Sequence record: MK327931.1
From: Escherichia phage vB_EcoM_G17
Length of the DNA: 64,000 nt
Reading direction: 5' to 3' (one strand)
Position numbers and translations under genes: made by a program. Below the pieces are notes generated by a model. The model ran no database searches and was not told the DNA's origin. It worked only from the letters and a program-made list of their open reading frames with translations. Positions 1 to 64,000 of this stretch are shown here, piece by piece. Positions within the stretch are counted from its first letter, which is position 1; the number at the start of each line of letters is the position of its first letter.

Positions 1-269
1 AATTCCAGTAAATTTACACCAATCCAATCAACATCACTATCAGTACTTAATTCCAATCGTAGCTTACCGCTATGACTAACAATATCGCGGAATTTGTATA
101 TTTTATTATCACGAACTATACACAAATCATGGTAATATTCATGTAATTCATCCAAAAACTTTATCCATACCGAACGATAGATTTCACTGTAGAGATATTC
201 TCCAGCATCAACCGTAGCGTATTGGATATACAAAAATTTGTATGTGAATTGTATATCATTTAATAACAT
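1..269 (-). CDS. hypothetical protein, Family C paralog (3-prime end truncated by window edge)
   Basis: ATG at 267-269 with AAGAGG-like SD; N-terminus MLLNDIQFTYKFLY shares the IQFTYKxLYDL motif with the next three genes. Confidence 0.5.
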   Translation of the reverse strand, partial: MLLNDIQFTYKFLYIQYATVDAGEYLYSEIYRSVWIKFLDELHEYYHDLCIVRDNKIYKFRDIVSHSGKLRLELSTDSDVDWIGVNLLE

Positions 270-279
270 ATGTAACCTC

Positions 280-591
280 TTATAAATTCACCAACTTCAC
301 AACTTTAATCTCGATAAATCCCCTATCGGTTATTTCCTGAAATTGAACATGGATTATACCATTATATGATTGCACACCATAGAAATCGAATTTATCATTT
401 CCATCGATAAAAGTACTGTAATTCTTTTTTATATATTCACCTACTGAATCTAAGTACTCAATATATAAATCAATAAATGGTTGTTCTTTGGATCGGTTAT
501 GTGAACCTATGTTGTTACTAACAAGGTATACATCATACAAATCATATAGGATCTTATAAGTGAATTGTATATCATTTAAATTTAATCCCAA
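280..591 (-). CDS. hypothetical protein, Family C paralog
   Basis: ORF track; motif DIQFTYKILYDL; tandem paralogs. Confidence 0.6.
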   Translation of the reverse strand: MGLNLNDIQFTYKILYDLYDVYLVSNNIGSHNRSKEQPFIDLYIEYLDSVGEYIKKNYSTFIDGNDKFDFYGVQSYNGIIHVQFQEITDRGFIEIKVVKLVNL

Positions 592-848
592 GGGAATATC
601 TCCAACGGAATACTGGTAAATCCAAAATCAGTGTAGTACTGAACCTCAACTTTACCATCACGTCTAATGATTATATCAGAAAATTCTGCATGGTCATCAC
701 CAATAATAACAGTACTGAATTTTTTTTTAATCTTACCACGAATCGTATGAATCATTTCAGTGCATGTGTCTTCTAGACTAGGGCTATCATTGTCGTGTGC
801 TAAATCTCGAATAATCTTGTATGTTAGTAGGAAATCTTTATAATTCAT
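582..848 (-). CDS. hypothetical protein, Family C paralog
   Basis: ORF track; motif FLLTYKIIRDL; start overlaps upstream stop. Confidence 0.6.
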   Translation of the reverse strand: MNYKDFLLTYKIIRDLAHDNDSPSLEDTCTEMIHTIRGKIKKKFSTVIIGDDHAEFSDIIIRRDGKVEVQYYTDFGFTSIPLEIFPWD

Positions 849-1120
849 ATGTCCACCAAATCTATACTATATCTTTCATTAGTATTACTATCTATAAATG
901 ATAGTACTAATTTACCACCAAAACTATTAACTTGTTCTATCTTCTGTTTTTTACCACGAATGATTATCTCACTATTAACAAAATATTCACGTATCATTAT
1001 TAAGTGATTAATCCAGATAGTATGAGTGAATGTGTTTTCTCGTATTGTATTGAGATATCTTCCATTGTGATGTAAATCAAACAAAACACTGTATGTATAT
1101 TGTAGAACTTTATAATTCAT
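845..1120 (-). CDS. hypothetical protein, Family C paralog
   Basis: ORF track; motif LQYTYSVLFDL; ATGA overlap with neighbour. Confidence 0.6.
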   Translation of the reverse strand: MNYKVLQYTYSVLFDLHHNGRYLNTIRENTFTHTIWINHLIMIREYFVNSEIIIRGKKQKIEQVNSFGGKLVLSFIDSNTNERYSIDLVDI

Positions 1121-1166
1121 ATATCCCCTTACAAAAATAGCCCGAACTTATGTCGGGCTATGTACA

Positions 1167-1853
1167 TTATTCATCGTCGTCATCGTCATCTAGATCGATA
1201 TAGATACTATCATCACCATCATCAAAGTACTCCACAATAACTCCTGGAATATTAAGGGCAGTAAACATTGCATCATATTTCTCATCAGATGGAATCAAAA
1301 CAAATTCGTCAATGTTTTGAACTTCTGGCATTTTATCTTCGGGGATACCCATATCAACAAGTGACTGAATAATCTTTTCTTTGAATTCTAAAAACTTCTC
1401 TTCAGATTCAAAATCCATAATAAGCTGTGCAACATATCCTTCATCGTTACCGAATGAAATTGACATTTGTGCATCAGTACCGACATAGCACCAAACACGT
1501 TTACCTGTGTGCTGCTCAATAAAGTTTTGAATCTGTAACACAATGTCATGGCGAGAACTGTTAGCAATGTTGTTAAGATTTTCTACACCAGCATTAATTC
1601 CAGTACTGTCATTTGTTTCTTCAAATTCACCATAATCACCCAATACATACTGTACACCTTCATGATGTAATGCATATGCATAGTCAAGGTCAGCGAGTGA
1701 ATCGCACTTTCCACGGATCGGACGTAGGGAAAGACCTAAGCGAAGATAACGGAAGTATGTATTAGTATTTGTATTTGTCAACGTAATGCTCCTTAACAAT
1801 ATAAAAGTAGTTGCTGTTATTGTCAAAAAAGATAACCATCCCTTTATAGACAT
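1167..1853 (-). CDS. hypothetical protein with poly-Asp C-terminal tail
   Basis: ORF track; C-terminus DLDDDDDDE; N-terminal part low complexity so true start may be internal. Confidence 0.5.
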   Translation of the reverse strand: MSIKGWLSFLTITATTFILLRSITLTNTNTNTYFRYLRLGLSLRPIRGKCDSLADLDYAYALHHEGVQYVLGDYGEFEETNDSTGINAGVENLNNIANSSRHDIVLQIQNFIEQHTGKRVWCYVGTDAQMSISFGNDEGYVAQLIMDFESEEKFLEFKEKIIQSLVDMGIPEDKMPEVQNIDEFVLIPSDEKYDAMFTALNIPGVIVEYFDDGDDSIYIDLDDDDDDE

Positions 1854-2061
1854 TTACACCAATTTTGATTTCACATATGTTATTTGATTTACTCGCTTCA
1901 GTCAATAACATTTTGTGCTCTTTACTGAAAGTGTGGAACAGTGGTTTGACATGCCACATTTCGATACCATCCAGTACTGAAAATTTTTCACTAAATTTAA
2001 TCATTGATTCTTGTAAAAAATATCCTGTAAGATTTATTTCATCACACATGCAAGTTTCCAA
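1762..2061 (-). CDS. hypothetical protein
   Basis: ORF track; overlaps 1167..1853 by about 90 nt, boundaries uncertain. Confidence 0.4.
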   Translation of the reverse strand: METCMCDEINLTGYFLQESMIKFSEKFSVLDGIEMWHVKPLFHTFSKEHKMLLTEASKSNNICEIKIGVNVYKGMVIFFDNNSNYFYIVKEHYVDKYKY

Positions 2062-2335
2062 GAAAATTAATCACATCTGCATGTGATAATGTATCATTAC
2101 CTTCTAGTACATTAATGATAAACGGCACTTGACGATATAGTTCAGCCAGGAATTGTACCTCATCAGATGTGTAAGAATATCCCATAGGAACAACCTGTGC
2201 AGTCCAGTTTCCTAGAGTTTTGTTAGCAATAATTGCAACTACAGTATTACCTTTGTATTCAACATGGATGGAACGAAATCCTGATTGCTCATTTTGATCC
2301 CAAAGTACTGGATTGGTTTTGAACAGTACTGACAT
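2042..2335 (-). CDS. hypothetical protein
   Basis: ORF track; tiled in leftward operon. Confidence 0.55.
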   Translation of the reverse strand: MSVLFKTNPVLWDQNEQSGFRSIHVEYKGNTVVAIIANKTLGNWTAQVVPMGYSYTSDEVQFLAELYRQVPFIINVLEGNDTLSHADVINFLGNLHV

Positions 2336-2337
2336 AA

Positions 2338-2871
2338 TTATTTCCTCATGTATTTTATAACGTCTTCAAATAATTGTATTTTTAAGTCCTCGTCATTTCC
2401 AGGTAAAAACTCACGAAAACTATCAAAATCTTCATTTTTTGCGAAGTTACGCATTTGTGTTGAGCTATATTGACTTACATTACGGTCAATACCTGCCTGA
2501 ATTGCTTTTATACTACAAAAATTATACAACTTACCATTGTACATGTCAAGAGTTTTTTGAAAAGAATCAATACGGTCAGAACCACAAATGAAAAGAACAT
2601 CTAAGTACTTTCCATCCAGTTCTCTCATTATATCAAATAGATTGTCTTCTGTGTAGATGTTCTCTTGCACTGAAGGATAGAATCCCTCTGTATAATACAT
2701 TTTTAGTTCAGGTGGGAGTGGGTTTTTTATATTGTCAGTACTGGTGCTTAGATATATTTTTAAATCAGCATTGTACTGTTCTTGTAATGTTTTGGCCTTT
2801 TCAAAAACTAAACCATGTCCACGATGTACAGGATTAATACGACCAAACGTTAATACACATGTTTCTTTCAT
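2338..2871 (-). CDS. nucleotidyltransferase, NMN/NaMN adenylyltransferase-like
   Basis: N-terminal FGRINPVHRGH (GxFxPxHxGH nucleotidyltransferase signature) and C-terminal YSSTQMR (ISSTxxR-type motif); 177 aa. Confidence 0.7.
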   Translation of the reverse strand: MKETCVLTFGRINPVHRGHGLVFEKAKTLQEQYNADLKIYLSTSTDNIKNPLPPELKMYYTEGFYPSVQENIYTEDNLFDIMRELDGKYLDVLFICGSDRIDSFQKTLDMYNGKLYNFCSIKAIQAGIDRNVSQYSSTQMRNFAKNEDFDSFREFLPGNDEDLKIQLFEDVIKYMRK

Positions 2872-3389
2872 AAATTCTTCATCACCAATCCGAGAGATTT
2901 AAGATAATTAATTTTAGCAGTGGTTAAGTACTTATCCAGTACTATCAGACACGAAGGAAATGGTGCTGAATCTGTTTTCTTATCGGGTTCTTCTGGTATA
3001 CCAAATCGTAATCTTCCCTTAATAAAACAAATACAATCACATATTTTAGCAGCATAATCCTGAAAAGCAATTGTGTCGGTTCTTGAGGGTACAAGAATAA
3101 CTACAGTTGCCCCGTTATTATATGCATCTACTGCTTTAGATAACCAAGTTTTCAAATCACTGTATGGTGGATTCAACCAAACTATATTATTTCCCCAATC
3201 CTGTGATAGTGAATCATCTTCTGGAGTGAAAAAATTATCACACAATGCAGTCTCATCAACACAAGCAGCATCAAGTGTAAATCCCCATAACTCATCCAAA
3301 TCTTCAAAGAAATCTTTGGGAGTTGTCCAGTTATCTTTTCCAGTACTGAAATGTACTGAATGTTTTTTCGAAGCATCCTTCTTCGACAT
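2868..3389 (-). CDS. DNA N6-adenine methyltransferase (phage Dam family)
   Basis: NPPY catalytic motif (WLNPPYSD); N-terminal WTTPKDFF..LDAAC region typical of phage N6A methylases; ATGA overlap with upstream gene. Confidence 0.75.
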   Translation of the reverse strand: MSKKDASKKHSVHFSTGKDNWTTPKDFFEDLDELWGFTLDAACVDETALCDNFFTPEDDSLSQDWGNNIVWLNPPYSDLKTWLSKAVDAYNNGATVVILVPSRTDTIAFQDYAAKICDCICFIKGRLRFGIPEEPDKKTDSAPFPSCLIVLDKYLTTAKINYLKSLGLVMKNL

Positions 3390-3405
3390 TATATAATTCC
3401 TTTTG

Positions 3406-3948
3406 TTAGAGACAGTTGTGTACTATCTTATCAAAAGTACTACTGTCAATGTTATATTCATATAAAAATTTAAAATGTGAACCGTAACGCATCATCAGAT
3501 TAAACTCTTCTTCAGTATTGAACTTGTAATCATGAATAGTCTCAGGGGTACATTTTAAACCCAAGAACTCTATAATTTCAGATGTTACATCATATCCTGA
3601 ATTGAAGTATTTAACCCAAACACATTTTCCTTGTGGGTTGTATTTTCTATATTCTCCTTCTAGTTCTCCTTTAATAATATGAGCCTTAACACTTATTGAA
3701 TTATTACTATATCTTTCTTCAAAATAATTACCATACTGGGCTTTTGATATTGTTGGTTTTTGAGTAGGAAGTAATTTAACTGAAGTTACTTCAATTCCAT
3801 TTTGTAATTCCTTTATATAAGAAATGCATCCTTTTTCTTTAATAACCACATATCCAGTAAAGATATCTTCGTCTTGTGATTGATTAATGCAATCATCAAA
3901 ATTCAAAGTTTTATAAGTAACAGTTTTTTCTTTTCTAATAAATGCCAT
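3406..3948 (-). CDS. hypothetical protein
   Basis: ORF track 3406..4026 trimmed to ATG (MAFIRKEK) with AGGA SD. Confidence 0.5.
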   Translation of the reverse strand: MAFIRKEKTVTYKTLNFDDCINQSQDEDIFTGYVVIKEKGCISYIKELQNGIEVTSVKLLPTQKPTISKAQYGNYFEERYSNNSISVKAHIIKGELEGEYRKYNPQGKCVWVKYFNSGYDVTSEIIEFLGLKCTPETIHDYKFNTEEEFNLMMRYGSHFKFLYEYNIDSSTFDKIVHNCL

Positions 3949-4567
3949 CATTATTCCTATGGAAACATCAATGAATATACGTGACGTTGATTGCATCAAC
4001 ATCAGTAGAATTATCATGCTACGCATGTCTAATTCTACACAAGTACTATTTTCTTTTAATTAATATTGACGGGGTTTGCTTGAGCATATTTCATCCCCCC
4101 GCAGGGGAAAGAACAAAAAAATTTGACGCTGGTGGCCTTCACATAGTTCATATCACGAATTCTCTTACGAGACGAAAGCGGGTTGCTCTGTTTCTCTCTA
4201 TCGCGGTTCTTGTAGCAACGGTCGTCGGTCTTAAACATCCCGACACATAATACAAATACCATATGACCAGTACTTGTATTTGATTTCACAAAATTTGGAC
4301 GCAACTATATTGTATAATTCCGACCGCATATTTCTTATGAAATCTCCCTTAGATAATTGGTAAGGTGCGATCCTTATATGTCTATCGAGGAACTCTCTTT
4401 ATCCTATTGGAGTTCTTTATACAGCCGCATTGCCGTGAGTGGTTCAAACTATGCCATCATCTAACGGGTTTCATCTGCTGTTCGTACTGAAAGGACTACT
4501 CATCTACCCTCTACATTTTCGAGTGGATTAGGCTTTTAATCATTTCCTTATGGGAACCTTTCAGGAT

Positions 4568-4602
4568 TAAAAAAAGGTGACTAACATATTATGTTGTCAC
4601 CT
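4568..4602 (-). terminator. rho-independent terminator closing the leftward gene array
   Basis: Hairpin GGTGACAACAT/ATGTTAGTCACC at 4576-4601 followed on minus strand by U-run; directly after stop of 4632..5486. Confidence 0.7.
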
Positions 4603-4631
4603 TATATTATATCATTAACTTATCATTTGTC

Positions 4632-5486
4632 TCAGTTATATTCGGTTTTTTCTGTGAAATTTGTTAGTATATCAACACTAAAACTTCGAATAACCTCAAT
4701 CCTGCTTGGCATGAAACGATGTTTATTTTTAATATACAACTCATCATCTTCAATAAAAGACGTAAAAATAAATGTCATATCTTCACGTGGAATTTGTAAA
4801 ATATCACACATTTCATTTGCCGATGCTACTGGTGAATCGTTGTAGTACTGAGAGTATGCACTAGATTGGCGACCGATTATAATAGAATTTCTGATTAGAA
4901 AATTACTACAGTACTGAAAATCTTTGTAGTACTTTTCAATAATGTAAGGCATAAGTGCTTCTTTCACGTCTTCATAACCATTAGTACTATCAATTGCTAT
5001 ACAGTAATCTTCACGTTCTTTTTTCTCATGATGGTAATCATAAACATACTCAAAGAATGAATTTTTATTTAATGAATCATTTAAACCAACTGACCCACTA
5101 TAGTATGATTTTCTATCATTCATTCGATCATCTGGGCATGATGCATACATAGAAGTGTCATGTGATGATGTACCAATATAAATTTTCTTAGTAATATGAT
5201 TATACGCTATGTAATCATAATCTTGAACTCCAGTCAGCATTAACTGGAACATTAAATCATCAGGAACATCAATTAACGGGTACTCAAACTTCGAATATCT
5301 ACTGCGGCAGAAGTTCTTTTCAAATGCTCGGTATGCGATAAAATCTTTTAGATTTTTACAAGATTCATGTTCATGAGCACTACTGCTACGTACATTGACA
5401 TTAGTCGATGTGCAATATCCATCCGAATCTTCGGTGAAGTTACCAGCATAATCCTTATTGTAGTCAACGATTAGATAAAGTTTCAT
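4632..5486 (-). CDS. hypothetical protein, divergent FamA-like
   Basis: ORF track; 284 aa; contains DDLMFQLMLTG resembling FamA core. Confidence 0.6.
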   Translation of the reverse strand: MKLYLIVDYNKDYAGNFTEDSDGYCTSTNVNVRSSSAHEHESCKNLKDFIAYRAFEKNFCRSRYSKFEYPLIDVPDDLMFQLMLTGVQDYDYIAYNHITKKIYIGTSSHDTSMYASCPDDRMNDRKSYYSGSVGLNDSLNKNSFFEYVYDYHHEKKEREDYCIAIDSTNGYEDVKEALMPYIIEKYYKDFQYCSNFLIRNSIIIGRQSSAYSQYYNDSPVASANEMCDILQIPREDMTFIFTSFIEDDELYIKNKHRFMPSRIEVIRSFSVDILTNFTEKTEYN

Positions 5487-5497
5487 ACATCTCCAGA

Positions 5498-5532
5498 CAA
5501 AAAAAAGGACGAGATAACAAATCCCGTCCTTT
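5498..5532 (-). terminator. intra-array rho-independent terminator
   Basis: Hairpin AAGGACG..CGTCCTT at 5505-5531 with U-run on minus strand, between 5539..5844 and 4632..5486. Confidence 0.6.
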
Positions 5533-5538
5533 GGTTTA

Positions 5539-5844
5539 TTAGTGACTTGCCCAGCAGTAAACAGGACGTAGATTTTCCATTGGATTTACTTCAGGCTTCA
5601 GTACTGTTACACGTACTTCATATGGAGTTCCATCTGCGTGATGGAATGTTTCATAATGAATACTTTCAATAAATGTTTCGTATTCTTCTTGTGAACGTGA
5701 ACGTACTGATGATGAATATTTCTTTTTAGAATCTGCTTTAAGTGTAACACTAACTAGTTCTGATTCCTCACCTTCTTCAAGTTTGTTGAAATCGAACTCT
5801 GGTACACCTTCAAACATATCAAATTTCATTCCATTGTCTTCCAT
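5539..5844 (-). CDS. hypothetical protein
   Basis: ORF track; AAAGGA SD upstream. Confidence 0.6.
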   Translation of the reverse strand: MEDNGMKFDMFEGVPEFDFNKLEEGEESELVSVTLKADSKKKYSSSVRSRSQEEYETFIESIHYETFHHADGTPYEVRVTVLKPEVNPMENLRPVYCWASH

Positions 5845-5893
5845 TTTTAAATTCCTTTTATATAATGTTAATTAGATATTTTTAATAAGCAGA

Positions 5894-6280
5894 TTAGATT
5901 GTGTCATACTGTAGTGTTCCGTGACGGAATTTTTCAAGTCGTGCTAGAACTTCTTTTCGTTCAACAATTTCTGGAACATCTTCTTGTAGTTGATCACAAA
6001 CTTCAACAATGAAGTCCCAATCACTCTCACAACTTTGTCGTACCGCCTCAATTGTTTTCCAATCAGTACTGATATCACCATCAGCATTTTGATATACAGG
6101 CCAAACTTTTCCATAATCAGCAATGGATTTGTCATTTAGAATACGAATGGCATTGAAAATCTGACCAGTACTGAAGTGTTTTGTATTCTTCATATCTTCT
6201 AAACAGCATAGCTTTGGCTCACCTTTTACTTCAATGAGTAAAACACCACCAATTGCTTTTAGGACTGAACTTGTATTCAT
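5894..6280 (-). CDS. hypothetical protein
   Basis: ORF track; GGAGA SD upstream. Confidence 0.6.
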   Translation of the reverse strand: MNTSSVLKAIGGVLLIEVKGEPKLCCLEDMKNTKHFSTGQIFNAIRILNDKSIADYGKVWPVYQNADGDISTDWKTIEAVRQSCESDWDFIVEVCDQLQEDVPEIVERKEVLARLEKFRHGTLQYDTI

Positions 6281-6295
6281 CTATATCTCCGTTAT

Positions 6296-6350
6296 CAAAA
6301 AAAAGATGTGAACATTATATCACAAGAATCTAATATGTTCACATTATTTT
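6296..6350. terminator. bidirectional hairpin terminator
   Basis: 10-bp stem ATGTGAACAT/ATGTTCACAT at 6306-6344 flanked by A-run and T-run. Confidence 0.55.
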
Positions 6351-6352
6351 CA

Positions 6353-6646
6353 TTAGATTTTAATAATATTGTACCAGTTATCAAAATCCTCAATTGCTAG
6401 AATGAACATATTTTCATCATTGAAATCTAAAATATGTTCATTGTATAGGTAACTAATGTACTTGTTTTTGCATAGTCTAGCATTCATTAGTAACATTTCT
6501 ACTGCACGTTCATAAGAACAAGGAACAAGGTATAACTTAGTACCATCTTGGTGAATAATTTCCTCAGCACCATGTGGTATAAAACGTTCTGCTGTATGTG
6601 GAATATACGGCTTAGTTTTAAAAATAATTTTGAATTTAGTATCCAT
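6353..6646 (-). CDS. hypothetical protein
   Basis: ORF track. Confidence 0.6.
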   Translation of the reverse strand: MDTKFKIIFKTKPYIPHTAERFIPHGAEEIIHQDGTKLYLVPCSYERAVEMLLMNARLCKNKYISYLYNEHILDFNDENMFILAIEDFDNWYNIIKI

Positions 6647-6662
6647 ACCAAATCCTCCAGAT

Positions 6663-7517
6663 TTATAATGTTTCTTTTATGTTATGTAACATAGTATTAA
6701 CTATGCACATCTTACCACCTAACTTGTAGTAATATTCTAACTTATTAATAATATTACTTTTTAATATATCAAATATTTGATATTCATTTGGATCGAAACT
6801 AAGTTCGAATTGGAATGTATATAAATTGTTAAAGAGGTGAACTAATGATGCATCTGGTGATTCCATTGTAACTGTATATTTTTCACGATAACCAGTACTA
6901 ATCACTACTTCGGATATATCACCTTTCATGTATATGTCAATATTGTACATCATTGGTCTGCCTGTGGCAATATCTTTCATGCGAAAGAATGCAGTACTAC
7001 GATATACAATGCCTTCTGAAACCTGTTCTTGTATAGTGATATTTGAAACTTCACTCTCTTGGAATTTGGACTCGAATGAATGAGTGTAATTTGTTTTTTC
7101 ATTATCCGTGTGCATAGTACATGTGTATTTTCCAAAATCATCTCTAGATGTATATGATTTATCACTGCTAGTTTTATAGAACGAAACACCATTAATATGT
7201 TGTTCTTTATACATCATCGTGTCATGGGATTTGTAGTATGAACAATTAGGTGTTGAAAGAGATTCAAACTTGTTCACGTCATGACAGTAAGAAATAGAAG
7301 AATCGCTATACATTACTACATCACGAATTGCAACTTCTTTTGTAAAACCTTTTTTGACGGAAATTTGAAAGTCATTGTATGGGAAGATTGTATATCCATC
7401 GTATGCATCTGATGTACTGATACCAAATGGTGTAGTAGAATTCAGAAATTCGTTGATATGTTCAAGTACTGAATACTTTTTAAAATTAAGAAAATCTGAA
7501 ATATCTAACATATACAA
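6663..7517 (-). CDS. hypothetical protein
   Basis: ORF track; 284 aa. Confidence 0.6.
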   Translation of the reverse strand: MYMLDISDFLNFKKYSVLEHINEFLNSTTPFGISTSDAYDGYTIFPYNDFQISVKKGFTKEVAIRDVVMYSDSSISYCHDVNKFESLSTPNCSYYKSHDTMMYKEQHINGVSFYKTSSDKSYTSRDDFGKYTCTMHTDNEKTNYTHSFESKFQESEVSNITIQEQVSEGIVYRSTAFFRMKDIATGRPMMYNIDIYMKGDISEVVISTGYREKYTVTMESPDASLVHLFNNLYTFQFELSFDPNEYQIFDILKSNIINKLEYYYKLGGKMCIVNTMLHNIKETL

Positions 7518-7540
7518 TCCTCATAAATTTAGACAAAAAA

Positions 7541-7672
7541 TTAGTCGAGAATAAATCTCGACTTGTGTTTTACTTTACCATTTTTCATTTCTTTTTTACG
7601 ATCCACATGTGTCTGAGGCTTGTTAAACTCATTCATGTGTTTCTGTACGAAATTGTTTACTTTCTTAGCCAT
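7541..7672 (-). CDS. hypothetical small basic protein (43 aa)
   Basis: ATG with GGAG SD; lysine-rich; below ORF-track cutoff; 3-prime end overlaps terminator hairpin 7543-7563. Confidence 0.4.
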   Translation of the reverse strand: MAKKVNNFVQKHMNEFNKPQTHVDRKKEMKNGKVKHKSRFILD

Positions 7673-7674
7673 AC

Positions 7675-8148
7675 TTACTCCAAACTGGGATCTTTAACTG
7701 TTAGACTTTCTATGTCACTCGCATAAAGAACTACATTGGATTGATTTTCAGACACTTTAAAGTCGTGATAACTGTCTTTGACGATAAAATTATCTAATAT
7801 AAACCCTTTACTACAGCACATCATAATTTTATCATCTTTGATTGTGTAGGTGTTTTTCTTTTTACGTACTTCAGATTGTGGCGTAATACTATCGTTATTA
7901 CGAATAACACAATCAATATATTGTTCATTTGTACTCATAGGCATACCCATGATAAACGAGTTTTCAGTACTGATTGTTAGTATAAAAACGTTAGTATTTG
8001 GGTTGTGAAAAAAATCATGCATTGTCTTGCTACACAAAAATAGACATTGAATAATGTCCTTCACATTAAACATTATATCATGAACTTTGAATGCGTCCAA
8101 CTCTAAAATGTCATCAATTTTCCCATTTTCAACAGTTTTAATCTCCAT
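7675..8148 (-). CDS. hypothetical protein
   Basis: ORF track. Confidence 0.6.
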   Translation of the reverse strand: MEIKTVENGKIDDILELDAFKVHDIMFNVKDIIQCLFLCSKTMHDFFHNPNTNVFILTISTENSFIMGMPMSTNEQYIDCVIRNNDSITPQSEVRKKKNTYTIKDDKIMMCCSKGFILDNFIVKDSYHDFKVSENQSNVVLYASDIESLTVKDPSLE

Positions 8149-8190
8149 GATCTATCCTTGATCTTCTAATGCACTCCATGTGCGTTTTTA

Positions 8191-8688
8191 TTAAGTCACT
8201 GCATTATACTTCTCTATAGCATTAGTAATATTTAATATAGCTTCAGGAACCATTTCTTTATTGTATTCACGTTTTAAATTTTCCATTTTCTTAATAATTT
8301 CCAAGAAAAATGGCAAAATACATGAAGTATCTGTAAAATTACATGAGTACAAAGTACTCATTTGAAATAATTCACCTGAATCAATATTAAGAGATTTGTA
8401 TTCCTTAACAATGTTTTCGTTTGTATTGAAAATATGAAATACTGTTCCCATGTGATGAAGATATACACCATTCTCATTTTGAATATGGCATGGTGTGATT
8501 ACAATAGCAGTGTTGTCAATATTATTTACTATTGATAAACGTAGACTATGTAAACCTAAAATAACAGTACAATCACTTGAACTGCTTTGAATTTGGTCAG
8601 CAGTTTGTGTAACACTTGTAATATTTTCCCCATCAAGACAACTCTTGATTTTATCAAATGAATTTTTCATTGATTTAGTTAGATACAT
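8191..8688 (-). CDS. hypothetical protein, FamA paralog
   Basis: FamA core GELFQMSTLY. Confidence 0.65.
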   Translation of the reverse strand: MYLTKSMKNSFDKIKSCLDGENITSVTQTADQIQSSSSDCTVILGLHSLRLSIVNNIDNTAIVITPCHIQNENGVYLHHMGTVFHIFNTNENIVKEYKSLNIDSGELFQMSTLYSCNFTDTSCILPFFLEIIKKMENLKREYNKEMVPEAILNITNAIEKYNAVT

Positions 8689-9092
8689 TTATGAACACCT
8701 TCGAAATATTTGATTAATGATTTTATCATATCGCTACTAATGCCATGTAAGTCAACACCTAAACACTCGTATTGAAAAAAATCAATATCCTCCAGTGTGT
8801 TTAGATCAATTTCCACCTTATCATGACCCAACGAATTCATAATAACGTTTTTATCATTAATTGTCAAGAAAGTTTTTTTATCTGAACCTAAAAAGATTTT
8901 TACATGTTTTTTTGGCATTACATCATAAGATAAAGATTGTGAACCATAAATGTATATGCCTTCCATTGAACCAATATCTATAAAATATAGACGAATCCCT
9001 TTGTGGTATTTTGACTCCTTAGTGATCGCCTCTATTAGTTCATCTGTGGTTGTTAACCTTGTTTCTTTCTTCTCTAAATTGCTCAAATGCAT
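8679..9092 (-). CDS. hypothetical protein, FamA paralog
   Basis: FamA core IDFFQYECLG. Confidence 0.6.
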   Translation of the reverse strand: MHLSNLEKKETRLTTTDELIEAITKESKYHKGIRLYFIDIGSMEGIYIYGSQSLSYDVMPKKHVKIFLGSDKKTFLTINDKNVIMNSLGHDKVEIDLNTLEDIDFFQYECLGVDLHGISSDMIKSLIKYFEGVHKCI

Positions 9093-9513
9093 AAAATAAT
9101 ACCTTGATCATTTGTAATGTTTCTGACATTACATCAGCAGAAAATTGAACATCAGTGTATTTTACCATAGTACTTTGAGTAAAGAAAGTAGCTTCAATAT
9201 CTTCAAGGTCAAATGGTTCATCAAATAAATTAGTACTGAACATATCAGTTTTTTTCTTATAAGTCAACATAAACTTAGCACTGTATCTCAATACAATTTC
9301 ATCTTTACTTACTAAAATTCGTGCAATGTTCTGTCTACCCAGTGTTGTAATGTTAACATTAAACGTATTCTTTCGTGCCTCAACAATATCAACGAAATAA
9401 CCATCACCTTGGTAAACGTTATGACGAACTTCTAATCCTTGTTGAACTGTATTGAACAGTGCGTCCTGGATAAAATAATTTGCAGTATCGATGTTTCCTA
9501 AAATATCTAACAT
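9040..9513 (-). CDS. hypothetical protein, FamA paralog
   Basis: FamA variant core ATFFTQSTMV; start approximate (overlaps neighbour). Confidence 0.55.
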   Translation of the reverse strand: MLDILGNIDTANYFIQDALFNTVQQGLEVRHNVYQGDGYFVDIVEARKNTFNVNITTLGRQNIARILVSKDEIVLRYSAKFMLTYKKKTDMFSTNLFDEPFDLEDIEATFFTQSTMVKYTDVQFSADVMSETLQMIKVLFYAFEQFREERNKVNNHR

Positions 9514-10043
9514 AACTTCTCCTTTATAGCTGTCATATTTAGAAGAAATTCAGTAAGCAATTCCTCCGTAACATGCTCTGTATACCAGAATATCACAATA
9601 TCTTTTGAAAGTCGTGTATTCATAAAAATATCTACTAACTCTTTGTAGAACTCTAGTGTTTCGAGATTTGTGAGAATTAACGAGTACTGAAAGAGTAATT
9701 CTTCCGTTAGATTAAATTCTGGATAAAGTAAATCATTGAACTCATGTGATGCAGTTTGAACTTTAATTTCTTTGAAGTTATTGGTTATACAACCGGAATA
9801 AATATTTCGGTGCAACTCTCTGTACAACGCAGCATAATCTATGAATTTTGCTTTAGGGTTAAAATCAAGAACACTTTCACCTTTATATGACAATCGGTGG
9901 AACGCCGAGAACATAGTCACTTCCCACGGTTGCTTAATATCTAGCTCAGTAATATCAATATTATTGGACAGAAGAACCGTAAAAATCTCACCAATCTTTA
10001 ATAGTAACTTAGTACGTGCCAGTGCTACCATCGGGTCAGTCAT
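9507..10043 (-). CDS. hypothetical protein, FamA paralog
   Basis: FamA core EELLFQYSLI. Confidence 0.65.
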   Translation of the reverse strand: MTDPMVALARTKLLLKIGEIFTVLLSNNIDITELDIKQPWEVTMFSAFHRLSYKGESVLDFNPKAKFIDYAALYRELHRNIYSGCITNNFKEIKVQTASHEFNDLLYPEFNLTEELLFQYSLILTNLETLEFYKELVDIFMNTRLSKDIVIFWYTEHVTEELLTEFLLNMTAIKEKLC

Positions 10044-10456
10044 TATACACCTTCATATTCATCAAGAAAATCTTCGATAATCATTTCAGCTTCATCCATA
10101 TGCATAGCATCAACTTCAATGATGCGAACTTTAGATGCATCCCAAATCATAAAGCTAGGAACATTATCAGGCTCGTAGTCATTTTTGTACTGAACAGCAT
10201 CATAACCTTGAGCAGTGCAATTCTCAATAAGTGAACGCCACTCATCATCACTGCCTAAATCTTCACACAGAAGCACGTTATCAACATCAACTTCTAAGGT
10301 ATGCAAGTATACTGTACATGCGTCTACTACGTTCAGTGGGCTTCTCAGCTTGCGTAATGCAGCTTCCAAAGCACTGTGTTTACCTCCCATATGAAGACCA
10401 CCATACGGGATATAAAAGTTATCAATTTTTACAGTACTCGCATGATACAGTTTCAT
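10043..10456 (-). CDS. hypothetical protein (not FamA)
   Basis: ORF track; acidic C-terminus; no family motif. Confidence 0.6.
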   Translation of the reverse strand: MKLYHASTVKIDNFYIPYGGLHMGGKHSALEAALRKLRSPLNVVDACTVYLHTLEVDVDNVLLCEDLGSDDEWRSLIENCTAQGYDAVQYKNDYEPDNVPSFMIWDASKVRIIEVDAMHMDEAEMIIEDFLDEYEGV

Positions 10457-10465
10457 ATTTCATTC

Positions 10466-11050
10466 CTATTTCAGTACTTTAGTCAATGCTTTCACAGCGG
10501 TTTCGAGTTGAGCATAGTCGTTAATTGTAAGGTAATGAATACCATGTGCCTTCATTTCAGCATCTATTTTACTATATAAATCAAACATGTCAAGGATATG
10601 ATTGTATGCATATGAAGTATTTGAAACACACAATTCTTGGAACAAACGTTCTTCCAAGTCATTCACAACTTCTCCATGAATGTCAAGTACTACACCATCT
10701 TTGTAAGTGTAGTACTCTTCACTCCACTCTTCAGAAAGTCGGAACAGTAACGGATTCCCGCCGAACACTTCCATGTCATAGGAATTTATCTCACTAAGTA
10801 GTGTTTCACCTGGTTCTGGTGTGAAGTCAAAATATGCGAGTGTTGTACCATCATAGTCCTTGAGTGATATACCAGTATGATTTAAGGTTACTTCACCATA
10901 ATTATTATTCTTGAACTTGATTTTGATATTAATCTCAATGTATTTTATTGTCTCATCATCACTGAAATTGTAATCAACTTTATACTTTTTCCAAAGAAGT
11001 TTGATATCTTTGAAGTACTTTAATTTACTTTCAATTTCTTTAAAGTCCAT
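10466..11050 (-). CDS. hypothetical protein, FamA paralog
   Basis: FamA core EERLFQELCV. Confidence 0.6.
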   Translation of the reverse strand: MDFKEIESKLKYFKDIKLLWKKYKVDYNFSDDETIKYIEINIKIKFKNNNYGEVTLNHTGISLKDYDGTTLAYFDFTPEPGETLLSEINSYDMEVFGGNPLLFRLSEEWSEEYYTYKDGVVLDIHGEVVNDLEERLFQELCVSNTSYAYNHILDMFDLYSKIDAEMKAHGIHYLTINDYAQLETAVKALTKVLK

Positions 11051-11642
11051 CTGGAACCACCATTTCTTGAATGTGCTTACATTTTATATTTGCCATATTG
11101 GTATGTAATATAATGCTGTGTTTACGCAATGATTTTACTTTGTAGCACTCATTGAGTACTGAAATAATTCCCCATAACTCTTCTACACTAATAGTGATAG
11201 GTTCACTTGTACTCAGTTGCATCAGTGCTGCTTGAACATCATCTTTGTTATTAATAGTGAACTGGATTCCTCTTTTGAGAATTTTAGTTTTTGGATTGTA
11301 CTCAGCTAATACATCACCTTCTGGATAACCCTCATGAAGTAATAATGTTGTTTCAAAATCACCGCAGTTGAAGTTAATTTCATCATAATCAGGTACACAA
11401 ATGTTCCCTTCCCCGTACTCATTAGGTTCAGATTCTAGTGTTAAAATACGCTGAGTCTCATTGCTCAGGATGATAGAATCATTCCAGTACTGGGTAGTGA
11501 ATGCTCTACGTTTCTTTTGAAAGCACATACTCGACATTGAACCATACTTCTTGTATATGGACTTCTTGAACTCAATAGCAGCAGGAGCCACCTTGATAAC
11601 TTCACGAATTAAGTCAATAGCTTCTTGATAACTTTTTCTCAT
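11040..11642 (-). CDS. hypothetical protein
   Basis: ORF track; no clear FamA core. Confidence 0.55.
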   Translation of the reverse strand: MRKSYQEAIDLIREVIKVAPAAIEFKKSIYKKYGSMSSMCFQKKRRAFTTQYWNDSIILSNETQRILTLESEPNEYGEGNICVPDYDEINFNCGDFETTLLLHEGYPEGDVLAEYNPKTKILKRGIQFTINNKDDVQAALMQLSTSEPITISVEELWGIISVLNECYKVKSLRKHSIILHTNMANIKCKHIQEMVVPDGL

Positions 11643-12190
11643 TTATCGTATCCATATAAAATATGATCTAGTGTACTTTGTACTTCTTCATGAAAGAATG
11701 AAGGGTAAACTTGTATCAATTTATCTTTAAGTTCAAGGGAATGGCATAGTTCTAATGTTTTGTAACAATCCTCGTACTGTGCCAGATCATGTAATGTACT
11801 TAACTGAAAATGTTGTTCTTCGGAGTACAATAAATCATAAACCATATTATCGGATAAAAGATTAGATTTGATTGAAGGATCAAGTACTGTCTGGTGGTGA
11901 CCAACCCAAAAGATAGCTTTTGAGTTAATGTTATTACAACCCCATCCTTTCCCCATCTTTTGGTGAATAGCAAATACACAGGAATCATACAAATTAATGC
12001 TCAGACGTTCTTCGTCTGCATGGATAGTTACACCATCAATAGATAGTGTATATTTGAAATCCATAGCCCCCTCACTTCGTGCACGAGAACTAAAGACCAG
12101 ATATCGATGAATTATGGTATTGATTTTATCTGTCCATCCATCAACACATTTGGATGCACATAATGTAAAAAGATCATGATTGTAGTTCAT
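11639..12190 (-). CDS. hypothetical protein, FamA paralog
   Basis: FamA core EEQHFQLSTLH. Confidence 0.65.
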   Translation of the reverse strand: MNYNHDLFTLCASKCVDGWTDKINTIIHRYLVFSSRARSEGAMDFKYTLSIDGVTIHADEERLSINLYDSCVFAIHQKMGKGWGCNNINSKAIFWVGHHQTVLDPSIKSNLLSDNMVYDLLYSEEQHFQLSTLHDLAQYEDCYKTLELCHSLELKDKLIQVYPSFFHEEVQSTLDHILYGYDK

Positions 12191-12251
12191 AAAATTCTCC
12201 TTTAGGACAATGTATCATACAAAAATACCAGAGTCAACCCCTGGTACGAAT

Positions 12252-12833
12252 TTAATCCATCATAAGTGGGATAATTGCCCATATCTTTTTCATAATCATA
12301 TCTTCAGTAAAAACAAATGTTTTAGGAGCAGTATATGATATTGACACACCAAATGGAAGTTTGATTGCATCATCAATTATATTATGAATATCAAACCATG
12401 TTTTAACATAATCATACGGTGGAAGTTCATGAATTGTACTTAACTGAAAGTAATTCTCTTCACCAAAATCACTATATTCAATTTCACAAATTTTAGTGAA
12501 TTGATGATTCCATTTAGATATAATACTATTTTTATTATTGTACATAGTAGTTCTATGCATAAAACCATTTTTGCTAGTATGATTTGATATTACGTTTTCT
12601 TCAATGTCAGTATCTATTTTAAAATTCATATCAAAGTTGTAGTACGGACTTGACGATTCTTTGAATTTTAAATGTAAATTGCGATTGTTATTAATTTCAA
12701 TTTCAATACAAAACACATCTGAATCAAAACGATTAAACTTGTAATCGTTATCTTCCGGTAGATTCTGTATTTTTTTCATAATACTAAGCATAGGGTGTAC
12801 TACACTTTTAATAAAATCATTTGTTATTTTCAT
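12252..12833 (-). CDS. hypothetical protein, FamA paralog
   Basis: FamA core EENYFQLSTIH. Confidence 0.65.
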   Translation of the reverse strand: MKITNDFIKSVVHPMLSIMKKIQNLPEDNDYKFNRFDSDVFCIEIEINNNRNLHLKFKESSSPYYNFDMNFKIDTDIEENVISNHTSKNGFMHRTTMYNNKNSIISKWNHQFTKICEIEYSDFGEENYFQLSTIHELPPYDYVKTWFDIHNIIDDAIKLPFGVSISYTAPKTFVFTEDMIMKKIWAIIPLMMD

Positions 12834-13326
12834 AGTATTCCTTTAGAACTTTATATGATTCAACAATACTATCTTGTGTATAATTTGAACTATATACAAC
12901 AGCACTTGTTTTAGTTGACCATAGATATGACATAAAGGTTATAACACTACTACATGGACTTAATGTATTGTTTTGAAATTCAATTTCTTCAATGTTATCA
13001 GTACTGGTATAGATGAATTGGAAAGTACCCATTGATTTATTGGACAGCGATACTATAGTAGAATCCGTACCAGGACTATACATGAATGTCTCATTACTAA
13101 TTGAACTATCATTAGTATATGATGGTTTGGGAATATAAATCAAACGCATGATATCGCGTTCAAGACCTGACTTATTACTTTCCACCAAAGAAATCATATC
13201 TATATTTGATATATGTTCAACACTGACATGGAACTTTTTGTCGAGAATCACATCTCCATGAGAATTTTTATATGAAGACAAAATCTCATACATCTCAACT
13301 AATTCGCGTGCATTTAATAAACTCAT
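12817..13326 (-). CDS. hypothetical protein, FamA paralog
   Basis: FamA core EEIEFQNNTL. Confidence 0.6.
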   Translation of the reverse strand: MSLLNARELVEMYEILSSYKNSHGDVILDKKFHVSVEHISNIDMISLVESNKSGLERDIMRLIYIPKPSYTNDSSISNETFMYSPGTDSTIVSLSNKSMGTFQFIYTSTDNIEEIEFQNNTLSPCSSVITFMSYLWSTKTSAVVYSSNYTQDSIVESYKVLKEYYENNK

Positions 13327-13751
13327 GTTTTGTCTCTTAATGAAAGAATATCCTTAGTATAAACTGAAACAGAAATATGATTATATTTCATCATTAATTT
13401 ATACACATAAGAAGCTAGTACTAAATCGTAAATTAATTTAGTATTATACAGTACTTGGTATTGTAACGCAAGTGAATCAATATCATCTTTACTTTCAATA
13501 TCCAGAAATGTACCGAAAAATGTAGTACCGTAGAGATGAAAAGTGGAATTAATGCAATCAATGCATTCATTGTCCAATAGAGTAGATGCTGATGCCCTCG
13601 GTGAATCCCAAATAGTCACTGCGTGTATGCCCTCAACGAACAAATCTATCCATATTTTGTGTCGTTGTCTTTTTTTTGTTTTATAATTTTCTGGATTTGA
13701 AAGTGTAGTTTCAATTATATCCCATATGTACAAACAATCATCTCTTGTCAT
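13323..13751 (-). CDS. hypothetical protein
   Basis: ORF track; ATGA coupling; no clear FamA core. Confidence 0.55.
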   Translation of the reverse strand: MTRDDCLYIWDIIETTLSNPENYKTKKRQRHKIWIDLFVEGIHAVTIWDSPRASASTLLDNECIDCINSTFHLYGTTFFGTFLDIESKDDIDSLALQYQVLYNTKLIYDLVLASYVYKLMMKYNHISVSVYTKDILSLRDKT

Positions 13752-14329
13752 TATATAACCTTATCCATTGCTGCATTTAATGCTTTTAAACGATCTACAT
13801 TCAAATTATTGAAGATGTACGTTCCTAACATGTGGAAATCGAACTGGTTCTTTTTGTATTCATGATAAATTAAACTACAAAAAATAATAGTACTAAGAAC
13901 CTCTTCAGGTATAACAGTGCTCATCTGGAACAGTTCTTCTTCAACTGTACTTGAATCTGGATTGATAGATTTTAACACATACTCTTCATCACCGAATAGT
14001 ACTTTAATATTATATAAAACACCAACAGTACTAATATGGAATGGGTGGTGTGAAAAACTTCCATCATCCTTAATTTGTATATCGGTTCTAATCTCACACT
14101 CTTCATTACTTTTACTTTTATTTTTTACAATACAAATATTTCTGGCCCCAGAAATAGTAAGAATACCGTGGTCGTAATATTCATTTGACCAACATTTGGA
14201 TGAAATTGATACATCACGGATGAGATATTGTTTTTCAATTTCTTTCGCACTACCAACAATTGATAGCATTTTTTTACTGATATCATATAATAACTGATGG
14301 CGTTCTGTCATATAACTATAAGCGTTCAT
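13751..14329 (-). CDS. hypothetical protein, FamA paralog
   Basis: FamA core EEELFQMSTVI. Confidence 0.65.
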   Translation of the reverse strand: MNAYSYMTERHQLLYDISKKMLSIVGSAKEIEKQYLIRDVSISSKCWSNEYYDHGILTISGARNICIVKNKSKSNEECEIRTDIQIKDDGSFSHHPFHISTVGVLYNIKVLFGDEEYVLKSINPDSSTVEEELFQMSTVIPEEVLSTIIFCSLIYHEYKKNQFDFHMLGTYIFNNLNVDRLKALNAAMDKVI

Positions 14330-14900
14330 ATTTTTCCTTAACAGATTCTATATTTTGAAGTAGTGTATTCAGAACATCAGTCTTGCAATTGATAAAATCA
14401 TTGTACATAACTAGTTCACCACAATCAAGAATTTTTGCAGTATCGTAACAAAGCATTAAGTACTCGAATTCTTTGTAATTGTCCAACAAGGATTTCTGGA
14501 AAATGAATGCATCTCGAATATCTTCACTTTGGTCTAATTCTGGTGGAACATCCAACCCAATAAATCCATCATCTTCACTGAAATTAGATTCTACAATTTT
14601 ATTCATTTTTTCATGTAATGCATTCGCAAATACCATATTAGAAGAAATAGAACCAATACGTTCACGATTTCTGGATGTGCGAATGTACATAGTAATCGTA
14701 TCCCATGAACTTTTAATTTTTTTAGAAAATTCATAAGTTTTATATACATCCAACTGAACTGATCCAAAACGATGTTTGGATTTGTTTTCAATTTTCAGTC
14801 GATAATCATCAAATTCAACAATTTCTGTAATGTCATGAATCTCTGAAAGTTCTGCAATGTCATGCATGAGTCTCAAAATTTTAGTTCTGATATGGTTCAT
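14316..14900 (-). CDS. hypothetical protein, FamA paralog
   Basis: FamA core DAFIFQKSLL. Confidence 0.65.
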   Translation of the reverse strand: MNHIRTKILRLMHDIAELSEIHDITEIVEFDDYRLKIENKSKHRFGSVQLDVYKTYEFSKKIKSSWDTITMYIRTSRNRERIGSISSNMVFANALHEKMNKIVESNFSEDDGFIGLDVPPELDQSEDIRDAFIFQKSLLDNYKEFEYLMLCYDTAKILDCGELVMYNDFINCKTDVLNTLLQNIESVKEKYERL

Positions 14901-15463
14901 TGTGCATCCTCGAATTTAACAGGTACATGTTCATTAATGAAATTCTTAAGAGCCTGTACTAAATCCTCTAATTCTTTTGTACTGTATTTTAAAATAGTTT
15001 TAAAGTGAATCAAATCTTTTCTTTCCATGATCTTTGGAATTTTATATGCTAACTCTAAACAGCGTACAGTACTGGCATCATACAAAAGGTTTGCGTTGAA
15101 CATTAGAACATTGTATTCATCAGATGAAATTTTATAATTATATGTATCAATCACTTCATGTGTGTATAAATTCTTATACACAATTTTATTCTCACTGAAG
15201 TTTGAGCAAACACACAGATGATCGTTGTAAAATGAAGAACGATAATCTTGTTTACGTTGTACATCTGCTATGATTTGTAATACTGTATATTTTTCTTCAG
15301 AATCCAACTCAATGTTTGCATAACTGCTCGCAGTTTCAGATACAAGGATATTGATGTTATATTTCTCATTAACTTTAATGTACTGGCGTGAGCCAGTATC
15401 AGGAATGAACTTAAAACAATGCTTCAGAAGTAATGTGACTTCTTTAATTAATTCAGTACTCAT
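14897..15463 (-). CDS. hypothetical protein, divergent FamA-like
   Basis: ORF-track start is TTG; trimmed to ATG (MSTELIKEV) with GGAGGA SD. Confidence 0.55.
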   Translation of the reverse strand: MSTELIKEVTLLLKHCFKFIPDTGSRQYIKVNEKYNINILVSETASSYANIELDSEEKYTVLQIIADVQRKQDYRSSFYNDHLCVCSNFSENKIVYKNLYTHEVIDTYNYKISSDEYNVLMFNANLLYDASTVRCLELAYKIPKIMERKDLIHFKTILKYSTKELEDLVQALKNFINEHVPVKFEDAQ

Positions 15464-15490
15464 AGATTCCTCCAACTCTAGTTAAAATCA

Positions 15491-15519
15491 AGTATAACAC
15501 ACCTGAATGCTCTTGTAAA
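15491..15519 (-). promoter_or_regulatory. internal sigma70-like promoter
   Basis: -35 TTTACA, 17-bp spacer, -10 TATACT upstream of 14897..15463. Confidence 0.45.
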
Positions 15520-15528
15520 GCCATAAAC

Positions 15529-15550
15529 ACAAAAAGACCCATACGGGTCT
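15529..15550 (-). terminator. intra-array rho-independent terminator
   Basis: Hairpin GACCCGTATGGGTC with U-run on minus strand immediately after stop of 15551..16117. Confidence 0.6.
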
Positions 15551-16117
15551 TTATTTTGGTAAAACACTGTCGATGTACGCTAGAACCTCATCTCGAAGGT
15601 ACGTTCCATCTATAGTTAGGTAATAGTTCATGGGAATATCACTCCCAACCTTCTCATAAATTTTCATACATGATATCACATCTTCATCACAAATGGTACT
15701 CAATTGAAAAATAACTTCATCGGTTAACGGTACGATATCATGTTTAGATAGGGGATTTGTATTTTCATTCAACACAATATTAATCAAGTTAGGAGTATTC
15801 TTTGACGAAATATAACGATGCTTACTACGAATTACCATTCTCGATAGTGAAATACTGGAACTCCATCTTGGATCAACATCTTCATATGATAACGATATTA
15901 ACATCTCGTGAAAATCTTGAAATTTCATTGACGCATAATATGTTTTATCCTCACCGTACATACCAAATGATTTAAATTCAATATCCCCCACTTTGTATGT
16001 ATCGACATCATTATTTGAGAACTTTATTAAACTATTAATTAGTCTAATTAGAATATCATCTTTATCCATTCTTAAATAACTCCAAGTGCATGTCGTATAA
16101 ATCTCTGAAGTCTTCAT
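15551..16117 (-). CDS. hypothetical protein, FamA paralog
   Basis: FamA core DEVIFQLSTI. Confidence 0.65.
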   Translation of the reverse strand: MKTSEIYTTCTWSYLRMDKDDILIRLINSLIKFSNNDVDTYKVGDIEFKSFGMYGEDKTYYASMKFQDFHEMLISLSYEDVDPRWSSSISLSRMVIRSKHRYISSKNTPNLINIVLNENTNPLSKHDIVPLTDEVIFQLSTICDEDVISCMKIYEKVGSDIPMNYYLTIDGTYLRDEVLAYIDSVLPK

Positions 16118-16625
16118 AGAAATCTTTTTCTTCGAGAATATTCTTTAAACTGGGAATCTCTTCCATAATTTCATCTATATCTGATTCTATGAAAAATCCT
16201 GATGGATTATCGTAGTTTTGTAACAGATAACTGAAAGTAATAATGTAAAGAAGTTCATTAGGATTGTGAATTAAACTTAGCTGGAACATAGCTGATTCTA
16301 AATCTGATTCAGTACTAAGATCAACCCAACGTGAATTTCTATAATCAATTCGTACTTGACTTGTATTTGGATTCCATGTGAAGCAATGTGTACCAATATG
16401 ACCTATACAACCAACCCTTGTACTGTCTCCGGTATCAACACTGATATCAACAAATAGTTCAATACCGATATCGGTTGATGTTACACGACCTTTTTTCAGA
16501 AATAAATCATTATCCTTACGAAATTGTTTGGATGAAAGAGTGTCAATGATGCACATCAATGTTTTTGCAAATGCAACACAATGACGAAATTCAAGCCTAT
16601 GAAATTGGTAATCATTGATATTCAT
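16062..16625 (-). CDS. hypothetical protein, FamA paralog
   Basis: FamA core ESAMFQLSLIH; start approximate. Confidence 0.6.
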   Translation of the reverse strand: MNINDYQFHRLEFRHCVAFAKTLMCIIDTLSSKQFRKDNDLFLKKGRVTSTDIGIELFVDISVDTGDSTRVGCIGHIGTHCFTWNPNTSQVRIDYRNSRWVDLSTESDLESAMFQLSLIHNPNELLYIITFSYLLQNYDNPSGFFIESDIDEIMEEIPSLKNILEEKDFYEDFRDLYDMHLELFKNG

Positions 16626-17164
16626 AATTCAACCCTCAATATTTTATCAGCAATAGATATAACCTTATCATTGAATACATTACCAATCTCAATCCTTATA
16701 TACATAGCAGGTGGAATCTTTCCTTGTAGTGAATAATATGTTTGTATACCTAAGTACTCATTATCTGATAATGAAAATTTGATTCTCTCCATATCAATGT
16801 CTGTTACTGGTAAATCTATCATTTCATAATGGTAGTCAACGTTTTCATTGTATATTTTATCGAAGTAATTTGAATAATCACTACTAATGTAGATGCTATC
16901 ATCACGAATAATTACTTTATAATCAGAAGGTTCAAATTTATCTTTACAGGAAAAGAATGCATCATCTATTTTCTCTTCTCTTATGCCAAATAACATTCTA
17001 CCATCATATTTTACATCAAGAATACTACCTAGTATATTAATGGTACAATGCTCATCAATATTATGATGTAATGAACGTTTTTTGTATTTTGGGTTAATGA
17101 AAATTTTCATTAATTTTATACAAATTTCAGTAATGCATTTTACATTCTCATTTTCTATGTACAT
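16622..17164 (-). CDS. hypothetical protein
   Basis: ORF track; ATGA coupling; no clear FamA core. Confidence 0.55.
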   Translation of the reverse strand: MYIENENVKCITEICIKLMKIFINPKYKKRSLHHNIDEHCTINILGSILDVKYDGRMLFGIREEKIDDAFFSCKDKFEPSDYKVIIRDDSIYISSDYSNYFDKIYNENVDYHYEMIDLPVTDIDMERIKFSLSDNEYLGIQTYYSLQGKIPPAMYIRIEIGNVFNDKVISIADKILRVEL

Positions 17165-17651
17165 TAAAAGCCCTCTTTAATTCTTTTACATTTTTAATGA
17201 ATACTTTCATTGCAGAAATCTCAAAAGATAATGTATTAAATTTGCAGTACTTTTTAAAGTACGACATAATATATAACATTTTGAGTTCTTTTTCTGTATA
17301 AATTAAACTGTTTTGAAAGTAACTTTCTTCGGAAATGTCCGTAAGAAAAGAATAAAATGTATTTTGCTTGTGCACAATTTTAATACTATCAGACCAAGAT
17401 TTGTATGAAACGTAATCAGTACGTGCAAAATCATATAGTGAATTAGATGTATCTGTGTATGTTTCCGAGAACACAATCTTATATATCTTATCTTGAATTC
17501 GAGAACATATGTACCTATGGTCATCTGTCTCACTGATTGCAATGTATCTATGGAGTAAATCTTTATGAGCATTGATGAACTCAAACACTTCTAAACACTC
17601 CCTAGCGAACTTCATAGTTTCTCTGTACTTTCGGTTCATTAGTCTCTCCAA
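17148..17651 (-). CDS. hypothetical protein, FamA paralog
   Basis: FamA core EESYFQNSLIY. Confidence 0.65.
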   Translation of the reverse strand: MERLMNRKYRETMKFARECLEVFEFINAHKDLLHRYIAISETDDHRYICSRIQDKIYKIVFSETYTDTSNSLYDFARTDYVSYKSWSDSIKIVHKQNTFYSFLTDISEESYFQNSLIYTEKELKMLYIMSYFKKYCKFNTLSFEISAMKVFIKNVKELKRAFNVHRK

Positions 17652-18052
17652 ACTTTACCAGGGAAGTGTTTCTCGTAGTACTCATCATCACTTAACATAT
17701 AATCAGGAGTTTCTACTTCTATGGTTTTGAAGATTGTTTCTGGAATGTGTGTGACTTTATTGGGTTGTACTTTATGTTCGCGTAAAACCTTCTGTATCGC
17801 TCCTAGACGTTGTAAATCGATACATGTAGGAAAGACTAAGCTGTACTGAAATAACTCATCAGGGGTCATTATAGACACATCTTTAGCTTGTTTGATTTGA
17901 TAATTAGTACTAATGAATATATCAAATCCTTGTACAGCATTATAGCTTACATAGGTTGTTTTATTTTTGTCAATAGGAGCACTTAAACGATATCCATATA
18001 TCCCGTGTTGGTCAACAACACAACGTTGCATAATTTTAATCATTTCTAACAT
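17639..18052 (-). CDS. hypothetical protein, FamA paralog
   Basis: FamA core PDELFQYSLVF. Confidence 0.65.
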   Translation of the reverse strand: MLEMIKIMQRCVVDQHGIYGYRLSAPIDKNKTTYVSYNAVQGFDIFISTNYQIKQAKDVSIMTPDELFQYSLVFPTCIDLQRLGAIQKVLREHKVQPNKVTHIPETIFKTIEVETPDYMLSDDEYYEKHFPGKVWRD

Positions 18053-18398
18053 AATTTACCTCATATGTATTGTAACACCACGGTTTAACAATATCGATTT
18101 GTATATCATTTGCTTCATGAAAATGTTTAAGTACCTTCTGGTATTCCATTATTTCGTACACATCTTCAGTACTGATAGTGCTCTGCTGAAACAATTCCTC
18201 TTCTGATAAAGTACTATAATCAGGGATTTTTATTTCTGAATATATATCATTTATCTTTCCATTATATTGATAAATCTGGATATAAAATTGATTGTATTCT
18301 GGAATATAGGTCACATAATGGTTGTGGTTGATTACATATCTTGAAACAAAGTATTCAGTACCATCAGTCATGTACTGAATTGTTGTCGTATTTTTCAT
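18036..18398 (-). CDS. hypothetical protein, FamA paralog
   Basis: FamA core EEELFQQSTIS. Confidence 0.65.
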   Translation of the reverse strand: MKNTTTIQYMTDGTEYFVSRYVINHNHYVTYIPEYNQFYIQIYQYNGKINDIYSEIKIPDYSTLSEEELFQQSTISTEDVYEIMEYQKVLKHFHEANDIQIDIVKPWCYNTYEVNYVRND

Positions 18399-18858
18399 TC
18401 AAATAATCCACGCATTTATAGTATACTACTAAATCTAAAAAGAATCGTTGTTTGTATTTGTAATGATGAAGTAGTGCACCATAAAATAACATAGCATTAA
18501 GTACTTTTACATCATGAATACAAGAACCCTGAAAGTACATTTCCTCTGACATGAACACTAAATCATCATACTTAACAAATACTGCTTCTCTATAATTGTC
18601 AATATTAATCTTCAAATCAGACCCAGGGCAATATGAAATGTATCCGGCTTTGTAATGAAAGTCATTGTCATCAAAGTACTCGGCATAGATTTGATTACCT
18701 CTTTCATTAGTAAACGCAAGTCTTCCTTTGGATGAACTAAACTCATCGTATTCGAACATACCACCAAATGGGTCAGGACTTCTGAACTCCTTTGCAATGC
18801 GATAGATATTTTCTGCAAATTCTAAAACACCATCGTAATCATATTCTGTAGTAATCAT
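18364..18858 (-). CDS. hypothetical protein, FamA paralog
   Basis: FamA core EEMYFQGSCIH. Confidence 0.65.
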   Translation of the reverse strand: MITTEYDYDGVLEFAENIYRIAKEFRSPDPFGGMFEYDEFSSSKGRLAFTNERGNQIYAEYFDDNDFHYKAGYISYCPGSDLKINIDNYREAVFVKYDDLVFMSEEMYFQGSCIHDVKVLNAMLFYGALLHHYKYKQRFFLDLVVYYKCVDYLNEKYDNNSVHD

Positions 18859-19331
18859 AAACCATTTTTCTCCAGGTACTCAATAATACAATCGAGATTG
18901 TTCAGGTCCAAGTAGAAATGATCACTATCTGAATTTAGTTCATTTTTAAGGGCAGTGTAAATCACTGAACTGAAAACAATCCTCTCTGGATACACAGTAC
19001 TGTACTGGAAGAACTCTTCTTCAGTGTTAATTTCAGCCGTATCAAATCCTTCATTTATAAGATGATGATTGTAGTATTTGAAATTATCTGAACTTGGGAA
19101 ATGGTATGAAATAAAATCACCACTTGGTACTTCATCAAGCACTCTAATACTACAAGTTGATTCATCTGAACTATAGAGTAACCCATCCATAAAGGAAAGG
19201 TATCCATTTCGTTTTTTGACTGTATGTTTGCCTACGGAAAAATCTTCAGTAACATTTGTAAGGAATTTATAAACCCTGATAATGTCTTTTGCTATTTTTT
19301 GTGCATTGCTAAATGATAGGTCTTTGGACAT
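18855..19331 (-). CDS. hypothetical protein, FamA paralog
   Basis: FamA core EEEFFQYSTVY. Confidence 0.7.
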   Translation of the reverse strand: MSKDLSFSNAQKIAKDIIRVYKFLTNVTEDFSVGKHTVKKRNGYLSFMDGLLYSSDESTCSIRVLDEVPSGDFISYHFPSSDNFKYYNHHLINEGFDTAEINTEEEFFQYSTVYPERIVFSSVIYTALKNELNSDSDHFYLDLNNLDCIIEYLEKNGL

Positions 19332-19364
19332 TGTGATATAACCCTTTACAATTAATATAAAGAG

Positions 19365-19394
19365 ATTATATCACAAAGAATCGGAGGGTGTCAA
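19365..19394 (-). promoter_or_regulatory. internal sigma70-like promoter
   Basis: -35 TTGACA about 19389-19394, -10 TATAAT about 19365-19370; AT-rich inverted repeat TGTGATATAA/TTATATCACA between -10 and start of 18855..19331. Confidence 0.4.
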
Positions 19395-19975
19395 GATGGG
19401 TTGCGAAGTTCTACCATTTCTTTCCAAACTAATTGGTAATCTTCTAAGTCCAGATAGAAGTCTTCATTCCAGTGCTCATGAAAGTACTTATACATGAATA
19501 GAACTCCTAAATCGTATGCAGGAAACAATAATGATAGTTGAAAGTAGTATTCCTGATTTAAAACTATATCAATAAACTCTAATGTACGTATGCCACCTTT
19601 CGATGAACGTATCTCAATGTGTGAGGTATCCTTCATACTGTAACACATGAAACCACCTCTAAATTCTGGATCATATTCACATTCGAACTGCTCACTGTTG
19701 TTATAGAAATCTCTCCCACTTTCTTGATCTTTCGGTCTACGTACTGATACATGAATATTTTTATCACGGTACATTGAACGATTTAGTATTTTCAAACATT
19801 TGAACTTATCTTCTTTAATGAACTTGATAATATCAATTATATCTTGTGCTGTACTGATAGCTGATTCGAATGTATCCAACTTAAGATGATTATATTGGGT
19901 TCCAGAGTTCATTTTTTTATCTAACATATAAACCTCATAATTCATACATTTTTGATTTGAACTGCATATGACCAC
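19391..19975 (-). CDS. hypothetical protein, FamA paralog
   Basis: FamA core QEYYFQLSLLF. Confidence 0.65.
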   Translation of the reverse strand: MVICSSNQKCMNYEVYMLDKKMNSGTQYNHLKLDTFESAISTAQDIIDIIKFIKEDKFKCLKILNRSMYRDKNIHVSVRRPKDQESGRDFYNNSEQFECEYDPEFRGGFMCYSMKDTSHIEIRSSKGGIRTLEFIDIVLNQEYYFQLSLLFPAYDLGVLFMYKYFHEHWNEDFYLDLEDYQLVWKEMVELRNPS

Positions 19976-20276
19976 CTATTTCACATGGATAACAATTCAT
20001 AATTTTGTTCAATAGAATCTGGTATTTTTTAATAACTTCTATATCAATTTTTATATTACTATTAAAAACTAATGATTCTTGAAATAATTCCCCCTCGTCA
20101 AGTGAAGTAAAATCATTTATCTTCAAGGGTATATTGTTGCATCGCAAGGAGAATGTATTTTCATCACGAATTAAAGTATAGAAATCATTATGTTTTTTAT
20201 TATAATCAAATTTAACAAGTAGTAGTTTAATATGAGTAGCGTACATTACTTTAACTAATTCAGATTCACGTCGCAT
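19935..20276 (-). CDS. hypothetical protein, FamA paralog
   Basis: FamA core EGELFQESLVF. Confidence 0.6.
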   Translation of the reverse strand: MRRESELVKVMYATHIKLLLVKFDYNKKHNDFYTLIRDENTFSLRCNNIPLKINDFTSLDEGELFQESLVFNSNIKIDIEVIKKYQILLNKIMNCYPCEIGGHMQFKSKMYEL

Positions 20277-20698
20277 ACAATACCTCTCTTATGATGCAAA
20301 CATTCTTGCATAATGTGTTGTATTTTTCGTAACAGAAACACATCCAGTTCATTAAAAACAGTACTGTACTGGAACATCTCTTCTTCCCCGTACTCAGTTA
20401 AATCATCAATTTCATCTCTAGAAACAGCTACAATATTAAAACCACGTGTACTACAATAACCCTTAGTAAGATAATATATGTACTTGTACTCTCCGTTGAT
20501 ATCTAAGAGATCTTGTGTGATACAGAAGCTTTTGGGTGACAGTTTATCATCAGGAACCATATGCCTTGCTTGTACATAGCAACGGATACCATCACCTATA
20601 CTATATGTAATAACTTCAAATTCAATCTTCATAGGTGAATATAATCCTTTTATATTGCTCAGGTGCAGTACTGAAACGTTTGATTGGATAATTATCAA
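20255..20698 (-). CDS. hypothetical protein, FamA paralog
   Basis: FamA core EEEMFQYSTVF. Confidence 0.65.
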   Translation of the reverse strand: MIIIQSNVSVLHLSNIKGLYSPMKIEFEVITYSIGDGIRCYVQARHMVPDDKLSPKSFCITQDLLDINGEYKYIYYLTKGYCSTRGFNIVAVSRDEIDDLTEYGEEEMFQYSTVFNELDVFLLRKIQHIMQECLHHKRGIVCDVNLN

Positions 20699-20984
20699 AG
20701 ATTCTTTTCATTTCTTTCTGGATTAAACATAAGAAATCAAAGTTACAATCGTACTTATTATCCCATACTAAACTTTCTTGGAATAACTCATCCTCTTGCA
20801 TTAGTGTAGTGTCAATTACATCTTCACGGACATAGCTATATACTTCATAGCTCTTGAAGCCATCTTCTGATAATTCTAATTCATATGCAGCCATATCAAA
20901 CATATCATCATGGTTTGTCTTCAAAGATATTAAACAAGTAACTAATTTTTTAGTTGTATAGTATGTAATACTTAATGTGTTCAT
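20622..20984 (-). CDS. hypothetical protein, FamA paralog
   Basis: FamA core EDELFQESLVW; start approximate. Confidence 0.6.
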   Translation of the reverse strand: MNTLSITYYTTKKLVTCLISLKTNHDDMFDMAAYELELSEDGFKSYEVYSYVREDVIDTTLMQEDELFQESLVWDNKYDCNFDFLCLIQKEMKRIFDNYPIKRFSTAPEQYKRIIFTYED

Positions 20985-20989
20985 TTGTT

Positions 20990-21592
20990 TTATACCTCAG
21001 TATATAGCTTACAATAGCTTTCATCGAAATTACAAACACTTCTCAAGTACTGACACAGGTCATTGAAAATATTTACATTTGATATATATACATTATCAAA
21101 TTCTGTTCGTTGAAAGAATGTATACATAGAATTTGTAATATATCGCATTGCATCTTCACGTCCCATAGTTATATCATTTGTGAACATTGCATCTTCATCA
21201 GTACTGATGTGTTCTATTTTAAATGATTTCATAAATGGAATACTCTTTCCTAGGGCATAACCATCACCATATGATGCTTCTACTGCACCTTTAGAATAAA
21301 GGAATTGATATAAGTCCGAATCACGATTATAAAAAGTACGACATACGGAGGAACATAATTTATTATCTATATGAAATAAAAATCTTTTAGCATTTTTGTC
21401 TAATACTATTCGCAATGCATCACTCTCTAGAAATATATCACCATCAAGCATAAATGAGAACTGTACTAATGCTTTTTCTAAATCCGCTCGTTTGTGATAA
21501 ATCATTTCCTGCATATATATAATATCATTTGCTAATTTCTTAAAAAACAAATGCACATCTGCACTACAACATTTATTTGCATTTATTGACAT
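20990..21592 (-). CDS. hypothetical protein, divergent FamA-like
   Basis: ORF track; degenerate core EDAMFTNDIT. Confidence 0.5.
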   Translation of the reverse strand: MSINANKCCSADVHLFFKKLANDIIYMQEMIYHKRADLEKALVQFSFMLDGDIFLESDALRIVLDKNAKRFLFHIDNKLCSSVCRTFYNRDSDLYQFLYSKGAVEASYGDGYALGKSIPFMKSFKIEHISTDEDAMFTNDITMGREDAMRYITNSMYTFFQRTEFDNVYISNVNIFNDLCQYLRSVCNFDESYCKLYTEV

Positions 21593-22143
21593 AATAGTTC
21601 CTTATACATATGATGTACTTTACAAATCTCATTATAGTATTTCATATCAATGTCATTTGTATTAAAAACGGAAACAGACAATACTGCTAACTTATCAATT
21701 AAGTAATTATTATCGGCGTACTGTTTTAACTTATTGAACATATAGATGCATTTTATACTTAATTCATCATGCAACACACTGTTCTGAAAAATATTCTCTT
21801 CAGTATTAGGAGATAAGTAATCTTCAATTATATACGATAAACTACTATCGCAATCTTTATAGATTGAAATTGATGGATGTAATGTGTCATACATTACACT
21901 AAACAGATCACCGTCATATGTGGATATTAAACTATTATTGGAAACAGTAGGATGATAATATTTCAGTACTGAAAACTTTGAACAATCAGTGCAGTAAAAA
22001 TGATCCATCCCTCGACGACTTTCGTATGAGAATAGTTTACTTGTATATTCAATCCCTTTGGTGCGACGGATTGTTTCATGCATTTCTGCACATTGCATTA
22101 AAATTACCATACGTTCAAACGCAAGATCTAAATCATCGTACAT
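21583..22143 (-). CDS. hypothetical protein, FamA paralog
   Basis: FamA core EENIFQNSVLH. Confidence 0.65.
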   Translation of the reverse strand: MYDDLDLAFERMVILMQCAEMHETIRRTKGIEYTSKLFSYESRRGMDHFYCTDCSKFSVLKYYHPTVSNNSLISTYDGDLFSVMYDTLHPSISIYKDCDSSLSYIIEDYLSPNTEENIFQNSVLHDELSIKCIYMFNKLKQYADNNYLIDKLAVLSVSVFNTNDIDMKYYNEICKVHHMYKELLCQ

Positions 22144-22324
22144 AACGGATATCCTTCTTCAACGAATTAATATATTCCAAAATAACTTGTTCCTGATATT
22201 GGGTTCCCAAGTACATCAGTACTTTCAACTCTTTGAATTCAGTACTATATGAGTCTGTTTGCATCATTCTAGTAGAATATATATTGAATAGTTTAGCAAT
22301 ATCATCTTGGTCTATTATTTTCAT
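22133..22324 (-). CDS. hypothetical small protein, FamB paralog
   Basis: FamB core YLGTQYQEQV; isolated FamB pair embedded in FamA block. Confidence 0.6.
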   Translation of the reverse strand: MKIIDQDDIAKLFNIYSTRMMQTDSYSTEFKELKVLMYLGTQYQEQVILEYINSLKKDIRYVR

Positions 22325-22520
22325 TAACCCTCTTCTGTATTAGTTCCTGTAAGTGCTGAATATAACCCTTCATTGCAACATCCTGTTTGTTAGAGCCAAC
22401 GAAGAACAAGAGCTTAAAGTCATGGTAATCCATTTTTGGTTTAGTAGTGAACCATATGTCCCACACTGCACTCACAGTTCTCATGTATTCAATTCGATTA
22501 AATGTTTTTGAATACTTCAT
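22302..22520 (-). CDS. hypothetical small protein, FamB paralog
   Basis: FamB variant core FVGSNKQDVA. Confidence 0.55.
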   Translation of the reverse strand: MKYSKTFNRIEYMRTVSAVWDIWFTTKPKMDYHDFKLLFFVGSNKQDVAMKGYIQHLQELIQKRVNENNRPR

Positions 22521-23034
22521 CGATGTTCATTGCCAATAAGTTAATATACAAATTACTGTTAAATGCTATCTGCAATTCCATATAGAACTGAATGATTGCA
22601 TAGTCAGGGTCAGTACACGATAGTTGAAAACACTGTTCGTCGAATGCATTGTAATTGTACTTAGGGATGTGAATTTCACGCTTCAAATCAGGTTGCCCCC
22701 ACTTCATCGCGTACACACCAATGTTATTGTTCTTTTTCCTTTTCTTAAATGTTAATTGTTGAATATTTCCTGCGTTATCCAGGAAAATAGAATTATTCGA
22801 CACAGGTGCACCAATAGAAAACAATGATGTATCAATTACGTGTTTCTCACGTACATCACACTTCTGAAATGCACCTGTACCCTGTAATACACGATGAAAA
22901 TTGTACTTCTCATTAACAACAGTACTAGGATCAATTAAACCAGTACTGCATTTTTTGAGTACTGGTACGATGATACGAATCTTTTTTGATAAATCTTGTA
23001 ATGCATCAAAGTCATTGATGTTAACTTTCATCAC
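22498..23034 (-). CDS. hypothetical protein, FamA paralog
   Basis: FamA core DEQCFQLSCTD. Confidence 0.6.
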   Translation of the reverse strand: MMKVNINDFDALQDLSKKIRIIVPVLKKCSTGLIDPSTVVNEKYNFHRVLQGTGAFQKCDVREKHVIDTSLFSIGAPVSNNSIFLDNAGNIQQLTFKKRKKNNNIGVYAMKWGQPDLKREIHIPKYNYNAFDEQCFQLSCTDPDYAIIQFYMELQIAFNSNLYINLLAMNIDEVFKNI

Positions 23035-23480
23035 TCAAATGTGGCCTCTTCAGTAGTAACAAAATTGATTAGTGTATCCAGTTCAGCAGTGTCAAGATAA
23101 AATACATCCAGTACTGATTTCTGATATATTACACTGAATGTGCATAGATTGTCAAGCGTTCCTTGTTCATAAACAGTACTACCCTGGAAGTACCCTTCTT
23201 CAGTACTCAGGGATAAAATGTCTGAAATTTTAAAAGATTCTTCAGTCGCATGTCTTTCTATATTAACTAAATGTCCGTTTCGGTTCAATGAAATATAATC
23301 GTATGCTAACTCAATTAGACTATAATTATCCGCATTAGTGTCAAATAAAGCGACAATTTTTCGTCTCAATCTCTCATCGTGATCATGGTTTTCATCAGCT
23401 AAGTATTCAGGATTTTCTTTGAAGAACTGAACAACTTTTAGAATATCATTTGCTTTCTTGATTGCACTTTCGTAACTCAT
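23031..23480 (-). CDS. hypothetical protein, FamA paralog
   Basis: FamA core EEGYFQGSTVY. Confidence 0.7.
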   Translation of the reverse strand: MSYESAIKKANDILKVVQFFKENPEYLADENHDHDERLRRKIVALFDTNADNYSLIELAYDYISLNRNGHLVNIERHATEESFKISDILSLSTEEGYFQGSTVYEQGTLDNLCTFSVIYQKSVLDVFYLDTAELDTLINFVTTEEATFE

Positions 23481-23785
23481 AATAATTCAACCACTCCATC
23501 TCTAAAGTACATATAACTACCACCATTGGATACCTTGAATTCTATTGTCCCCAATAATATATTATATTTTTTTATTTCACATGTAGTACTGGTAGTGTAA
23601 GGCTCACCATCTCCTAAGTACATTGACATATGACATAGAACTTTTCTACCTGCATATTTCTCTTCAAACGATTGTTCAAAACTATGCATAATTTGATTTA
23701 AAGCTGAAATGTAATTAATAAAGTCAGGTATTTCTGTCAATGAATTATAAACCGTACAAAGTGAATCAAATTCATTTTTAGTCAT
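23477..23785 (-). CDS. hypothetical protein
   Basis: ORF track; ATGA coupling; no family core. Confidence 0.55.
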   Translation of the reverse strand: MTKNEFDSLCTVYNSLTEIPDFINYISALNQIMHSFEQSFEEKYAGRKVLCHMSMYLGDGEPYTTSTTCEIKKYNILLGTIEFKVSNGGSYMYFRDGVVELL

Positions 23786-24099
23786 TATATTTCTATCTCA
23801 ATGTAATCCTGTGTGATTAAGTAATCCCAATGATACTTCACCTGCTTTTGTAATTCAATTAACGTAAAGAAGTTGATCGATTTATCCCATACGAGCGATT
23901 CCTGGAAAATAAATGATTCATGTTCATCGTAATAATCACACTCTAAAAAATCAGGTATATATTCACTATCGTGAATGTATTCAACAAACGAACTAGCTTG
24001 GCATTTCTTTACTACTAGTAATAATGAATTATCATGATCAAACAGATACAATAAACTAATTTCACCAGGGACGTACTGAACACTGAATAAGTTTTTCAT
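23785..24099 (-). CDS. hypothetical protein, FamA paralog
   Basis: FamA core ESFIFQESLVW. Confidence 0.65.
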   Translation of the reverse strand: MKNLFSVQYVPGEISLLYLFDHDNSLLLVVKKCQASSFVEYIHDSEYIPDFLECDYYDEHESFIFQESLVWDKSINFFTLIELQKQVKYHWDYLITQDYIEIEI

Positions 24100-24548
24100 T
24101 CTATACCTTCTGGATCTTTACGAAGTTCTTCGAAATCCAAATAAAATCGAGGACAGTTAACACTCTTTAAGTACCACATAATAACTAATGCTTCAAGTAC
24201 TTCATCATCGTAAACAGTACTGTTTTGGAAGTAATACTCTTCACTATCCCACGGACCATCCAGTACTTCATAATTCAAAATTAATGGTTTTTTGCGATTA
24301 ATAAAACGAATGCTACCATTTTCAACATAACTAATAAATTCTGCATCTCTATTGTATTCAGAAAACGATATAGGACTATTGGAATTCAACCCAAGAATAA
24401 CCCTTACACCCACGGAGTTATTATACATTTCATCTTTGTAGTAGTTGCCGTTCTCGGCTTTGTACACTTCTTTGAACTTTCCTGCCTTTATATCGTCAAA
24501 GTATCCATGTAGTTCTTTTGCTTTTTCAAGAGCACTTTGTAATGACAT
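24096..24548 (-). CDS. hypothetical protein, FamA paralog (MSLQSAL subfamily)
   Basis: Core SEEYYFQNSTVY; N-term MSLQSALEKAK; C-term FYLDF. Confidence 0.7.
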   Translation of the reverse strand: MSLQSALEKAKELHGYFDDIKAGKFKEVYKAENGNYYKDEMYNNSVGVRVILGLNSNSPISFSEYNRDAEFISYVENGSIRFINRKKPLILNYEVLDGPWDSEEYYFQNSTVYDDEVLEALVIMWYLKSVNCPRFYLDFEELRKDPEGIE

Positions 24549-25014
24549 TACCTTCTCCTACAGTATTCTCTACATATTCATAATCAAAATAGAAACTACT
24601 GGAGTCAATACTTTTGAAATACCACATAATTACAATAACATCTAATTCTTCTTCATTGTACAACGTACTATTCTGGAAGTAATATTCTTCACTATCCCAC
24701 GGTCCTTCCAGTACTGAATAAGGAATGATAGTGTCATCAGCATCACTATCTGTGTTGTAGATGGTAATATCTTCATTACGGCAATAACTAATGTACTGAT
24801 TGTACATATGATATTCACAGTTATCACTGTCACCAGTATCAGTGTGCAGTACTAATGTTTCTGCACATATCTCGGACTCGTCATAATCGTCACGGTCTTT
24901 TACAAAAAATTCAGTATCAGATGTTTTATATACACCTGGTACTGAACCTTCCTGTACCATAATCATGTACTCATGAATCTTCTTTGCTTCTTTCAATGCA
25001 CTTTGTAATGACAT
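24526..25014 (-). CDS. hypothetical protein, FamA paralog (MSLQSAL subfamily)
   Basis: Core SEEYYFQNSTLY; N-term MSLQSALKEAK. Confidence 0.7.
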   Translation of the reverse strand: MSLQSALKEAKKIHEYMIMVQEGSVPGVYKTSDTEFFVKDRDDYDESEICAETLVLHTDTGDSDNCEYHMYNQYISYCRNEDITIYNTDSDADDTIIPYSVLEGPWDSEEYYFQNSTLYNEEELDVIVIMWYFKSIDSSSFYFDYEYVENTVGEGNVITKCS

Positions 25015-25457
25015 TACAAATCCCCTGTACTTAAATATTCACATGCTCCCCAGTCAAGAAAGAATGGTTCAAAATTCAATTCCTTAAAGTACCACAACAC
25101 AACCAAGGAATCAAGAATTTCTTGGTTAAAAATGAGACTCTGTTGGAAGTAATACTCTTCAGTACCCCACGGGCCATCAAGTACCCCGAAGTCAACAGGT
25201 GTATTTGTTGTGTCAAAAGTAATCTTAGTACCTGGAATATATACAAAAAAATTAGTATATTGACTACATGAAGAGTACTGTATAGTATTGTCTTTATCCT
25301 GTCCCATAAGTAAAATATCATCAGAGTATGTCTTTATACCTGATAGATAATACTCATCACCAAATGCACTTACTTTATCACCATAGAACCCACTTTTTAT
25401 GTTATCGTGGAAGTGATGTATTCTGTGTGCTAGTTCAAGTGCACTTGCTAAACTCAT
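25014..25457 (-). CDS. hypothetical protein, FamA paralog (MSLQSAL subfamily)
   Basis: Core TEEYYFQQSLIF; N-term MSLASALELAH. Confidence 0.7.
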   Translation of the reverse strand: MSLASALELAHRIHHFHDNIKSGFYGDKVSAFGDEYYLSGIKTYSDDILLMGQDKDNTIQYSSCSQYTNFFVYIPGTKITFDTTNTPVDFGVLDGPWGTEEYYFQQSLIFNQEILDSLVVLWYFKELNFEPFFLDWGACEYLSTGDL

Positions 25458-25924
25458 ATATCCTCTTTAATAACTCGTAGTAGATCCAAGTCCAAATAGA
25501 AGCTAGGACAATCTGTATTATTAAAGTACCACAGAATGACAAGCTTGTCAAGTACATCTTCCTCGTAGATAGTATTCTGCTGGAAGTAGTACTCTTCACT
25601 TCCCCAGTCATTATCCAGTACTGAATACGGAAGATGTTTCTCTGCTGCACCAGATATAATGTCAGAATCTTGTATTAAAATATCAGCATCACGACAGAAG
25701 TACATGTAATTATCTTCCAAATTAACATCACACCCATTGAGTGTTGTTTCAGAAGAATCTAAGTTTTCTTCATACATGTGAATGTACTCACTACTGTCAT
25801 CGTATCTCATTCGACAATATGATTTACCTTCCTTGAATAGATATCCATTAAGACAATTTGCTACAATTTCTTTGCTGCATAAATCAATTAACTTCGCAAT
25901 CTCTAATGCTCTTTCTAAACTCAT
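25454..25924 (-). CDS. hypothetical protein, FamA paralog (MSLQSAL subfamily)
   Basis: Core SEEYYFQQNTIY; N-term MSLERALEIAK. Confidence 0.7.
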   Translation of the reverse strand: MSLERALEIAKLIDLCSKEIVANCLNGYLFKEGKSYCRMRYDDSSEYIHMYEENLDSSETTLNGCDVNLEDNYMYFCRDADILIQDSDIISGAAEKHLPYSVLDNDWGSEEYYFQQNTIYEEDVLDKLVILWYFNNTDCPSFYLDLDLLRVIKEDI

Positions 25925-25925
25925 T

Positions 25926-26417
25926 TCAACCCCTGTTAATACCGTTATCTACAGTTTTCTTTACGTATTTGTAATCGAAATAGAAGTTCCCAGAACCAAT
26001 ACTTTTAAAGTACCACATAATTATAATAACATCAAGTACTTCATTATCATATACAGTACTTTGTTGGAAGTAATACTCTTCACTATCCCACGGACCTTCC
26101 AGTACTTCACTCGGAATTATAATGTCATTGGAATCGCTGTCAGTACTGTTGATGGTATCTGTATCATTAATATAGACCATGTACTCATTATGCATATTAA
26201 TGAAGCATTCATAATCATTAGGGTCGGTATCTAGTATGCACGTTTCTGTATCCAGTACGCACGTTTCTGTATCTGAGCAGTCATTATAAAGGAGGTTATC
26301 CGGTACATAATATTGAGTACTTGTGTCTTTGAAAACACCGTAAACTGAACCTTCTTTTGCCATATTCATGTACTCATGAATCTTCTTTGCTTTTTCCAAT
26401 GAACTCTGTAATGTCAT
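25926..26417 (-). CDS. hypothetical protein, FamA paralog (MSLQSAL subfamily)
   Basis: Core SEEYYFQQSTVY; N-term MTLQSSLEKAK. Confidence 0.7.
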   Translation of the reverse strand: MTLQSSLEKAKKIHEYMNMAKEGSVYGVFKDTSTQYYVPDNLLYNDCSDTETCVLDTETCILDTDPNDYECFINMHNEYMVYINDTDTINSTDSDSNDIIIPSEVLEGPWDSEEYYFQQSTVYDNEVLDVIIIMWYFKSIGSGNFYFDYKYVKKTVDNGINRG

Positions 26418-26426
26418 TTTATAATC

Positions 26427-26786
26427 TCATATATTGAAATAATAATTATTCGTTCTTGATGGGGATGGATTAAATACGTTTTCTTTTTCAAATCTCTTCA
26501 TTTCATTTTGCAAAGAAACCATTTCTTCAAATGTACAGGAGTACTTATTCTTATCAAACACTAATGCAGCCTGAAATAGTTCCCCATCGTCCAGTACTGT
26601 ATAATCTATAAGACTCTCAGATTCATAGTCATAGTCGTCATGTGATACATGAATAAATTTAAAACAAGAATCTTTGTAATGCATATATAAACTCAACTCA
26701 TGTTCCGAGTCGCCCTTAATAAGATTACAGCACAAGTCCCATCCTTTAGGTAACTTATAATAGTACATAGAATAATCATATGTCAT
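26427..26786 (-). CDS. hypothetical protein, FamA paralog
   Basis: FamA core GELFQAALVF. Confidence 0.65.
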   Translation of the reverse strand: MTYDYSMYYYKLPKGWDLCCNLIKGDSEHELSLYMHYKDSCFKFIHVSHDDYDYESESLIDYTVLDDGELFQAALVFDKNKYSCTFEEMVSLQNEMKRFEKENVFNPSPSRTNNYYFNI

Positions 26787-27139
26787 TCTTGAATTCCTAA
26801 ATTGAATTTGTATTCTTGATTAATACTTGCATTGGGTTTATGCAAAGCAGCATACTCTTTCATTTCATTTTGTATTGCAATAACTTCTTCAAATGTACAC
26901 AAGTACTTCTTATCAAATACTAATGATTCTTGGAATAGTTCTGCGGTATCCATTAATGTATAGTCCGGCATATCTTGGTGTGGATACTGTAATGAACTGT
27001 AATCAATGAATGTAAATTTACCCTGAGTGTAATGAATATACTCATTTGCACTGTGCATTAAATCACCTTTGTTTAAATTACAAAAGTACTGATAACTGTG
27101 CTTGAAAGTATGTACTGATATTAAAAAATCAAATTCCAT
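26783..27139 (-). CDS. hypothetical protein, FamA paralog
   Basis: FamA core AELFQESLVF; N-terminus MEFDFLISVH. Confidence 0.65.
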   Translation of the reverse strand: MEFDFLISVHTFKHSYQYFCNLNKGDLMHSANEYIHYTQGKFTFIDYSSLQYPHQDMPDYTLMDTAELFQESLVFDKKYLCTFEEVIAIQNEMKEYAALHKPNASINQEYKFNLGIQE

Positions 27140-27510
27140 CAGTACTCAACCTCTACATAAATAGATTCAGGAAACTTAGTCATATAATCTTCTGGATAGT
27201 TCTGCATTACTTTGATCATTTCTGCCTGTGTAGCACGGACGTATTCAATTGGTGCTCCTGGTAAATTCCAGACAGTACTTTCCTGAAAGAATTCCTCTTC
27301 TGACAGTACTGTCAGATTTACAAAATCATTACGGTAATTTTTTGAATCATCATATGTGAAGATTTTAAAAGACCCATTTTCATATAGTACAAGAACAAAA
27401 TGGGAGAATTTTTGTAATGCACCACCAAGGCTTTCCACGACCGCATGATTCAGTGTACAGATGACCTCTTTTTTCCTCATACCGAATTGAATTCTAATTT
27501 CTTTTTTCAT
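27139..27510 (-). CDS. hypothetical protein, FamA paralog
   Basis: FamA core EEEFFQESTVW. Confidence 0.65.
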   Translation of the reverse strand: MKKEIRIQFGMRKKEVICTLNHAVVESLGGALQKFSHFVLVLYENGSFKIFTYDDSKNYRNDFVNLTVLSEEEFFQESTVWNLPGAPIEYVRATQAEMIKVMQNYPEDYMTKFPESIYVEVEY

Positions 27511-27582
27511 AAAATCTCCTTCAGATTAGTACTGAATTTGTACAGAATATTAGAACTGTATACAGCCTCTGTATCTGTATCC

Positions 27583-27669
27583 ATAATCAAATCACCTTTG
27601 TTTAAATTACAAAAGTACTGATAACTGTGCTTAAAAGAATGTACTGATATTAAAAAATCAAATTCCATC
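27583..27669 (-). pseudogene. 5-prime gene fragment duplicated from 26783..27139
   Basis: About 87 bp nearly identical to 27056-27141 (start region of 26783..27139), encodes MEFDFLISVHSFKHSYQYFCNLNKGD then diverges. Confidence 0.5.
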
Positions 27670-28045
27670 ACACTTCCCCTAGATTGAAATGATTACAAAA
27701 ATCATCTTCACCAGTACTGCACCAGATATCTATACATTCCCTGTGAATACATTTAATTCTACGCTGTAATTCAATCATCTCTTCTAATGTACAGATGTAC
27801 TTCTTATCAAATACTAATGCCGCCTGAAACAGTGCAGCATCATCAAGTACTGTATAGTCCAACATCTCGGTTGCTTTACCCCTAAACCCAGTACTAAAAT
27901 CCATCAAATAAAAGTCAGCATTCCAGTACTTTAAAATCTTGTCCCTAGCGTAGTTTAAATCACCCTTGTATAAGTTAGAGTGCGTAACTAACTCACCAGT
28001 GTACATCCATGTCCTTGCACAAAATTCATTATATTTTATTTCCAT
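27668..28045 (-). CDS. hypothetical protein, FamA paralog
   Basis: FamA core AALFQAALVF; ORF-track N-terminal extension through GC-rich non-coding stretch removed (start at MEIKYNEF). Confidence 0.55.
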   Translation of the reverse strand: MEIKYNEFCARTWMYTGELVTHSNLYKGDLNYARDKILKYWNADFYLMDFSTGFRGKATEMLDYTVLDDAALFQAALVFDKKYICTLEEMIELQRRIKCIHRECIDIWCSTGEDDFCNHFNLGEV

Positions 28046-28243
28046 CTTAATCTCTACTATAATTAATAAGGTAAACTCCAATATAAGGAGAACGTTCGGC
28101 GGCGGGGTATTTTTTGTTTCAAGAAACATGAACTGTACTCTGAAAAACACAATATAAAACTTTATATTAAACATATACCTTAGCATGTTTTTCAGCGGAA
28201 ATTTTTTTGACCCCCCCCTGCGGCCTGTCAAAATGAAACGTCT

Positions 28244-28468
28244 CTATTTATTCAGCCTAGAAACCTTGATTTCTTCAATCCTTTTCATTGCACAAAGCCT
28301 TCGACTCGTCCTCTCGTATATATTCAATACTCGCTGTAATGCATTATCTGTATTATCTGCAACTGCAATCTGAACCAAATATGTATCCTTCAAAATAGAA
28401 TCCATCATGAATTCAAAACCTTTCACACTAAAGCAATATGCCACTTCCGGCTCTTCAAACGTAATCAT
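28244..28468 (-). CDS. hypothetical protein (non-family)
   Basis: ORF track. Confidence 0.5.
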   Translation of the reverse strand: MITFEEPEVAYCFSVKGFEFMMDSILKDTYLVQIAVADNTDNALQRVLNIYERTSRRLCAMKRIEEIKVSRLNK

Positions 28469-28685
28469 AATTCCAATCCCCTATTCCCTCTAACCTTCTA
28501 AGATATCTTGCGTAAATTATTTCGAAATATCTGTGCAACGAAATTACGGATTGCTCATAATCATCATTCCTGTACATTGTGCATGTCAGAAAATCATTTA
28601 ACCCAAAATCTAAACTGCACTTGAACTTCTCCTTTGCAATATCACTATTACTTGCACTTTTCATAATAAACCCTTTGTACCGCAT
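28455..28685 (-). CDS. hypothetical protein (non-family)
   Basis: ORF track. Confidence 0.5.
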   Translation of the reverse strand: MRYKGFIMKSASNSDIAKEKFKCSLDFGLNDFLTCTMYRNDDYEQSVISLHRYFEIIYARYLRRLEGIGDWNYDYV

Positions 28686-28846
28686 TGGTGTACTGTGAAC
28701 TCAGCACCACTAATAGGTAATCTATATTGTAAGCACGATTTCCTCGTTGACTAGCACGGCTGGAATAAAGAATATTATCCACATATGTATTGAACTGATC
28801 TTCAAATAACTCTTTCATCAGCATTATACCATCACATAATCATACA

Positions 28847-29470
28847 TCATACATTAACAACTTTATCGATGTAATCTTCTAACATATCAATATATCTGGT
28901 ATTGGTTCTAACTAAAAGGTATGCAAATCCAGAAAACTCCTGTGTATAATGCTTTACAGCGTACATACAACGAAGCTTATCATTGTCATACATTGTACTG
29001 TACTGAAACAAACTCTCGTCTGATAGCTCTAATAACGCTTGGGCTTCACTTCTCGTGAACTTCATAGGGTCATGTACTGCATCACAAAAACAAACCTGTG
29101 TCTCGCTATTGAAACCCTGTGATAGATATATACCTTCACACTCTGAACGCACCGATACTGCATTATAACTATGTGTTGCCCCCATCATATCTGAACTCAA
29201 AACTAAAATCAACCCATTTTTATTTTTAATCAACAAATCTGACTTAAGGGATTTGATCTCCGTATGGGAAATATCACCAAATCTTCCTGGGACTTCAAAC
29301 TTATCAACGTTGTATACAATCTTTTGTACTTGCTCTTTTAAACGCTTAATTGCACTTCTGTCTTTTTCTAATGTATCTAATAAACTCATTGAACTCATTG
29401 TACTTTCCTTACATATTTGTACCGAACAAAACGGAACTTTGAATGCCATTAATCGACACTTCATGTACAT
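28847..29470 (-). CDS. hypothetical protein, FamA paralog
   Basis: FamA core DESLFQYSTMY. Confidence 0.65.
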   Translation of the reverse strand: MYMKCRLMAFKVPFCSVQICKESTMSSMSLLDTLEKDRSAIKRLKEQVQKIVYNVDKFEVPGRFGDISHTEIKSLKSDLLIKNKNGLILVLSSDMMGATHSYNAVSVRSECEGIYLSQGFNSETQVCFCDAVHDPMKFTRSEAQALLELSDESLFQYSTMYDNDKLRCMYAVKHYTQEFSGFAYLLVRTNTRYIDMLEDYIDKVVNV

Positions 29471-29753
29471 ATATATTTTGTCTGAACAAAGGAACTAATT
29501 GAACTAAACTCGTTTGCATAATAATATGCATATGTACATTGTCATATGCCGTTTCGTATTGGAATCGTGCAGCTTCATCTTCTATGAAATTCGGAACTTG
29601 GACTGGATTCTCAAAATTTGTCCTTGTACTGAACTGTACATCATTGTCCTGTACCTTAATACCATATGAATTATCATTGTTATCAACTACATCAAATTCA
29701 ATTAAACTACCATCTTTACTGACGTTTACTATATAAACCGAAAATCGACTCAT
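29409..29753 (-). CDS. hypothetical protein, FamA paralog
   Basis: FamA core EAARFQYETAY; start approximate. Confidence 0.55.
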   Translation of the reverse strand: MSRFSVYIVNVSKDGSLIEFDVVDNNDNSYGIKVQDNDVQFSTRTNFENPVQVPNFIEDEAARFQYETAYDNVHMHIIMQTSLVQLVPLFRQNIYVHEVSINGIQSSVLFGTNM

Positions 29754-30265
29754 AAACCTATTTCCTCTAAATCTTTGACAAATGTATCATAATCCGATAA
29801 TGACAAAAATATGTCTGTACTGATGTTTTGACGTAATGTATTAAACAAATTATGTACCTGTAATAAATCAGGTGCATAAATCAGGGATTGCTGGAAATAC
29901 GATTCTTCTGTATCTAATATATCCCTGCACTCAATTTCACGAACTCGTTGGTATATTGAATTTAATAATACATTTTCATCTTTGAGCATTGGAAGGTATC
30001 GGATGTACATGTGCTCCATCAACTCATCCTGGATTGAACCCCTGAACTGCAACACGTATTCAAAACACATCACTACATCTTGTAGGTAATTGGCACTGTA
30101 ATTATTGCTGTAAACAATCTTATGACTTCTGAACTCATCATCATTTCTGAACCAATTGTCACCTACTTTGGTGTACTTATGACTAAGCTTCCCATCCTCC
30201 AACGCTCGAATGAACTTCATAATGTTAATTGCAAAATCATATGAATGATGCTTGTGTTGATGCAT
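29750..30265 (-). CDS. hypothetical protein, FamA paralog
   Basis: FamA core EESYFQQSLIY. Confidence 0.65.
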   Translation of the reverse strand: MHQHKHHSYDFAINIMKFIRALEDGKLSHKYTKVGDNWFRNDDEFRSHKIVYSNNYSANYLQDVVMCFEYVLQFRGSIQDELMEHMYIRYLPMLKDENVLLNSIYQRVREIECRDILDTEESYFQQSLIYAPDLLQVHNLFNTLRQNISTDIFLSLSDYDTFVKDLEEIGL

Positions 30266-30273
30266 TTTTTACC

Positions 30274-30468
30274 TCAATTCTGTCCGAAAAAATAACCAAA
30301 ATGTTTAAAGCAAGAAAGCATTACTATGTTCATCACTCTATCATCAAATTCATCTTGTGTTTCTGCACATAATGTTTCACAGATATTCAAATGTAATAAT
30401 TCAAGCTGGAAACTGTCGGTGAACCAATCAAACTTACGGTATTTTTGTTTAACATCAACTGTAAGCAT
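30274..30468 (-). CDS. hypothetical small protein
   Basis: ORF track; 64 aa. Confidence 0.45.
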   Translation of the reverse strand: MLTVDVKQKYRKFDWFTDSFQLELLHLNICETLCAETQDEFDDRVMNIVMLSCFKHFGYFFGQN

Positions 30469-30469
30469 A

Positions 30470-31093
30470 CTATATATCCAACCCTTTTACAACATCTACG
30501 AAATGTTCAAACACTTCTTTTGAAAAATAACCACCTTCACAAAAAAGCATACTAAACGGTGGCAGCATGTCCGATAACTCTTTAGCTAAATTGATTTCTG
30601 CTCTTAACTCTTGAACATCAATGATATCATGTACTAAAGATAATTGAAACATGAATGCATCTACATCTTCATTCATTTCTGAATTGTAATATAACTCTTC
30701 AGGGAATTTGTCGGTTTCGTAATAATAAAAAACTTTATTGTTGAACACACCACTAATAGGAACATCATTTTCATCTTTCTTTGAAATGTTTGTTTCCCAT
30801 GACTCTATATTATTAGGAACAAAAAAATCATAGGCTGATTTTGAACCCTGTACTGAATCCAACTTTATTCCATAATATTCCGTATCCATGTATTTCTGCT
30901 GTAATGTAATACCACGTGTACTGACATTCACTTGGAATATATCATCTTTATCTGGAACACTAAATGGAATACATAACACTGAATTCTCAGGGTATTTGGC
31001 AATGAATGCATCCAGCACTTTATTAAGCACCGGAATGGCAATTTTACTGTACTGCATCAAATCATACATTTTAATTCTGGTCATATCATTCAC
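30470..31093 (-). CDS. hypothetical protein, FamA paralog
   Basis: FamA core DAFMFQLSLVH. Confidence 0.65.
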   Translation of the reverse strand: MNDMTRIKMYDLMQYSKIAIPVLNKVLDAFIAKYPENSVLCIPFSVPDKDDIFQVNVSTRGITLQQKYMDTEYYGIKLDSVQGSKSAYDFFVPNNIESWETNISKKDENDVPISGVFNNKVFYYYETDKFPEELYYNSEMNEDVDAFMFQLSLVHDIIDVQELRAEINLAKELSDMLPPFSMLFCEGGYFSKEVFEHFVDVVKGLDI

Positions 31094-31625
31094 CTGTGTA
31101 TGTTTTCACCCTTAGCGATTCAAAATCCCATACATCACTGATTGTACCATTGTGCCTGTAATCATAATATTCTACTAATACATTATACAATAACTTCAAC
31201 GATACAAATTCATGATTCCACGGAGCTTTATTGTCATGAACACATTTGGTGATATAAGGTATAATATATAAACTAAACAACACTAATGGTGAATGTATAC
31301 ATTGCATTTGAAAATATTCTTCTTCTTGCATACAATGTTCAGGAATAATTAGATCATAATGTGTCTCAAATAAATGTAAACCTATTGTGGTTTTTTTCGT
31401 ATCACATGCGTACCATATTGTACTATCCGAAATAAATGGAATGATACCATTATTGTTTGCAATGTACATCATATGGTAAGAGCGATTTGTCTTGTTAAAT
31501 ATCTCGATACTTTCGATATTACTACAAATCATGTATTCAAGGCAATCAATGATCTTATCTTTAAATGTACCAATTTCATTGAATGACATTGCTTTCTGTA
31601 CTTTTGATACTGTTGTACTGCTCAT
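31086..31625 (-). CDS. hypothetical protein, FamA paralog
   Basis: FamA core EEEYFQMQCIH. Confidence 0.65.
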   Translation of the reverse strand: MSSTTVSKVQKAMSFNEIGTFKDKIIDCLEYMICSNIESIEIFNKTNRSYHMMYIANNNGIIPFISDSTIWYACDTKKTTIGLHLFETHYDLIIPEHCMQEEEYFQMQCIHSPLVLFSLYIIPYITKCVHDNKAPWNHEFVSLKLLYNVLVEYYDYRHNGTISDVWDFESLRVKTYTGE

Positions 31626-32164
31626 ATGTTCTCCTTAAAAAAATCCAAATACTCTTCATTGAAAGCATATGTATCATCTTTTATGTTATGCACCACATAA
31701 TCATAAAGAGCTATGAATGCAGGGATTATGATCTTACATGATTTATTATTGTATTTGTACTGCTCCAAATCAACGGTGTTCAATTTAGCAATAAGCATAG
31801 CAGCAAAGATATCTTCATGGCGGTGTACTGTGCTGTACTGAAAATACTCATCCTCTCCAATATCGGGATGATATAACGGTATAACCAAATTATTACGAAT
31901 TGACATTTTATATTTTTGTAATGCAGCTAAATGCATGAACCACAATCTATCTTCATGGAAAGATGGAAAAATAATTTTGTCTGTGCTAATAAAAATTTCT
32001 TCATTTCGATTATTTGTCACAAGAGGTGCATACATTTTAATTTTTGCAGATTTAATAATTAAATTAAAAATATAATGAATCTTATGAACTGCACTTGATG
32101 CATCTTCGTATGTACTTGGGATTATGAAACTCACTATATGTTCTCCTTTAAAATGAATACACAT
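31622..32164 (-). CDS. hypothetical protein, FamA paralog
   Basis: FamA core EDEYFQYSTVH; true start possibly GTG a few codons in. Confidence 0.6.
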   Translation of the reverse strand: MCIHFKGEHIVSFIIPSTYEDASSAVHKIHYIFNLIIKSAKIKMYAPLVTNNRNEEIFISTDKIIFPSFHEDRLWFMHLAALQKYKMSIRNNLVIPLYHPDIGEDEYFQYSTVHRHEDIFAAMLIAKLNTVDLEQYKYNNKSCKIIIPAFIALYDYVVHNIKDDTYAFNEEYLDFFKENI

Positions 32165-32191
32165 GATAACAGCTTTGGTCTTCTATGTCAA
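32163..32191 (-). promoter_or_regulatory. internal sigma70-like promoter
   Basis: -35 TTGACA 32186-32191, 17-bp spacer, -10 TATCAT 32163-32168. Confidence 0.4.
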
Positions 32192-32200
32192 TACCAAAAC

Positions 32201-32239
32201 GAAAAAAGCCCATATCTTACGATACAGGCGTTATGGGCA
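32201..32239 (-). terminator. intra-array rho-independent terminator
   Basis: Stem GCCCATA/TATGGGC about 32208-32238 with U-run on minus strand; overlaps stop of 32217..32723. Confidence 0.5.
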
Positions 32240-32723
32240 TGTTGATTTGAATTTCATTGTACAAATCATCAATATATAGACATGAAAAAAACACACTATC
32301 TTGTACTATATTGTTGTGATAAAGCATTTTAAATACTACATAAAAAAATAAATCAATATCATCGTGGACTAAATTCTGCTGGAACCACCACTCGTCTGTT
32401 AAATCTTGTGCATTAAAATCATCAGGAACTTCAATGAACGACATATCACAATCTTCTTTGTACTCAAACCACATGTCGTCATTCGGATAACGTTCATGCT
32501 TCTCTGGGTAACAATTGCTGGGATTAAATGTTAAAATATTAAACCCCGTAGAGCAACGTTCTTTATTTAAAAATGTATTATTCCATACCTGATATTTTTC
32601 ACCAACATCAAGCTCTTCTGTTACTGATTTTATTGCACATAATGTACTGTATATTGTTTCTATCTTGTGAACATATTTAAATGCAGCATCTAAGCTGAAC
32701 TCTAAATCATACATGTACTGCAT
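32217..32723 (-). CDS. hypothetical protein, FamA paralog
   Basis: FamA core DEWWFQQNLVH. Confidence 0.65.
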   Translation of the reverse strand: MQYMYDLEFSLDAAFKYVHKIETIYSTLCAIKSVTEELDVGEKYQVWNNTFLNKERCSTGFNILTFNPSNCYPEKHERYPNDDMWFEYKEDCDMSFIEVPDDFNAQDLTDEWWFQQNLVHDDIDLFFYVVFKMLYHNNIVQDSVFFSCLYIDDLYNEIQINMPITPVS

Positions 32724-33043
32724 AAAATTACCTCAACTAAAGCAAGAACTGTATTAAATTCAACTATACTTGTAATTCCTTGAAGGTACATGTACTTTGC
32801 TACTACATATTTCTGTACTAAATTATAATTATTAAATTCCTCAAAATTGTAATTTAGAACAAAATCTGTACTCAAAAATATCTTATGCATCTCTAATGCA
32901 CTTTGATAATACGCGTACAACTCACGGATATCAATACTGGTTAAATTATATTGTTCATATCTATGATACGGGATGGCTTCAATTTCAATACTATAAAACC
33001 ATTCTCTTAACTTATTAATATCAAATGTATTATTCAGCTTCAT
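32702..33043 (-). CDS. hypothetical protein
   Basis: ORF track; no family core. Confidence 0.5.
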   Translation of the reverse strand: MKLNNTFDINKLREWFYSIEIEAIPYHRYEQYNLTSIDIRELYAYYQSALEMHKIFLSTDFVLNYNFEEFNNYNLVQKYVVAKYMYLQGITSIVEFNTVLALVEVILCSTCMI

Positions 33044-33596
33044 AACTCAATACCTCCATTAAACACTCATACACACCATCAATCGCATAAGCACAAAAAT
33101 TGAAATTAATTTTGTGATTCTTGTGTAATGGACTATTGTGTACTGTACTCATTATGACATTATAAAATAACAAACGCACTGGTACAAGCATTGAACCTTG
33201 GAAAAATTCTTCCTCTGATTTATATGTATTGTACTCTATTGTTTTGTTCGTTTCTTTATCATATGTTACCATTACTAATGGGGAATTTTTATTATACCAT
33301 GCGTACTCTAAATCATTCTTTCCAATAACAGCACCAGGTGCGAAATCCAAAAGACCAATAACACTACGGGCATTTGGTATATCTGGTGTATTGAATCGTT
33401 TATCAAAATGACTCGTGCACGCAATATATGTATTGTACTTCGATGGAATAATACCAATACATTTGTGGAAATGACGCTTGTGATATTTCTGGGCATTATA
33501 TAAGGATGCAACAATACAAGCTAACTTTTGTCCCATAAGGATTGCATTAGCGTAGGTGTACTGAATTTCATTGCTGGTACGGTACTTCGAGGTCAT
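33030..33596 (-). CDS. hypothetical protein, FamA paralog
   Basis: FamA core EEEFFQGSMLV. Confidence 0.65.
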   Translation of the reverse strand: MTSKYRTSNEIQYTYANAILMGQKLACIVASLYNAQKYHKRHFHKCIGIIPSKYNTYIACTSHFDKRFNTPDIPNARSVIGLLDFAPGAVIGKNDLEYAWYNKNSPLVMVTYDKETNKTIEYNTYKSEEEFFQGSMLVPVRLLFYNVIMSTVHNSPLHKNHKINFNFCAYAIDGVYECLMEVLSYEAE

Positions 33597-33879
33597 AATA
33601 TTTCCTTTGCCATATCATGGGCTTAAAATCAATAACAGCTTTCTGTATCTTTTTTAATAATAAGACATCATAACCACCCGTGTCAATCACTAATTGCTGT
33701 TGGAACAATTCTTCATCGGATAATGTATTGAAATCTACAAAATAATCTGTAACTATCGAATCATTTAAATGTGCCATGTACCAACCTGAACTTCTTGAAT
33801 AAATCAAATTCCACCCATCGTCATCATCTTCTAATTCAACATAAATCATATCTGGGGTATACATCATTTTATACTTCAT
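33568..33879 (-). CDS. hypothetical protein, FamA paralog
   Basis: FamA core DEELFQQQLVI. Confidence 0.6.
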   Translation of the reverse strand: MKYKMMYTPDMIYVELEDDDDGWNLIYSRSSGWYMAHLNDSIVTDYFVDFNTLSDEELFQQQLVIDTGGYDVLLLKKIQKAVIDFKPMIWQRKYYDLEVPYQQ

Positions 33880-34417
33880 AACTATATCCTTGCATTAATA
33901 AATCATAAACTACATGGACTAAATTTAATTGAATATAAAATTTTAAACCTTTAATTAATGAATTCAAATGCATTGTACTGAATAACATTAGATACATCAT
34001 CTCATGCGGTTTTGTGATTAATGATTTTTGAAATACGCCAGCTTCATCATAAGGGTCTATGAACTGAAATTTGTCTTCATCATAATTTGTATTGGAATGC
34101 TGATATATAAAATAATCATCATTGGTATTGTACCACAAATATCCTTCGAATCCTGTACTAACATCTTTGGTCAATGGGGATGCTGATACTGGATTTGAAC
34201 TGATTAATGCACCTACATCAACAATCCCCGTTGTATCATATTCGATTTCAACATCAATATCAATGTATTTCCTTGCGATATCTGCGTTTATGGACAAATA
34301 TAAACTACCACCTGTCCTCTGACTCAGGATTCCATCTATATGCGATATAGGATGGTTGTTATTGAGGATAAGCATTATTGTACTTATCTTGTGTGCTAAT
34401 AACTCTATCTCATTCAT
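33869..34417 (-). CDS. hypothetical protein, FamA paralog
   Basis: FamA core EAGVFQKSLIT. Confidence 0.6.
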   Translation of the reverse strand: MNEIELLAHKISTIMLILNNNHPISHIDGILSQRTGGSLYLSINADIARKYIDIDVEIEYDTTGIVDVGALISSNPVSASPLTKDVSTGFEGYLWYNTNDDYFIYQHSNTNYDEDKFQFIDPYDEAGVFQKSLITKPHEMMYLMLFSTMHLNSLIKGLKFYIQLNLVHVVYDLLMQGYSYEV

Positions 34418-34617
34418 AATTTACCTATCGATGGATACCTAGGATTTGTAGGATGTAAAATCCTGTCCTGTACTGAAAGGTGCTCAAATGTAATTAAACT
34501 CAAATAATAATCGTAATTATCAATACCACCCTTCAAATGTATATTGTAATACATCTTAATACTATCTAATAATGAATCCTGTAATGCATTTAATGTTATC
34601 GTATTAATCTTTTGCAT
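34414..34617 (-). CDS. hypothetical small protein
   Basis: ORF track; ATGA coupling. Confidence 0.5.
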   Translation of the reverse strand: MQKINTITLNALQDSLLDSIKMYYNIHLKGGIDNYDYYLSLITFEHLSVQDRILHPTNPRYPSIGKL

Positions 34618-34765
34618 TAATGTTCTTCTCTTAAAAATCGTTTGATAGCATAATCTAAATAAAATTCATAACACATGCTATCTCTGTTCTTTATCCATAT
34701 TTTGTAATCGGATTTTATATTACGCAACAAATAATTTGTATTAATTGTGTAATAATCTAATCGCC

Positions 34766-35158
34766 CTAATCTTTCCATTTAATAGGATACTCCTTTCCTT
34801 GTACTATATATGACAAAATCCATCCGTAATGAATAGGATGATTTTTGTCTGAATCAGGAATAAAATATAAAGCTGTACTTGGATTATGACTGAATAAATC
34901 TTTATTGTCAAATGTAAAATGTGATAATATAATTTTCCTTGCACTTGGACGAATAACATTCTTAACACTGAACTCTGAACCTTTGTATTTCTCCGATAAT
35001 TCAAATAATGCATCTGTAATTAAATCACTGATCTCTTGGATTACAAAATTCTGATAAAATGCATTAATCTCTTTTAACTCTGTATACAATTCACTTCTGG
35101 TATTCAAAAGAAATATTACTTTTTTAAGATCCTGAACTATTTCTGGATTCATATTCAT
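34766..35158 (-). CDS. hypothetical protein
   Basis: ORF track. Confidence 0.55.
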   Translation of the reverse strand: MNMNPEIVQDLKKVIFLLNTRSELYTELKEINAFYQNFVIQEISDLITDALFELSEKYKGSEFSVKNVIRPSARKIILSHFTFDNKDLFSHNPSTALYFIPDSDKNHPIHYGWILSYIVQGKEYPIKWKD

Positions 35159-35390
35159 TTATCTCATTCTGTAACTTAAGCATCAAAATTTGCATATTAA
35201 TTTTTTGTAAAAGGTGCTTGATAAATTTCTGTGCCATTTCTTCTTGTTCTTTTGTACCAAGATAAAATAACAGATTAAATTCTGATAATCGCAAAGAAAA
35301 ATCTTCATCACCACCCTTTAAACAAAAATCCCTGTACTTTGTAGCGTACAAATATTGGTTTACCTTTTTATAATACCCTGTGTTTTGCAT
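35124..35390 (-). CDS. hypothetical small protein, FamB paralog
   Basis: FamB core YLGTKEQEEM. Confidence 0.6.
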   Translation of the reverse strand: MQNTGYYKKVNQYLYATKYRDFCLKGGDEDFSLRLSEFNLLFYLGTKEQEEMAQKFIKHLLQKINMQILMLKLQNEINEYESRNSSGS

Positions 35391-35578
35391 ACTATCTCCG
35401 TTCGCAACGAATTTATATAATAATGAACAAATTGTTCTTGTGAACGTGTTCCAAGAAAAATAAACATATCAAACTCTGTTGTTTTTAAATTCAATGCATC
35501 TTTTGTAAAATTCCTGTTGAATTCCCTGTACTTTTGGGTCTTCCATTCTTGATTAATTGTCTTGTATATCGATTTCAA
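35360..35578 (-). CDS. hypothetical small protein, FamB paralog
   Basis: FamB core FLGTRSQEQF. Confidence 0.6.
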   Translation of the reverse strand: MKSIYKTINQEWKTQKYREFNRNFTKDALNLKTTEFDMFIFLGTRSQEQFVHYYINSLRTEIVCKTQGIIKR

Positions 35579-35879
35579 TGATTCTCCCTGATGTACCTTG
35601 TATTAGCTTATCATACATATCGAGCATCACTTTTTGAATACTAATTAGTACTGGCATCGTGCAAATATCAATGTCGTATACTAAGCTGTACTGGAATAAT
35701 TCATCTTCCTGCATTTGTACTAAATTAGGTAAAGGATAATTGTCTGCCTCTTCATCCTGGTACTTGAAATGCATAACACCATCCTTTTTGTACAAAAGAA
35801 TGTCAATATCACCTAACTCATCAGCATAACCAAAAATACATATACTCGATGTTTTTGCTATATTAAATTTCATCTCCAC
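35553..35879 (-). CDS. hypothetical protein, FamA paralog
   Basis: FamA core EDELFQYSLVY. Confidence 0.65.
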   Translation of the reverse strand: MEMKFNIAKTSSICIFGYADELGDIDILLYKKDGVMHFKYQDEEADNYPLPNLVQMQEDELFQYSLVYDIDICTMPVLISIQKVMLDMYDKLIQGTSGRIIEIDIQDN

Positions 35880-36115
35880 CTCTCTCCGTCAGCACAAGAG
35901 TACTGGTACGTTGTCGTTAGGGTAGGGACCATGTTTGTAATGGGCATATTATTAACAATAACGGTAACAGGCATAAGAATCGTCTCTACTCTACTCTGTC
36001 CTGTCCTTGTACAATTCATCTTCTGCATTTCATCTGAATCCATGAAATACAATACAAATGGTGCAATCCCAAGAACAATACACAAGACGATAAGGAAATT
36101 TAAAAAATTTAACAT
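35870..36115 (-). CDS. hypothetical small membrane protein
   Basis: ORF track; hydrophobic N-terminal segment LNFLIVLCIVLGIAPFVLYF. Confidence 0.5.
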   Translation of the reverse strand: MLNFLNFLIVLCIVLGIAPFVLYFMDSDEMQKMNCTRTGQSRVETILMPVTVIVNNMPITNMVPTLTTTYQYSCADGERWR

Positions 36116-36144
36116 AATTTTTACCCTATGATTAACGTTAGTGT

Positions 36145-36173
36145 ACTATATCAGTAATGAAAAGTACTGTCAA
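36145..36173 (-). promoter_or_regulatory. internal sigma70-like promoter
   Basis: -35 TTGACA 36168-36173, 17-bp spacer, -10 TATAGT 36145-36150. Confidence 0.4.
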
Positions 36174-36174
36174 G

Positions 36175-36579
36175 CTAGTATTGCACTGTTCTAATGAAAG
36201 TACCTTTACTCATGGATTTAAGCTTATGAACCTCTTCCTGCATACCCTTAATTAACCCTAAAGGTATAGGTAAATCATGTACTAAGCTGTACTGAAAGTA
36301 TTCTTCTTCAGATAAAGTACTAACATCTGGAACGCCAATTTTAGTTATATAATCTTGATGTGTTGACCAATAAATTATATCTTCAGTACTATTGTACTCC
36401 CCATATACTGAACAATATTGATGAATATCTTTCCTGTACCCTTGAGCAATAAAGAACTTATCTAATGCATTACCAGCATTAATAGAATTTACTTCGATTG
36501 TCACAGTACTTGAGCTTGTATAACTCTTAATATTATCAGTACTCTTAATACTCAACGATGTGTTCTTCATAATCACCAT
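36175..36579 (-). CDS. hypothetical protein, FamA paralog
   Basis: FamA core EEEYFQYSLVH. Confidence 0.65.
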   Translation of the reverse strand: MVIMKNTSLSIKSTDNIKSYTSSSTVTIEVNSINAGNALDKFFIAQGYRKDIHQYCSVYGEYNSTEDIIYWSTHQDYITKIGVPDVSTLSEEEYFQYSLVHDLPIPLGLIKGMQEEVHKLKSMSKGTFIRTVQY

Positions 36580-36889
36580 TAGGCTCCTGTTTAGATTCTT
36601 TCATTAGTACTATCATCTTATGTACTAATGGCATAGGGAACTCTAAATCCCATACTAATGATTCCTGGAAGTATTCCTCTGGTGATAAAGTACTTAAATC
36701 TTTAATATCAACGTGCTTGTATATTTTATTTTCGTAATTAACAAATGATATATATAAATCACTAACATAAGAATCATAGGTAATTGTGAATGGCTTACCC
36801 TTGTAATCCATTACATCTCTACATAGACTACTTTTGATATATGTATGTTCAAATGATTTATATACCTTGAGTTGTATATTAGTTTTCAT
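36545..36889 (-). CDS. hypothetical protein, FamA paralog
   Basis: FamA core PEEYFQESLVW. Confidence 0.65.
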   Translation of the reverse strand: MKTNIQLKVYKSFEHTYIKSSLCRDVMDYKGKPFTITYDSYVSDLYISFVNYENKIYKHVDIKDLSTLSPEEYFQESLVWDLEFPMPLVHKMIVLMKESKQEPNGDYEEHIVEY

Positions 36890-37154
36890 ATTTCTCTTTA
36901 TTAGCTTGTTTGGTTTTATAGTGAATTAAATCTATTAATGTAATCAAGTACAACGTCAAATAGTACTCTTGTTGATCTGTACCTAATGATACAAAGAACT
37001 TGTGCTCATAGATTAAAACCTGTTTCTCTTCAAATGGACATTTAATCCTCTGTATAGGCTTAAGTAAATGATAGTACTTATTAAATCTATGATACATTTC
37101 TAGTTCTGTCAGTACTTTCATATTAAACACATACTCCATTAGCTGTAGCATCAC
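36879..37154 (-). CDS. hypothetical small protein, FamB paralog
   Basis: FamB core SLGTDQQEYY. Confidence 0.6.
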   Translation of the reverse strand: MMLQLMEYVFNMKVLTELEMYHRFNKYYHLLKPIQRIKCPFEEKQVLIYEHKFFVSLGTDQQEYYLTLYLITLIDLIHYKTKQANKEKYEN

Positions 37155-37344
37155 GTAAAGCTGTCAAATACTTCTGTACGGCTTGCTCTTGCTTATTTGT
37201 ACCTAAAAGTATATACATCCATAATTCACTGTAATGTACATCTTGTGTATAAGGGTCATTGTAACTTTTTGATAATATAGCATCAAATTCAGATGCATGA
37301 ACCCTTGTGAACTTAAGAATATCTTGTTGTGTTATGATTCTCAT
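37123..37344 (-). CDS. hypothetical small protein, FamB paralog
   Basis: FamB core LLGTNKQEQA. Confidence 0.65.
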   Translation of the reverse strand: MRIITQQDILKFTRVHASEFDAILSKSYNDPYTQDVHYSELWMYILLGTNKQEQAVQKYLTALRDATANGVCV

Positions 37345-37556
37345 ATCTTTTCCTGTACAATCTGTATAAGAATACCTATGTGTGAATTAACAGTTCTCTC
37401 TTGATGCTGTGTTCCTAAGAGTGTCAGTACTATCATATCTGAACGCAAAAGATTTTTTTCAAGTTCACTTATATCAGTTCTTGAATCAAGTGCCATATAT
37501 TTGTGATTATTCTTCCTGAATAGTGCCAAGTACTCTTGGTTTGATATTATCTTCAT
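37341..37556 (-). CDS. hypothetical small protein, FamB paralog
   Basis: FamB core LLGTQHQERT. Confidence 0.65.
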   Translation of the reverse strand: MKIISNQEYLALFRKNNHKYMALDSRTDISELEKNLLRSDMIVLTLLGTQHQERTVNSHIGILIQIVQEKI

Positions 37557-37768
37557 AGTTTACTTTTAATTTCCATTAAAAGTGCTCTAATATGCTCATT
37601 GACAAATCGCTCTTGGGAATCTGTGTCTAGGGTGAGAAGCATTCTTAAATCGGAACCTCTGATGGTATATTCTAAATCATTCTTTGATTCTCGCATAAGT
37701 TTCTGAAAGGATGAGAAGTGTAATCCCATGAGTTCAATGTATTCTGCTGTTCCTAGTGGTTTTGGCAT
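37553..37768 (-). CDS. hypothetical small protein, FamB paralog
   Basis: FamB core TLDTDSQERF. Confidence 0.65.
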   Translation of the reverse strand: MPKPLGTAEYIELMGLHFSSFQKLMRESKNDLEYTIRGSDLRMLLTLDTDSQERFVNEHIRALLMEIKSKL

Positions 37769-37986
37769 TTTAGTTCAATAGCTCGTTTAAGTGTATTAAT
37801 ATAATCTTTAATGTCGTGTTCTTGATAGTTCGTTCCAAGGGTAGCTAGAACATAGACTTCATTTCTCTTAATAATTTTATCCATATCTGGTATATCTGAT
37901 GTGTTAATGACGAAGAGCTTCAAAAACAGTCCATTTATGATTGTTAGGTATTCTACATCGGTAATGATTTTCATTTGCATTTGCAT
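37753..37986 (-). CDS. hypothetical small protein, FamB paralog
   Basis: FamB core TLGTNYQEHD. Confidence 0.65.
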   Translation of the reverse strand: MQMQMKIITDVEYLTIINGLFLKLFVINTSDIPDMDKIIKRNEVYVLATLGTNYQEHDIKDYINTLKRAIELKCQNH

Positions 37987-38192
37987 TTTCTCAGTACTGA
38001 TTCTTTAAGTTCATTGATGTAGCACTCTACATATTCTTCTTGTAGGTTTGTTCCGATATGTAACAGTACTCTTAAATCTGCTCTCAGTACTTCTTTGTCA
38101 TCTTCATCTATATCAGACAGTGTTATGTTTAAGAATTTACTTGAACTCTCTATAAGTAATATTACTGAATCACCTTTGCTTAAAATTTTCAT
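37971..38192 (-). CDS. hypothetical small protein, FamB paralog
   Basis: FamB core HIGTNLQEEY. Confidence 0.65.
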   Translation of the reverse strand: MKILSKGDSVILLIESSSKFLNITLSDIDEDDKEVLRADLRVLLHIGTNLQEEYVECYINELKESVLRKCKCK

Positions 38193-38400
38193 AATCTCTT
38201 TTTGCTTTCCTCGCCAAAAGGTACATATACGATTCTTCGTATTGTGCTTGGTAGTTTGTGTTTAAGAGTCGAAACAACTTCTGTTCTGCTAGAACTAGTT
38301 GCTTATCTTCATAACAACGGTAGCGTATCAACTTTTTGTATTCGATGTTGATTACATCCATTACTATAAGCCCATGTTCATCATCTGTCAAGTGTTTCAT
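38170..38400 (-). CDS. hypothetical small protein, FamB paralog
   Basis: FamB core LLNTNYQAQY. Confidence 0.65.
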   Translation of the reverse strand: MKHLTDDEHGLIVMDVINIEYKKLIRYRCYEDKQLVLAEQKLFRLLNTNYQAQYEESYMYLLARKAKRDYENFKQR

Positions 38401-38639
38401 GCATTTTTTCTTTTTCTTATATGTTTAGTTAAAAGGTATATTAGTTTTCTGATGTATTCTTCTTGATAGTTTGTTCCTAAGAGTGCAAGAAGTTTTGCTT
38501 CAACTAAAGCTAGTTGTCGTTCTTCGAATGTGTGTTCCAGTATGTACTTGGGGTTTGATTTTTTAGCGTAAGCACTATTAGTCTTCATTACAATCTTATG
38601 ATATTCATTAGCTGTTAGGATTTTTAAATACTTGATCAT
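38397..38639 (-). CDS. hypothetical small protein, FamB paralog
   Basis: FamB core LLGTNYQEEY. Confidence 0.65.
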   Translation of the reverse strand: MIKYLKILTANEYHKIVMKTNSAYAKKSNPKYILEHTFEERQLALVEAKLLALLGTNYQEEYIRKLIYLLTKHIRKRKNA

Positions 38640-38859
38640 GTATCTTTTCCTTTATAGAGAATTTAAGATATCGAAGCATACTTTCAATGTAATACTCTTG
38701 TCTGTCAGTGCCAAGAAAGTACATGAGTTGAATGTATAAAACTTCTGCACTCCTTTCCGCTGGAGACTTGTTTGTGTCGTTTGGAAGTTGATTTGTATGT
38801 TTTCTTGATTTAATTAGTCGTTCTTTTAACTCATCGTCTGTTAAGTATTTCATTTTCAT
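38608..38859 (-). CDS. hypothetical small protein, FamB paralog
   Basis: FamB core FLGTDRQEYY. Confidence 0.65.
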   Translation of the reverse strand: MKMKYLTDDELKERLIKSRKHTNQLPNDTNKSPAERSAEVLYIQLMYFLGTDRQEYYIESMLRYLKFSIKEKIHDQVFKNPNS

Positions 38860-39085
38860 TTACTTTTTCCTTAATAGTGATTTTAAGATATCTAATCATA
38901 CGTGCAACATATTCCTCTTGTCTATCAGTTCCCAGAAGATATGGTAGTGATTGGAATAATACTTCTGCACTCCTTTCTGCTGGGGTTTGGTTTAGGTCAA
39001 TTGGACGTTTATTGGTATATCTCTTGGCACGAACTAATCTCTCGACGTATTCATTATAGGTTAAGTATATCATTTCATTTTGCAT
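38831..39085 (-). CDS. hypothetical small protein, FamB paralog
   Basis: FamB core LLGTDRQEEY. Confidence 0.65.
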   Translation of the reverse strand: MQNEMIYLTYNEYVERLVRAKRYTNKRPIDLNQTPAERSAEVLFQSLPYLLGTDRQEEYVARMIRYLKITIKEKVNENEILNRR

Positions 39086-39305
39086 TTACTTTTTCCTTAA
39101 TACTCATTATAAGATGTTCAATCATATTTTGAACCATAAATTCTTGTTTATCAGTTCCAAGAACGTATGGTAGCTTCTGAAACAATACATTTGCAGATAC
39201 TTCAGATATTGATTGATTTGGAACGAACTTAAGAGTAATGTTTTTGGTTTTTAACATCTTCTCTTGAAATTCTTCATTCGTTAAGTATATCATTTCATTT
39301 TGCAT
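39075..39305 (-). CDS. hypothetical small protein, FamB paralog
   Basis: FamB core VLGTDKQEFM. Confidence 0.65.
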   Translation of the reverse strand: MQNEMIYLTNEEFQEKMLKTKNITLKFVPNQSISEVSANVLFQKLPYVLGTDKQEFMVQNMIEHLIMSIKEKVNAK

Positions 39306-39521
39306 TTACATTCTCTCATATATATTTTGGGTTAAAAGGTCAATCCAGATTTCCACATATCGTTGTTGGTGTTGCGTCCCTAACAGTACACCCAACTTAG
39401 CTTCACACTCTAATAACAATCTGGTTTTGTATGGTAGACTTTGGAATCCTATAGTAGCATCTAATTTGGTAATTGCATAGTTGATTCGGATGAATCTTTC
39501 TTGCAATGTGATGTTGTTCAT
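39306..39521 (-). CDS. hypothetical small protein, FamB paralog
   Basis: FamB core LLGTQHQQRY. Confidence 0.65.
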   Translation of the reverse strand: MNNITLQERFIRINYAITKLDATIGFQSLPYKTRLLLECEAKLGVLLGTQHQQRYVEIWIDLLTQNIYERM

Positions 39522-39808
39522 TTCTTAGTACACCTCAGTGGTTGGGTCATTTGATAAAAGTACAGCTTACCTTTGATTTCCAGTAGTAACTCCGCGATTA
39601 AGCGATTTACTTCTGTATCTTGATAGTTTGTTCCTAAGAATACACCCATCTTTAACTCACGCATCATAATCATTTTCTTACTGTGTTGAATTTCTGGGTT
39701 GTGATAGATTGTATTACGTTTGTGCGTAATTTTTGTCATACGCTCGGTATATTCATCTTTACTTAAATTGATCATTTGCATGTTCATCAACCTCACATTT
39801 ATTTTCAA
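39518..39808 (-). CDS. hypothetical small protein, FamB paralog
   Basis: FamB core FLGTNYQDTE. Confidence 0.65.
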   Translation of the reverse strand: MKINVRLMNMQMINLSKDEYTERMTKITHKRNTIYHNPEIQHSKKMIMMRELKMGVFLGTNYQDTEVNRLIAELLLEIKGKLYFYQMTQPLRCTKK

Positions 39809-39810
39809 TA

Positions 39811-40077
39811 CTATTCTTTAGTTTGTAGATATAGTTTTCTTCCAATGTATCTCTTAAGTGCGATTATGTATTCATCTACATAATACTCCTGATAGTTTGT
39901 TCCTATGAATGCACCCACCTTTAACTCAAGTTTCATAATCATCTTATTTCCGTGTTTAATGACTTCTCCGTGATGGATTTCATTAAGTCCAGGTGCAATT
40001 TTCACCAGGCGTTCTTTATATTTTGCTTGAGATAATTTAATCATTTTCATGTTAATTACCCTTACATTTATTTTCAA
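39811..40077 (-). CDS. hypothetical small protein, FamB paralog
   Basis: FamB core FIGTNYQEYY. Confidence 0.65.
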   Translation of the reverse strand: MKINVRVINMKMIKLSQAKYKERLVKIAPGLNEIHHGEVIKHGNKMIMKLELKVGAFIGTNYQEYYVDEYIIALKRYIGRKLYLQTKE

Positions 40078-40282
40078 TACTATTCATGAGTTCTATAAGA
40101 TAGTTTTCTACCTTACCTTCCTGATAGTTAGTCCCTAGGAAGTTGCACAACACGGCTTCTATGATTTTGATTTTCCTGATATCAGGCTTCAATCTTTTGT
40201 TATTGAATATTTGAATCCTTATATCTCTGGATGCATTTAAACGTTTTTGATATTCATGGTAAGTTAAATGAATCATTTTCAT
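40052..40282 (-). CDS. hypothetical small protein, FamB paralog
   Basis: FamB core FLGTNYQEGK. Confidence 0.65.
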   Translation of the reverse strand: MKMIHLTYHEYQKRLNASRDIRIQIFNNKRLKPDIRKIKIIEAVLCNFLGTNYQEGKVENYLIELMNSIENKCKGN

Positions 40283-40497
40283 TTACGTTTAACCTCTCGC
40301 TGGAGGGCATCAATTAACATCAGTACAGCATTCTCTTGATAGTTTGTTCCTAAGACTGAAAGCATCTTTATCTCATTTACTAAAATCAACTTCTTTGAGG
40401 GTTCAATAATGTGACTATCATAAACGGCCTTACGTGCTGGATAAGTTTTCGCCAGTATAACATAAAATTCGTCTTTACTTAAATTAATCATTTGCAT
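40279..40497 (-). CDS. hypothetical small protein, FamB paralog
   Basis: FamB core VLGTNYQENA. Confidence 0.65.
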   Translation of the reverse strand: MQMINLSKDEFYVILAKTYPARKAVYDSHIIEPSKKLILVNEIKMLSVLGTNYQENAVLMLIDALQREVKRK

Positions 40498-40706
40498 TTA
40501 CTTTTAACCTCTTTCTGTAGAGCGTCAATCCATAGATCTACATACATTTGTTGATAGTTTGTGCCTAAGAGTGCACCTACATAGAGTTCAGTTACTAGTG
40601 CGTGCTTAAGGTTAGCTTGGATGCTCTTATCGCTTGATATCATTCTCCTTCTGCTTCCACATGTTTTCAGGAGTCTGATGTATTCAAAGCCTTGTAAATT
40701 TCTCAT
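40488..40706 (-). CDS. hypothetical small protein, FamB paralog
   Basis: FamB core LLGTNYQQMY. Confidence 0.65.
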   Translation of the reverse strand: MRNLQGFEYIRLLKTCGSRRRMISSDKSIQANLKHALVTELYVGALLGTNYQQMYVDLWIDALQKEVKSKCK

Positions 40707-40918
40707 ATTTTGGATACCACCTTGTTACGTAAGGAACTTAATAATACGTCAGTGTAGATGTTTTGATAGTTTGTCCCTACGAATACACCCAACTTCATTT
40801 CAGCTATTATAACACATTTGTCCTCTTGTGCAATAGATTTGTTTAACACAATACTATACACTTTTGATTTGATAGTTTGTAACCTCCAATGATACTGATA
40901 CTCATTAAGGATTATCAT
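40703..40918 (-). CDS. hypothetical small protein, FamB paralog
   Basis: FamB core FVGTNYQNIY. Confidence 0.65.
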   Translation of the reverse strand: MIILNEYQYHWRLQTIKSKVYSIVLNKSIAQEDKCVIIAEMKLGVFVGTNYQNIYTDVLLSSLRNKVVSKI

Positions 40919-41165
40919 TCTCTTTCCTCCAGATTTCGGTTCTCATGTGTTGGCAGTGTGCATCAATATATTGCTCTATCGATCTGGCGATTGCTGTTTT
41001 ATCAGTGCCTGTCATCAGTACAAGCATCTCGGCCTCACAGTGAAGTAAACGCATGATATCATAGGGTAATATTTCAGATACCGTGTCATAGTGTTTCTGT
41101 GCCAGTGTCTGCAATAGTTTACAATACATTTTGTGATTTAGTCTTTGTCGCATTGTTTCTTCCAT
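40905..41165 (-). CDS. hypothetical small protein, divergent FamB paralog
   Basis: Variant core LMTGTDKTAI. Confidence 0.55.
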   Translation of the reverse strand: MEETMRQRLNHKMYCKLLQTLAQKHYDTVSEILPYDIMRLLHCEAEMLVLMTGTDKTAIARSIEQYIDAHCQHMRTEIWRKENDNP

Positions 41166-41410
41166 TCTCTTCTGGCTTGGCGGGTTTTATCTGATATTTC
41201 GTTTCTCAATGCAGAGATATATCGTAGAGTGAACAGTTCTTGATAGTTAGTCCCTATGAATTTATTAAGATATACATCAGCGTTGACGATATCAGCTTCA
41301 CGGGAATTATAAAGTTTATTGTTAGTGCGAAGGGTGTTTAGAAGAGAGAAGAGGGCAGTCTGATACTCAGTGCTTGATAAAGTTTTCATATTTTTCCACA
41401 ATTCGTTCAT
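41138..41410 (-). CDS. hypothetical small protein, FamB paralog
   Basis: FamB core FIGTNYQELF. Confidence 0.65.
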   Translation of the reverse strand: MNELWKNMKTLSSTEYQTALFSLLNTLRTNNKLYNSREADIVNADVYLNKFIGTNYQELFTLRYISALRNEISDKTRQARREWKKQCDKD

Positions 41411-41624
41411 TTAGTTTTATCTGTATAAGATCCATTAGTTGTTCAAGATAATCGGTACAATATTTCTCTTGATATTGGGTTCCCACAAAGTACAGCAACC
41501 ATAGCTCATGAACTTTAACTTTCATCTCGTTCCATGAAAGTGCATCGTCATCGTAGATTACTCTTGCTTCTGGGGTGAGCTTTCGAATTCTAAGTGAATA
41601 TTCATCGTCCGTCAAGTGTTTCAT
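41367..41624 (-). CDS. hypothetical small protein, FamB paralog
   Basis: FamB core FVGTQYQEKY. Confidence 0.65.
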   Translation of the reverse strand: MKHLTDDEYSLRIRKLTPEARVIYDDDALSWNEMKVKVHELWLLYFVGTQYQEKYCTDYLEQLMDLIQIKLNERIVEKYENFIKH

Positions 41625-41779
41625 TTACATTTATCCCTTATTAGATTTGTGAGTGCAACTATGTGTTCATGGATATAAAAATTTTGATGAGAAGTTCCAA
41701 GAAAGTACAGCATCCATCCCTCACTCTGCTCGACTTCTAGTTTAGTATCGAGTTGGTCAGATATGTTAATGAAAACCAT
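41621..41779 (-). CDS. hypothetical small protein, FamB paralog (52 aa)
   Basis: Below ORF-track cutoff; reading by eye gives MVFINISDQ...FLGTSHQNFY; fills gap in array with ATGA/TAATG coupling. Confidence 0.5.
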   Translation of the reverse strand: MVFINISDQLDTKLEVEQSEGWMLYFLGTSHQNFYIHEHIVALTNLIRDKCK

Positions 41780-42036
41780 TAGTTCTTTTCCTTTCTTTCT
41801 ATTTGTTTCATAAGAACATCGATATACTCACCCGCAAACCTATTCTGATACTGCGTCCCCATGAATTCCAACATCCATACTTCAGCAACCTTTTCTTCAA
41901 TTTCAGTCCATTGTAAGTACATCATAGTGAAGTAAATGGTGTTCTCTTTTTTTCTGGCACTCTTAGCACGGGCCTCGTATTCAAAGTTATTAATGATGTT
42001 CATTACATTTGTCCATAATGTAATTCTTGAGTGCAA
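41779..42036 (-). CDS. hypothetical small protein, FamB paralog
   Basis: FamB core FMGTQYQNRF. Confidence 0.65.
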   Translation of the reverse strand: MHSRITLWTNVMNIINNFEYEARAKSARKKENTIYFTMMYLQWTEIEEKVAEVWMLEFMGTQYQNRFAGEYIDVLMKQIERKEKN

Positions 42037-42217
42037 CTATGTGTGCAATAACATACTCTTCCTGGAAGTTCGTCCCCAGTACAGCCAACATGCGTACATC
42101 GGTGGTGTTTATCTTGTGTTCCAATCGAGTTAAACCTTTTATTTGTAAAAGGGTATCGTATTTGTTTAATGCATCAATGATAATTCTCATCTTCTCAATA
42201 TTACTTAAATGTTTCAT
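41990..42217 (-). CDS. hypothetical small protein, FamB paralog
   Basis: FamB core VLGTNFQEEY. Confidence 0.65.
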   Translation of the reverse strand: MKHLSNIEKMRIIIDALNKYDTLLQIKGLTRLEHKINTTDVRMLAVLGTNFQEEYVIAHIVALKNYIMDKCNEHH

Positions 42218-42426
42218 AGTTTACTCTTAATGTAGTTCTGAAGTTCAATTAAGTATTTCCCTACATAATACTCCTGAAAGTCTGTATCCAAAAATGCACC
42301 CAAAAGTAAATCCTTCTCCATTGCCCTTGATAAGTTAAGGTCTGCATTTGAAAGGTATATAAGTAATATTTCAGTCTGGACAGAATTAAAACGTTTCTTA
42401 TATTCTTCAGGTGTTAATATAATCAT
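42214..42426 (-). CDS. hypothetical small protein, FamB paralog
   Basis: FamB core FLDTDFQEYY. Confidence 0.65.
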   Translation of the reverse strand: MIILTPEEYKKRFNSVQTEILLIYLSNADLNLSRAMEKDLLLGAFLDTDFQEYYVGKYLIELQNYIKSKL

Positions 42427-42638
42427 AATTTGCTCCTGATGTATTTCTCAAGAGATGACAAATACTTTTCCTCATAATACTCCTGATAGTCTGTTCCCAA
42501 GAATGCACCCATAAGTATTTCATTTTCCAATACCTCGGCTAAGTTTAAATCAGACGTCTCTTCGTATATTATGAGGATTTCAAGTTGTCTGGCAGCGATG
42601 CGTTCAGTATATTGATATGAGTTTTCTATAATAATCAT
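42423..42638 (-). CDS. hypothetical small protein, FamB paralog
   Basis: FamB core FLGTDYQEYY. Confidence 0.65.
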   Translation of the reverse strand: MIIIENSYQYTERIAARQLEILIIYEETSDLNLAEVLENEILMGAFLGTDYQEYYEEKYLSSLEKYIRSKL

Positions 42639-42844
42639 ATTTTACTCTTAATATCTTCTATTAAAAATCGAATCCATTCTTCAACATAATCTTCCTGATG
42701 GTTTGTGTTCAGTACAGCCAACATGCGGATCTCTGCTCTTGCAACTTCAATTTCAGTTTTAGGCAGGTCTTTGCTGATATCCACCATTAAGTCCATGTAT
42801 TTCAAGATAAGACCGTATGATTGGGTTCGTGTTATAGTTTTCAT
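42635..42844 (-). CDS. hypothetical small protein, FamB paralog
   Basis: FamB core VLNTNHQEDY. Confidence 0.65.
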   Translation of the reverse strand: MKTITRTQSYGLILKYMDLMVDISKDLPKTEIEVARAEIRMLAVLNTNHQEDYVEEWIRFLIEDIKSKI

Positions 42845-43041
42845 TGTTTCCTCGTGGACAATATTTTATTTTTCAATGTATCCATATATTGCCACACCCA
42901 TCTACCCTGATAGTTTGTTCCCAATGTAATCAAAAGGTATAACTCCATTCGTTCTACGTGTGTGTCTGTGTTGTAAATCTTTACGTAGTTTTTACGTAAC
43001 AGTGATTGATATTCTTCTTTATTTAAAATACGCATTTTCAT
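42841..43041 (-). CDS. hypothetical small protein, FamB paralog
   Basis: FamB core TLGTNYQGRW. Confidence 0.65.
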   Translation of the reverse strand: MKMRILNKEEYQSLLRKNYVKIYNTDTHVERMELYLLITLGTNYQGRWVWQYMDTLKNKILSTRKQ

Positions 43042-43265
43042 AGTTTACTCGTTATATCTTCAATTAAATACCAAATCCAATCGTTGACATACCTTTCCTG
43101 AAAGTTAGTTCCAATGAATAGTGCCATAATTAATTCACGCTTATAGGCAATACCACGGTCATGGGACTTATACATTATCATAGCCATGTTATTGATAAGT
43201 CTTTCGTGGTGCTGTTCTTTAGTTAAAATACGCATAGGGACTCCCTTAAAATTAATATCAATCAT
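43038..43265 (-). CDS. hypothetical small protein, FamB paralog (first gene of array)
   Basis: FamB core FIGTNFQERY; AAGGGAG SD before internal ATG (MRILTKEQ). Confidence 0.6.
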   Translation of the reverse strand: MIDINFKGVPMRILTKEQHHERLINNMAMIMYKSHDRGIAYKRELIMALFIGTNFQERYVNDWIWYLIEDITSKL

Positions 43266-43484
43266 ATTTTATACGATTCATATAAAAAGTCAATAACATT
43301 TTATTCGTAATACCCCTTTATCGAAGTCGCTAAGGTTACCCGCCCTTTAGCCCCCTACGCATTTTGCCATAGTCCAATCCCTTTTATTTCAAAAAAGTCA
43401 AGGGATTACCTATGCATTTTTTTAACGCATAATTTTAAAAACGCCTTGACTTTTTTCTGAATCAGTACTAGATCCCTTTACGCA
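43266..43484 (-). promoter_or_regulatory. non-coding control region upstream of the paralog super-array
   Basis: About 220 bp without ORF; TTGACT -35-like boxes, inverted repeat AAAAAAGTCAAGG/CCTTGACTTTTTT, repeated ACGCAT-containing motifs. Confidence 0.45.
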
Positions 43485-43694
43485 TTAATCCTTCGTTACG
43501 CTAACGATTATCTGTGTATCCCCGTAGTCCTGCCATACTTCCACGCCATCGGTCGCCCTGGTTAGTCGTGCTGTCATCTGCTTAATGGTCTTAGGCTTTA
43601 GTGGAACCTGTTGCAGTACTGTACGCATAGCATCATTGACGTTATCATGTACGCCTGCAATAGTACCTAGAACGCTGTATACTGTATAGAACAT
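43485..43694 (-). CDS. hypothetical protein
   Basis: ORF track; AGGAGGG SD; preceded by hairpin AGGCCGC/GCGGCCT at 43721-43740. Confidence 0.6.
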   Translation of the reverse strand: MFYTVYSVLGTIAGVHDNVNDAMRTVLQQVPLKPKTIKQMTARLTRATDGVEVWQDYGDTQIIVSVTKD

Positions 43695-43762
43695 ATGTAT
43701 GCCCTCCTGATATAGTTAAGGCCGCTACAAGGCGGCCTATGATGTTTGGTGATGTGTAACGC

Positions 43763-44164
43763 TTACAGTCCTAAGATAGTGCGTGCTTCGTTACGTTCCG
43801 TACACAGCTGCATGATGTGAGCAAGTAAGTCCTTGCTAATGTATCCGGTGTTCATAGCTTCACGAATAGATACATCATACGCACCGAACCCCGTGCGAAC
43901 GATACGCACATCATTCAGGTTAGTATTATAGATACCGCCGAGATCAACGGCTTCGAATACTACATCAACAGAATATTCATTGTTGCCATCGTGGAAGTTT
44001 TCCAGTGCAATAGTATTGGATACCGCCCAACGTTTGCAGTTTCCAATGATGCGGCACTGTTCCGGTTGGATAGTACCATTACTTACAGCGTACTCCAGTG
44101 CATCTTTACCAAAAGTCCGAGCCAGTACTAAAACGTCAGCGAAGGAATTGATTGAGAAGGTCAT
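43763..44164 (-). CDS. hypothetical protein
   Basis: ORF track 43763..44197 trimmed: first ATG lies inside leader hairpin; second ATG has AAGGAG SD. Confidence 0.6.
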   Translation of the reverse strand: MTFSINSFADVLVLARTFGKDALEYAVSNGTIQPEQCRIIGNCKRWAVSNTIALENFHDGNNEYSVDVVFEAVDLGGIYNTNLNDVRIVRTGFGAYDVSIREAMNTGYISKDLLAHIMQLCTERNEARTILGL

Positions 44165-44183
44165 GATAAAACTCCTTAATTTA

Positions 44184-44246
44184 GGAGGGAGAACCATTTC
44201 CCCCTCTCTATGTAAAACATTATACTTGATTCTAAGTACTATGCAA
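44184..44246 (-). promoter_or_regulatory. sigma70-like promoter + leader hairpin cassette (PeSL-like)
   Basis: -35 TTGCAT 44241-44246, 16-bp spacer, -10 TATAAT 44219-44224, GC hairpin about 44184-44208. Confidence 0.6.
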
Positions 44247-44253
44247 GTACTTT

Positions 44254-44586
44254 TTACATTTTAATACCTGGATTCAGGTAGCGGTGAGATCCATATTCTG
44301 GATCGGTTTCGGTCCAGTACTGTAAATCGATAGTACCTTTCGCGTTAATCTTGTCTACCAGCTTATTCATCTTAGTGTATACTACGTCAGCATCGATGCG
44401 TTTAAAGCCAGTAGCTTTAGTGAAGTAGTAGTGATTTGCTTCACTATCATTAAGGATATACCGAGCACCGTTTGCAGTCTGTGCGATAATGATTGAGTAT
44501 TCTACTTCCCGATCCAGACCGTCGATGAATACAGATGAAACATTGGTACGGATGAAAGCTTTAACGATAGCGATTGAAGTACTCAT
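44254..44586 (-). CDS. hypothetical protein
   Basis: ORF track; AGGAGA SD. Confidence 0.65.
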   Translation of the reverse strand: MSTSIAIVKAFIRTNVSSVFIDGLDREVEYSIIIAQTANGARYILNDSEANHYYFTKATGFKRIDADVVYTKMNKLVDKINAKGTIDLQYWTETDPEYGSHRYLNPGIKM

Positions 44587-44606
44587 TTTGAATCTCCTAA
44601 CTTTGT

Positions 44607-44668
44607 GGGCCGTCGCACCATTGCCGCCCTACGAGATACATTATTGCAGTACTGATATACTTTGTCAA
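44607..44668 (-). promoter_or_regulatory. sigma70-like promoter + leader hairpin cassette
   Basis: -35 TTGACA 44663-44668, weak -10 (AATAAT/CAATAA), GC-rich hairpin about 44607-44629. Confidence 0.5.
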
Positions 44669-44737
44669 TACTTTTTTTATTAATAGTTTTCACCCCACCA
44701 GCAGATAGTTACTCACCGTTATTAACTATATATTTTA

Positions 44738-44830
44738 GATACACTCCTGCACCCAGTGGGCTAGTTTTTGTCTATGCGTATATAATAGCAAAGGGACTGA
44801 CCGGAGTCAATCCCTTTTTTTATTCTTTTT
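44738..44830. repeat. repeated intergenic element copy A with bidirectional terminator
   Basis: Motif GATACACTCCTGCACCCAGTGGGCTAG 44738-44764, then hairpin GGGACTGACCGGAGTCAATCCC 44793-44814 and T-run; recurs near 47485-47580, 50758-50840, 54042-54130. Confidence 0.6.
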
Positions 44831-44832
44831 TG

Positions 44833-45033
44833 TTAGATGATTCTCCAATCTTCTACGATCATGGTAAGATAACGGACCATCGATTCAAGTGATTCGAATT
44901 CCCGATAGTCTGCCGCTCCACCAGCGGTACAAGTACAGCCGATTAAACCATTTTGTAATTCCTTAATCTGTACATCGATAAGGTTGGCTTTAGCTTCTTT
45001 CAGTACTTCAACCAGGGCGATAGCGATAGACAT
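44833..45033 (-). CDS. hypothetical protein
   Basis: ORF track; GGAG SD; own promoter cassette. Confidence 0.55.
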   Translation of the reverse strand: MSIAIALVEVLKEAKANLIDVQIKELQNGLIGCTCTAGGAADYREFESLESMVRYLTMIVEDWRII

Positions 45034-45056
45034 AATGTTTTACTCCAAACTATTGA

Positions 45057-45116
45057 CGGGAGAACTATTCCCCCGCTCTATGTAAAACATTATACATTAC
45101 TGGTTAGTACTGTCAA
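45057..45116 (-). promoter_or_regulatory. sigma70-like promoter + leader hairpin cassette
   Basis: -35 TTGACA 45111-45116, 16-bp spacer, -10 TATAAT 45089-45094, hairpin CGGGGGAATAGTTCTCCCG 45057-45075. Confidence 0.6.
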
Positions 45117-45122
45117 ATAGTT

Positions 45123-45380
45123 TTATGAAATATCTTCGATGTAGTCGGCCCATTTCATTTTTTCAGTACTGTCAATGGCTACCGGATTATTTGGATCAAA
45201 CCATTCACCATTCCCGCAATACATACCCACGGCAACGGTTTTATATCCATCCTGTGCAGTACTCCACGACATAGCACGATAGATATGGCCTTTAACTGGT
45301 TGCAATACTGGTAATGTTTTATGGTCTTCTACGTAGGCCATAGCTTGAGGATTTACCCGATATTGTGTGAACTGTTCCAT
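45123..45380 (-). CDS. hypothetical protein
   Basis: ORF track. Confidence 0.65.
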   Translation of the reverse strand: MEQFTQYRVNPQAMAYVEDHKTLPVLQPVKGHIYRAMSWSTAQDGYKTVAVGMYCGNGEWFDPNNPVAIDSTEKMKWADYIEDIS

Positions 45381-45408
45381 TATGTTTCCCCTTGTAGTTA
45401 GTAAAGTT

Positions 45409-45437
45409 ATTACATCAGTACTATCAAGCTATGTCAA
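45409..45437 (-). promoter_or_regulatory. sigma70-like promoter (no leader hairpin)
   Basis: -35 TTGACA 45432-45437, 17-bp spacer, -10 TGTAAT 45409-45414. Confidence 0.5.
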
Positions 45438-45456
45438 TAGTACTGAAATAAAACTT

Positions 45457-45681
45457 TTAGATTAGATTATTGATGCCGTTGATGGTAGACTCGCTTTCTT
45501 CTTTCTCCCATTGGCGGTAGTACTTCCATGCTTCATGATATGTGGCGATTAGTTCATCTTTTTGATCCTGAGTACATGCCAGTACTGAATCACGGTGAGC
45601 GGTTTTATAGATAGAATCGAATGATTTCTTCTCTTCTGCCAGGTTAGCTACTTCCCGCATCAGTTCATCAAAGTTAGCCAT
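45457..45681 (-). CDS. hypothetical protein
   Basis: ORF track; AAGGAG SD. Confidence 0.65.
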   Translation of the reverse strand: MANFDELMREVANLAEEKKSFDSIYKTAHRDSVLACTQDQKDELIATYHEAWKYYRQWEKEESESTINGINNLI

Positions 45682-45699
45682 TTTATTACTCCTTTTAGT

Positions 45700-45756
45700 G
45701 GGGGAGGATATCTCCCCCTATGCAAAACATTATACTTTGTTTTAGTTATTATGCAA
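45700..45756 (-). promoter_or_regulatory. sigma70-like promoter + leader hairpin cassette
   Basis: -35 TTGCAT 45751-45756 (overlaps stop of 45749..46012), 16-bp spacer, -10 TATAAT 45729-45734, hairpin GGGGGAG..CTCCCCC 45700-45718. Confidence 0.6.
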
Positions 45757-46012
45757 GTACTTTTTTCATATAAAGATTATATTCTACACCGCCGTAACCT
45801 TCTACGATGATATGTTTTGCGTTATCACGTTTGCACATAGTGAAACCGTTGTTGATGTGTTCTGCATTTTCCAGGGCGACATCACCGATAGCGGCACATA
45901 CGGCACTAATAACAGTATTCCGCAAAGTACTGGTATCATTAGCGGTCATAGTAGTTTGCAGTACTACGTTGTCGTATACGTGTGCATTGATAGTGATTTC
46001 GATAGTGTTCAT
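45749..46012 (-). CDS. hypothetical protein
   Basis: ORF track; GGAG SD. Confidence 0.65.
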   Translation of the reverse strand: MNTIEITINAHVYDNVVLQTTMTANDTSTLRNTVISAVCAAIGDVALENAEHINNGFTMCKRDNAKHIIVEGYGGVEYNLYMKKVLA

Positions 46013-46030
46013 GGTGTATCTCCTGGACTG

Positions 46031-46091
46031 GCGGGAGAACTATTCCCCCGCTCTATGTAAAACATTATACGTTAATCTAACTACAATGCAA
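46031..46091 (-). promoter_or_regulatory. sigma70-like promoter + leader hairpin cassette
   Basis: -35 TTGCAT 46086-46091, 16-bp spacer, -10 TATAAT 46064-46069, hairpin 46031-46051. Confidence 0.6.
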
Positions 46092-46098
46092 GTACTTT

Positions 46099-46290
46099 TT
46101 AAATTTTATTTCCGATATAGTCCGGTCTATTCTTTTCGGTCATACGCTTTGCTAATGTTTGCATATGGCTTATTGCGTTTAATGTGTCTTCCTCCAGGGA
46201 TGAATCAACATAATCAGGATCATTCTTCACCTTGCAATGATTATGATAGCGTAGTACTGCCAGTACTTTTTTAACTTCTTCTACTGTCAT
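46099..46290 (-). CDS. hypothetical protein
   Basis: ORF track; ATGA-coupled to 46287..46559. Confidence 0.6.
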   Translation of the reverse strand: MTVEEVKKVLAVLRYHNHCKVKNDPDYVDSSLEEDTLNAISHMQTLAKRMTEKNRPDYIGNKI

Positions 46291-46559
46291 AATAAGTACC
46301 CCACTTCGTTAGCTTTCAGGTTAGTATCAATCATCAGTGGATTTTTGTAGTTCACAAAACGATTAGTTTTCTCGATAGCGAATCCCATATAATCCAGCTT
46401 ACTAACAGTACATTCATTCTTAAAAACTTCTTTCGCTGCATCGATGGCTGATTGCATGGATAACCGACCATCTAAATTAATGTTTCCAAATGATCCACCA
46501 GCAGAAGTAGGATTACCGTTCATATCTTTAATGATCATAGTAGCGGAGTAGCTGGACAT
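46287..46559 (-). CDS. hypothetical protein
   Basis: ORF track; AAGGA SD. Confidence 0.65.
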   Translation of the reverse strand: MSSYSATMIIKDMNGNPTSAGGSFGNINLDGRLSMQSAIDAAKEVFKNECTVSKLDYMGFAIEKTNRFVNYKNPLMIDTNLKANEVGYLL

Positions 46560-46581
46560 AATTTTGTTTCCTTTTAGTATC

Positions 46582-46640
46582 GGGGAGAACTATTCTCCCC
46601 TTGATGTAAACTATTATACAGTACTGATATACTTTGTCAA
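46582..46640 (-). promoter_or_regulatory. sigma70-like promoter + leader hairpin cassette
   Basis: -35 TTGACA 46635-46640, 16-bp spacer containing CAGTACTG, -10 TATAAT 46613-46618, hairpin GGGGAGAA-TAG-TTCTCCCC 46582-46600. Confidence 0.65.
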
Positions 46641-46646
46641 ATACTT

Positions 46647-47054
46647 TTATTCGCCCATATAGATTAAGTTATCATCGCCTACATAGGGATCGCAAACGTT
46701 GATTTCTTCGCAGTACTTCGTGAATACATCGCCATAGTGACCTAAACCACGATCCCAAAAACCAGTTCCGTGACCTTCGCGGGTAAGGAACAGATCATGA
46801 CCAGCTTGCTCATAACCGTAATCAATAAACATACCGCGAACTACTTCCAGATCATTACCGTGTTTCTCAATGAAGCGAGAACATGCAATCACCGCCGCTT
46901 GACGTGCTTCATCAGATAACTCATAATCTTCCAGGTAATCGCCGTTATCATTATGTACAGTACTGAATTGCATAGCTTCAATGTAAGCTACAACCATTGC
47001 AGCATGATTTTTATCGTTAGTGATGTTCCGAGCGAGATTAGTAGTAGTAGACAT
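46647..47054 (-). CDS. hypothetical protein
   Basis: ORF track; AAGGAA SD. Confidence 0.7.
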   Translation of the reverse strand: MSTTTNLARNITNDKNHAAMVVAYIEAMQFSTVHNDNGDYLEDYELSDEARQAAVIACSRFIEKHGNDLEVVRGMFIDYGYEQAGHDLFLTREGHGTGFWDRGLGHYGDVFTKYCEEINVCDPYVGDDNLIYMGE

Positions 47055-47075
47055 GATTTTATTCCTTATTGTATT

Positions 47076-47134
47076 GGGGAGAACTATTCTCCCCTTGATG
47101 TAAACTATTATACAGTACTGATATACTTTGTCAA
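47076..47134 (-). promoter_or_regulatory. sigma70-like promoter + leader hairpin cassette
   Basis: -35 TTGACA 47129-47134, 16-bp spacer, -10 TATAAT 47107-47112, hairpin 47076-47094; stop of upstream gene 4 bp from -35. Confidence 0.65.
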
Positions 47135-47137
47135 TAC

Positions 47138-54266: not shown

Positions 54267-54356
54267 TTAAATCACCATAAAGAATAGATAGGTTACTAAC
54301 AACGCCGCGATCAATGCACCGACCAGGGCCGAACTATAGTAAGCTAATGTTTTCAT
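54267..54356 (-). CDS. hypothetical hydrophobic micro-protein (29 aa)
   Basis: MKTLAYYSSALVGALIAALLVTYLFFMVI; coupled between two small genes. Confidence 0.3.
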   Translation of the reverse strand: MKTLAYYSSALVGALIAALLVTYLFFMVI

Positions 54357-54505
54357 TTTTTAGCCTGAAAATAATGTTTAATTTGTGCGGCGGTCAATGC
54401 ACAATTACGCAGGAAGTTTTCTGTATAACTGCGGCGAGTACTGAAAGAGAATTGACCTTTGCCGTTGCCGATAGTAACATCAAACCGAGCGTTGTATTGT
54501 TTCAT
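54353..54505 (-). CDS. hypothetical small protein (50 aa)
   Basis: Below ORF-track cutoff; ATG with AAGGAG SD directly after promoter cassette. Confidence 0.45.
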   Translation of the reverse strand: MKQYNARFDVTIGNGKGQFSFSTRRSYTENFLRNCALTAAQIKHYFQAKK

Positions 54506-54521
54506 TTTGATTCTCCTTGTA

Positions 54522-54586
54522 TCAGGGGAGAACCATTTCCCCCCCCTCTATGTAAACAATTATACAGTACTGGAAACTAATTGCAA
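54522..54586 (-). promoter_or_regulatory. sigma70-like promoter + leader hairpin cassette
   Basis: -35 TTGCAA 54581-54586, 16-bp spacer, -10 TATAAT 54559-54564, hairpin GGGGAGAACCATTTCCCCC about 54522-54546. Confidence 0.6.
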
Positions 54587-54589
54587 GTA

Positions 54590-54736
54590 CTATTTTTTAG
54601 ATTTACGCAAACTTTCTACCATCTCAGGAGTAAGGCCCGGCGGGTAGGAAACCACTTCATCCACAAAACGCAAAGGGAATACCCCAGCGAAAGGTGAACG
54701 TGCTTTCTTGTTAGTACTCTTTTTTGATGCTTTCAT
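54590..54736 (-). CDS. hypothetical small basic protein (48 aa)
   Basis: Below ORF-track cutoff; ATG with AAGGAA SD. Confidence 0.45.
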   Translation of the reverse strand: MKASKKSTNKKARSPFAGVFPLRFVDEVVSYPPGLTPEMVESLRKSKK

Positions 54737-54755
54737 TTCATATTCCTTAATTAGT

Positions 54756-54815
54756 GGGGAGAATCATTTCTCCCCTTCATGTAAAACATTATACAGTACT
54801 GAAAACTAATTGCAA
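54756..54815 (-). promoter_or_regulatory. sigma70-like promoter + leader hairpin cassette
   Basis: -35 TTGCAA 54810-54815, 16-bp spacer, -10 TATAAT 54788-54793, hairpin GGGGAGAA..TTCTCCCC 54756-54775. Confidence 0.6.
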
Positions 54816-55015
54816 GTACTATTTGAAAGTAAATGCTCATACGCTGCATTAACTACGTTTTCAATAACCGACTGTACAGAAAGATCCCCCACGTCCCGGC
54901 TATAGTAGAAATCGCTTACAGTGGTGTCATCGTATGCAAATACTTTACCAGGTACGGCATCAATCACATACATATTAACCTTTAAGATGTCGATCTTATC
55001 CTGTACAGTAAGCAT
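54806..55015 (-). CDS. hypothetical protein
   Basis: ORF track; 3-prime end overlaps -35 of downstream cassette. Confidence 0.55.
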   Translation of the reverse strand: MLTVQDKIDILKVNMYVIDAVPGKVFAYDDTTVSDFYYSRDVGDLSVQSVIENVVNAAYEHLLSNSTCN

Positions 55016-55020
55016 ATTAA

Positions 55021-55293
55021 TTAACCTTTTAAGTACTGGCTTAAGTAGTCTTGTTGATCTTCGGTGATTGCAGCCATCTTCCCTAGTACTGGATTGATGA
55101 TATAATCCCCTGTAACGTCCTGTAACGCATTCTCAGGCGGTTTAACGGCTGGGGTAGCCATAGCCATTGCCTGGACTTGTTCGACGCTGTAACGCTCATA
55201 AAGGCGGCATTCTTCCGGTGTTAACATAGCATCAGTACGCTTCATCGGTTTAATGATGCTTTCGATCTCATTCAGTACTTGATTAACGTTCAT
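55021..55293 (-). CDS. hypothetical protein
   Basis: ORF track. Confidence 0.65.
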   Translation of the reverse strand: MNVNQVLNEIESIIKPMKRTDAMLTPEECRLYERYSVEQVQAMAMATPAVKPPENALQDVTGDYIINPVLGKMAAITEDQQDYLSQYLKG

Positions 55294-55344
55294 GGTATAA
55301 TCCCCAATATAAGCGGCCTGAATCGACCGCTAACGATGTTTTGA

Positions 55345-55614
55345 TTAATAGGTGTATGGTTGACGTTCAAACAATGATTGCACGTTGTACGCCCCACTAA
55401 TGGGCTTTGCTGGTAAATCAATTTTATATTGTTCACGCTTAAAGATAATAAAACGGCAATTGTTTTTTACATCAAAATTGATTGAACGTTCCAGGAGTTT
55501 TCCATCGTGTACAAATACAAGATAACCGCTTGCTACTTGTTTTGTAGTACTGGTTGCAACCATAGACCGACGAACATGCGTACCTGCATCGATTAAAGTA
55601 CTGATATTTTTCAT
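55345..55614 (-). CDS. hypothetical protein
   Basis: ORF track; AGAGGA SD. Confidence 0.65.
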   Translation of the reverse strand: MKNISTLIDAGTHVRRSMVATSTTKQVASGYLVFVHDGKLLERSINFDVKNNCRFIIFKREQYKIDLPAKPISGAYNVQSLFERQPYTY

Positions 55615-55694
55615 TATACGATCCTCTTAAGTTAATTTAATTTCTTTCCCCTATGCAGACACTATATCAAAGTATCTGCATAAAGTAAAGCTAA

Positions 55695-56018
55695 TTAAAG
55701 ATCTTTTTTGCGTTTAACATTCTGTACAGTACAATGCAACGGGATATTAAGATCATTGCACACACGAGTAAGGGAGGTTTCATCAGTATTAAGCCCGTCT
55801 ACTGATTCCTTTAAGAGAGATAACGCCGTTTGTTGATATGCATCTTCATAGCCATAAGTAAATGATTCAACCGCCAGATCATTCAAACCGTTATCCAGTT
55901 CAACGCTTACATGACAAGAATGATAAGTATTGCCATATGAATCAGTCCAACGTTTACCGTCAACATTGATTGCACGGATTGCAGCCAGGGAAACGGTGTT
56001 AATGATAGTTTTAGCCAT
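55695..56018 (-). CDS. hypothetical protein (paralog of 49577..49900)
   Basis: ORF track; AAGGAA SD; shared RWTDxxGNTYHSC motif. Confidence 0.7.
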   Translation of the reverse strand: MAKTIINTVSLAAIRAINVDGKRWTDSYGNTYHSCHVSVELDNGLNDLAVESFTYGYEDAYQQTALSLLKESVDGLNTDETSLTRVCNDLNIPLHCTVQNVKRKKDL

Positions 56019-56059
56019 TTTTGTATTCCTTAAATTAATATGTTGTCTTGATAAAATCT

Positions 56060-56088
56060 ATTATGCCAGTACTATCAAACTATGTCAA
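56060..56088 (-). promoter_or_regulatory. sigma70-like promoter (no GC hairpin)
   Basis: -35 TTGACA 56083-56088, 17-bp spacer, -10 CATAAT 56060-56065. Confidence 0.5.
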
Positions 56089-56107
56089 TAGTACTGTGAT
56101 AATATTT

Positions 56108-56251
56108 TTACTTACTTTTTGCTTTCTTTGCTGCTTCCACCTGGTCGGCCCATTCTTTACCCCATACTTGTAAATTATAATGGTACTGGCAAAGAGCAAC
56201 GCCCCGCTTTAAACCCGTAATAGATTTCTGACCACATTGACAAGTTTTCAT
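56108..56251 (-). CDS. hypothetical small Cys-containing protein (47 aa)
   Basis: Below ORF-track cutoff; MKTCQCGQ...CQYH; ATG with AAGGAA SD. Confidence 0.45.
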   Translation of the reverse strand: MKTCQCGQKSITGLKRGVALCQYHYNLQVWGKEWADQVEAAKKAKSK

Positions 56252-56268
56252 TTTAGTTTCCTTGTAGT

Positions 56269-56328
56269 GGGGAGAACCATTTCTCCCCTTGATGTAATGT
56301 ATTATACTTTATTCGATTTACTTTGCAA
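56269..56328 (-). promoter_or_regulatory. sigma70-like promoter + leader hairpin cassette
   Basis: -35 TTGCAA 56323-56328, 16-bp spacer, -10 TATAAT 56301-56306, hairpin GGGGAGAA..TTCTCCCC 56269-56288. Confidence 0.65.
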
Positions 56329-56337
56329 GTACTTTTT

Positions 56338-56565
56338 TTAATTTAATTCATCCAGGCAAAGGATACGCTCAACGCCCAAATCAGTTAAACTAATCGACGG
56401 CACTTGATAGGTTTCAATGTATGCTACACTTGCCCACTGACCGAACTCATTAACGGCCCAGGTATTCATTGCATTTTGCAATTCCGCACCTTCCTTGTTG
56501 GTAATTACAGCAACAGTAGAAGAATTACCAGTAGTACCAGATACGCGAGTGATTACGATAGCCAT
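56338..56565 (-). CDS. hypothetical protein
   Basis: ORF track. Confidence 0.65.
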   Translation of the reverse strand: MAIVITRVSGTTGNSSTVAVITNKEGAELQNAMNTWAVNEFGQWASVAYIETYQVPSISLTDLGVERILCLDELN

Positions 56566-56597
56566 TTTTTAATTCCTATTCAGTAGTTGATGTATGT

Positions 56598-56626
56598 ATT
56601 ATGTCAGTACTTAAAACTATTGTCAA
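56598..56626 (-). promoter_or_regulatory. sigma70-like promoter (no GC hairpin)
   Basis: -35 TTGACA 56621-56626, 17-bp spacer, -10 CATAAT 56598-56603. Confidence 0.5.
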
Positions 56627-56634
56627 ACTATTTT

Positions 56635-56787
56635 TTAAAGTTTATCAATGATTGATGCCGTTTCATTGATAGTCTTGCCGTGTTTTGCACACGCGATAAC
56701 TGCTTTAAATTCCTTTGATGACCAATCTTTCTTGCTGCATACTGACATTACTTGTAAAGTAAAACAATCCAGTTCATAAGTATTCAT
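56635..56787 (-). CDS. hypothetical small protein (50 aa)
   Basis: Below ORF-track cutoff; ATG with GAGGA SD. Confidence 0.45.
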   Translation of the reverse strand: MNTYELDCFTLQVMSVCSKKDWSSKEFKAVIACAKHGKTINETASIIDKL

Positions 56788-56832
56788 CTTTAAATCCTCA
56801 GTTAGTTAAGGTGTCTCGCCTTGATGTAATTA

Positions 56833-56860
56833 ATTATACGCTAATCTCTTAATCGTGCAA
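56833..56860 (-). promoter_or_regulatory. sigma70-like promoter (short leader hairpin)
   Basis: -35 TTGCAC 56855-56860, 16-bp spacer, -10 TATAAT 56833-56838. Confidence 0.5.
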
Positions 56861-57001
56861 GTACTTTTTATTACTTTTTGCAAAATACTTTAAACGCTCT
56901 CAATCGCATTCTAACGACCTTAACTCCACCAGCTAGGGCGATGTATCAGATAATCAGTTTAATGCGTTAGGCGGTGCTAGTGGACTGGAATACTATAGAC
57001 A

Positions 57002-57030
57002 CAAAAAAGCCCACTGTTTAAGGTGGGCTA
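57002..57030 (-). terminator. rho-independent terminator
   Basis: Hairpin AGCCCAC-CTTAAACA-GTGGGCT 57008-57029 followed on minus strand by U6; after stop of 57051..57533. Confidence 0.7.
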
Positions 57031-57050
57031 GTGATTCAGTACTTTAATTT

Positions 57051-57533
57051 TTATGCTTCAACTTTGCGATGAGCTTCGATCCATTCCTCGCGAGTCATAC
57101 CGCTTTCTTTGATAGCGTCCAGTACTACCGCAATGCAGTTACCGCGTACAGGAATCAAATGTTCTTCCCCGTTATCAAGTACTACCGCTACACGTTCCTG
57201 AATCCATTTTTTAGGCTTAGATTCCGGCTTATCTTCACCATACTTAACCGCCAGGGCTTTATGTGCCATTTCCACAACCACTTCCAGATCCAATCCAGAC
57301 ACTGCCGCCTGAATACTTTCAATTGTTGCTTGTAGTTCTGCTTCACGGGCTTTTTTCTGTTCTTCCAGTTCTGCTACCTTTTTGGCTTGCAGTTCTTTCG
57401 CAGTACTGTACGCAATGTTAAAATTGTTGCGTACCGCTTTCATGGTATCGCTATCCAGTTCAGCCAGGATTTCTGCCGCTACGTTAGTTTCATTTGCTAC
57501 CAGTGCTTTGATGAATGATTTTACATTAGCCAT
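57051..57533 (-). CDS. hypothetical protein (coiled-coil rich)
   Basis: ORF-track start is TTG; trimmed to ATG (MANVKSF) with GAGGA SD; Lys/Glu/Ala-rich helical repeats. Confidence 0.65.
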   Translation of the reverse strand: MANVKSFIKALVANETNVAAEILAELDSDTMKAVRNNFNIAYSTAKELQAKKVAELEEQKKAREAELQATIESIQAAVSGLDLEVVVEMAHKALAVKYGEDKPESKPKKWIQERVAVVLDNGEEHLIPVRGNCIAVVLDAIKESGMTREEWIEAHRKVEA

Positions 57534-57656
57534 TTTATAAATCCTCAATTAAAGTTTAGTTTACGTTAGATAGTGTATCAAAGTTTTCTCGACGTGTCCA
57601 GTTTTTCGTTCGACTTACTGGCGGTCTACTTAGTGCTCCCCGTCTTGATGTAATAC
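57534..57656 (-). other. conserved structured leader element, copy 3 (5-prime UTR of 57051..57533)
   Basis: About 120-nt leader beginning ACATCAAGACGGGGAGC, homologous to 50596-50680 and 60584-60672. Confidence 0.4.
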
Positions 57657-57684
57657 ATTCTACGCTTTTCTGTGGTAATGTCAA
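57657..57684 (-). promoter_or_regulatory. sigma70-like promoter
   Basis: -35 TTGACA 57679-57684, 16-bp spacer, -10 TAGAAT 57657-57662. Confidence 0.55.
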
Positions 57685-57737
57685 CTACTTTTTTAAAACT
57701 ATTTTTAAAGTATCTCAGTACTACGATACTACAAAAA

Positions 57738-57766
57738 CAAAAAAGCCCACTGTTTAAGGTGGGCTA
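57738..57766 (-). terminator. rho-independent terminator (duplicate of 57002-57030)
   Basis: Identical hairpin AGCCCACTGTTTAAGGTGGGCT 57744-57765 with A/U runs; after stop of 57783..58082. Confidence 0.7.
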
Positions 57767-57782
57767 GTGATTCAGTACTAGA

Positions 57783-58082
57783 TTATAAACAGTTAATTAC
57801 TCCGGTGTGCGTTACTTTCTCAGTATCCATAACCGTGACCGATCCACGCTTAGTACTGGCATCATAATAAATTGTGGTGCTACCGTTTTCGTCTTCTTCA
57901 TGGAACGGGCCGTTTTTAAATGCTTCCGGCTGGATCTCTAAATCCTTTAATACAATCTCGCCAGTTCTTTCATCGGTCATTGCAACAGTGCACTGAATGA
58001 ATTTTTCATTACTTACATCTAATGACGCATTAACAGCGAAAGAGGAAACAGATAAAGCCAGGGCGATGATTGCAATTTTCAT
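57783..58082 (-). CDS. hypothetical secreted or lipoprotein-like protein
   Basis: N-terminal signal-peptide-like MKIAIIALALSVSSFAVNAS; AAGGA SD. Confidence 0.65.
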   Translation of the reverse strand: MKIAIIALALSVSSFAVNASLDVSNEKFIQCTVAMTDERTGEIVLKDLEIQPEAFKNGPFHEEDENGSTTIYYDASTKRGSVTVMDTEKVTHTGVINCL

Positions 58083-58102
58083 TTGATTATCCTTAGTTAC
58101 CA

Positions 58103-58161
58103 GGGGGAACCGCTCCCCCTTGCTATGTAAAATATTATACAGTACTAAAAACTAATTGCAA
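58103..58161 (-). promoter_or_regulatory. sigma70-like promoter + leader hairpin cassette
   Basis: -35 TTGCAA 58156-58161, 16-bp spacer, -10 TATAAT 58134-58139, hairpin GGGGGAACCGCTCCCCC 58103-58119. Confidence 0.6.
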
Positions 58162-58166
58162 GTACT

Positions 58167-58403
58167 TTATGATTTTTTATAAAACATTTCGGCAGTGATA
58201 TTTTTACCCGTTGGCTGTACTTTATCCAGAATTTTTTGATGCCCTGGCCGTCCAAATGAATATGATCCGTAAACCGTAAACCAGTAGTTACCCTCAGTGT
58301 TTACATGTACAGCACAATAGGGAACGCCCCGCGATTCATCACTAGTAAAGTGTGCTACCGTTCCCGTTACATTCGAAGTCGTTGATTTGATTTGTTCAAG
58401 CAT
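58167..58403 (-). CDS. hypothetical protein
   Basis: ORF track; AAGGAA SD. Confidence 0.65.
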   Translation of the reverse strand: MLEQIKSTTSNVTGTVAHFTSDESRGVPYCAVHVNTEGNYWFTVYGSYSFGRPGHQKILDKVQPTGKNITAEMFYKKS

Positions 58404-58423
58404 TTTCTTATTCCTTAGTTACC

Positions 58424-58477
58424 AGGGGAACCGCTCCCCTATGCAAAACATTATACGCGTTTAAAAACTAATAGCAA
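58424..58477 (-). promoter_or_regulatory. sigma70-like promoter + leader hairpin cassette
   Basis: -35 TTGCTA 58472-58477, 16-bp spacer, -10 TATAAT 58450-58455, hairpin AGGGGAACCGCTCCCCT 58424-58440. Confidence 0.55.
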
Positions 58478-58510
58478 GTATTTTAATAAAAAGTATTTGG
58501 AAAATAATTG

Positions 58511-58539
58511 TTGACAAGTGCATCCAGTACTGGCATAAT
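58511..58539 (+). promoter_or_regulatory. plus-strand sigma70-like promoter
   Basis: -35 TTGACA 58511-58516, 17-bp spacer with AGTACT, -10 CATAAT 58534-58539; opposite orientation to flanking genes. Confidence 0.5.
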
Positions 58540-58545
58540 TACTAC

Positions 58546-58653
58546 ATCAAGACGAAACAGTCACTAACCCACCGGGTGCATAGATCCGTCTATTAAATGA
58601 TTCAGTACTGAAAAAGTAACGGGGAGTTATTATCTCCCCGCGTTGTTATTTTG
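58546..58653 (+). ncRNA. candidate small RNA (promoter-to-terminator unit, about 105 nt)
   Basis: Starts about 7 nt after -10, contains motif AACCCACCGGGTGCATAG, ends at hairpin CGGGGAG-TTATTAT-CTCCCCG 58620-58640 plus U-rich tail; no ORF. Confidence 0.4.
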
Positions 58654-58867
58654 TAAGGTATAAACAGAAGTCACCTTTATTTGCTACGCCGCCAGTGTAA
58701 CGCGATGAATAGTTAGAAATATCTTGTACTTCTGCTATTACCAGTGTATCATCATTCATTTCGTCGCAGAAGCAAACGGCTGGATCTTTTACGCCGATAT
58801 TGTCGGCATGTTCCCGCATAGATTTAACCAGTGCTTCCAGTTGAGAAAGAGTAGTGATATTAGCCAT
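58646..58867 (-). CDS. hypothetical protein
   Basis: ORF track 58646..58897 trimmed to ATG (MANITTLSQ) with GAGGA SD. Confidence 0.6.
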   Translation of the reverse strand: MANITTLSQLEALVKSMREHADNIGVKDPAVCFCDEMNDDTLVIAEVQDISNYSSRYTGGVANKGDFCLYLTK

Positions 58868-58885
58868 TGTATTTTCCTCATTACC

Positions 58886-58945
58886 AGGGAGAACCATTTC
58901 TCCCCTCTATGTAAACTATTATACAGTACTGAAAACTAATTGCAA
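58886..58945 (-). promoter_or_regulatory. sigma70-like promoter + leader hairpin cassette
   Basis: -35 TTGCAA 58940-58945, 16-bp spacer, -10 TATAAT 58918-58923, hairpin about 58886-58906. Confidence 0.6.
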
Positions 58946-58953
58946 GTACTTTT

Positions 58954-59157
58954 TTAATTTAATTGCTTTAAAACATACTCAAAGACACCACGCACATCAT
59001 TGATCATCGCCTGGCGGTTAGCAGGTAACGCATCAGGATCGCCACTATCCCAGGCATTGATAAAACTCCCCAAATCATGATAGATTTTATTCTGTAAGCC
59101 GATTAACTGTAATTCTTTTTCTTCAAGCTCTTTGATGCGGTCGATTAAATCACTCAT
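58954..59157 (-). CDS. hypothetical protein
   Basis: ORF track 58954..59193 trimmed to ATG (MSDLIDRIK) with TGAGGATTATCTA SD. Confidence 0.55.
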   Translation of the reverse strand: MSDLIDRIKELEEKELQLIGLQNKIYHDLGSFINAWDSGDPDALPANRQAMINDVRGVFEYVLKQLN

Positions 59158-59174
59158 TAGATAATCCTCAGTAC

Positions 59175-59459
59175 TTAACTGTAAGATCCGCAACGGTCGC
59201 AGTAGTGCCCGTCCTCGTCATCGTCAACGAATTGACCGACGAAATGATCTACTTTCGCTTTCAGGTTATTATAATCGTTTTCTACTTCATTTAAACGCTT
59301 CTGGTAGTATTCCAGTGCTTTAAGATATGCCGCATCAGCAGTTTTCTCCTGCATAGCTAAATTCATGCCACGCGTTTCATCGTACAGCCAAAAACCATCG
59401 GTGCACTGGCTAATAGATAATGACTTGCTTAGTACTGTATAGTTAATTACTTTACCCAT
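59175..59459 (-). CDS. hypothetical protein
   Basis: ORF track; same SD sequence as downstream gene; C-terminal CDRCG. Confidence 0.65.
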   Translation of the reverse strand: MGKVINYTVLSKSLSISQCTDGFWLYDETRGMNLAMQEKTADAAYLKALEYYQKRLNEVENDYNNLKAKVDHFVGQFVDDDEDGHYCDRCGSYS

Positions 59460-59476
59460 TAGATAATCCTCAGTAA

Positions 59477-59537
59477 AGGCGGGAACTATTCCCCGCCTCG
59501 ATATAAAGTATTATACGTTAATCTAACTACAATGCAA
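59477..59537 (-). promoter_or_regulatory. sigma70-like promoter + leader hairpin cassette
   Basis: -35 TTGCAT 59532-59537, 16-bp spacer, -10 TATAAT 59510-59515, hairpin AGGCGGGAACTATTCCCCGCCT 59477-59498. Confidence 0.6.
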
Positions 59538-59551
59538 GTACTTTTTAAATT

Positions 59552-59818
59552 TTATAATCCTTTTACTGCATCAGGTGCGACTACTCCATCAATGTATTGA
59601 ACATCGTTTTCAACTTCACGGGCGGCATCATTCAGCAGATCAAAATTAAATTCCATTTCTTCCAGATCATCGAAATCAGGCTCATAACCATTAATTGTTG
59701 AATAAGTCCAAGTACCTTTTTCATAAGTTACGACACTTACATCAGGGAAGAAATCTTGCACATGATCCATCGCATCCCGAACCAATTGATGTGCAGTTGT
59801 GATATTTAAAGTTTTCAT
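59552..59818 (-). CDS. hypothetical protein
   Basis: ORF track. Confidence 0.65.
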   Translation of the reverse strand: MKTLNITTAHQLVRDAMDHVQDFFPDVSVVTYEKGTWTYSTINGYEPDFDDLEEMEFNFDLLNDAAREVENDVQYIDGVVAPDAVKGL

Positions 59819-59839
59819 TTTGTTGCCCTTTTAGTGTGA

Positions 59840-59899
59840 GCGGGGAACCACTCCCCGCCTCGATGTAAAGTATTATACGCTTTTAAACTTAGTTTGCAA
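59840..59899 (-). promoter_or_regulatory. sigma70-like promoter + leader hairpin cassette
   Basis: -35 TTGCAA 59894-59899, 16-bp spacer, -10 TATAAT 59872-59877, hairpin GCGGGGAACCACTCCCCGC 59840-59858. Confidence 0.6.
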
Positions 59900-59911
59900 G
59901 TACTTTTTAAA

Positions 59912-60523
59912 TTAATATGCGATTGATTCTACTACGTCATCAATAACATTGAATTGATATTCGTTACCCTCAATCAGTGCCGTAATGTTTTCAGTAGTGA
60001 ATTGATCCTCATATGCATTCTCTAAATCACGGTACAACTTGCGGGATAATTCACGAATAGTTTCAGTGAGTAGTTCCTCAAGCTCATTAACTAACGTTTC
60101 TTGTTTTGCGGTTAAATCAGTGTAAGCCGATTCAATGTACCCGCTTACAGTATTCTCATGCGAGTAGTGGGAGTGAGAACGCTTTACACTCATCGCCAAA
60201 TCATCTTCATTCAGCAGGTGACGGATTGAGCGATACTTAGTTAATGCTCTTACCTTGCGTAAAAACTTCACTGCGTCAACGTGGTCAGTACTGATTGATG
60301 CACCGTCACCCTGGGACCAAAAACCACTGAATTGTATTTCAGCTTCATTAATGCCATATTCCGGTAGTACTGTTTCTTTATAGTATTCAATTTCACTTTC
60401 AGAAAAATAATTGTCGTTTGAGTTTTTTTCACGTTCCCGAACCAGTTCGATAGCTGACGTTTTTTGTTCTGCGTTCAATTCAGAAAAATCCATAACGAAA
60501 GTAGTAGTAGTGATAGTTTTCAT
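59912..60523 (-). CDS. hypothetical protein
   Basis: ORF track; 203 aa; contains SGFWSQGDGAS; GAGGG SD. Confidence 0.7.
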   Translation of the reverse strand: MKTITTTTFVMDFSELNAEQKTSAIELVREREKNSNDNYFSESEIEYYKETVLPEYGINEAEIQFSGFWSQGDGASISTDHVDAVKFLRKVRALTKYRSIRHLLNEDDLAMSVKRSHSHYSHENTVSGYIESAYTDLTAKQETLVNELEELLTETIRELSRKLYRDLENAYEDQFTTENITALIEGNEYQFNVIDDVVESIAY

Positions 60524-60555
60524 TTTGTAACCCTCATTCAGTAGTTGATGTAAGT

Positions 60556-60583
60556 ATTATACGCTTTTAAAAACATTTGTCAA
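60556..60583 (-). promoter_or_regulatory. sigma70-like promoter
   Basis: -35 TTGACA 60578-60583, 16-bp spacer, -10 TATAAT 60556-60561. Confidence 0.55.
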
Positions 60584-60672
60584 ACTATTTTATCAGGGGA
60601 GTTTTTCGTGTGCCTTACTCCTGGGCTACTTAACGGGAAGTTACTTATTTCGTTCCCCGTCCTGATGTAAAA
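60584..60672 (-). other. conserved structured leader element, copy 2
   Basis: Homologous to 50596-50680, differing at a handful of positions; no ORF. Confidence 0.4.
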
Positions 60673-60673
60673 C

Positions 60674-60701
60674 ATTATACGCCTTTAAACATAGTTTGCA
60701 A
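60674..60701 (-). promoter_or_regulatory. sigma70-like promoter
   Basis: -35 TTGCAA 60696-60701, 16-bp spacer, -10 TATAAT 60674-60679. Confidence 0.5.
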
Positions 60702-60746
60702 GTACTTTTTAAAAATAGTTTTCAGTACTGAATATTTAAAAAAGTA

Positions 60747-60775
60747 TTGACAGCATTATCAAGTACTGGCATAAT
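60747..60775 (+). promoter_or_regulatory. plus-strand sigma70-like promoter
   Basis: -35 TTGACA 60747-60752, 17-bp spacer, -10 CATAAT 60770-60775; transcript would begin with AGCTAACCCACCGGGTGCAC motif. Confidence 0.45.
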
Positions 60776-60890
60776 ATACCCCATGACAACAGCTAACCCA
60801 CCGGGTGCACAATTGTAACTATACTAAACTACTTTTTCTATAGATACACTCCCGCACCCTATGGGCTACGGCTTATCTGCCAATGAATAC

Positions 60891-60919
60891 ATTATGCCAG
60901 TACTGACAAAATAAGTCAA
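60891..60919 (-). promoter_or_regulatory. minus-strand promoter convergent with plus promoter at 60747-60775
   Basis: -35 TTGACT 60914-60919, 17-bp spacer, -10 CATAAT 60891-60896. Confidence 0.4.
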
Positions 60920-60949
60920 TACCGGCAATTGTAAAGATTTGTAAACTGC

Positions 60950-61180
60950 TTATACTGCAATCGCGTCCAGGCTATAATAATAATAAGTGCCGTATTGGTG
61001 TACTTTATTACCTTTTATTTCAGTACTGAATGAATCCGAACGGTTTGCATATGATGTTAATTTAAAGTACTTTGATTTGCTGATACGTTGCCATACACCG
61101 CAGATCCGCTGTAAGTAAGTAGTTTTATTCGTGGTAGTATCTTTTACAGTTTTAACTTCAGTCATATACATATTAGTCAT
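60950..61180 (-). CDS. hypothetical protein
   Basis: ORF track; GGAG SD. Confidence 0.6.
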   Translation of the reverse strand: MTNMYMTEVKTVKDTTTNKTTYLQRICGVWQRISKSKYFKLTSYANRSDSFSTEIKGNKVHQYGTYYYYSLDAIAV

Positions 61181-61201
61181 TTTTATTACTCCAGGTTATA
61201 G

Positions 61202-61260
61202 GCGGGAAGAGTTCCCGCTCTCGATGTAAAACATTATACGCCATTAAACATAGTTTGCAA
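61202..61260 (-). promoter_or_regulatory. sigma70-like promoter + leader hairpin cassette
   Basis: -35 TTGCAA 61255-61260, 16-bp spacer, -10 TATAAT 61233-61238, hairpin GCGGGAA-GAG-TTCCCGC 61202-61218. Confidence 0.6.
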
Positions 61261-61267
61261 GTACTTT

Positions 61268-61534
61268 TTATTCAAGTACTGCAATCTTTTTAGTACGGTA
61301 CACGGTCACGCGGTTGCCCTTTCGGTCGAGCTTTATTTCTACCACTCGACGCGATACACTATCAGGACTTTTCAACGCCGCTAACCAGTACTGTAATGAT
61401 CTGGCGGTACTACGCTTTATAATGGCCCAACGTTTACCACGTTCCGATTGTACGCCCATATCTTTAAACGTTGCCCCGTCCTGGCGTGCGGCGATCCGAG
61501 CTTGTTCACGCGTCGCAAAATACTTAATATTCAT
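61268..61534 (-). CDS. hypothetical protein (paralog of 49086..49490)
   Basis: ORF track 61268..61570 trimmed to ATG (MNIKYFATREQAR) with AAGGG SD. Confidence 0.6.
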   Translation of the reverse strand: MNIKYFATREQARIAARQDGATFKDMGVQSERGKRWAIIKRSTARSLQYWLAALKSPDSVSRRVVEIKLDRKGNRVTVYRTKKIAVLE

Positions 61535-61575
61535 GCTGTTGCCCTTATCGTTGGTGTATGAATAAAACACTATTA

Positions 61576-61606
61576 TAAAGTACTATCGCAAAAAATGATA
61601 GTACTT
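61576..61606. promoter_or_regulatory. 11-bp inverted repeat AAAGTACTATC / GATAGTACTTT (candidate operator or attenuator)
   Basis: Perfect 11-bp arms separated by 9 bp, each containing AGTACT; sits where a -35 box would be expected upstream of 61268..61534. Confidence 0.35.
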
Positions 61607-61619
61607 TAAATAAATTCTA

Positions 61620-61859
61620 TTACATTCCAACCATTGCAGCACGGATCGCAGTAGTGCTATATTTGAATCCGTCCGGCGTTTTATCTTGTCCAGTCTGTTC
61701 TAAAAATAACATCATATGACGGGCCGCATCATTACGATTAGTATTGGCGGCAATAAAGTCCTGGGCCAACCGGTATAATGATTCATCGTTATTAATCCAA
61801 AGGCTTACATTCCAATGAGTTTTGTTTTTGTGACCTAAGAACATTTTTGATTTAGCCAT
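61620..61859 (-). CDS. hypothetical protein
   Basis: ORF track 61620..61898 trimmed to ATG (MAKSKMF) with AAGAGGA SD. Confidence 0.6.
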   Translation of the reverse strand: MAKSKMFLGHKNKTHWNVSLWINNDESLYRLAQDFIAANTNRNDAARHMMLFLEQTGQDKTPDGFKYSTTAIRAAMVGM

Positions 61860-61880
61860 TTTTTTAATCCTCTTATATAG

Positions 61881-61938
61881 TGGGGAACTATTCCCCACCT
61901 GATGTAAAACATTATACGCTTTTAAACATAGTTTGCAA
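61881..61938 (-). promoter_or_regulatory. sigma70-like promoter + leader hairpin cassette
   Basis: -35 TTGCAA 61933-61938, 16-bp spacer, -10 TATAAT 61911-61916, hairpin TGGGGAA-CTA-TTCCCCA 61881-61897. Confidence 0.6.
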
Positions 61939-61952
61939 GTACTTTATTAAAC

Positions 61953-62315
61953 TTATTCGTAAATTTTGCCACTGTCAGCCCATACCAGGAAACGAGGCAT
62001 ATTATCCCATGCATCTTGTTTTAAATTTAAACCGTGTAATACTTCTGTACTTTCCATTCCTGGTACTGGTTTACTATACACCGCGAAATTTTCGCCCATA
62101 TACTGATAAACCATCGTCAAATCACTGGCGATCATCTTATGGATCATCGCATCAAGCATCACGGTAGCGGCGTATTGTTCACGCTTAAGCGGCAACATTG
62201 TAATAAGTTCCCGATAAGCTGAAATGTGAATTTTTACCGTTTCAGCCGGAAGACCTTTCATCTCTTCACGGAAGTTGACCAGGTTAGAAATAATTTTATT
62301 GATTTGGGTCGCCAT
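61953..62315 (-). CDS. hypothetical protein
   Basis: ORF track 61953..62372 trimmed to ATG (MATQINKII). Confidence 0.6.
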   Translation of the reverse strand: MATQINKIISNLVNFREEMKGLPAETVKIHISAYRELITMLPLKREQYAATVMLDAMIHKMIASDLTMVYQYMGENFAVYSKPVPGMESTEVLHGLNLKQDAWDNMPRFLVWADSGKIYE

Positions 62316-62339
62316 CGTATTAATCTCTTTTAAAGTGTA

Positions 62340-62398
62340 GCGGGAAGTGTTCCCGCTCTCGATGTAAAACATTATACGCCTTTAAACATAGTTTGCAA
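62340..62398 (-). promoter_or_regulatory. sigma70-like promoter + leader hairpin cassette (first of the leftward small-gene cluster)
   Basis: -35 TTGCAA 62393-62398, 16-bp spacer, -10 TATAAT 62371-62376, hairpin GCGGGAA-GTG-TTCCCGC 62340-62357. Confidence 0.6.
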
Positions 62399-62634
62399 GT
62401 ACTTTCTACATGTACTTTTAAAATAGTTTTCTTTCTATATAGGGGAACTATCATTCAGTACTATTATTCAGTACTGAATCAACCAAATCACTACTACACC
62501 CCATAAAACGGCCTCAGACGCATTCTAACGCATTAATACACCTAAGCTATACATTTGCACCATTCCAATCATTCCAGGGCTTTACGGGCCGTTTAAACGC
62601 GTTAAATTATTTTCAATTATTTTGTTTTTAGCTA

Positions 62635-62662
62635 TTGACTCAGTACAGAAAAAGCGTATAAT
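62635..62662 (+). promoter_or_regulatory. plus-strand sigma70-like promoter
   Basis: -35 TTGACT 62635-62640, 16-bp spacer, -10 TATAAT 62657-62662. Confidence 0.45.
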
Positions 62663-62850
62663 TACTACATAGACGCGAGAAAGCGGAAACCCCAGAGGGT
62701 GCGGAATTACGCCCAAAATTCAAGATATAAAAAAAGGATACACTCCCGCACCCTAGCAGGTAAACGCACTTTCTCAGTACTGAAATATAGTACCATAGTC
62801 CGGCCCAGGATAGCAAGCAAATTAATTAAAACTTTTTTGCTTCCAGGGTA

Positions 62851-62878
62851 TTGCTTTATTTTTTCAGTACTGTATAAT
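62851..62878 (+). promoter_or_regulatory. plus-strand sigma70-like promoter
   Basis: -35 TTGCTT 62851-62856, 16-bp spacer with CAGTACTG, -10 TATAAT 62873-62878; followed by CATCAAG..AGCCCACCGGGTGCATAG. Confidence 0.45.
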
Positions 62879-63099
62879 AGTTCCATCAAGTCGAGAAAGA
62901 CTCAAGCCCACCGGGTGCATAGTTACGCCCAAAATTCAGTACTGAAAAAATTTTTAAAAATATCCGTCCAGGCCGTTGACATTGCCCCCAGTTTATAAGA
63001 TAATGATTCCAGATTCAGAAAAATCTAACTCCAGATACTGCGGGGAAACTATCCCCACGCGGTAGGGGAACTATTGGAAAAAACAAAATAAAATTTTGA

Positions 63100-63230
63100 T
63101 TTAGCCGTCTATACTTCCAGACGTGTAACCATCTAGCCGTTTAGCCGTCCAAACGTCTAGCCATCCAGAAATCTAGCCGTCTAGATGGATAGCCATCTTT
63201 ACTTCCAGACTTCTGGAGGGCTAGACATAT
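63100..63230. repeat. iteron-like cluster of short direct repeats (TCTAGCC / TAGCCGTC / TAGCCATC)
   Basis: At least 7 copies of CTAGCC-type units within about 130 bp of ORF-free DNA. Confidence 0.5.
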
Positions 63231-63607
63231 CTACGCCCAAAATCCATCCAGGGTAACTACACCCAAAATCCGTCAGTACTATACCATAGATCTATCTTTT
63301 GAAAGGGAGTATTCAGTACTGCCATCATAGCCCTCACTATGTTACCCTAGGAGGATGAAGACCATCATGTAGTACTGAATACTGTTAGAGGGAATCCACC
63401 AGCACAAGCTGGTGGTATAATGCTTTAGATTAAAATCAGTACTGACACCATTCTGTTAATATCAGTACTGTTATTACGATTTTCATATGAGGTTCAAAAA
63501 GATGTACCACCACAGGAGGAACTATCTTTTCTGTACTGTCTCACGACAGGAGGTAGAGTAAATGAATTGTTCGCAGCAACTCATCACCCCTTGAAGCTAT
63601 GTAGAAC

Positions 63608-63635
63608 ATTATACAGTACTGAATCATAATGTCAA
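63608..63635 (-). promoter_or_regulatory. sigma70-like promoter in right-hand control region
   Basis: -35 TTGACA 63630-63635, 16-bp spacer, -10 TATAAT 63608-63613; no obvious downstream ORF. Confidence 0.4.
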
Positions 63636-64000
63636 TAGCTTTCTTTCATTATTCAGTACTGATATTCTTGAGAACTACCCGACTACAAACATCATTATAT
63701 CCCACAAATCATAAACGTCCCAACGTAAATTTCAACTTTCGAAGATCCAACTTTTATTTCATAGGTACTCCAAAATTTTTAGGATCGAGATTTAGGATGG
63801 AGTACTAACCAACTTTTTGCTGGAGCCTCAAGGGGTAATTGAATTTTACCCCGAAGGGTAAAAGGGTAATTGTAATTAAGGTGAAAGTAATAATTCAGTA
63901 CTAATCATTGCGTGATTACTTTTGATTACATTTGATGTAATTTGCAAAATGGAAAAGGAGCTTGGAAACTACAAAGTACGGCAGACTTCCTCTGCCTACT

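Follow-up and report, generated by a model that had tools for sequence, protein, structure and literature searches.

A repeated sigma70 promoter and leader-hairpin cassette precedes small genes in the terminal repeat of an Asteriusvirus jumbo phage

Why should most small genes at one end of a jumbo phage genome carry a promoter of their own, followed by a GC-rich hairpin ahead of the start codon? We examined this arrangement in a 64,000-nucleotide stretch of Escherichia phage vB_EcoM_G17 (MK327931.1; the window), for which the original prediction had proposed more than 30 such cassettes. The window is a 100% match to the jumbo phage Sharanji (Asteriusvirus), and the region in question corresponds approximately to the ~20.7-kb direct terminal repeat (DTR) of Sharanji. 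The annotated DTR in the vB_Ec-M-J record covers the homologous array and puts its inner boundary at about window position 43337; in Sharanji the DTR measures 20,668 bp, in agreement with 43337-64000. This repeat holds about 50 small early genes, mostly ORFans and most with their own cassette, running in one direction; the minus strand is the gene strand for all genes and cassettes of the array:

43337 to 64000, minus strand: whole array (approximately the DTR); small ORFs on the minus strand, about 53; cassette promoters, 38

Host-takeover or pre-early blocks in long terminal repeats include the first-step-transfer region of T5 and the host-takeover module of SPO1. These blocks and that of PA5oct (PMC7318152) resemble the array in that a long direct terminal repeat carries numerous small genes whose function is unknown, with strong promoters and early transcription by host polymerase; neither a conserved leader hairpin nor cassette-bounded shuffling was found described for them in the literature examined. 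In RNA-seq of PA5oct, a related jumbo phage, the DTR genes showed high early transcription from TTGAC/TATAATA promoters (PMC7318152). For phage CBB, RpoD-like promoters with UP elements were predicted both in its early region and in its terminal repeat (PMC5259590).

We counted 38 sigma70-type cassette promoters from 44224 to 63613: 24 in canonical cassettes, 6 with variant or expanded leaders and 8 without a hairpin. The predicted figure of more than 30 is thus sound for promoters but slightly generous for hairpins (24 strictly, 30 with the variants). Alignment of the cassettes yielded a consensus order of -35 (TTGCAA or TTGACA), 16-bp spacer (17 in one cassette), TATAAT, a conserved start region NNTTTACAT, G/C hairpin, SD and ATG, the full unit spanning about 105 bp with an A-rich UP-like tract before the -35 and an A-rich linker between hairpin and SD. 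The same alignment resolved sub-families with conserved spacers, which show that the cassettes share common descent. The canonical hairpins have stems of 7-10 bp built from a G-run and a C-run, with loops of 3-5 nt, and begin 1-6 nt (mostly 3-6) past the predicted +1. Their dG values run from -10.3 to -16.7 kcal/mol. The distance from -10 to ATG is 46-57 nt in 23 of the 24 and 40 nt in the other, c52163.

The repeated module itself is real when tested against chance. Allowing two mismatches at most, we found 28 matches to TTGMMW-N16-TATAAT-NNTTTACAT, always on the minus strand and within 44210-63635, against 0.09 expected from shuffles; none of 100 shuffles reached 28, and there was no match in window positions 1-44209. 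Perfect 12/12 sigma70 matches numbered 11, every one on the gene strand. The canonical cassettes are as follows:

62316 to 62398, minus strand: canonical c62376, -35 62398-62393, -10 62376-62371, hairpin 62357-62339, ATG 62315
61860 to 61938, minus strand: canonical c61916, hairpin 61899-61879, ATG 61859
61181 to 61260, minus strand: canonical c61238, hairpin 61218-61202, ATG 61180
59819 to 59899, minus strand: canonical c59877, hairpin 59859-59839, ATG 59818
59460 to 59537, minus strand: canonical c59515, hairpin 59499-59476, ATG 59459
58868 to 58945, minus strand: canonical c58923, hairpin 58905-58886, ATG 58867
58404 to 58477, minus strand: canonical c58455, -35 TTGCTA, hairpin 58441-58423, ATG 58403
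58083 to 58161, minus strand: canonical c58139, hairpin 58120-58102, ATG 58082
56252 to 56328, minus strand: canonical c56306, hairpin 56288-56269, ATG 56251
54737 to 54815, minus strand: canonical c54793, hairpin 54775-54756, ATG 54736
54506 to 54586, minus strand: canonical c54564, hairpin 54546-54524, ATG 54505
53919 to 53997, minus strand: canonical c53975, hairpin 53956-53938, ATG 53918
53482 to 53561, minus strand: canonical c53539, hairpin 53521-53502, ATG 53481
52118 to 52186, minus strand: c52163, 17-bp spacer, -10 TATAGT, 40-nt leader, hairpin 52147-52129, ATG 52117
51489 to 51565, minus strand: canonical c51543, hairpin 51525-51506, ATG 51488
50171 to 50255, minus strand: canonical c50233, -35 TTGATA, hairpin 50213-50194, ATG 50170
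49901 to 49984, minus strand: canonical c49962, hairpin 49942-49924, ATG 49900
47360 to 47439, minus strand: canonical c47417, hairpin 47398-47379, ATG 47359
47055 to 47134, minus strand: canonical c47112, hairpin 47094-47076, ATG 47054
46560 to 46640, minus strand: canonical c46618, near-identical to c47112, hairpin 46600-46582, ATG 46559
46013 to 46091, minus strand: canonical c46069, hairpin 46051-46031, ATG 46012
45682 to 45756, minus strand: canonical c45734, -35 overlapped by the upstream gene's stop, hairpin 45718-45700, ATG 45681
45034 to 45116, minus strand: canonical c45094, hairpin 45076-45056, ATG 45033
44165 to 44246, minus strand: canonical c44224, hairpin 44206-44185, ATG 44164

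The six cassettes with variant or expanded leaders depart from this plan in several ways:

63575 to 63635, minus strand: c63613, outermost cassette-type promoter, TTGACA-16-TATAAT-GTTCTACAT, no clear ORF downstream
60524 to 60701, minus strand: long-leader c60679, in the order promoter, stem with loop expanded by about 60 nt, second promoter without hairpin (c60561), ATG 60523
57534 to 57684, minus strand: c57662, -10 TAGAAT, 123-nt leader, ATG 57533
56788 to 56860, minus strand: c56838, -35 TTGCAC, weak and degenerate stem, ATG 56787
50535 to 50711, minus strand: long-leader c50689, expanded stem, second promoter c50573, ATG 50534
44587 to 44668, minus strand: c44645, TTGACA-17-AATAAT, different GC stem, ATG 44586

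The eight promoters that lack a hairpin are mostly of the form TTGACA-17-CATAAT, their leaders measuring 28-44 nt, and indicate that the hairpin is not obligatory. Apart from c60561 above, they include:

56566 to 56626, minus strand: c56603, TTGACA-17-CATAAT plus TG motif, ATG 56565
56019 to 56088, minus strand: c56065, ATG 56018
53176 to 53240, minus strand: c53217, ATG 53175
52897 to 52968, minus strand: c52946, ATG 52896
49491 to 49554, minus strand: c49531, TTGACA-17-TATAAT, ATG 49490
45381 to 45437, minus strand: c45414, TTGACA-17-TGTAAT, ATG 45380

Upstream genes end close to these units. The predicted spacing of 0-8 bp between stop codon and -35 describes only a majority of the 27 junctions measured by script: 16 lie at -8 to 8 bp (two negative distances here depend on short, possibly spurious ORFs), 10 measure 9-28 bp and one outlier 98 bp. 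Overlap of a stop with the -35 was also anticipated, and there is one clear case, at 45751.

Several lines of evidence bear on whether the hairpin works as RNA. Its stem begins 13-19 nt past the -10 hexamer, beyond any start site plausible for sigma70. Folding gives -12.4 kcal/mol for cognate arms and -9.5 for non-cognate arms, and none of 5000 permutations did as well. Covariation was assessed in 69 distinct hairpin copies from 7 genomes, in which 98.9% of cells are paired, although the model-fitted alignment is biased toward structure and G- and C-runs slid by 1-3 columns still pair at 84-88%. Double-sided changes occur at 5 of the 8 stem pairs, and compensatory cells number 50 against 8.7 in shuffles (0 of 500 as high), counts that overstate independent events because the cassette copies share descent. 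RNAalifold yields the same stem. G·U pairs, tolerated on the gene strand only, fill 48 cells and other non-standard pairs 6, and all 141 model hits fall on the gene strand. This excess of G·U suggests that it is the gene-strand transcript that folds, though the excess could partly stem from C-to-T bias on the non-template strand. The hairpin thus looks like a selected RNA element folded in gene-strand RNA, and the original reading of it as a leader structure rather than a terminator is supported; its function we infer.

The comparison with terminators is informative because the region also contains true ones, in contrast to the cassette hairpins:

49045 to 49063, minus strand: intrinsic terminator, GGCGGGATCAGTTCCCGCC then TTTTTTAT
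57008 to 57029, minus strand: intrinsic terminator, AGCCCACCTTAAACAGTGGGCT then T-run; second copy at 57744-57765

Four hairpins with T-runs were called elsewhere in the region. No T-run follows the cassette hairpins, and no cassette hairpin was among the terminator-like calls on the gene strand. In classical PeSLs the stem-loop is taken as a terminator or attenuator of upstream transcription that insulates genes and prevents polymerase pile-up, a role we consider unlikely for the cassettes. The hairpins do share with Rho-independent terminators an intergenic, GC-rich character, they occupy every intergenic space, and equal action on all polymerases would give steady expression along the array. 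Moreover, an RB49 PeSL stem-loop of the same G-run/C-run type, likewise without a U-tract, lowered downstream lacZ as strongly as rrnB T1 (PMC2839356), so attenuation by the hairpin keeps some weight. However, the cassette stems lack the T-run that bona fide terminators use in this same region, and an efficient terminator downstream of its own promoter would abort the cassette's mRNA after ~30 nt, a conflict that RB49 avoids because its stem lies inside the promoter.

A role at the level of DNA is more doubtful still: the inverted repeat at ~+10 to +30 could be the operator of a dimeric phage repressor that turns the early promoters off, or a single-stranded hairpin recombination site like integron attC. 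Roadblock operators typically lie just downstream of the start site, as this repeat does; arrays of small ORFs set apart by imperfect inverted repeats, and the mini-circles that PeSLs are reported to form, recall integron cassettes; and the strand asymmetry would be equally compatible with a single DNA strand folding. Yet the arms co-vary within one genome (GAGGGG/CCCCTC, GTGGGG/CCCCAC, GCGGG/CCCGC), which argues against an operator since a single protein would not demand such changes. Arm spacing, moreover, ranges from 3 to 5 nt and is ~60 nt in two copies, and the alignment overlaps at indels cover the whole cassette, as in general homologous recombination rather than at a fixed crossover point. 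We give least credence to a functionless hairpin, a passenger of a repeat spread by duplication and gene conversion in which the promoter alone matters. The sub-families of common descent and the promoters that do without a hairpin are in its favor, but the compensatory changes and near-total pairing of the 69 copies are not, nor is the retention of the architecture in diverged promoters of other phages with different stems.

The explanation we prefer, and hold to be somewhat better than an even bet, combines a sigma70 promoter for each gene, a selected 5' hairpin, and cassettes that serve as recombination homology. Promoter sequence strongly supports a first step in which host sigma70 RNA polymerase would start at every cassette, so that each gene would be transcribed separately once the DNA enters the cell; the gene-strand RNA would then form the hairpin, and covariation supports its maintenance by selection. 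Our best guess is that the hairpin acts as a 5' cap-like mRNA stabiliser, since it begins only ~3-6 nt from the mRNA 5' end. It would, moreover, keep upstream sequence away from the ribosome-binding site and, in read-through RNA of the upstream gene, might serve as a 3' exonuclease barrier or mild attenuator, rather than as a classical terminator. Both the +1 sites and what becomes of read-through RNA are predicted. The ompA 5' UTR and the T7 gene 10 leader GGGAGACCACAACGGUUUCCC carry 5'-terminal stabilising stem-loops that start at or within ~2 nt of the 5' end. These too are short GC-rich hairpins near the 5' end, before an unstructured A-rich ribosome-binding region, and the T7 leader is very similar in flavour to cassette sequence GGGGAAACGGUUUCCCC at 53955-53939. 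The window hairpins differ in their 3-6 predicted unpaired 5' nucleotides, and their stabilising role is conjectural. A single-stranded tail of that length is at the upper limit thought compatible with 5' stem-loop protection, a limit said to come from Emory, Bouvet and Belasco in 1992, and weighs against the explanation.

The proposed likeness to PeSLs, described for the T4-type phages RB49/phi1, PST/T4 and nt-1/KVP40 (Arbiol et al. 2010, PMC2839356; Comeau et al. 2014, PMC4122927), stands for composition and behaviour but not for stem-loop position. In both elements a sigma70 promoter close to consensus is preceded by an AT-rich tract, the G-run/C-run stem-loop lacks a U-tract, and SD plus ATG form the 3' end. 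Both separate small ORFans where the genome varies most, and both bound insertions, deletions and replacements between close relatives. Direct inspection of RB49 intergenic regions placed the stem-loop in the -35/-10 spacer or over the -10, and in PST and nt-1 it is upstream of the promoter, so it is absent from the PeSL's own transcript. The window stem-loop, unlike these, has a fixed position (~+4 to +30), always in the cassette's own transcript. The cassettes further differ in their 16-bp spacer (17 in PeSLs), in filling the terminal repeat of an Asteriusvirus jumbo phage, and in having near-identical copies in two other phage subfamilies. Morons, the term of Hendrix and colleagues, are discussed in PMC2839356. 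They are usually single insertions with promoter and terminator in temperate phages. Like morons, the window units each pair one gene with a promoter of its own and differ in presence among related phages, but they form a continuous array with one repeated cassette and no terminator.

Comparison with relatives supports the last step of our preferred explanation, in which repeated cassettes would provide DNA homology for deleting, inserting, replacing and reordering genes, both within Asteriusvirus and with unrelated coliphage families. Indels between relatives begin and end within cassettes: 24 of 36 unique homology-block ends fall inside cassette footprints, which cover 21% of the DNA (p=6e-9), an enrichment that is modest against an intergenic-only null (15 of 17 versus 60%, p=0.012). 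At least seven events have alignment overlaps of 67-125 bp, one cassette length. One such segment, 396 bp at 46647-47042 (gene 46647-47054), is flanked by the near-identical c46618 and c47112 and is missing from three relatives, with a 99-bp overlap; at c52163, ~410-420 bp of extra DNA in relatives breaks homology to the window. The same architecture occurs in W70 (Vequintavirinae) and muut (Justusliebigvirus), where promoters have diverged and stems differ (GGCGGTGG/CCACCGCC, GCGGG/CCCGC). These comparisons support the view that cassettes mark probable sites of gene gain, loss and swap, even across unrelated phage families. Gene-plus-cassette modules common to the window, W70 and muut are 68-93% identical and changed in order: W70 holds a near-identical copy of c56306 and also the hairpin, SD and gene of c59515, and the segment 50690-50182, gene included, is 93% identical to muut.

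Searching the window for TTGMMW-N16-TATAAT-NNTTTACAT with up to two mismatches returned 28 matches, which without exception are minus-strand matches within 44210-63635; shuffled sequences lead one to expect 0.09. Looser scanning combined with inspection gave 38 cassette-type promoters. Perfect 12/12 matches to the sigma70 consensus number 11, none of them on the plus strand. Full geometry, with a 16-bp spacer, is found in 24 promoters. These canonical cassettes carry the start region NNTTTACAT(C/A)(A/G)(A/G) and stems of 7-10 bp with loops of 3-5 nt (dG -10.3 to -16.7 kcal/mol), and the distance from the -10 to the ATG is 46-57 nt, with one at 40 nt. Six further promoters have variant leaders, two of them with the stem split by an insertion of about 60 nt and followed by a second promoter, and eight form a separate, hairpin-less class, mostly TTGACA-17-CATAAT. 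Aligning the cassettes revealed an A-rich tract, AAAAAGTAC, upstream of the -35, and four sub-families with conserved spacers, which means that the cassettes share homology as repeats, beyond any convergence of their signals. An extended -10 was considered and rejected for the canonical cassettes, as the TG of CTGTATAAT lies one position off register; an in-register TG occurs only in the class with a 17-bp spacer. The original prediction placed upstream stop codons within 0-8 bp of the next -35. This holds at 16 of 27 script-measured junctions, the others being 9-28 bp (10 junctions) and 98 bp (one). Overlap of a stop codon with the -35, also predicted, has one clear case, and two negative distances rest on short, possibly spurious ORFs.

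A repeat of about 190 bp (50550-50740 and 60538-60729) runs from a promoter through a stem with a loop enlarged by about 60 nt to a second promoter. A start resembling it lies at 57560-57690, and copies with 83-93% identity are present in the Vequintavirinae phage W70 (sequence L007, 3860-4040) and the Justusliebigvirus phage muut (sequence L008, 3570-3716).

The two arms of each leader hairpin match one another. Cognate 5' and 3' arms average -12.4 kcal/mol, as compared to -9.5 with arms taken from other cassettes, and none of 5000 permutations was as good. Since two MAFFT alignments of the cassettes (A1 and A2) placed the stem in inconsistent register and were unusable for pair counting, a covariance model was built from 7 seeds of equal geometry and applied to the window and six Asteriusvirus loci, where it found 141 copies, all on the gene strand. 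Among 69 distinct sequences, standard pairs fill 98.9% of cells and both-sided changes occur at 5 of 8 pairs; compensatory cells number 50 where shuffles give 8.7 (none of 500 as high), a count to be read with the shared ancestry of the copies, the model-fitted alignment and the ability of homopolymer arms to pair even when slid. The same stem was predicted by RNAalifold. Non-standard cells are G·U in 48 instances and something else in 6; as G·U would be an A·C mismatch on the opposite strand, it is the gene strand that folds. Taken at the level of sequence, these data mark the leader hairpin as a selected, gene-strand element.

The position of the stem is equally regular: every one of the 24 canonical cassettes has it beginning 13-19 nt past the -10. 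As transcription by sigma70 polymerase initiates 6-9 nt after that element, the stem falls inside the cassette's own transcript, 1-6 nt and mostly 3-6 nt from the predicted 5' end of the mRNA. The expectation that the hairpin is a leader structure is thereby supported: it lies within the predicted transcript, its arms covary, and it has no T-run. A scan of 43000-64000 against Rfam families (E<=1) gave nothing relevant, only one sub-threshold chance match. A protein-binding hairpin of the lambda nut/boxB type was rejected because loop sequences differ between cassettes (TAG, ATGG, CAC, GCGG, ATATC), and an RNase III processing site, as in the T7 early region, because stems of 7-10 bp are too short for processing by this enzyme.

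The hairpin was further weighed as a terminator, an attenuator and a DNA site. A stem downstream of its own promoter would, as a terminator, abort its own mRNA. The sequence that follows the cassette stems is A-rich (e.g. ACTAAT, AATACA, TGGTAA), and no cassette stem on the gene strand was called terminator-like by a scan that recognized the following hairpins with T-runs.

Hairpin and T-run terminators found by the same scan
49063-49045: terminator
57029-57008: terminator
57765-57744: terminator
58641-58619: terminator

The cassette stem is thus not a classical terminator, no T-run lying behind any of these stems. Attenuation draws on the stem-loop of the T4-type phage RB49, which terminates in a lacZ reporter assay, the activity reported for promoter-early stem-loops (PeSLs; PMC2839356); given this result, an attenuator keeps a low but real probability for the cassette hairpin. 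A DNA operator or attC-like site is unlikely, since the two arms change together inside a single genome and lie at varying distances from each other. Integron attC sites have conserved R/L boxes with extrahelical bases and an adjacent tyrosine-recombinase integrase, whereas the Sharanji stems, compared by analogy, are perfect, short and without bulges; the indel overlaps here also span the whole cassette, unlike attC. As a leader element, the hairpin would, on the favored reading, stabilize the 5' end of the mRNA, insulate the ribosome-binding site, and block 3' exonucleases on read-through RNA.

The region 43485-62400 is 100% identical to phage Sharanji (OR545507.1) and matches other Asteriusvirus jumbo phages piecewise at 91-97% identity; the matching records are classified as Asteriusvirus. 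The Sharanji paper describes a genome of 350 kb with a direct terminal repeat (DTR) of 20,668 bp and makes no mention of promoters or hairpins. In phage vB_Ec-M-J, the annotated DTR (record 1-21525) spans the entire homologous array and maps onto the window with its inner boundary at about 43337 and its outer end about 75 bp past the window end. A repeat of 20,668 bp counted from 43337 would end at 64,004, and the array is therefore essentially the DTR. All of its genes are minus-strand genes, with transcription running inward from the physical end of the genome, and its 53 small ORFs mostly lack Pfam matches. In the distant relative PA5oct, RNA-seq identified the DTR genes as highly transcribed early genes (PMC7318152). 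The Pfam scan of ten larger proteins, from which the loci 52193-52450 (-) and 47581-48165 (-) were noted, yielded one DksA/TraR C4 zinc-finger protein (E 1e-11), a weak, sub-threshold protein-kinase similarity in another, and no match in the rest, consistent with a host-takeover gene set.

Gene organization changes sharply at the DTR boundary. Just inside it, at 41779-43265 (-), cassettes are missing and the small genes are so tightly placed that the stop codon of one overlaps the start codon of the next. The non-coding stretch 62400-64000 adjoins the predicted physical end of the genome; it is rich in short repeats (GCCGTCTAG-like, CAGTACTG and GGGGAAACTATCCCC), contains plus-strand promoters, and may have a role in packaging or end recognition.

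Recombination among relatives was traced by chaining BLAST alignments of the window with six Asteriusvirus loci. Unique block ends fell in cassette footprints in 24 of 36 cases (footprints are 21% of the DNA; p=6e-9); of the 17 strictly intergenic ends, 15 did so, where 60% would be expected (p=0.012). In at least 7 events the alignments overlap by 67-125 bp, the length of one cassette, which is the mark left when two copies of the cassette recombine. Whole modules have also been swapped between cassettes, 890 bp (58952-59843) being replaced by 191 bp in two relatives.

Missing and extra DNA bounded by cassettes
46647-47042 (gene 46647-47054): 396 bp absent from three relatives, between near-identical cassettes, 99-bp overlap
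54595 to 54751 (gene 54590-54736): 155 bp absent from one relative, 74-bp overlap
50001 to 50164: 162 bp absent from one relative, 108-bp overlap
50573, 56065 and 61916: 183-236 bp of extra DNA in relatives, flanked by duplicated cassettes

At two further places homology is interrupted by extra DNA in all six relatives: about 410-420 bp at 52160-52180, the site of the cassette c52163 with its unusual -10 (TATAGT), and, at 52450-52461, about 319 bp. Several relatives have an annotated acetyltransferase gene in the vicinity, and the interruptions resemble replacements, or else deletions that cassettes mediated in Sharanji. A different promoter repeat, TTGACA-17-TACTAT without a hairpin, flanks the gene 48498-48716 (copies at 48440-48500 and 48700-48775). 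In phage SP27 about 190 bp between its copies is gone with an 85-bp overlap, the same recombination signature as at the cassettes.

The proposed likeness to PeSLs held for composition and indel behavior and failed for the position of the stem. What defines a PeSL is a G/C stem-loop together with a strong sigma70-like promoter whose upstream region is AT-rich; PeSLs separate ORFans in hyperplastic regions, are linked to indels (PMC2839356, PMC4122927), and are reported to form mini-circles between neighboring cassettes (PMC2839356). The Sharanji cassettes likewise combine a near-consensus early promoter and AT-rich upstream region with an adjacent stable stem, typically of G-run and C-run arms (24 canonical stems). 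They sit between small ORFans, end in a Shine-Dalgarno sequence and start codon, and bound indels and replacements between close relatives; the gene content of the array is variable among these. The PeSL stem is upstream of, within or overlapping the promoter, reaching at most to just short of the start site, and acts only on upstream transcripts, an arrangement that the Sharanji cassettes lack, and their genome is not of the T4 type (Straboviridae). In RB49 intergenic regions, read directly, the stem occupies the -35/-10 spacer, e.g. TTGACAGGGGG...CCCCTATAAT, or else its loop contains the -10, and the PST and nt-1 stem-loops are upstream of the promoter (PMC2839356, PMC4122927). This difference matters for function: PeSL stems are visible only to transcripts arriving from upstream, whereas Sharanji stems are part of every cassette's own mRNA. 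The promoter plus leader-hairpin feature is real and robust, and is best described as a PeSL-type variant in a jumbo-phage terminal repeat.

Four hairpins of another kind, with 12-bp stems (AAAGGGATTGACTCCGGTCAGTCCCTTT), have the -35 (TTGACT) in their 5' arm and TG-n-TATTAT 17 bp further; read on the plus strand, a T-run lies behind them. Combining terminator and promoter in the manner of a classical PeSL, this composite element coexists with the leader-hairpin cassettes.

Copies of the AAAGGGATTGACTCCGGTCAGTCCCTTT hairpin, stem over the -35
44817-44782, minus strand
47569-47534, minus strand
50838-50803, minus strand
54126-54091, minus strand

A 91-nt cassette query matched Rak2-like jumbo phages and coliphages of about 140-150 kb. 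In W70 and muut the matches lie in small-gene arrays with gaps of 80-95 bp, in which promoter, start region, G/C hairpin, Shine-Dalgarno sequence and ATG are laid out as in Sharanji. Some gaps are nearly identical to Sharanji cassettes; in others the promoters have diverged and the stems are different yet paired. Gene-plus-cassette modules are common to the window, W70 and muut, in differing order, and the shared blocks begin inside cassettes. This is evidence, from sequence comparison, that the cassette and its cargo genes may circulate among unrelated coliphages.

Modules shared with the window
muut 3576-4085 = window 50690-50182: 93% identity
W70 3993-4533 = window 56634-56112: 82.5% identity
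W70 5201-5458 = window 61874-61618: 83% identity
W70 5476-5798 = window 59497-59175: 80% identity

Uncultivated viral contigs in IMG/VR added nothing: the exact pattern TATAATNNTTTACATNRRGGGG gave only 5 stretches, two of them 121Q itself, and the covariance model found no arrays in the others. In the openly searchable literature, work on Asteriusvirus, Rak2-like, rV5-like and phi92-like phages contained predicted sigma70 promoters and no leader hairpin, and cassette-bounded shuffling was described only for T4-type phages.

Near-consensus promoters, leaders lacking a T-run, cassette-bounded indels and cross-family modules are apparent from the DNA itself. More tentatively, the cassette can be pictured as a portable, plug-and-play expression unit common to unrelated E. 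coli phage families (Asteriusvirus jumbo phages, rV5-like Vequintavirinae and phi92-like Stephanstirmvirinae). Its conserved sequence of about 100 bp would provide the homology for phages infecting the same cell to exchange early or anti-host genes one at a time between families, and a single hairpin would both cap the 5' end of one mRNA and guard the 3' end of the mRNA before it. Jumbo-phage genes are mostly small ORFans of obscure origin, many probably with host-takeover or anti-defense roles. A repeated cassette would give each small gene independent expression and a crossover point for gain, loss and reordering, a concrete, testable mechanism for turnover of the accessory gene pool; the cross-family matches suggest that this pool is common to very different coliphages. 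As compact, strong, self-contained expression units, the cassettes could also serve phage engineering.

Two other repeats stand out. The palindrome AGTACT (often CAGTACTG) has 251 copies in the whole window against 17 expected, by far the commonest 6-bp palindrome, in genic and intergenic DNA alike. Its density in the terminal repeat is about 6-7 per kb; it is missing from 27931-35646 and 38092-43463, and it occurs inside cassettes, with AAAAAGTACTTGCAA adjoining the -35 and CAGTACTGTATAAT the -10. W70 and muut have few copies, and 50 kb of RB49 has none; the literature offered no explanation for the excess. The second repeat, CCCAYNGGGTGCR, has nine copies against 0.1 expected.

Copies of CCCAYNGGGTGCR
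44748, 47495, 50769, 54052 and 60853, minus strand
58568, 60797, 62691 and 62907, plus strand

Every copy has a sigma70-like promoter of its own (TTGACT/A-17-TATTAT/CATAAT with TG) about 25-35 nt upstream, and one pair is convergent (60734-60935). Of the side elements folded (candidate small RNAs and long leaders), only 60783-60900 (+), which contains CCCAYNGGGTGCR, beats shuffles (z -4.35); the rest, with z between -1.6 and +0.1, and the other CCCAYNGGGTGCR copies do not. Small transcription units are one possible identity for these elements, protein-binding sites another; the DTR of PA5oct contains non-coding RNAs.

Follow-up and report, generated by a model that had tools for sequence, protein, structure and literature searches.

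Does the plus strand between positions 58511 and 58653 of Escherichia phage vB_EcoM_G17 (MK327931.1) encode a small RNA? The preliminary description of the 64,000-nt stretch of DNA analyzed here (the window), which covers the leftmost 64 kb of the genome of an Asteriusvirus (a jumbo coliphage of the 121Q type), had claimed at this site a consensus promoter, a motif and a hairpin with no ORF in between, and each of these elements was present there. The unit is referred to as U1, and its features are listed in Table 1 together with those of the related units. Judging from comparisons at the sequence level, we consider with moderate confidence that U1 is a genuine early non-coding RNA gene, which would be transcribed by the host RNA polymerase into an RNA of ∼95–107 nt and would represent the stand-alone form of a factor-binding 5΄ module.

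Table 1. Features of U1 and of the other module copies in the window
Feature	Position	Strand	Remarks
Ordinary leftward early promoter of gene 58167–58403	58450–58477	−	TTGCTA-16-TATAAT; back-to-back with the U1 promoter
Sigma70-type promoter of U1	58511–58539	+	–35 TTGACA 58511–58516; –10 CATAAT 58534–58539
Predicted transcription start of U1 (A)	58546	+	Inferred; 7 nt past the –10 element
48-nt RNA module (E) of U1	58547–58594	+	Covariance model R1, 61 bits, E = 3e-14
Palindrome TTCAGTACTGAA	58601–58612	.	AGTACT at a similar distance past the module in most copies
Bidirectional intrinsic terminator	58620–58653	.	Stem CGGGGAG/CTCCCCG 58620–58640; detected on both strands
Unit U2	60747–60823	+	TTGACA-17-CATAAT and short-form module 60787–60823; 28.5 bits
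Convergent partner of U2	60839–60919	−	Promoter TTGACT-17-CATAAT 60919–60891, module 60885–60839; 45.2 bits
Unit U3	62635–62717	+	TTGACT-16-TATAAT and module; hairpin CGC-GAGAAA-GCG; 24.9 bits
Unit U4	62851–62933	+	TTGCTT-16-TATAAT and module AGTC-GAGAAA-GACT; 48.8 bits
Leader-type copy	54038–54126	−	Ahead of gene 53577–53918; 58.8 bits
Leader-type copy	50755–50838	−	Short-form hairpin 1, architecture as 54038–54126; 37.2 bits
Leader-type copy	47481–47570	−	Architecture as 54038–54126; 59.8 bits
Leader-type copy	44734–44818	−	Architecture as 54038–54126; innermost copy of the direct terminal repeat; 34.1 bits

In the promoter scan, the U1 promoter matched 11 of the 12 consensus positions with a TG present, its 17-bp spacer containing CCAGTACTGG with TGn, and both the hexamers and the spacing agreed with those of sigma70-dependent promoters (16–18 bp). 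The –35 and –10 hexamers were unchanged in eight orthologues from two genera, and C/T-A-T/A was observed at an equal distance from the –10 element in every family member. No ORF of at least 40 aa was found on the plus strand between the promoter and the hairpin, where the only ATG-initiated frame comprised four codons. The motif of U1, AACCCACCGGGTGCATAG (positions 58566–58583), forms the core of the 48-nt module; with up to three mismatches it matched four sites in the 64-kb window, compared with 0.01 expected, and none of 100 shuffles equaled this number.

The hairpin downstream (CGGGGAG-TTATTAT-CTCCCCG) has a 7-bp stem with six GC pairs, in agreement with the GC-rich hairpin of an intrinsic terminator. 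On the plus strand it is followed by the tail CGTTGTTATTTTG (58641–58653), and on the minus strand, with the tail TTACTTTTTC, it ends the leftward gene 58646–58897. The U-tract is interrupted on the plus strand (CGUUGUUAUUUUG) and better on the minus strand (UUACUUUUUC); the A-run beside the palindrome at 58601–58612 is also the template of the U-tract of the leftward terminator. The stems of orthologues covary with that of U1 (GGGGATC/GATCCCC and GGGAGAC/GTCTCCC), and their plus-strand U-tracts are good in RaK2 and poor in 121Q and Muenster. Because of these interrupted or poor U-tracts, rightward termination may be leaky. The claim of a canonical terminator belonging to the plus-strand unit accordingly holds for the hairpin itself but not for its exclusive use: it is shared with the convergent gene and, to judge from its tails, would fit leftward termination of 58646–58897 more convincingly than rightward termination.

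The consensus of the module comprises a 5΄ hairpin of free sequence, an invariant hairpin (CCCAYNGGGUGC), a purine-rich stretch and UCUAU. In U1, hairpin 1 is formed by GAC (58551–58553) and GTC (58560–58562) around the loop GAAACA and is followed by the linker ACTA, hairpin 2 is formed by ACCC (58567–58570) and GGGT (58574–58577) around the loop ACC, and the 3΄ part consists of GC, the purine-rich stretch and TCTAT (58589–58593). We examined covariation over the family alignment and found changes on both sides in all four pairs of hairpin 1, for which 94% of the cells were paired, compared with 27–53% with a slid partner (0 of 500 shuffles reached the observed value). The metagenome matches, some of which came from contigs in the first set, gave the same covariation result for hairpin 1. 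Hairpin 2 hardly varies, so that its pairing is supported by few events: the closing pair alternates between A-U and G-U, and a compensatory CCU/AGG occurs in three copies. The paired columns contained 62 G-U and no A-C combinations, which indicates that the folded strand is the strand read from the adjacent promoter. The module thus possesses the covariation-supported secondary structure of an Rfam-type RNA family. In structure prediction for the U1 RNA, which had been proposed as a check, the fold of the whole RNA was not unusually stable (z = –1.64), so that support is confined to the local hairpins.

For the conserved 3΄ part (the purine-rich stretch and UCUAU), the column statistics supported no structure, and this part could serve as a signal in the DNA. 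Three further pairings were considered: a pseudoknot joining UAUCU to the AGAUA loop of hairpin 1, an additional hairpin (AUAGA-UCCG-UCUAU) and the long-range contact AGACG/CGUCU in the minimum-energy fold of U1. Each occurred in subsets only and gained no support from the column statistics. Neither the frame nor the start codon was conserved for a mini-ORF with a Shine–Dalgarno reading of GGAG/AUG in the 3΄ part, and the RfaH ops element, the CsrA site and CRISPR repeats, compared by eye, mismatched at essential bases.

From the –35 element to the terminator, U1 is kept in RaK2, K64-1 and Muenster, which belong to another genus, with ∼73% identity, and the flanking genes no longer match. Among the orthologues, the –35 and –10 elements and hairpin 2 are invariant; compensatory changes occur in the stems of hairpin 1 and of the terminator. 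The small-RNA unit proposed for the plus strand is thus supported by cross-genus conservation, by compensatory hairpin changes and by the G-U and A-C counts; its terminator is shared with the leftward gene. These data bear on the alternative that no plus-strand unit exists, in which case the hairpin would be a leftward terminator only, the promoter a chance occurrence and the motif a DNA-level or 3΄-UTR element of a leftward transcript. The better fit of the hairpin to the leftward gene would agree with this, as would the frequency of promoter-like hexamers in AT-rich DNA, of which the window showed a mild enrichment (74 sites compared with 48 expected). However, the significance of the units derives from the fixed coupling of promoter and motif and not from promoter-like sites by themselves. 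TTGAC(A/T)-17-(T/C)AT(A/T)AT was found at a fixed distance in 110 of 110 distinct module contexts, and in every copy the module starts ∼3 nt past the predicted start site of a sigma70-consensus promoter. Considering also that the hexamers are invariant across genera and that the G-U and A-C counts exclude folding of the opposite strand, we regard this alternative as scarcely credible.

Using the covariance model, we detected nine module copies in the window, between 44.7 and 62.9 kb, four on the plus strand and five on the minus strand (promoter and motif at 44734–44776, 47481–47528, 50755–50797, 54038–54085 and 60839–60885), the latter five being additional to the preliminary description. The three further plus-strand units noted in the preliminary description (beginning at 60747, 62635 and 62851) were confirmed as real. 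The module of U3 is a variant with a 4-nt loop (CCCCAGAGGG) and faces a degenerate inverted copy at ∼62735–62760, and U4 has no terminator downstream and runs toward the genome end. An extra rightward promoter lacking the motif lies at 62976–63004. The view that the motif marks rightward units only proved to be incorrect, because five of the nine copies are leftward, run with the genes, are unterminated and form 5΄ leaders before ordinary early promoters. In the copy at 54038–54126, for example, the order is a terminator-like hairpin holding the –35 element TTGACT, then TATTAT, the module, an ordinary early promoter and the gene.

We compared the contexts of the two orientations over the whole family. 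A terminator was located, at a fixed distance, downstream of 18 of 37 anti-directional copies, most of the others having convergent partners, and downstream of 4 of 66 co-directional copies, all 4 of which were spurious; the leader copies, two thirds of the family, are without any terminator. Of 67 co-directional copies, 33 had the –35 element within a terminator hairpin, compared with none of the 37 anti-directional ones. The copies of this type in the window are those at 44.8, 47.6, 50.8 and 54.1 kb, and U1 is not among them. AGTACTG beside the –10 element was observed in 17 of 37 anti-directional and 8 of 67 co-directional copies. This promoter subtype of their own, together with the absence of an embedded –35 element, indicates that the anti-directional copies are not recent inversions of leader copies. 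By their sequence context, anti-directional copies are apparently stand-alone RNAs and co-directional copies apparently unterminated mRNA leaders.

The leader-type copies (e.g. 54091–54126) are reminiscent of PeSLs (promoter-early stem-loops), composite terminator/promoter cassettes of T4-like phages that drive gene shuffling (Arbiol 2010; Comeau 2014, PMC4122927). Both consist of a repeated intergenic stem-loop terminator and a near-consensus sigma70 early promoter, and PeSLs, like the module copies, occur in plastic genome regions with small genes of unknown function. Unlike in PeSLs, the –35 element of leader-type copies lies inside the stem, the cassette extends into a conserved, covarying transcribed part that is absent from the PeSL description, the U1 promoter is without a stem-loop and the family is confined to the terminal repeat. 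One may ask whether the module is a mobile promoter–terminator cassette of the PeSL type, in which the hairpins would only protect the 5΄ ends of early mRNAs and U1-type copies would be inverted, functionless by-products of recombination, tolerated since a terminator or an opposing copy renders them harmless. Besides the PeSL precedent, the embedding of the –35 element in half of the co-directional copies, the short distance (∼3 nt) between the 5΄ end and hairpin 1, which known 5΄ stabilizers also show, and the recurrence of copies at ∼3.3-kb spacing with similar flanks are consistent with such a cassette. However, U1 was kept across genera with a consensus promoter, compensatory stems and a fixed terminator distance while its flanks diverged, and the anti-directional copies have the distinct promoter features described above. 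Moreover, a simple stabilizer does not need an invariant 12-nt sequence. We consequently regard the cassette explanation as unlikely.

U2 forms one half of a convergent pair, whose minus-strand partner has the same direction as gene 59912–60523; 15 nt separate the two modules, and convergent pairs recur in related phage loci, mostly with the identical 15-nt gap. The plus-strand promoter and module claimed at 60747 are therefore present, but the unit is not free-standing, and its RNA would be antisense to the leader. The convergent overlapping promoter pairs Pant/Psar of P22 and pR/pL of coliphage 186 resemble this pair, though not U1, in having strong face-to-face promoters ∼100 bp apart and fully complementary RNAs. 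In contrast to those systems, the module is present in both arms of the U2/60919 pair, forming an inverted repeat around a spacer of constant length (15 nt).

Such complementarity raises the possibility that U1 is a base-pairing antisense RNA, acting either on the 3΄ end of the mRNA of 58646–58897 upon readthrough or on leaders that carry the reverse complement of the module. Within the leader transcribed from the promoter at 60919, TGCACCCGGTGGGTTAG is perfectly complementary to U1 over 17 nt, and CCCACCGGGTGCA is common to U1, U2 and U4. In addition, the promoters of U2 and the minus-strand copy converge at ∼100 bp, so that their RNAs are fully complementary, and the plus-strand terminator of U1 may be leaky, judging from its sequence. 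However, the invariant block lies in a hairpin stem and thus provides no single-stranded seed of the Hfq type, the U-tailed terminator that is essential for an Hfq-type sRNA is missing from two thirds of the family, and leader copies could not act in this manner. The orthologues keep the structure and no common target-complementary stretch. A search for targets complementary to the motif had been proposed as a check; every sequence in the window that scored as a complement of the core was a minus-strand family member. An antisense function of U1 therefore appears quite improbable.

To describe the distribution of the module, we note that position 64000 is the physical genome end and that a direct terminal repeat (DTR) of ∼20 kb, in which the early genes lie, extends over ∼43.3–64 kb; all nine copies in the window lie inside it, and in a complete 352-kb relative nine of nine matches fell within one 19-kb stretch. 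The covariance model yielded 126 matches (103 distinct) in 121Q, RaK2, Muenster, GAP32, CBB, fENko-Kae01 and uncultured contigs of 355–366 kb, and 64 further matches in metagenomes, some from contigs in the first set; a motif pattern also gave matches in IMG/VR. In total, RaK2-like phages and metagenomes contained >150 distinct copies. Only four chance matches (≤17 bits) were obtained from 100,044 bacterial and archaeal species genomes, and thus no host homologue or mimic with the module sequence was found. U1 had no BLAST match among 5,426 E. coli genomes, a search in which short seeds are not detectable. The window as a whole had no Rfam match at the gathering score; with E up to 10, for positions 58400–63100, only two weak minus-strand matches overlapped a copy (60714–60818, 13.6–17 bits, far below gathering). 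No tRNA or tmRNA genes were found. A full-text literature search for the motif as a word returned only unrelated primers, and the module is not described in the published accounts of CBB, phAPEC6, fEgEco12 and fENko-Kae01 or in a 2026 jumbo phage review. The two-hairpin module is thus previously undescribed, in that no counterpart was found in Rfam or the literature.

The position of the copies also suggested a replication primer, R-loop or end-processing transcript, that is, strong host promoters near the genome end comparable to T4 oriF/oriG and the T7 origins. The restriction of copies to the terminal repeat would be in accordance with this, as would the four outward-facing copies at ≤5.5 kb from the physical end, an AT-rich stretch 3΄ of the module and the final 1.7 kb of the genome, which is non-coding and full of repeats. 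However, the number of copies (nine), their occurrence in both orientations and the continuation of most of them into genes do not resemble an origin, the cumulative GC skew is without a switch, and no initiator or iteron was found in association with U1. We consider a role in replication to be very improbable.

Promoter-proximal RNA hairpins that act through a factor or polymerase and not by base pairing are known from lambda nut (boxA/boxB) and HK022 put. The module is likewise promoter-proximal, and the purine-rich loops of hairpin 1 (GAGAAA, GCGAAA and GAAACA) recall boxB loops; in contrast, boxA and sequence similarity are absent, and the stems of the module are much shorter than those of put. 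By analogy, the nascent two-hairpin RNA, by itself or together with a phage protein, could act in cis to keep the polymerase termination-resistant through the repeat terminators as far as the genes beyond. In favor of this, in addition to the loops, the module is always promoter-proximal and placed directly after terminators, and the genes past the repeat are tightly packed and without intergenic promoters. A weak signal in the same direction is an invariant G followed by a pyrimidine 9 nt later and then a purine, which approximates the elemental pause pattern at the hairpin-pause distance. Antitermination is nevertheless disfavored by the terminators that follow outward-facing copies, since terminators kept specifically there would be useless, and convergent pairs would make no sense. 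No boxA-like consensus exists as a conserved single-stranded block, and the stems are of 3–5 bp. Furthermore, in Pfam and PHROGs searches no RNA-binding, antitermination, N-, Q- or NusG-like protein was found among the 56 ORFs of the region, the recognizable proteins encoded in the repeat being only a DksA/TraR zinc finger, a ParE-like domain, a weak kinase match and DUFs. Cis antitermination is thus decidedly unlikely. We also rejected the idea that the outward promoters drive genes across the repeat junction, because the genes there run the opposite way.

We return to U1 as a stand-alone form of the module. The U1 transcript would comprise, in order from the sigma70-consensus promoter, the structured 5΄ module and the bidirectional terminator in common with the convergent gene. 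The most likely role of the module would be that of a factor-binding 5΄ RNA domain, with the invariant hairpin 2 as the recognition site for a conserved factor, which may be an early product of the phage, a protein of the host or the polymerase itself. Leader copies would place this recognition site on the 5΄ ends of early mRNAs, and terminated outward-facing copies such as U1 would supply the domain in trans, as an effector or a titrator. As it is missing from the leader copies, the 3΄ end would be dispensable for function. More tentatively, and as a possibility rather than an expectation, the module may be a new early RNA effector, in which a short 5΄ domain made by host polymerase from the first-entering DNA captures a host or phage factor such as the polymerase, an RNase or a defense protein. 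The leaders would then reprogram or protect the early transcription of a genome of 350 kb, and free, outward-facing decoys would set factor availability, in an RNA-based takeover or anti-defense circuit specific to RaK2-like terminal repeats.

Among the short constitutive phage RNAs that end at a nearby terminator are oop of lambda (77 nt), which pairs with cII as an antisense RNA, and the 6S transcript from lambda PR΄, on which Q antitermination acts. They have in common with U1 a strong host-polymerase promoter, a non-coding RNA of ∼70–200 nt and an intrinsic terminator, located against or ahead of protein genes. Unlike U1, they are not multi-copy and have no module in common with mRNA leaders. 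A positional parallel is offered by PA5oct, a RaK2-related Pseudomonas jumbo phage, in which RNA-seq identified the abundant ncRNA001 and ncRNA002 in the terminal repeat from early infection on (PMC7318152). Similarly to U1, these RNAs are non-coding and are encoded in a long terminal repeat, but they are 236 and 451 nt in length, have no described promoter or structure and bear no sequence relation to U1. With the covariance model, the initial 40 kb of the PA5oct record, whose repeat is 39,080 bp, yielded no module match.

The element is precisely defined by a 48-nt consensus, >150 natural variants, an orientation–context rule and its location in a ∼20-kb terminal repeat, and the outward-reading gene order suggests that this repeat may enter the cell first. 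Should the RNA prove to bind a factor, it would reveal how RaK2-like phages take over the host within the first minutes and would constitute a new regulator family among phage RNAs. These jumbo phages are being considered for phage therapy, and to our knowledge neither the functions of >80% of their genes nor any part of their early regulation have been described. Even as no more than a 5΄ stabilizer, the module allows the promoters of the early region to be classified and its blocks of transcription to be delimited, and it offers compact strong-promoter and RNA-tag parts for engineering. At the U1 locus itself, relatives carry insertions beside the unit, the matches being in two pieces.

The 48-nt two-hairpin module is a promoter-coupled, structurally selected RNA element that is limited to the early terminal repeat. 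Copies were read side by side, including those of the Klebsiella phages RaK2 and Muenster and of fENko-Kae01, and shared one plan: a consensus promoter, a start at C/T-A-U, hairpin 1, a linker of 3–5 nt, the hairpin 2 element CCCAYNGGGUGC, a purine-rich stretch and UCUAU. The stem of hairpin 1 varied (GAC/GUC, CGC/GCG, AGUC/GACU, UGAG/CUCA, AGC/GCU, GCC/GGC, UGGC/GCCA and others), and the hairpin 2 element was invariant across the copies compared. A covariance model built on 11 copies identified nine copies in the window, with no other match at E < 1. Five of the nine lie on the minus strand; the motif (the module core) is not a plus-strand-only feature. Outside the window, we obtained 126 matches (103 distinct) from 121Q, RaK2, Muenster, GAP32, CBB, fENko-Kae01, Munch and uncultured contigs of 355–366 kb, and metagenome contigs yielded 64 additional matches. 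In all distinct contexts (110/110), a TTGAC(A/T)-17-(T/C)AT(A/T)AT promoter stood at a fixed distance from the module, so that hairpin 1 starts ~3 nt into the RNA.

Coordinates of the module copies and other features in the window
Feature	Position	Strand
Promoter of U1 (flagged unit), TTGACA-17-CATAAT with TGn extension	58511–58539	plus
Motif in U1	58566–58583	plus
Hairpin CGGGGAG/CTCCCCG of U1	58620–58640	
Leftward gene beside U1	58646–58897	minus
Further rightward units U2, U3, U4 (start)	60747; 62635; 62851	plus
Module copies (covariance model)	58547; 60787; 62670; 62886	plus
Module copies (covariance model)	60885; 54085; 50797; 47528; 44776	minus
TAC(G/A)CCCAAAAT	62708; 62924; 63232; 63258	plus
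Terminator hairpins with the next promoter's –35 in the stem (AAAGGGATTGACTCCGGTCAGTCCCTTTGCTATTATAT)	54126–54099; 50838–50811; ~47570–47545; ~44818–44793	minus
Early promoter and leader cassette (18 sites)	44251–62403	minus
Fifth rightward promoter, TTGACA-17-GATAAT	62976–63004	plus
Array with 8-bp period	63100–63200	
Identical terminators (AGCCCACCTTAAACAGTGGGCT, then T-run)	57765–57744; 57029–57008	minus
Direct terminal repeat (DTR), by alignment to vB_Ec-M-J	~43,330–64,000	

In hairpin 1, all four pairs (4/4) showed changes on both sides, and 94% of cells were paired, compared with 27–53% when the 3΄ partner was slid by 1–3 columns; this covariation was reached by 0 of 500 shuffles. The covariation alignments were fitted to the model, a caveat that these slid controls and a hand-made seed alignment address. 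The same hairpin 1 numbers were obtained from the metagenome matches, some of whose contigs were already in the first set. Hairpin 2 was near-invariant, with a closing A-U (51) or G-U (43) pair and a compensatory CCU/AGG in three copies. Among the paired columns, G-U occurred 62 times and A-C never; because each G-U would be a C-A mismatch on the opposite strand, the folded strand is the promoter-side strand. The module as part of a leftward transcript is ruled out by the same counts. That there is no plus-strand unit at 58511–58653 is hardly conceivable, being excluded by this asymmetry and the promoter coupling. In the 3΄ part of the module, no pairing was supported by column statistics. Of the four TAC(G/A)CCCAAAAT sites, two form the 3΄ part of the U3 and U4 modules, and the other two lie on their own in the terminal non-coding region; since the sequence also occurs without a module, the 3΄ part of these variant modules may be a DNA-level repeat.

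At U1, the consensus promoter and the motif claimed in the preliminary description are both present, no ORF separates promoter and hairpin (the longest frame has four codons), and the three further rightward units with promoter and motif (U2–U4) were likewise recovered; the motif matched four times in the window, compared with 0.01 expected. The supposed terminator stood in part: the hairpin and its U-rich tail exist, but the structure can act on either strand, and the leftward gene is its better fit. In distant BLAST matches, the alignment to U1 ran solely from the –35 as far as the terminator for RaK2, K64-1 and another related Klebsiella phage record, and covered a shorter core within this span for Muenster and KP13-7, with the similarity of the flanking genes below detection. 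When eight U1 orthologues were aligned, the –35, the –10, hairpin 2, UCUAU and AGUACUG were invariant, and hairpin 1 and the terminator stem carried compensatory changes. A relic promoter would not persist in this form. When nine terminated copies were folded to a consensus, hairpin 2 and the terminator were retained; the stability of the whole U1 RNA was not unusual (z = –1.64). The predicted small RNA at 58511–58653 is well supported by comparative evidence, and the original finding is confirmed and richer than was first visible.

Each copy's orientation was assigned relative to the coding strand prevailing around it; 66–67 copies were co-directional with genes (leader copies) and 37 ran against them (outward copies). 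Terminators followed 18 of the 37 outward modules, typically 24–25 nt downstream, compared with 4 of 66 leader copies, all spurious on inspection. Leader copies were followed by an ordinary early promoter (AGTACTTGCA-N16-GTATAAT) or else immediately by a ribosome-binding site; outward copies without a terminator mostly had a convergent copy opposite, most often 15 nt off. The –35 lay within the upstream gene's terminator hairpin in 33/67 leader and 0/37 outward copies, and AGTACTG adjoined the –10 in 8/67 and 17/37, respectively. These differences therefore indicate separate long-lived lineages rather than recent inversions. The module is a stand-alone RNA where it runs against genes and a leader where it is co-directional. 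PeSLs are composite promoter-terminator cassettes (PMC4122927), and a cassette of this type, with hairpins merely stabilising 5΄ ends and outward copies as neutralised by-products, is unlikely given the conservation of U1 across genera and the separate promoter subtype of outward copies; the composite terminator-promoter is common to both, but the conserved transcribed module is absent in PeSLs.

The minus-strand hairpins with an embedded –35 are ~3.3 kb apart and partition the DTR into blocks of transcription; the design recurs in other genera, where the loop is UUCG. The uncultured relatives L050 (12601–13200), L060 and L073 (2058–2660) are the sole case of the module as an immediate 5΄ UTR: directly behind the short form come a ribosome-binding site and the gene of a 178-aa protein (MPGQFRSKAGATLAGHSDKW...) that is conserved and has no Pfam match.

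Because leader copies have no defined 3΄ end, we infer that function resides in the 5΄ module. A 12-nt hairpin without variation, set beside one of free sequence, would be the signature of recognition by a sequence-specific factor, not of base pairing. From these two points, a factor-binding 5΄ domain of early transcripts is therefore favoured, which outward copies such as U1 would supply in trans, as effector or titrator. For U2, antisense pairing is real: the unit faces the minus-strand 60919 promoter at ~100 bp in a convergent pair similar to P22 Pant/Psar. For U1 it is possible, the leader from that promoter containing a perfect complement of 17 nt; as the main explanation it is very unlikely, the module core being buried in a hairpin. 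A put/nut-like antitermination RNA would match the placement of modules right after terminators, but is quite unlikely because outward copies keep terminators behind them and convergent pairs do not fit.

The Asteriusvirus genomes 121Q, PBECO4, SP27 and Sharanji, jumbo coliphages of ~350 kb in the RaK2-like group, are 88–99.5% identical to the window region. Position 1 of phage vB_Ec-M-J, with an annotated DTR of 21,525 bp, aligns with window position 64000, which is thus the physical left genome end. All nine window copies lie within the DTR, the 43 kb beyond it containing none, and all nine matches in a complete 352-kb relative fall in one 19-kb stretch. Priming or R-loop formation close to the genome end is highly improbable: nine copies in both orientations are unlike an origin, and a search for a skew switch found none. 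The DTR genes are small, function unassigned, and all leftward (away from the end), each with its own promoter. At the repeat boundary (~43,300; 38–44 kb examined), gene organisation and base composition both shift, from spaced genes inside (GC 0.36–0.40) to overlapping, tightly packed genes outside (GC 0.29–0.35). We searched 56 small minus-strand ORFs from 42.4–62.4 kb, mostly within the DTR, for domains as one pool; the domains recognised were a zinc finger of DksA/TraR type (E = 1e-11) and a toxin domain resembling ParE (E = 5e-11), besides a weak match to a protein kinase and several DUFs, and no candidate module-binding factor was found among these DTR-encoded matches.

Lambda oop and PR΄ 6S are short terminated transcripts off strong promoters, as is predicted for U1. 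RNA-seq detected two abundant ncRNAs in the terminal repeat of PA5oct (PMC7318152), alike in location and timing but unrelated in sequence; within the opening 40 kb of the PA5oct record, which spans that repeat, the covariance model matched nothing. The module family belongs to none of these systems, nor to PeSLs or Pant/Psar, which together are its nearest architectural parallels, and it falls within the known class of early phage ncRNAs or leader motifs. Rfam holds no corresponding family, the motif is absent from the searchable literature, and when 100,044 species genomes of bacteria and archaea were scanned by pattern, just four matches came up, all of them weak, attributable to chance and in unrelated taxa. 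The family is large, sharply delimited and open to experiment, and the phages that carry it are a poorly understood group with candidates for therapy.

Other repeats were also seen. The palindrome AGTACT occurs 251 times in the window (21 expected) and CAGTACTG 63 times (0.6 expected); in the 350-kb relative L078-L084, no other 6-bp palindrome comes close to the enrichment of AGTACT (913 versus 119 expected). Its density in that relative peaks in the terminal repeat, at 56–69 per 10 kb compared with ~20 elsewhere. It adjoins the –35 (AGTACTTGCA) and –10 (CAGTACTGTATAAT) of early promoters, also occurs within genes, and is probably the site of a putative DNA-binding factor. In L078-L084, CCATGG, AGGCCT and AGCGCT (~32 expected each) and CCCGGG, CCGCGG and CGCGCG have zero copies, which looks like restriction-site avoidance. 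The early promoter and leader cassette, AGTACTTGCA-N16-(G)TATAAT-GTTTTACAT with a 5΄ hairpin downstream (for example GGGGAG-N4-TCCCC) and then a ribosome-binding site, may represent a second family of conserved leader RNAs. The identical terminators lie 736 bp apart. The fifth rightward promoter lacks the module and aims into the terminal non-coding region, where a GGGGAAACTATCCCC hairpin resembling early-leader hairpins follows. The array of ~12 units with a strict 8-bp period (TCTAGCCG, TTTAGCCG, TCCAAACG and similar) lies ~850 bp from the physical genome end, within 1.7 kb of terminal sequence that carries no genes and abounds in CAGTACTG; it may be a site for packaging, recognition of the end or replication.

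Follow-up and report, generated by a model that had tools for sequence, protein, structure and literature searches.

Facing promoters in the terminal repeat of an Escherichia jumbo phage lie over inverted copies of a conserved, apparently undescribed non-coding unit

We analysed a stretch of 64,000 nucleotides from Escherichia phage vB_EcoM_G17 (MK327931.1; hereafter the window) and found that an intergenic site at positions 60744–60922 is built as a ∼180-bp imperfect palindrome of two promoter-plus-unit copies, placed tail to tail. The two motifs that had been reported between its facing promoters both correspond to the invariant core, CCCAYAGGGUGC, of one ∼57-nt unit that is present here in two inverted copies. 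We consider it moderately probable that the site consists of two convergent early small-RNA genes of an undescribed family, with no terminator between them, whose transcription we infer from the sequence. This reading draws on the promoters themselves, the membership of both copies in one family, covariation in the hairpin of the unit, a fixed distance between promoter and unit, restriction of the units to the terminal repeat and a pair layout that recurs, all obtained by computation.

The surrounding sequence (positions 60400–61300) is 100% identical to Escherichia phage Sharanji, an Asteriusvirus jumbo phage of 350 kb, and 88–99% identical to ∼35 relatives. The window ends with the base that forms the physical left end of the phage genome, and the reverse complement of the window end is identical to fEgEco12 and vB_Ec-M-J from position 1 onward. 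Because the direct terminal repeat of Sharanji spans 20,668 bp (PMC11895373) and the window ends where the genome ends, the repeat corresponds to ∼43.3–64.0 kb of the window. The promoter pair is located 3.1–3.25 kb from the left end, within this ∼20.7-kb direct terminal repeat, where two small minus-strand genes are separated by 426 bp. Both are supported by an open reading frame and by annotation: gp098 on the upstream side (60950–61180, 76 aa; PHROG 5293) and gp097 on the downstream side (59912–60523, 203 aa; PHROG 5162), with no function assigned to either PHROG. The ten proteins nearest the site gave no informative Pfam or PHROG assignment. Two tandem promoters belonging to gp097 (60701–60674 and 60583–60556) follow downstream of the pair, and a transcript reading through from gp098 would include the whole palindrome. 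We rejected an insertion at this site in relatives: the megablast matches that fell into two pieces (∼1550 bp) reflect repeated promoters, and the fEgEco12 gene order around the site is collinear with the window.

The first-pass annotation had placed a plus-strand promoter at 60747–60775 opposite a minus-strand promoter at 60891–60919, and both were recovered by a consensus scan and are conserved in 8 genomes. The plus-strand promoter, which precedes the copy that we call unit b, comprises TTGACA, a 17-nt spacer and TGgCATAAT (11/12 consensus matches), with a start site that would lie at about A60783. The minus-strand promoter (60919–60891) precedes unit c and comprises TTGACT, a 17-nt spacer and TGgCATAAT (10/12 matches), with a start site predicted at A60884. 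Both have an extended −10 TG, they stand ∼100–115 bp apart and face to face, and no terminator was found between them. The same scan returned 14 sigma-70 sites in the 3-kb region as compared with 10.8 ± 2.3 in shuffled sequences; since this count is near the shuffle expectation, the scan alone is weak evidence, and it is conservation that carries the support. Across 8 Asteriusvirus genomes that are 88–100% identical at the site, both hexamer pairs are invariant apart from a single change in phage A4, which turns the −10 of unit b from CATAAT to TATAAT and thereby brings it closer to consensus. The two are therefore near-consensus, conserved sigma-70 promoters, which we would expect to be active in vivo. 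The −35 element of the unit c promoter is held within a 13-bp stem-loop on the minus strand, just downstream of the gp098 stop codon (60895–60927; −20.9 kcal/mol, z = −7.3), and this combination of stem-loop and promoter recurs at 47.55 kb and 54.1 kb. No significant stem accompanies the unit b promoter (z = 0.35).

Between the two promoters, AACCCACCGGGTGCAC is found at 60795–60810 and GATACACTCCCGCACCCTATGGGCT at 60843–60867 (read directly from the sequence). By manual count, the reverse complement of AACCCACCGGGTGCAC matches GATACACTCCCGCACCCTATGGGCT at 11 of 16 positions. The window contains six occurrences of CCACCGGGTGCA at up to 2 mismatches (0.89 expected) and six of CCCGCACCCTATGGG at up to 3 mismatches (0.11 expected). 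The near reverse complementarity claimed for the two motifs therefore stands, together with a copy number above chance; their treatment as an ad hoc pair does not, since they are the cores of two inverted copies of a larger unit. A motif search of the window located further copies, each preceded at a constant distance by a sigma-70-like promoter. We refer to the family, as defined in the present analysis, as CCCAYAGGGUGC units.

Unit c (60834–60889, minus strand) is a canonical member of the family, with a covariance model score of 49.9 bits (E = 4.5e-11). Its first hairpin (hairpin 1) pairs GGC (60881–60879) with GCC (60872–60870) across the loop AGAUAA, and is followed by the core CCCAUAGGGUGC at 60865–60854 and the tail GGGAGUGUAUCUAUAG. 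Unit b (60783–60828, plus strand) carries the core CCCACCGGGTGC at 60797–60808 and is degenerate (27.1 bits, E = 2.5e-4), having lost hairpin 1 through a 7-nt deletion; with the hairpin gone and the score low, its function as a unit may have been lost. In EJP2 and WPEC3 the ortholog of unit b retains this hairpin as GAC-GAGAAA-GUC, with a score of 54.6 bits. The tails of the two units are separated at the dyad centre by a 5-nt spacer (60829–60833, from the coordinates of the model matches), and the −10 element ends 31 nt before GGGTGC in unit c and 27 nt before it in unit b, the latter distance corresponding to the short class of the family. Phages 121Q, A4 and TH47 have a different hairpin region substituted in unit c, indicating that the units evolve as modules that keep the features of the family. 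Among these close relatives, hairpin 1 is exchanged in one unit with no matching change in its partner.

The unit is also present in the Klebsiella phages RaK2, K64-1, Muenster and fENko-Kae01, in Cronobacter phage GAP32, in Pectobacterium phage CBB, in Salmonella phage Munch and its relatives, and in an Erwinia phage. We gathered the terminal-repeat regions of Muenster, fENko-Kae01, CBB, GAP32 and RaK2, which brought the collection to ∼60 distinct copies, and a covariance-model search of 176 kb from six Rak2-like phage loci gave ∼60 matches at E < 1e-3. A further 101 units were found in IMG/VR contigs, mostly in jumbo genomes of 345–380 kb. Within the window, the 20.7-kb terminal repeat contains 10 units as compared with none in the other 43.3 kb, where ∼39 strong minus-strand promoters occur without a unit. 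The table in the fEgEco12 paper places the fENko-Kae01/Munch group and Yersinia Eneladusvirus at ∼23–30% nucleotide identity to Asteriusvirus, and conservation of what appears to be a non-coding unit, at the nucleotide level, across genera so far apart is notable.

Read from 5′ to 3′, the order of elements is the promoter, ∼7 nt ending in CA (the likely start), hairpin 1, a linker of 4–5 nt, the core, and a conserved tail of ∼20 nt that resembles GGAGAUGUAUCUAU. Hairpin 1 has a stem of 3–5 bp, free in sequence with its pairing kept, and an A-rich loop of 6–8 nt (AGAUAA, AGAACAA, GAGAAA or GCGAAA). The GGGUGC of the core is invariant in all 60 copies except for a single G-to-A change. In an ungapped MAFFT alignment of 20 units, 94% of the hairpin 1 cells are paired and two-sided changes are seen in 4/4 pairs (GC, CG, AU and UA all occurring at one position). 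None of 500 shuffles paired as well, and sliding the partner columns gave 10–52% pairing over the whole structure. The covariance model was built from this 20-unit alignment, with seed sequences chosen by alignment register; in an alignment of 60 distinct rows, itself fitted to the model, 90% are paired, with 17–29 double changes per pair. When single sequences were compared with their shuffles, 6/60 reached p ≤ 0.05 and stems of 3–4 bp were not significant, so that the support for hairpin 1 is its position-specific covariation. RNAalifold, run on a plain MAFFT alignment, returned only a helix between core and tail (GGGUG/YRYCY) and missed hairpin 1 because of register shifts in that alignment. 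The core can pair either within itself (RCCC/GGGU) or with the tail (GGGUG/YRYCY), and the data fit both. The columns of the tail vary almost solely by transitions that preserve pairing, and there is one compensatory case for RCCC/GGGU and one case favouring GGGUG/YRYCY. Because the core is invariant, its pairing lies beyond a covariation test.

Apparently, this family has not been described before. The 64-kb window has no match to an RNA family of Rfam 15 at gathering thresholds; when matches with E up to 10 were admitted for 60500–61100, the best scored ≤17 bits against thresholds of at least 45, which corresponds to noise. A tRNA or tmRNA remnant was rejected, as ARAGORN found none in the window, and so was mimicry of host sequence, as blastn against 5,426 E. 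coli genomes returned nothing and plasmids gave just two matches, both at chance level. The core 12-mers do occur in five papers, none of which, judging by title and abstract, concerns these phages. The unit is not mentioned in the papers on Sharanji (PMC11895373), CBB and fEgEco12, and transcript mapping was not found in the literature searched on Rak2-like phages themselves. A mini-ORF in the tail (an SD-like GGGUG, then NUG UAU CUA UAG) was also rejected: its start codon is present in only 35/60 units, and its length is scattered from 1 to 33 codons. By eye, GGA loops of the CsrA type are not conserved (GGA is present in ∼60% of tails), and RfaH ops, type I-E/I-F CRISPR repeats, the ToxI repeat and DnaA/IHF boxes do not fit.

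All 60 units are coupled to a sigma-70-like promoter, and the −10 element of the promoter picked by the scan ends 27–35 nt before GGGTGC in 58 of them. These promoters match at least 10 of 12 consensus positions in 48/60 units, and 40/60 have the TGn extension. Solo units occur in both orientations relative to the genes. Four gene-sense solo units are found in the window (44729–44774, 47476–47532, 50750–50801 and 54033–54089, minus strand; 38.6 to 68.1 bits). Units of this kind lie between a stem-loop of the upstream gene, whose stem includes the −35 of the unit, and the next gene's own promoter, mostly without a terminator before that promoter, and by their position they could be leaders rather than free small RNAs. 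Solo units directed against the genes have a bidirectional terminator ∼20 nt downstream in 7/7 cases, giving the predicted anatomy of a small RNA gene of ∼100 nt. An example is found on the plus strand at 58511–58640, where a promoter (58511–58539), a unit (58543–58599; 59.2 bits) and a bidirectional terminator (58620–58640) would together specify a small RNA of ∼100 nt.

The remaining arrangement, the tail-to-tail pair, holds 24 of the 60 units (40%). Its geometry is that of a 57-nt unit, a spacer of ∼5 nt and an inverted 57-nt unit, with plus and minus starts 62 nt apart. Abutting pairs are present in Sharanji (both pairs), CBB (three), GAP32 (three) and several IMG/VR contigs. The spacing from core to core is 68 nt in nearly all of them and 70 nt in the second Sharanji pair, and looser pairs (79–91 nt) are found in Alcyoneusvirus and the fENko group. 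Among the units found, none was seen to form a closely spaced head-to-head pair. Pairs tend to be at comparable distances from the left end: ∼1.0–1.3 and ∼3.2–3.9 kb in Sharanji and CBB, and ∼1.0 kb from it in fENko-Kae01. The second pair of the window (62666–62785) occupies a gene-free 1.6 kb beside the genome end; its plus-strand unit is clear (62666–62722; 32.2 bits) and its minus-strand unit is degenerate (62728–62785), being detected by regular expression only.

Because hairpin 1 was swapped on one side of the pair only, and because solo units have terminators of their own, selection acts on each unit individually. This modifies the proposal that convergent transcription would yield a sense and antisense RNA pair or a transcript with a long internal stem. 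Reading through would indeed produce both, as no terminator separates the units, but overlapping sense and antisense RNAs arise only if each RNA extends past its own 57-nt unit, and it is single units upon which selection acts.

The complementarity at the site extends far beyond the motif pair to all of 60744–60922, a module that is conserved as a whole in the 8 Asteriusvirus genomes. The promoter arms of the palindrome (35 nt) are 74% complementary, and folding of its inner 109 nt gives z = −5.6 for each strand. As a minus-strand RNA, which is sense for the neighbouring genes, the 180-nt palindrome reaches −90.6 kcal/mol (z = −9.2) versus −58.9 kcal/mol (z = −5.2) for the plus strand, with 10–11 G.U pairs on the former and 0–1 on the latter; 10/10 transition differences between the arms produce G.U on the minus strand. 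A U6 tract (60738–60743) directly follows the base of the hairpin at its 3′ side in the minus-strand RNA. These features would suit an alternative in which the palindrome acts as a gene-sense hairpin with its U6 tract, serving between gp098 and gp097 as a terminator, insulator, 3′-end stabiliser or RNase III site. Unit b would then be kept mainly as a complementary arm, in agreement with its drift from the family consensus while still complementary to unit c, and this function would be compatible with the production of small RNAs. We regard it as possible but unlikely. The gene-sense strand folds better in 8/8 Asteriusvirus variants and in 9/12 pairs overall when promoter arms are included (one further pair being a tie), although the pairs compared are not independent, and for the orthologous pairs of CBB and GAP32, at 20.8 and 22.9 kb, it is the antisense strand that folds much better. 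The G.U bias is partly expected, since G outnumbers C on the sense strand. The better gene-sense fold is therefore suggestive, not decisive. As a terminator, moreover, the hairpin would be far longer (180 nt) than known intrinsic terminators and has an AU-rich stem on the side of the U tract; the consensus scan does not call it, and a 13-bp local stem-loop is already positioned downstream of gp098. The conserved promoters and the solo units would also be left unexplained. Those same promoters, strong, ∼115 bp apart and face to face without an intervening terminator, in a layout that is conserved, could instead form an interference or antisense switch, in which they compete until one direction wins and either sets the expression of gp097, into which the unit c direction runs, or silences gp098, into which unit b points in antisense. 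This we find improbable: gp097 already has, downstream of the pair, two strong promoters of its own; such pairs are also present in terminal DNA that is free of genes (62666–62785, and ∼1 kb from the end in CBB); no regulator gene, operator or regulated gene is evident at the site; and the phages are lytic, with no binary decision known to be made at such a stage.

The position of the unit, which begins exactly at the promoter +1, is also that of a cis-acting leader that would modify the polymerase and confer processive antitermination through the terminators of the early region. HK022 put RNA and lambda nut boxB are processive antitermination elements, and the unit has two small hairpins, the first with a free stem and conserved A-rich loops (GAGAAA, GCGAAA, AGAACAA) like hairpins that are bound by peptides; its gene-sense copies stand upstream of terminators and genes. 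The analogy with put and nut is one of position and of the two hairpins, and the unit resembles no known antitermination RNA in sequence or in Rfam searches. Units that are paired or run against the genes would send terminator-resistant polymerases backwards into genes, and solo antisense units stand right before terminators as if meant to stop, so that we consider such a role distinctly improbable. Finally, the pair could be a by-product of cassette shuffling, either a functionless scar of inversion or deletion or a palindrome that acts at the level of DNA (as an origin or a protein-binding site). The composites of stem-loop and promoter fit the description of PeSL cassettes (PMC2839356, PMC4122927), the region consists of small genes without assigned function, an orphan copy of promoter and leader is present at 60652–60711, and hairpin 1 is swapped as a module between close relatives. 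A scar would be expected to decay, however, and a site in duplex DNA would not be expected to display hairpin covariation, whereas the units retain an invariant core and a covarying hairpin across genera at ∼23–30% nucleotide identity, the core stays at a fixed distance from the start site, and the 57+5+57 geometry of the pairs recurs in several genera. We view this last alternative as very improbable indeed.

Under our preferred reading of the site as two convergent small-RNA genes, host RNA polymerase would fire the unit promoters once the terminal repeat enters the cell and would produce short non-coding RNAs. With about ten unit genes per repeat and two repeats per genome, these RNAs would be abundant, and they might offer a protein a binding site or act as its decoy, a role suggested by their copy number, strong promoters, early location and invariant core. 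Pairing with a phage target is unlikely, as the window outside the units contains no complementary sites except for three bare GCACCC hexamers (39.9–42.5 kb). At a tail-to-tail pair, polymerases from both promoters would have to meet or run through the partner unit because no terminator separates them. Run-through would give each RNA a 3′ extension that folds back on the unit and is complementary to its partner; the outcome to be expected would be mutual interference, dsRNA processing, or both, standing in for a terminator.

A bolder extension of this reading, to which we give little credence at present, is that the units make up a new, multi-copy class of early phage RNA, confined to the terminal repeat, that captures or reprograms a host or phage protein. 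RNA from 20 or more gene copies would then accumulate within the first minutes, and the invariant core together with the 5′ hairpin would bind the protein. Such an RNA might divert a factor of host defence or RNA decay as a decoy, or might modify RNA polymerase, and tail-to-tail pairs would offer a terminator-free route to defined short RNAs through collision or dsRNA processing.

Several features of the site can be compared with those of well-studied phages. The OOP RNA of lambda is a phage small RNA with its own promoter, an intrinsic terminator and an antisense target. The solo antisense units have the same order of promoter, structured body of ∼60 nt and terminator, and likewise converge with a neighbouring gene. 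In fENko-Kae01, however, the solo antisense unit ends at a terminator just before the neighbouring CDS and so has no antisense target there, and the family differs from small RNAs of the OOP type in having no sequence similarity to them, in its multiple copies (∼10 per repeat) and in its invariant 12-nt core. In coliphage 186, the face-to-face promoters pR and pL are subject to transcriptional interference and direct two alternative gene sets. The present promoters are likewise strong, ∼100 bp apart and convergent with no terminator between them, but here both precede the same non-coding unit, and pairs are also found in gene-free DNA. T7 has RNase III processing hairpins between its early genes, which the palindrome resembles as a long imperfect hairpin that would be present in a sense transcript between two early genes; it is about three times longer, is made up of two repeats that each carry a promoter and is unrelated in sequence to the T7 sites, and its cleavage is putative. 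The distant relative PA5oct has a terminal repeat that is transcribed early and gives rise to two abundant ncRNAs of 236–619 nt (PMC7318152). The likeness of these to the units is one of description (early, in the terminal repeat, non-coding), and by analogy it makes expression of the units plausible without constituting evidence for the family.

The closest described arrangement is that of the PeSL cassettes of T4-like phages, which are intergenic repeats consisting of a stem-loop and a strong early promoter of the sigma-70 type; the stem-loop can terminate upstream transcription, and the cassettes flank genes of unknown function that undergo insertion, deletion and replacement by recombination, with mini-circles (Arbiol et al. 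2010, PMC2839356; Comeau et al. 2014, PMC4122927). The sites described here similarly combine a stem-loop with an early promoter among small genes without assigned function, with modules that differ between close relatives. The unit c promoter directly adjoins a stable intergenic stem-loop, as in a PeSL, and the exchange seen at this site is the modular swap of hairpin 1 between relatives. Unlike in PeSLs, the −35 element here is contained within the stem. Here a conserved unit of ∼57 nt, with its covarying hairpin and invariant core, follows the promoter, and the PeSL descriptions contain no counterpart of it. A conserved transcribed unit, its presence in both orientations, its fixed tail-to-tail pairs and its copies without a downstream gene are additions to the PeSL concept. 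Should the units prove to be only promoter leaders or shuffling cassettes, they would still carry that concept beyond T4-like phages and into jumbo phages.

Rak2-like jumbo phages (Asteriusvirus, Alcyoneusvirus, Mimasvirus and their relatives) are widely isolated for therapy, and most of their predicted genes have no known function. A single odd intergenic site has here led to a defined and searchable family of promoter-coupled structured elements, in a pattern that would be expected of an RNA important in the first minutes of infection. Several deposited genome records annotate small ORFs across units, and the annotation of those genomes is corrected accordingly.

The unit pair at 60744-60922, in which two structured RNA units with convergent promoters lie tail to tail, is spanned, or overlapped at its promoters, by 30-60-codon ORFs in several deposited annotations, including fEgEco12 g05 (L003, 2476-2586), 121Q gene 270 (L009, 370-555) and calls in two further sequences (L010, 336-452; L014, 536-634). 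These ORFs are probably spurious, because a conserved non-coding element occupies the same sequence.

The neighborhood of the pair also contains a duplicated promoter region. The promoter and 5′-leader module of gp098 (61211-61270) is present in a second copy at 60652-60711, with 92% identity between the two. The second copy is followed by a leader-like hairpin and no ORF (60600-60711), and the consensus promoter of gp097 (60583-60556) lies directly downstream of both. The extra copy looks like the scar left by a deleted gene cassette. The gp097 protein of Sharanji gave nothing significant in Pfam. Gene 006 of Klebsiella phage Muenster (L004 18767-19378) has the same length as gp097 (59912-60523; 612 nt) and a similar position, and judged by those two features may be its counterpart. 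The annotation of gene 006 names a YeeU-like antitoxin; the terminal repeat of Muenster also carries an annotated YafQ-like ribonuclease toxin.

Three minus-strand segments (47540-47575, 54095-54125 and 60895-60927; fold z-scores of −4.7 to −7.3) are composite modules in which a stem-loop and a promoter share sequence. The −35 element (TTGAC) is contained in the stem of a terminator-like hairpin belonging to the upstream gene, and the U-rich tail of this hairpin extends into the −10 element. This design resembles that of the PeSLs (promoter-early stem-loop cassettes) of T4-like phages, although the overlap between stem-loop and promoter is tighter here.

The hexamer AGTACT occurs 251 times in the window (1-64000), as compared to approximately 21 copies expected from base composition, with its highest density at 44000-64000 and 0-28000 and almost none between 28 and 44 kb. 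In gene promoters it lies immediately 5′ of the −35 element, in the context AAGTACTTGCAA, and in unit promoters it falls within the spacer ahead of the −10 element, in the context AGTACTGGCATAAT. Downstream of the units it takes the form of the palindrome TTCAGTACTGAA. The hexamer may be recognized by a regulator of phage or host origin, or may be an element that accompanies promoters.

Such sites are also numerous in the 1.6 kb adjoining the terminus (62400-64000), a region without a credible gene that contains a second convergent unit pair (62666-62785) and an additional, outward-pointing unit (62882-62938). The physical left genome terminus coincides with the exact end of the window (segment 63800-64000); the reverse complement of that end (AGTAGGCAGAGGAAGTCTGCC...) is identical to fEgEco12 and vB_Ec-M-J from position 1 onward. 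The termini of Muenster and CBB have AAGTCG at positions 14-19 in common. In Muenster, a copy of the core motif of the units, without a promoter, is located 17 nt from the PhageTerm-predicted left terminus (GCACCCAGTGGGC, reading inward; L004 22404-22432, equivalent to record positions 1-30), and the permuted RaK2 record carries this same sequence at an internal position. No core motif was seen at the termini of Asteriusvirus, CBB or fENko. At the other end of the repeat, G+C content rises from ∼0.31-0.33 to ∼0.37-0.40 around 42-44 kb (window ∼42000-44000), near the inner terminal-repeat boundary as inferred from the published repeat length.
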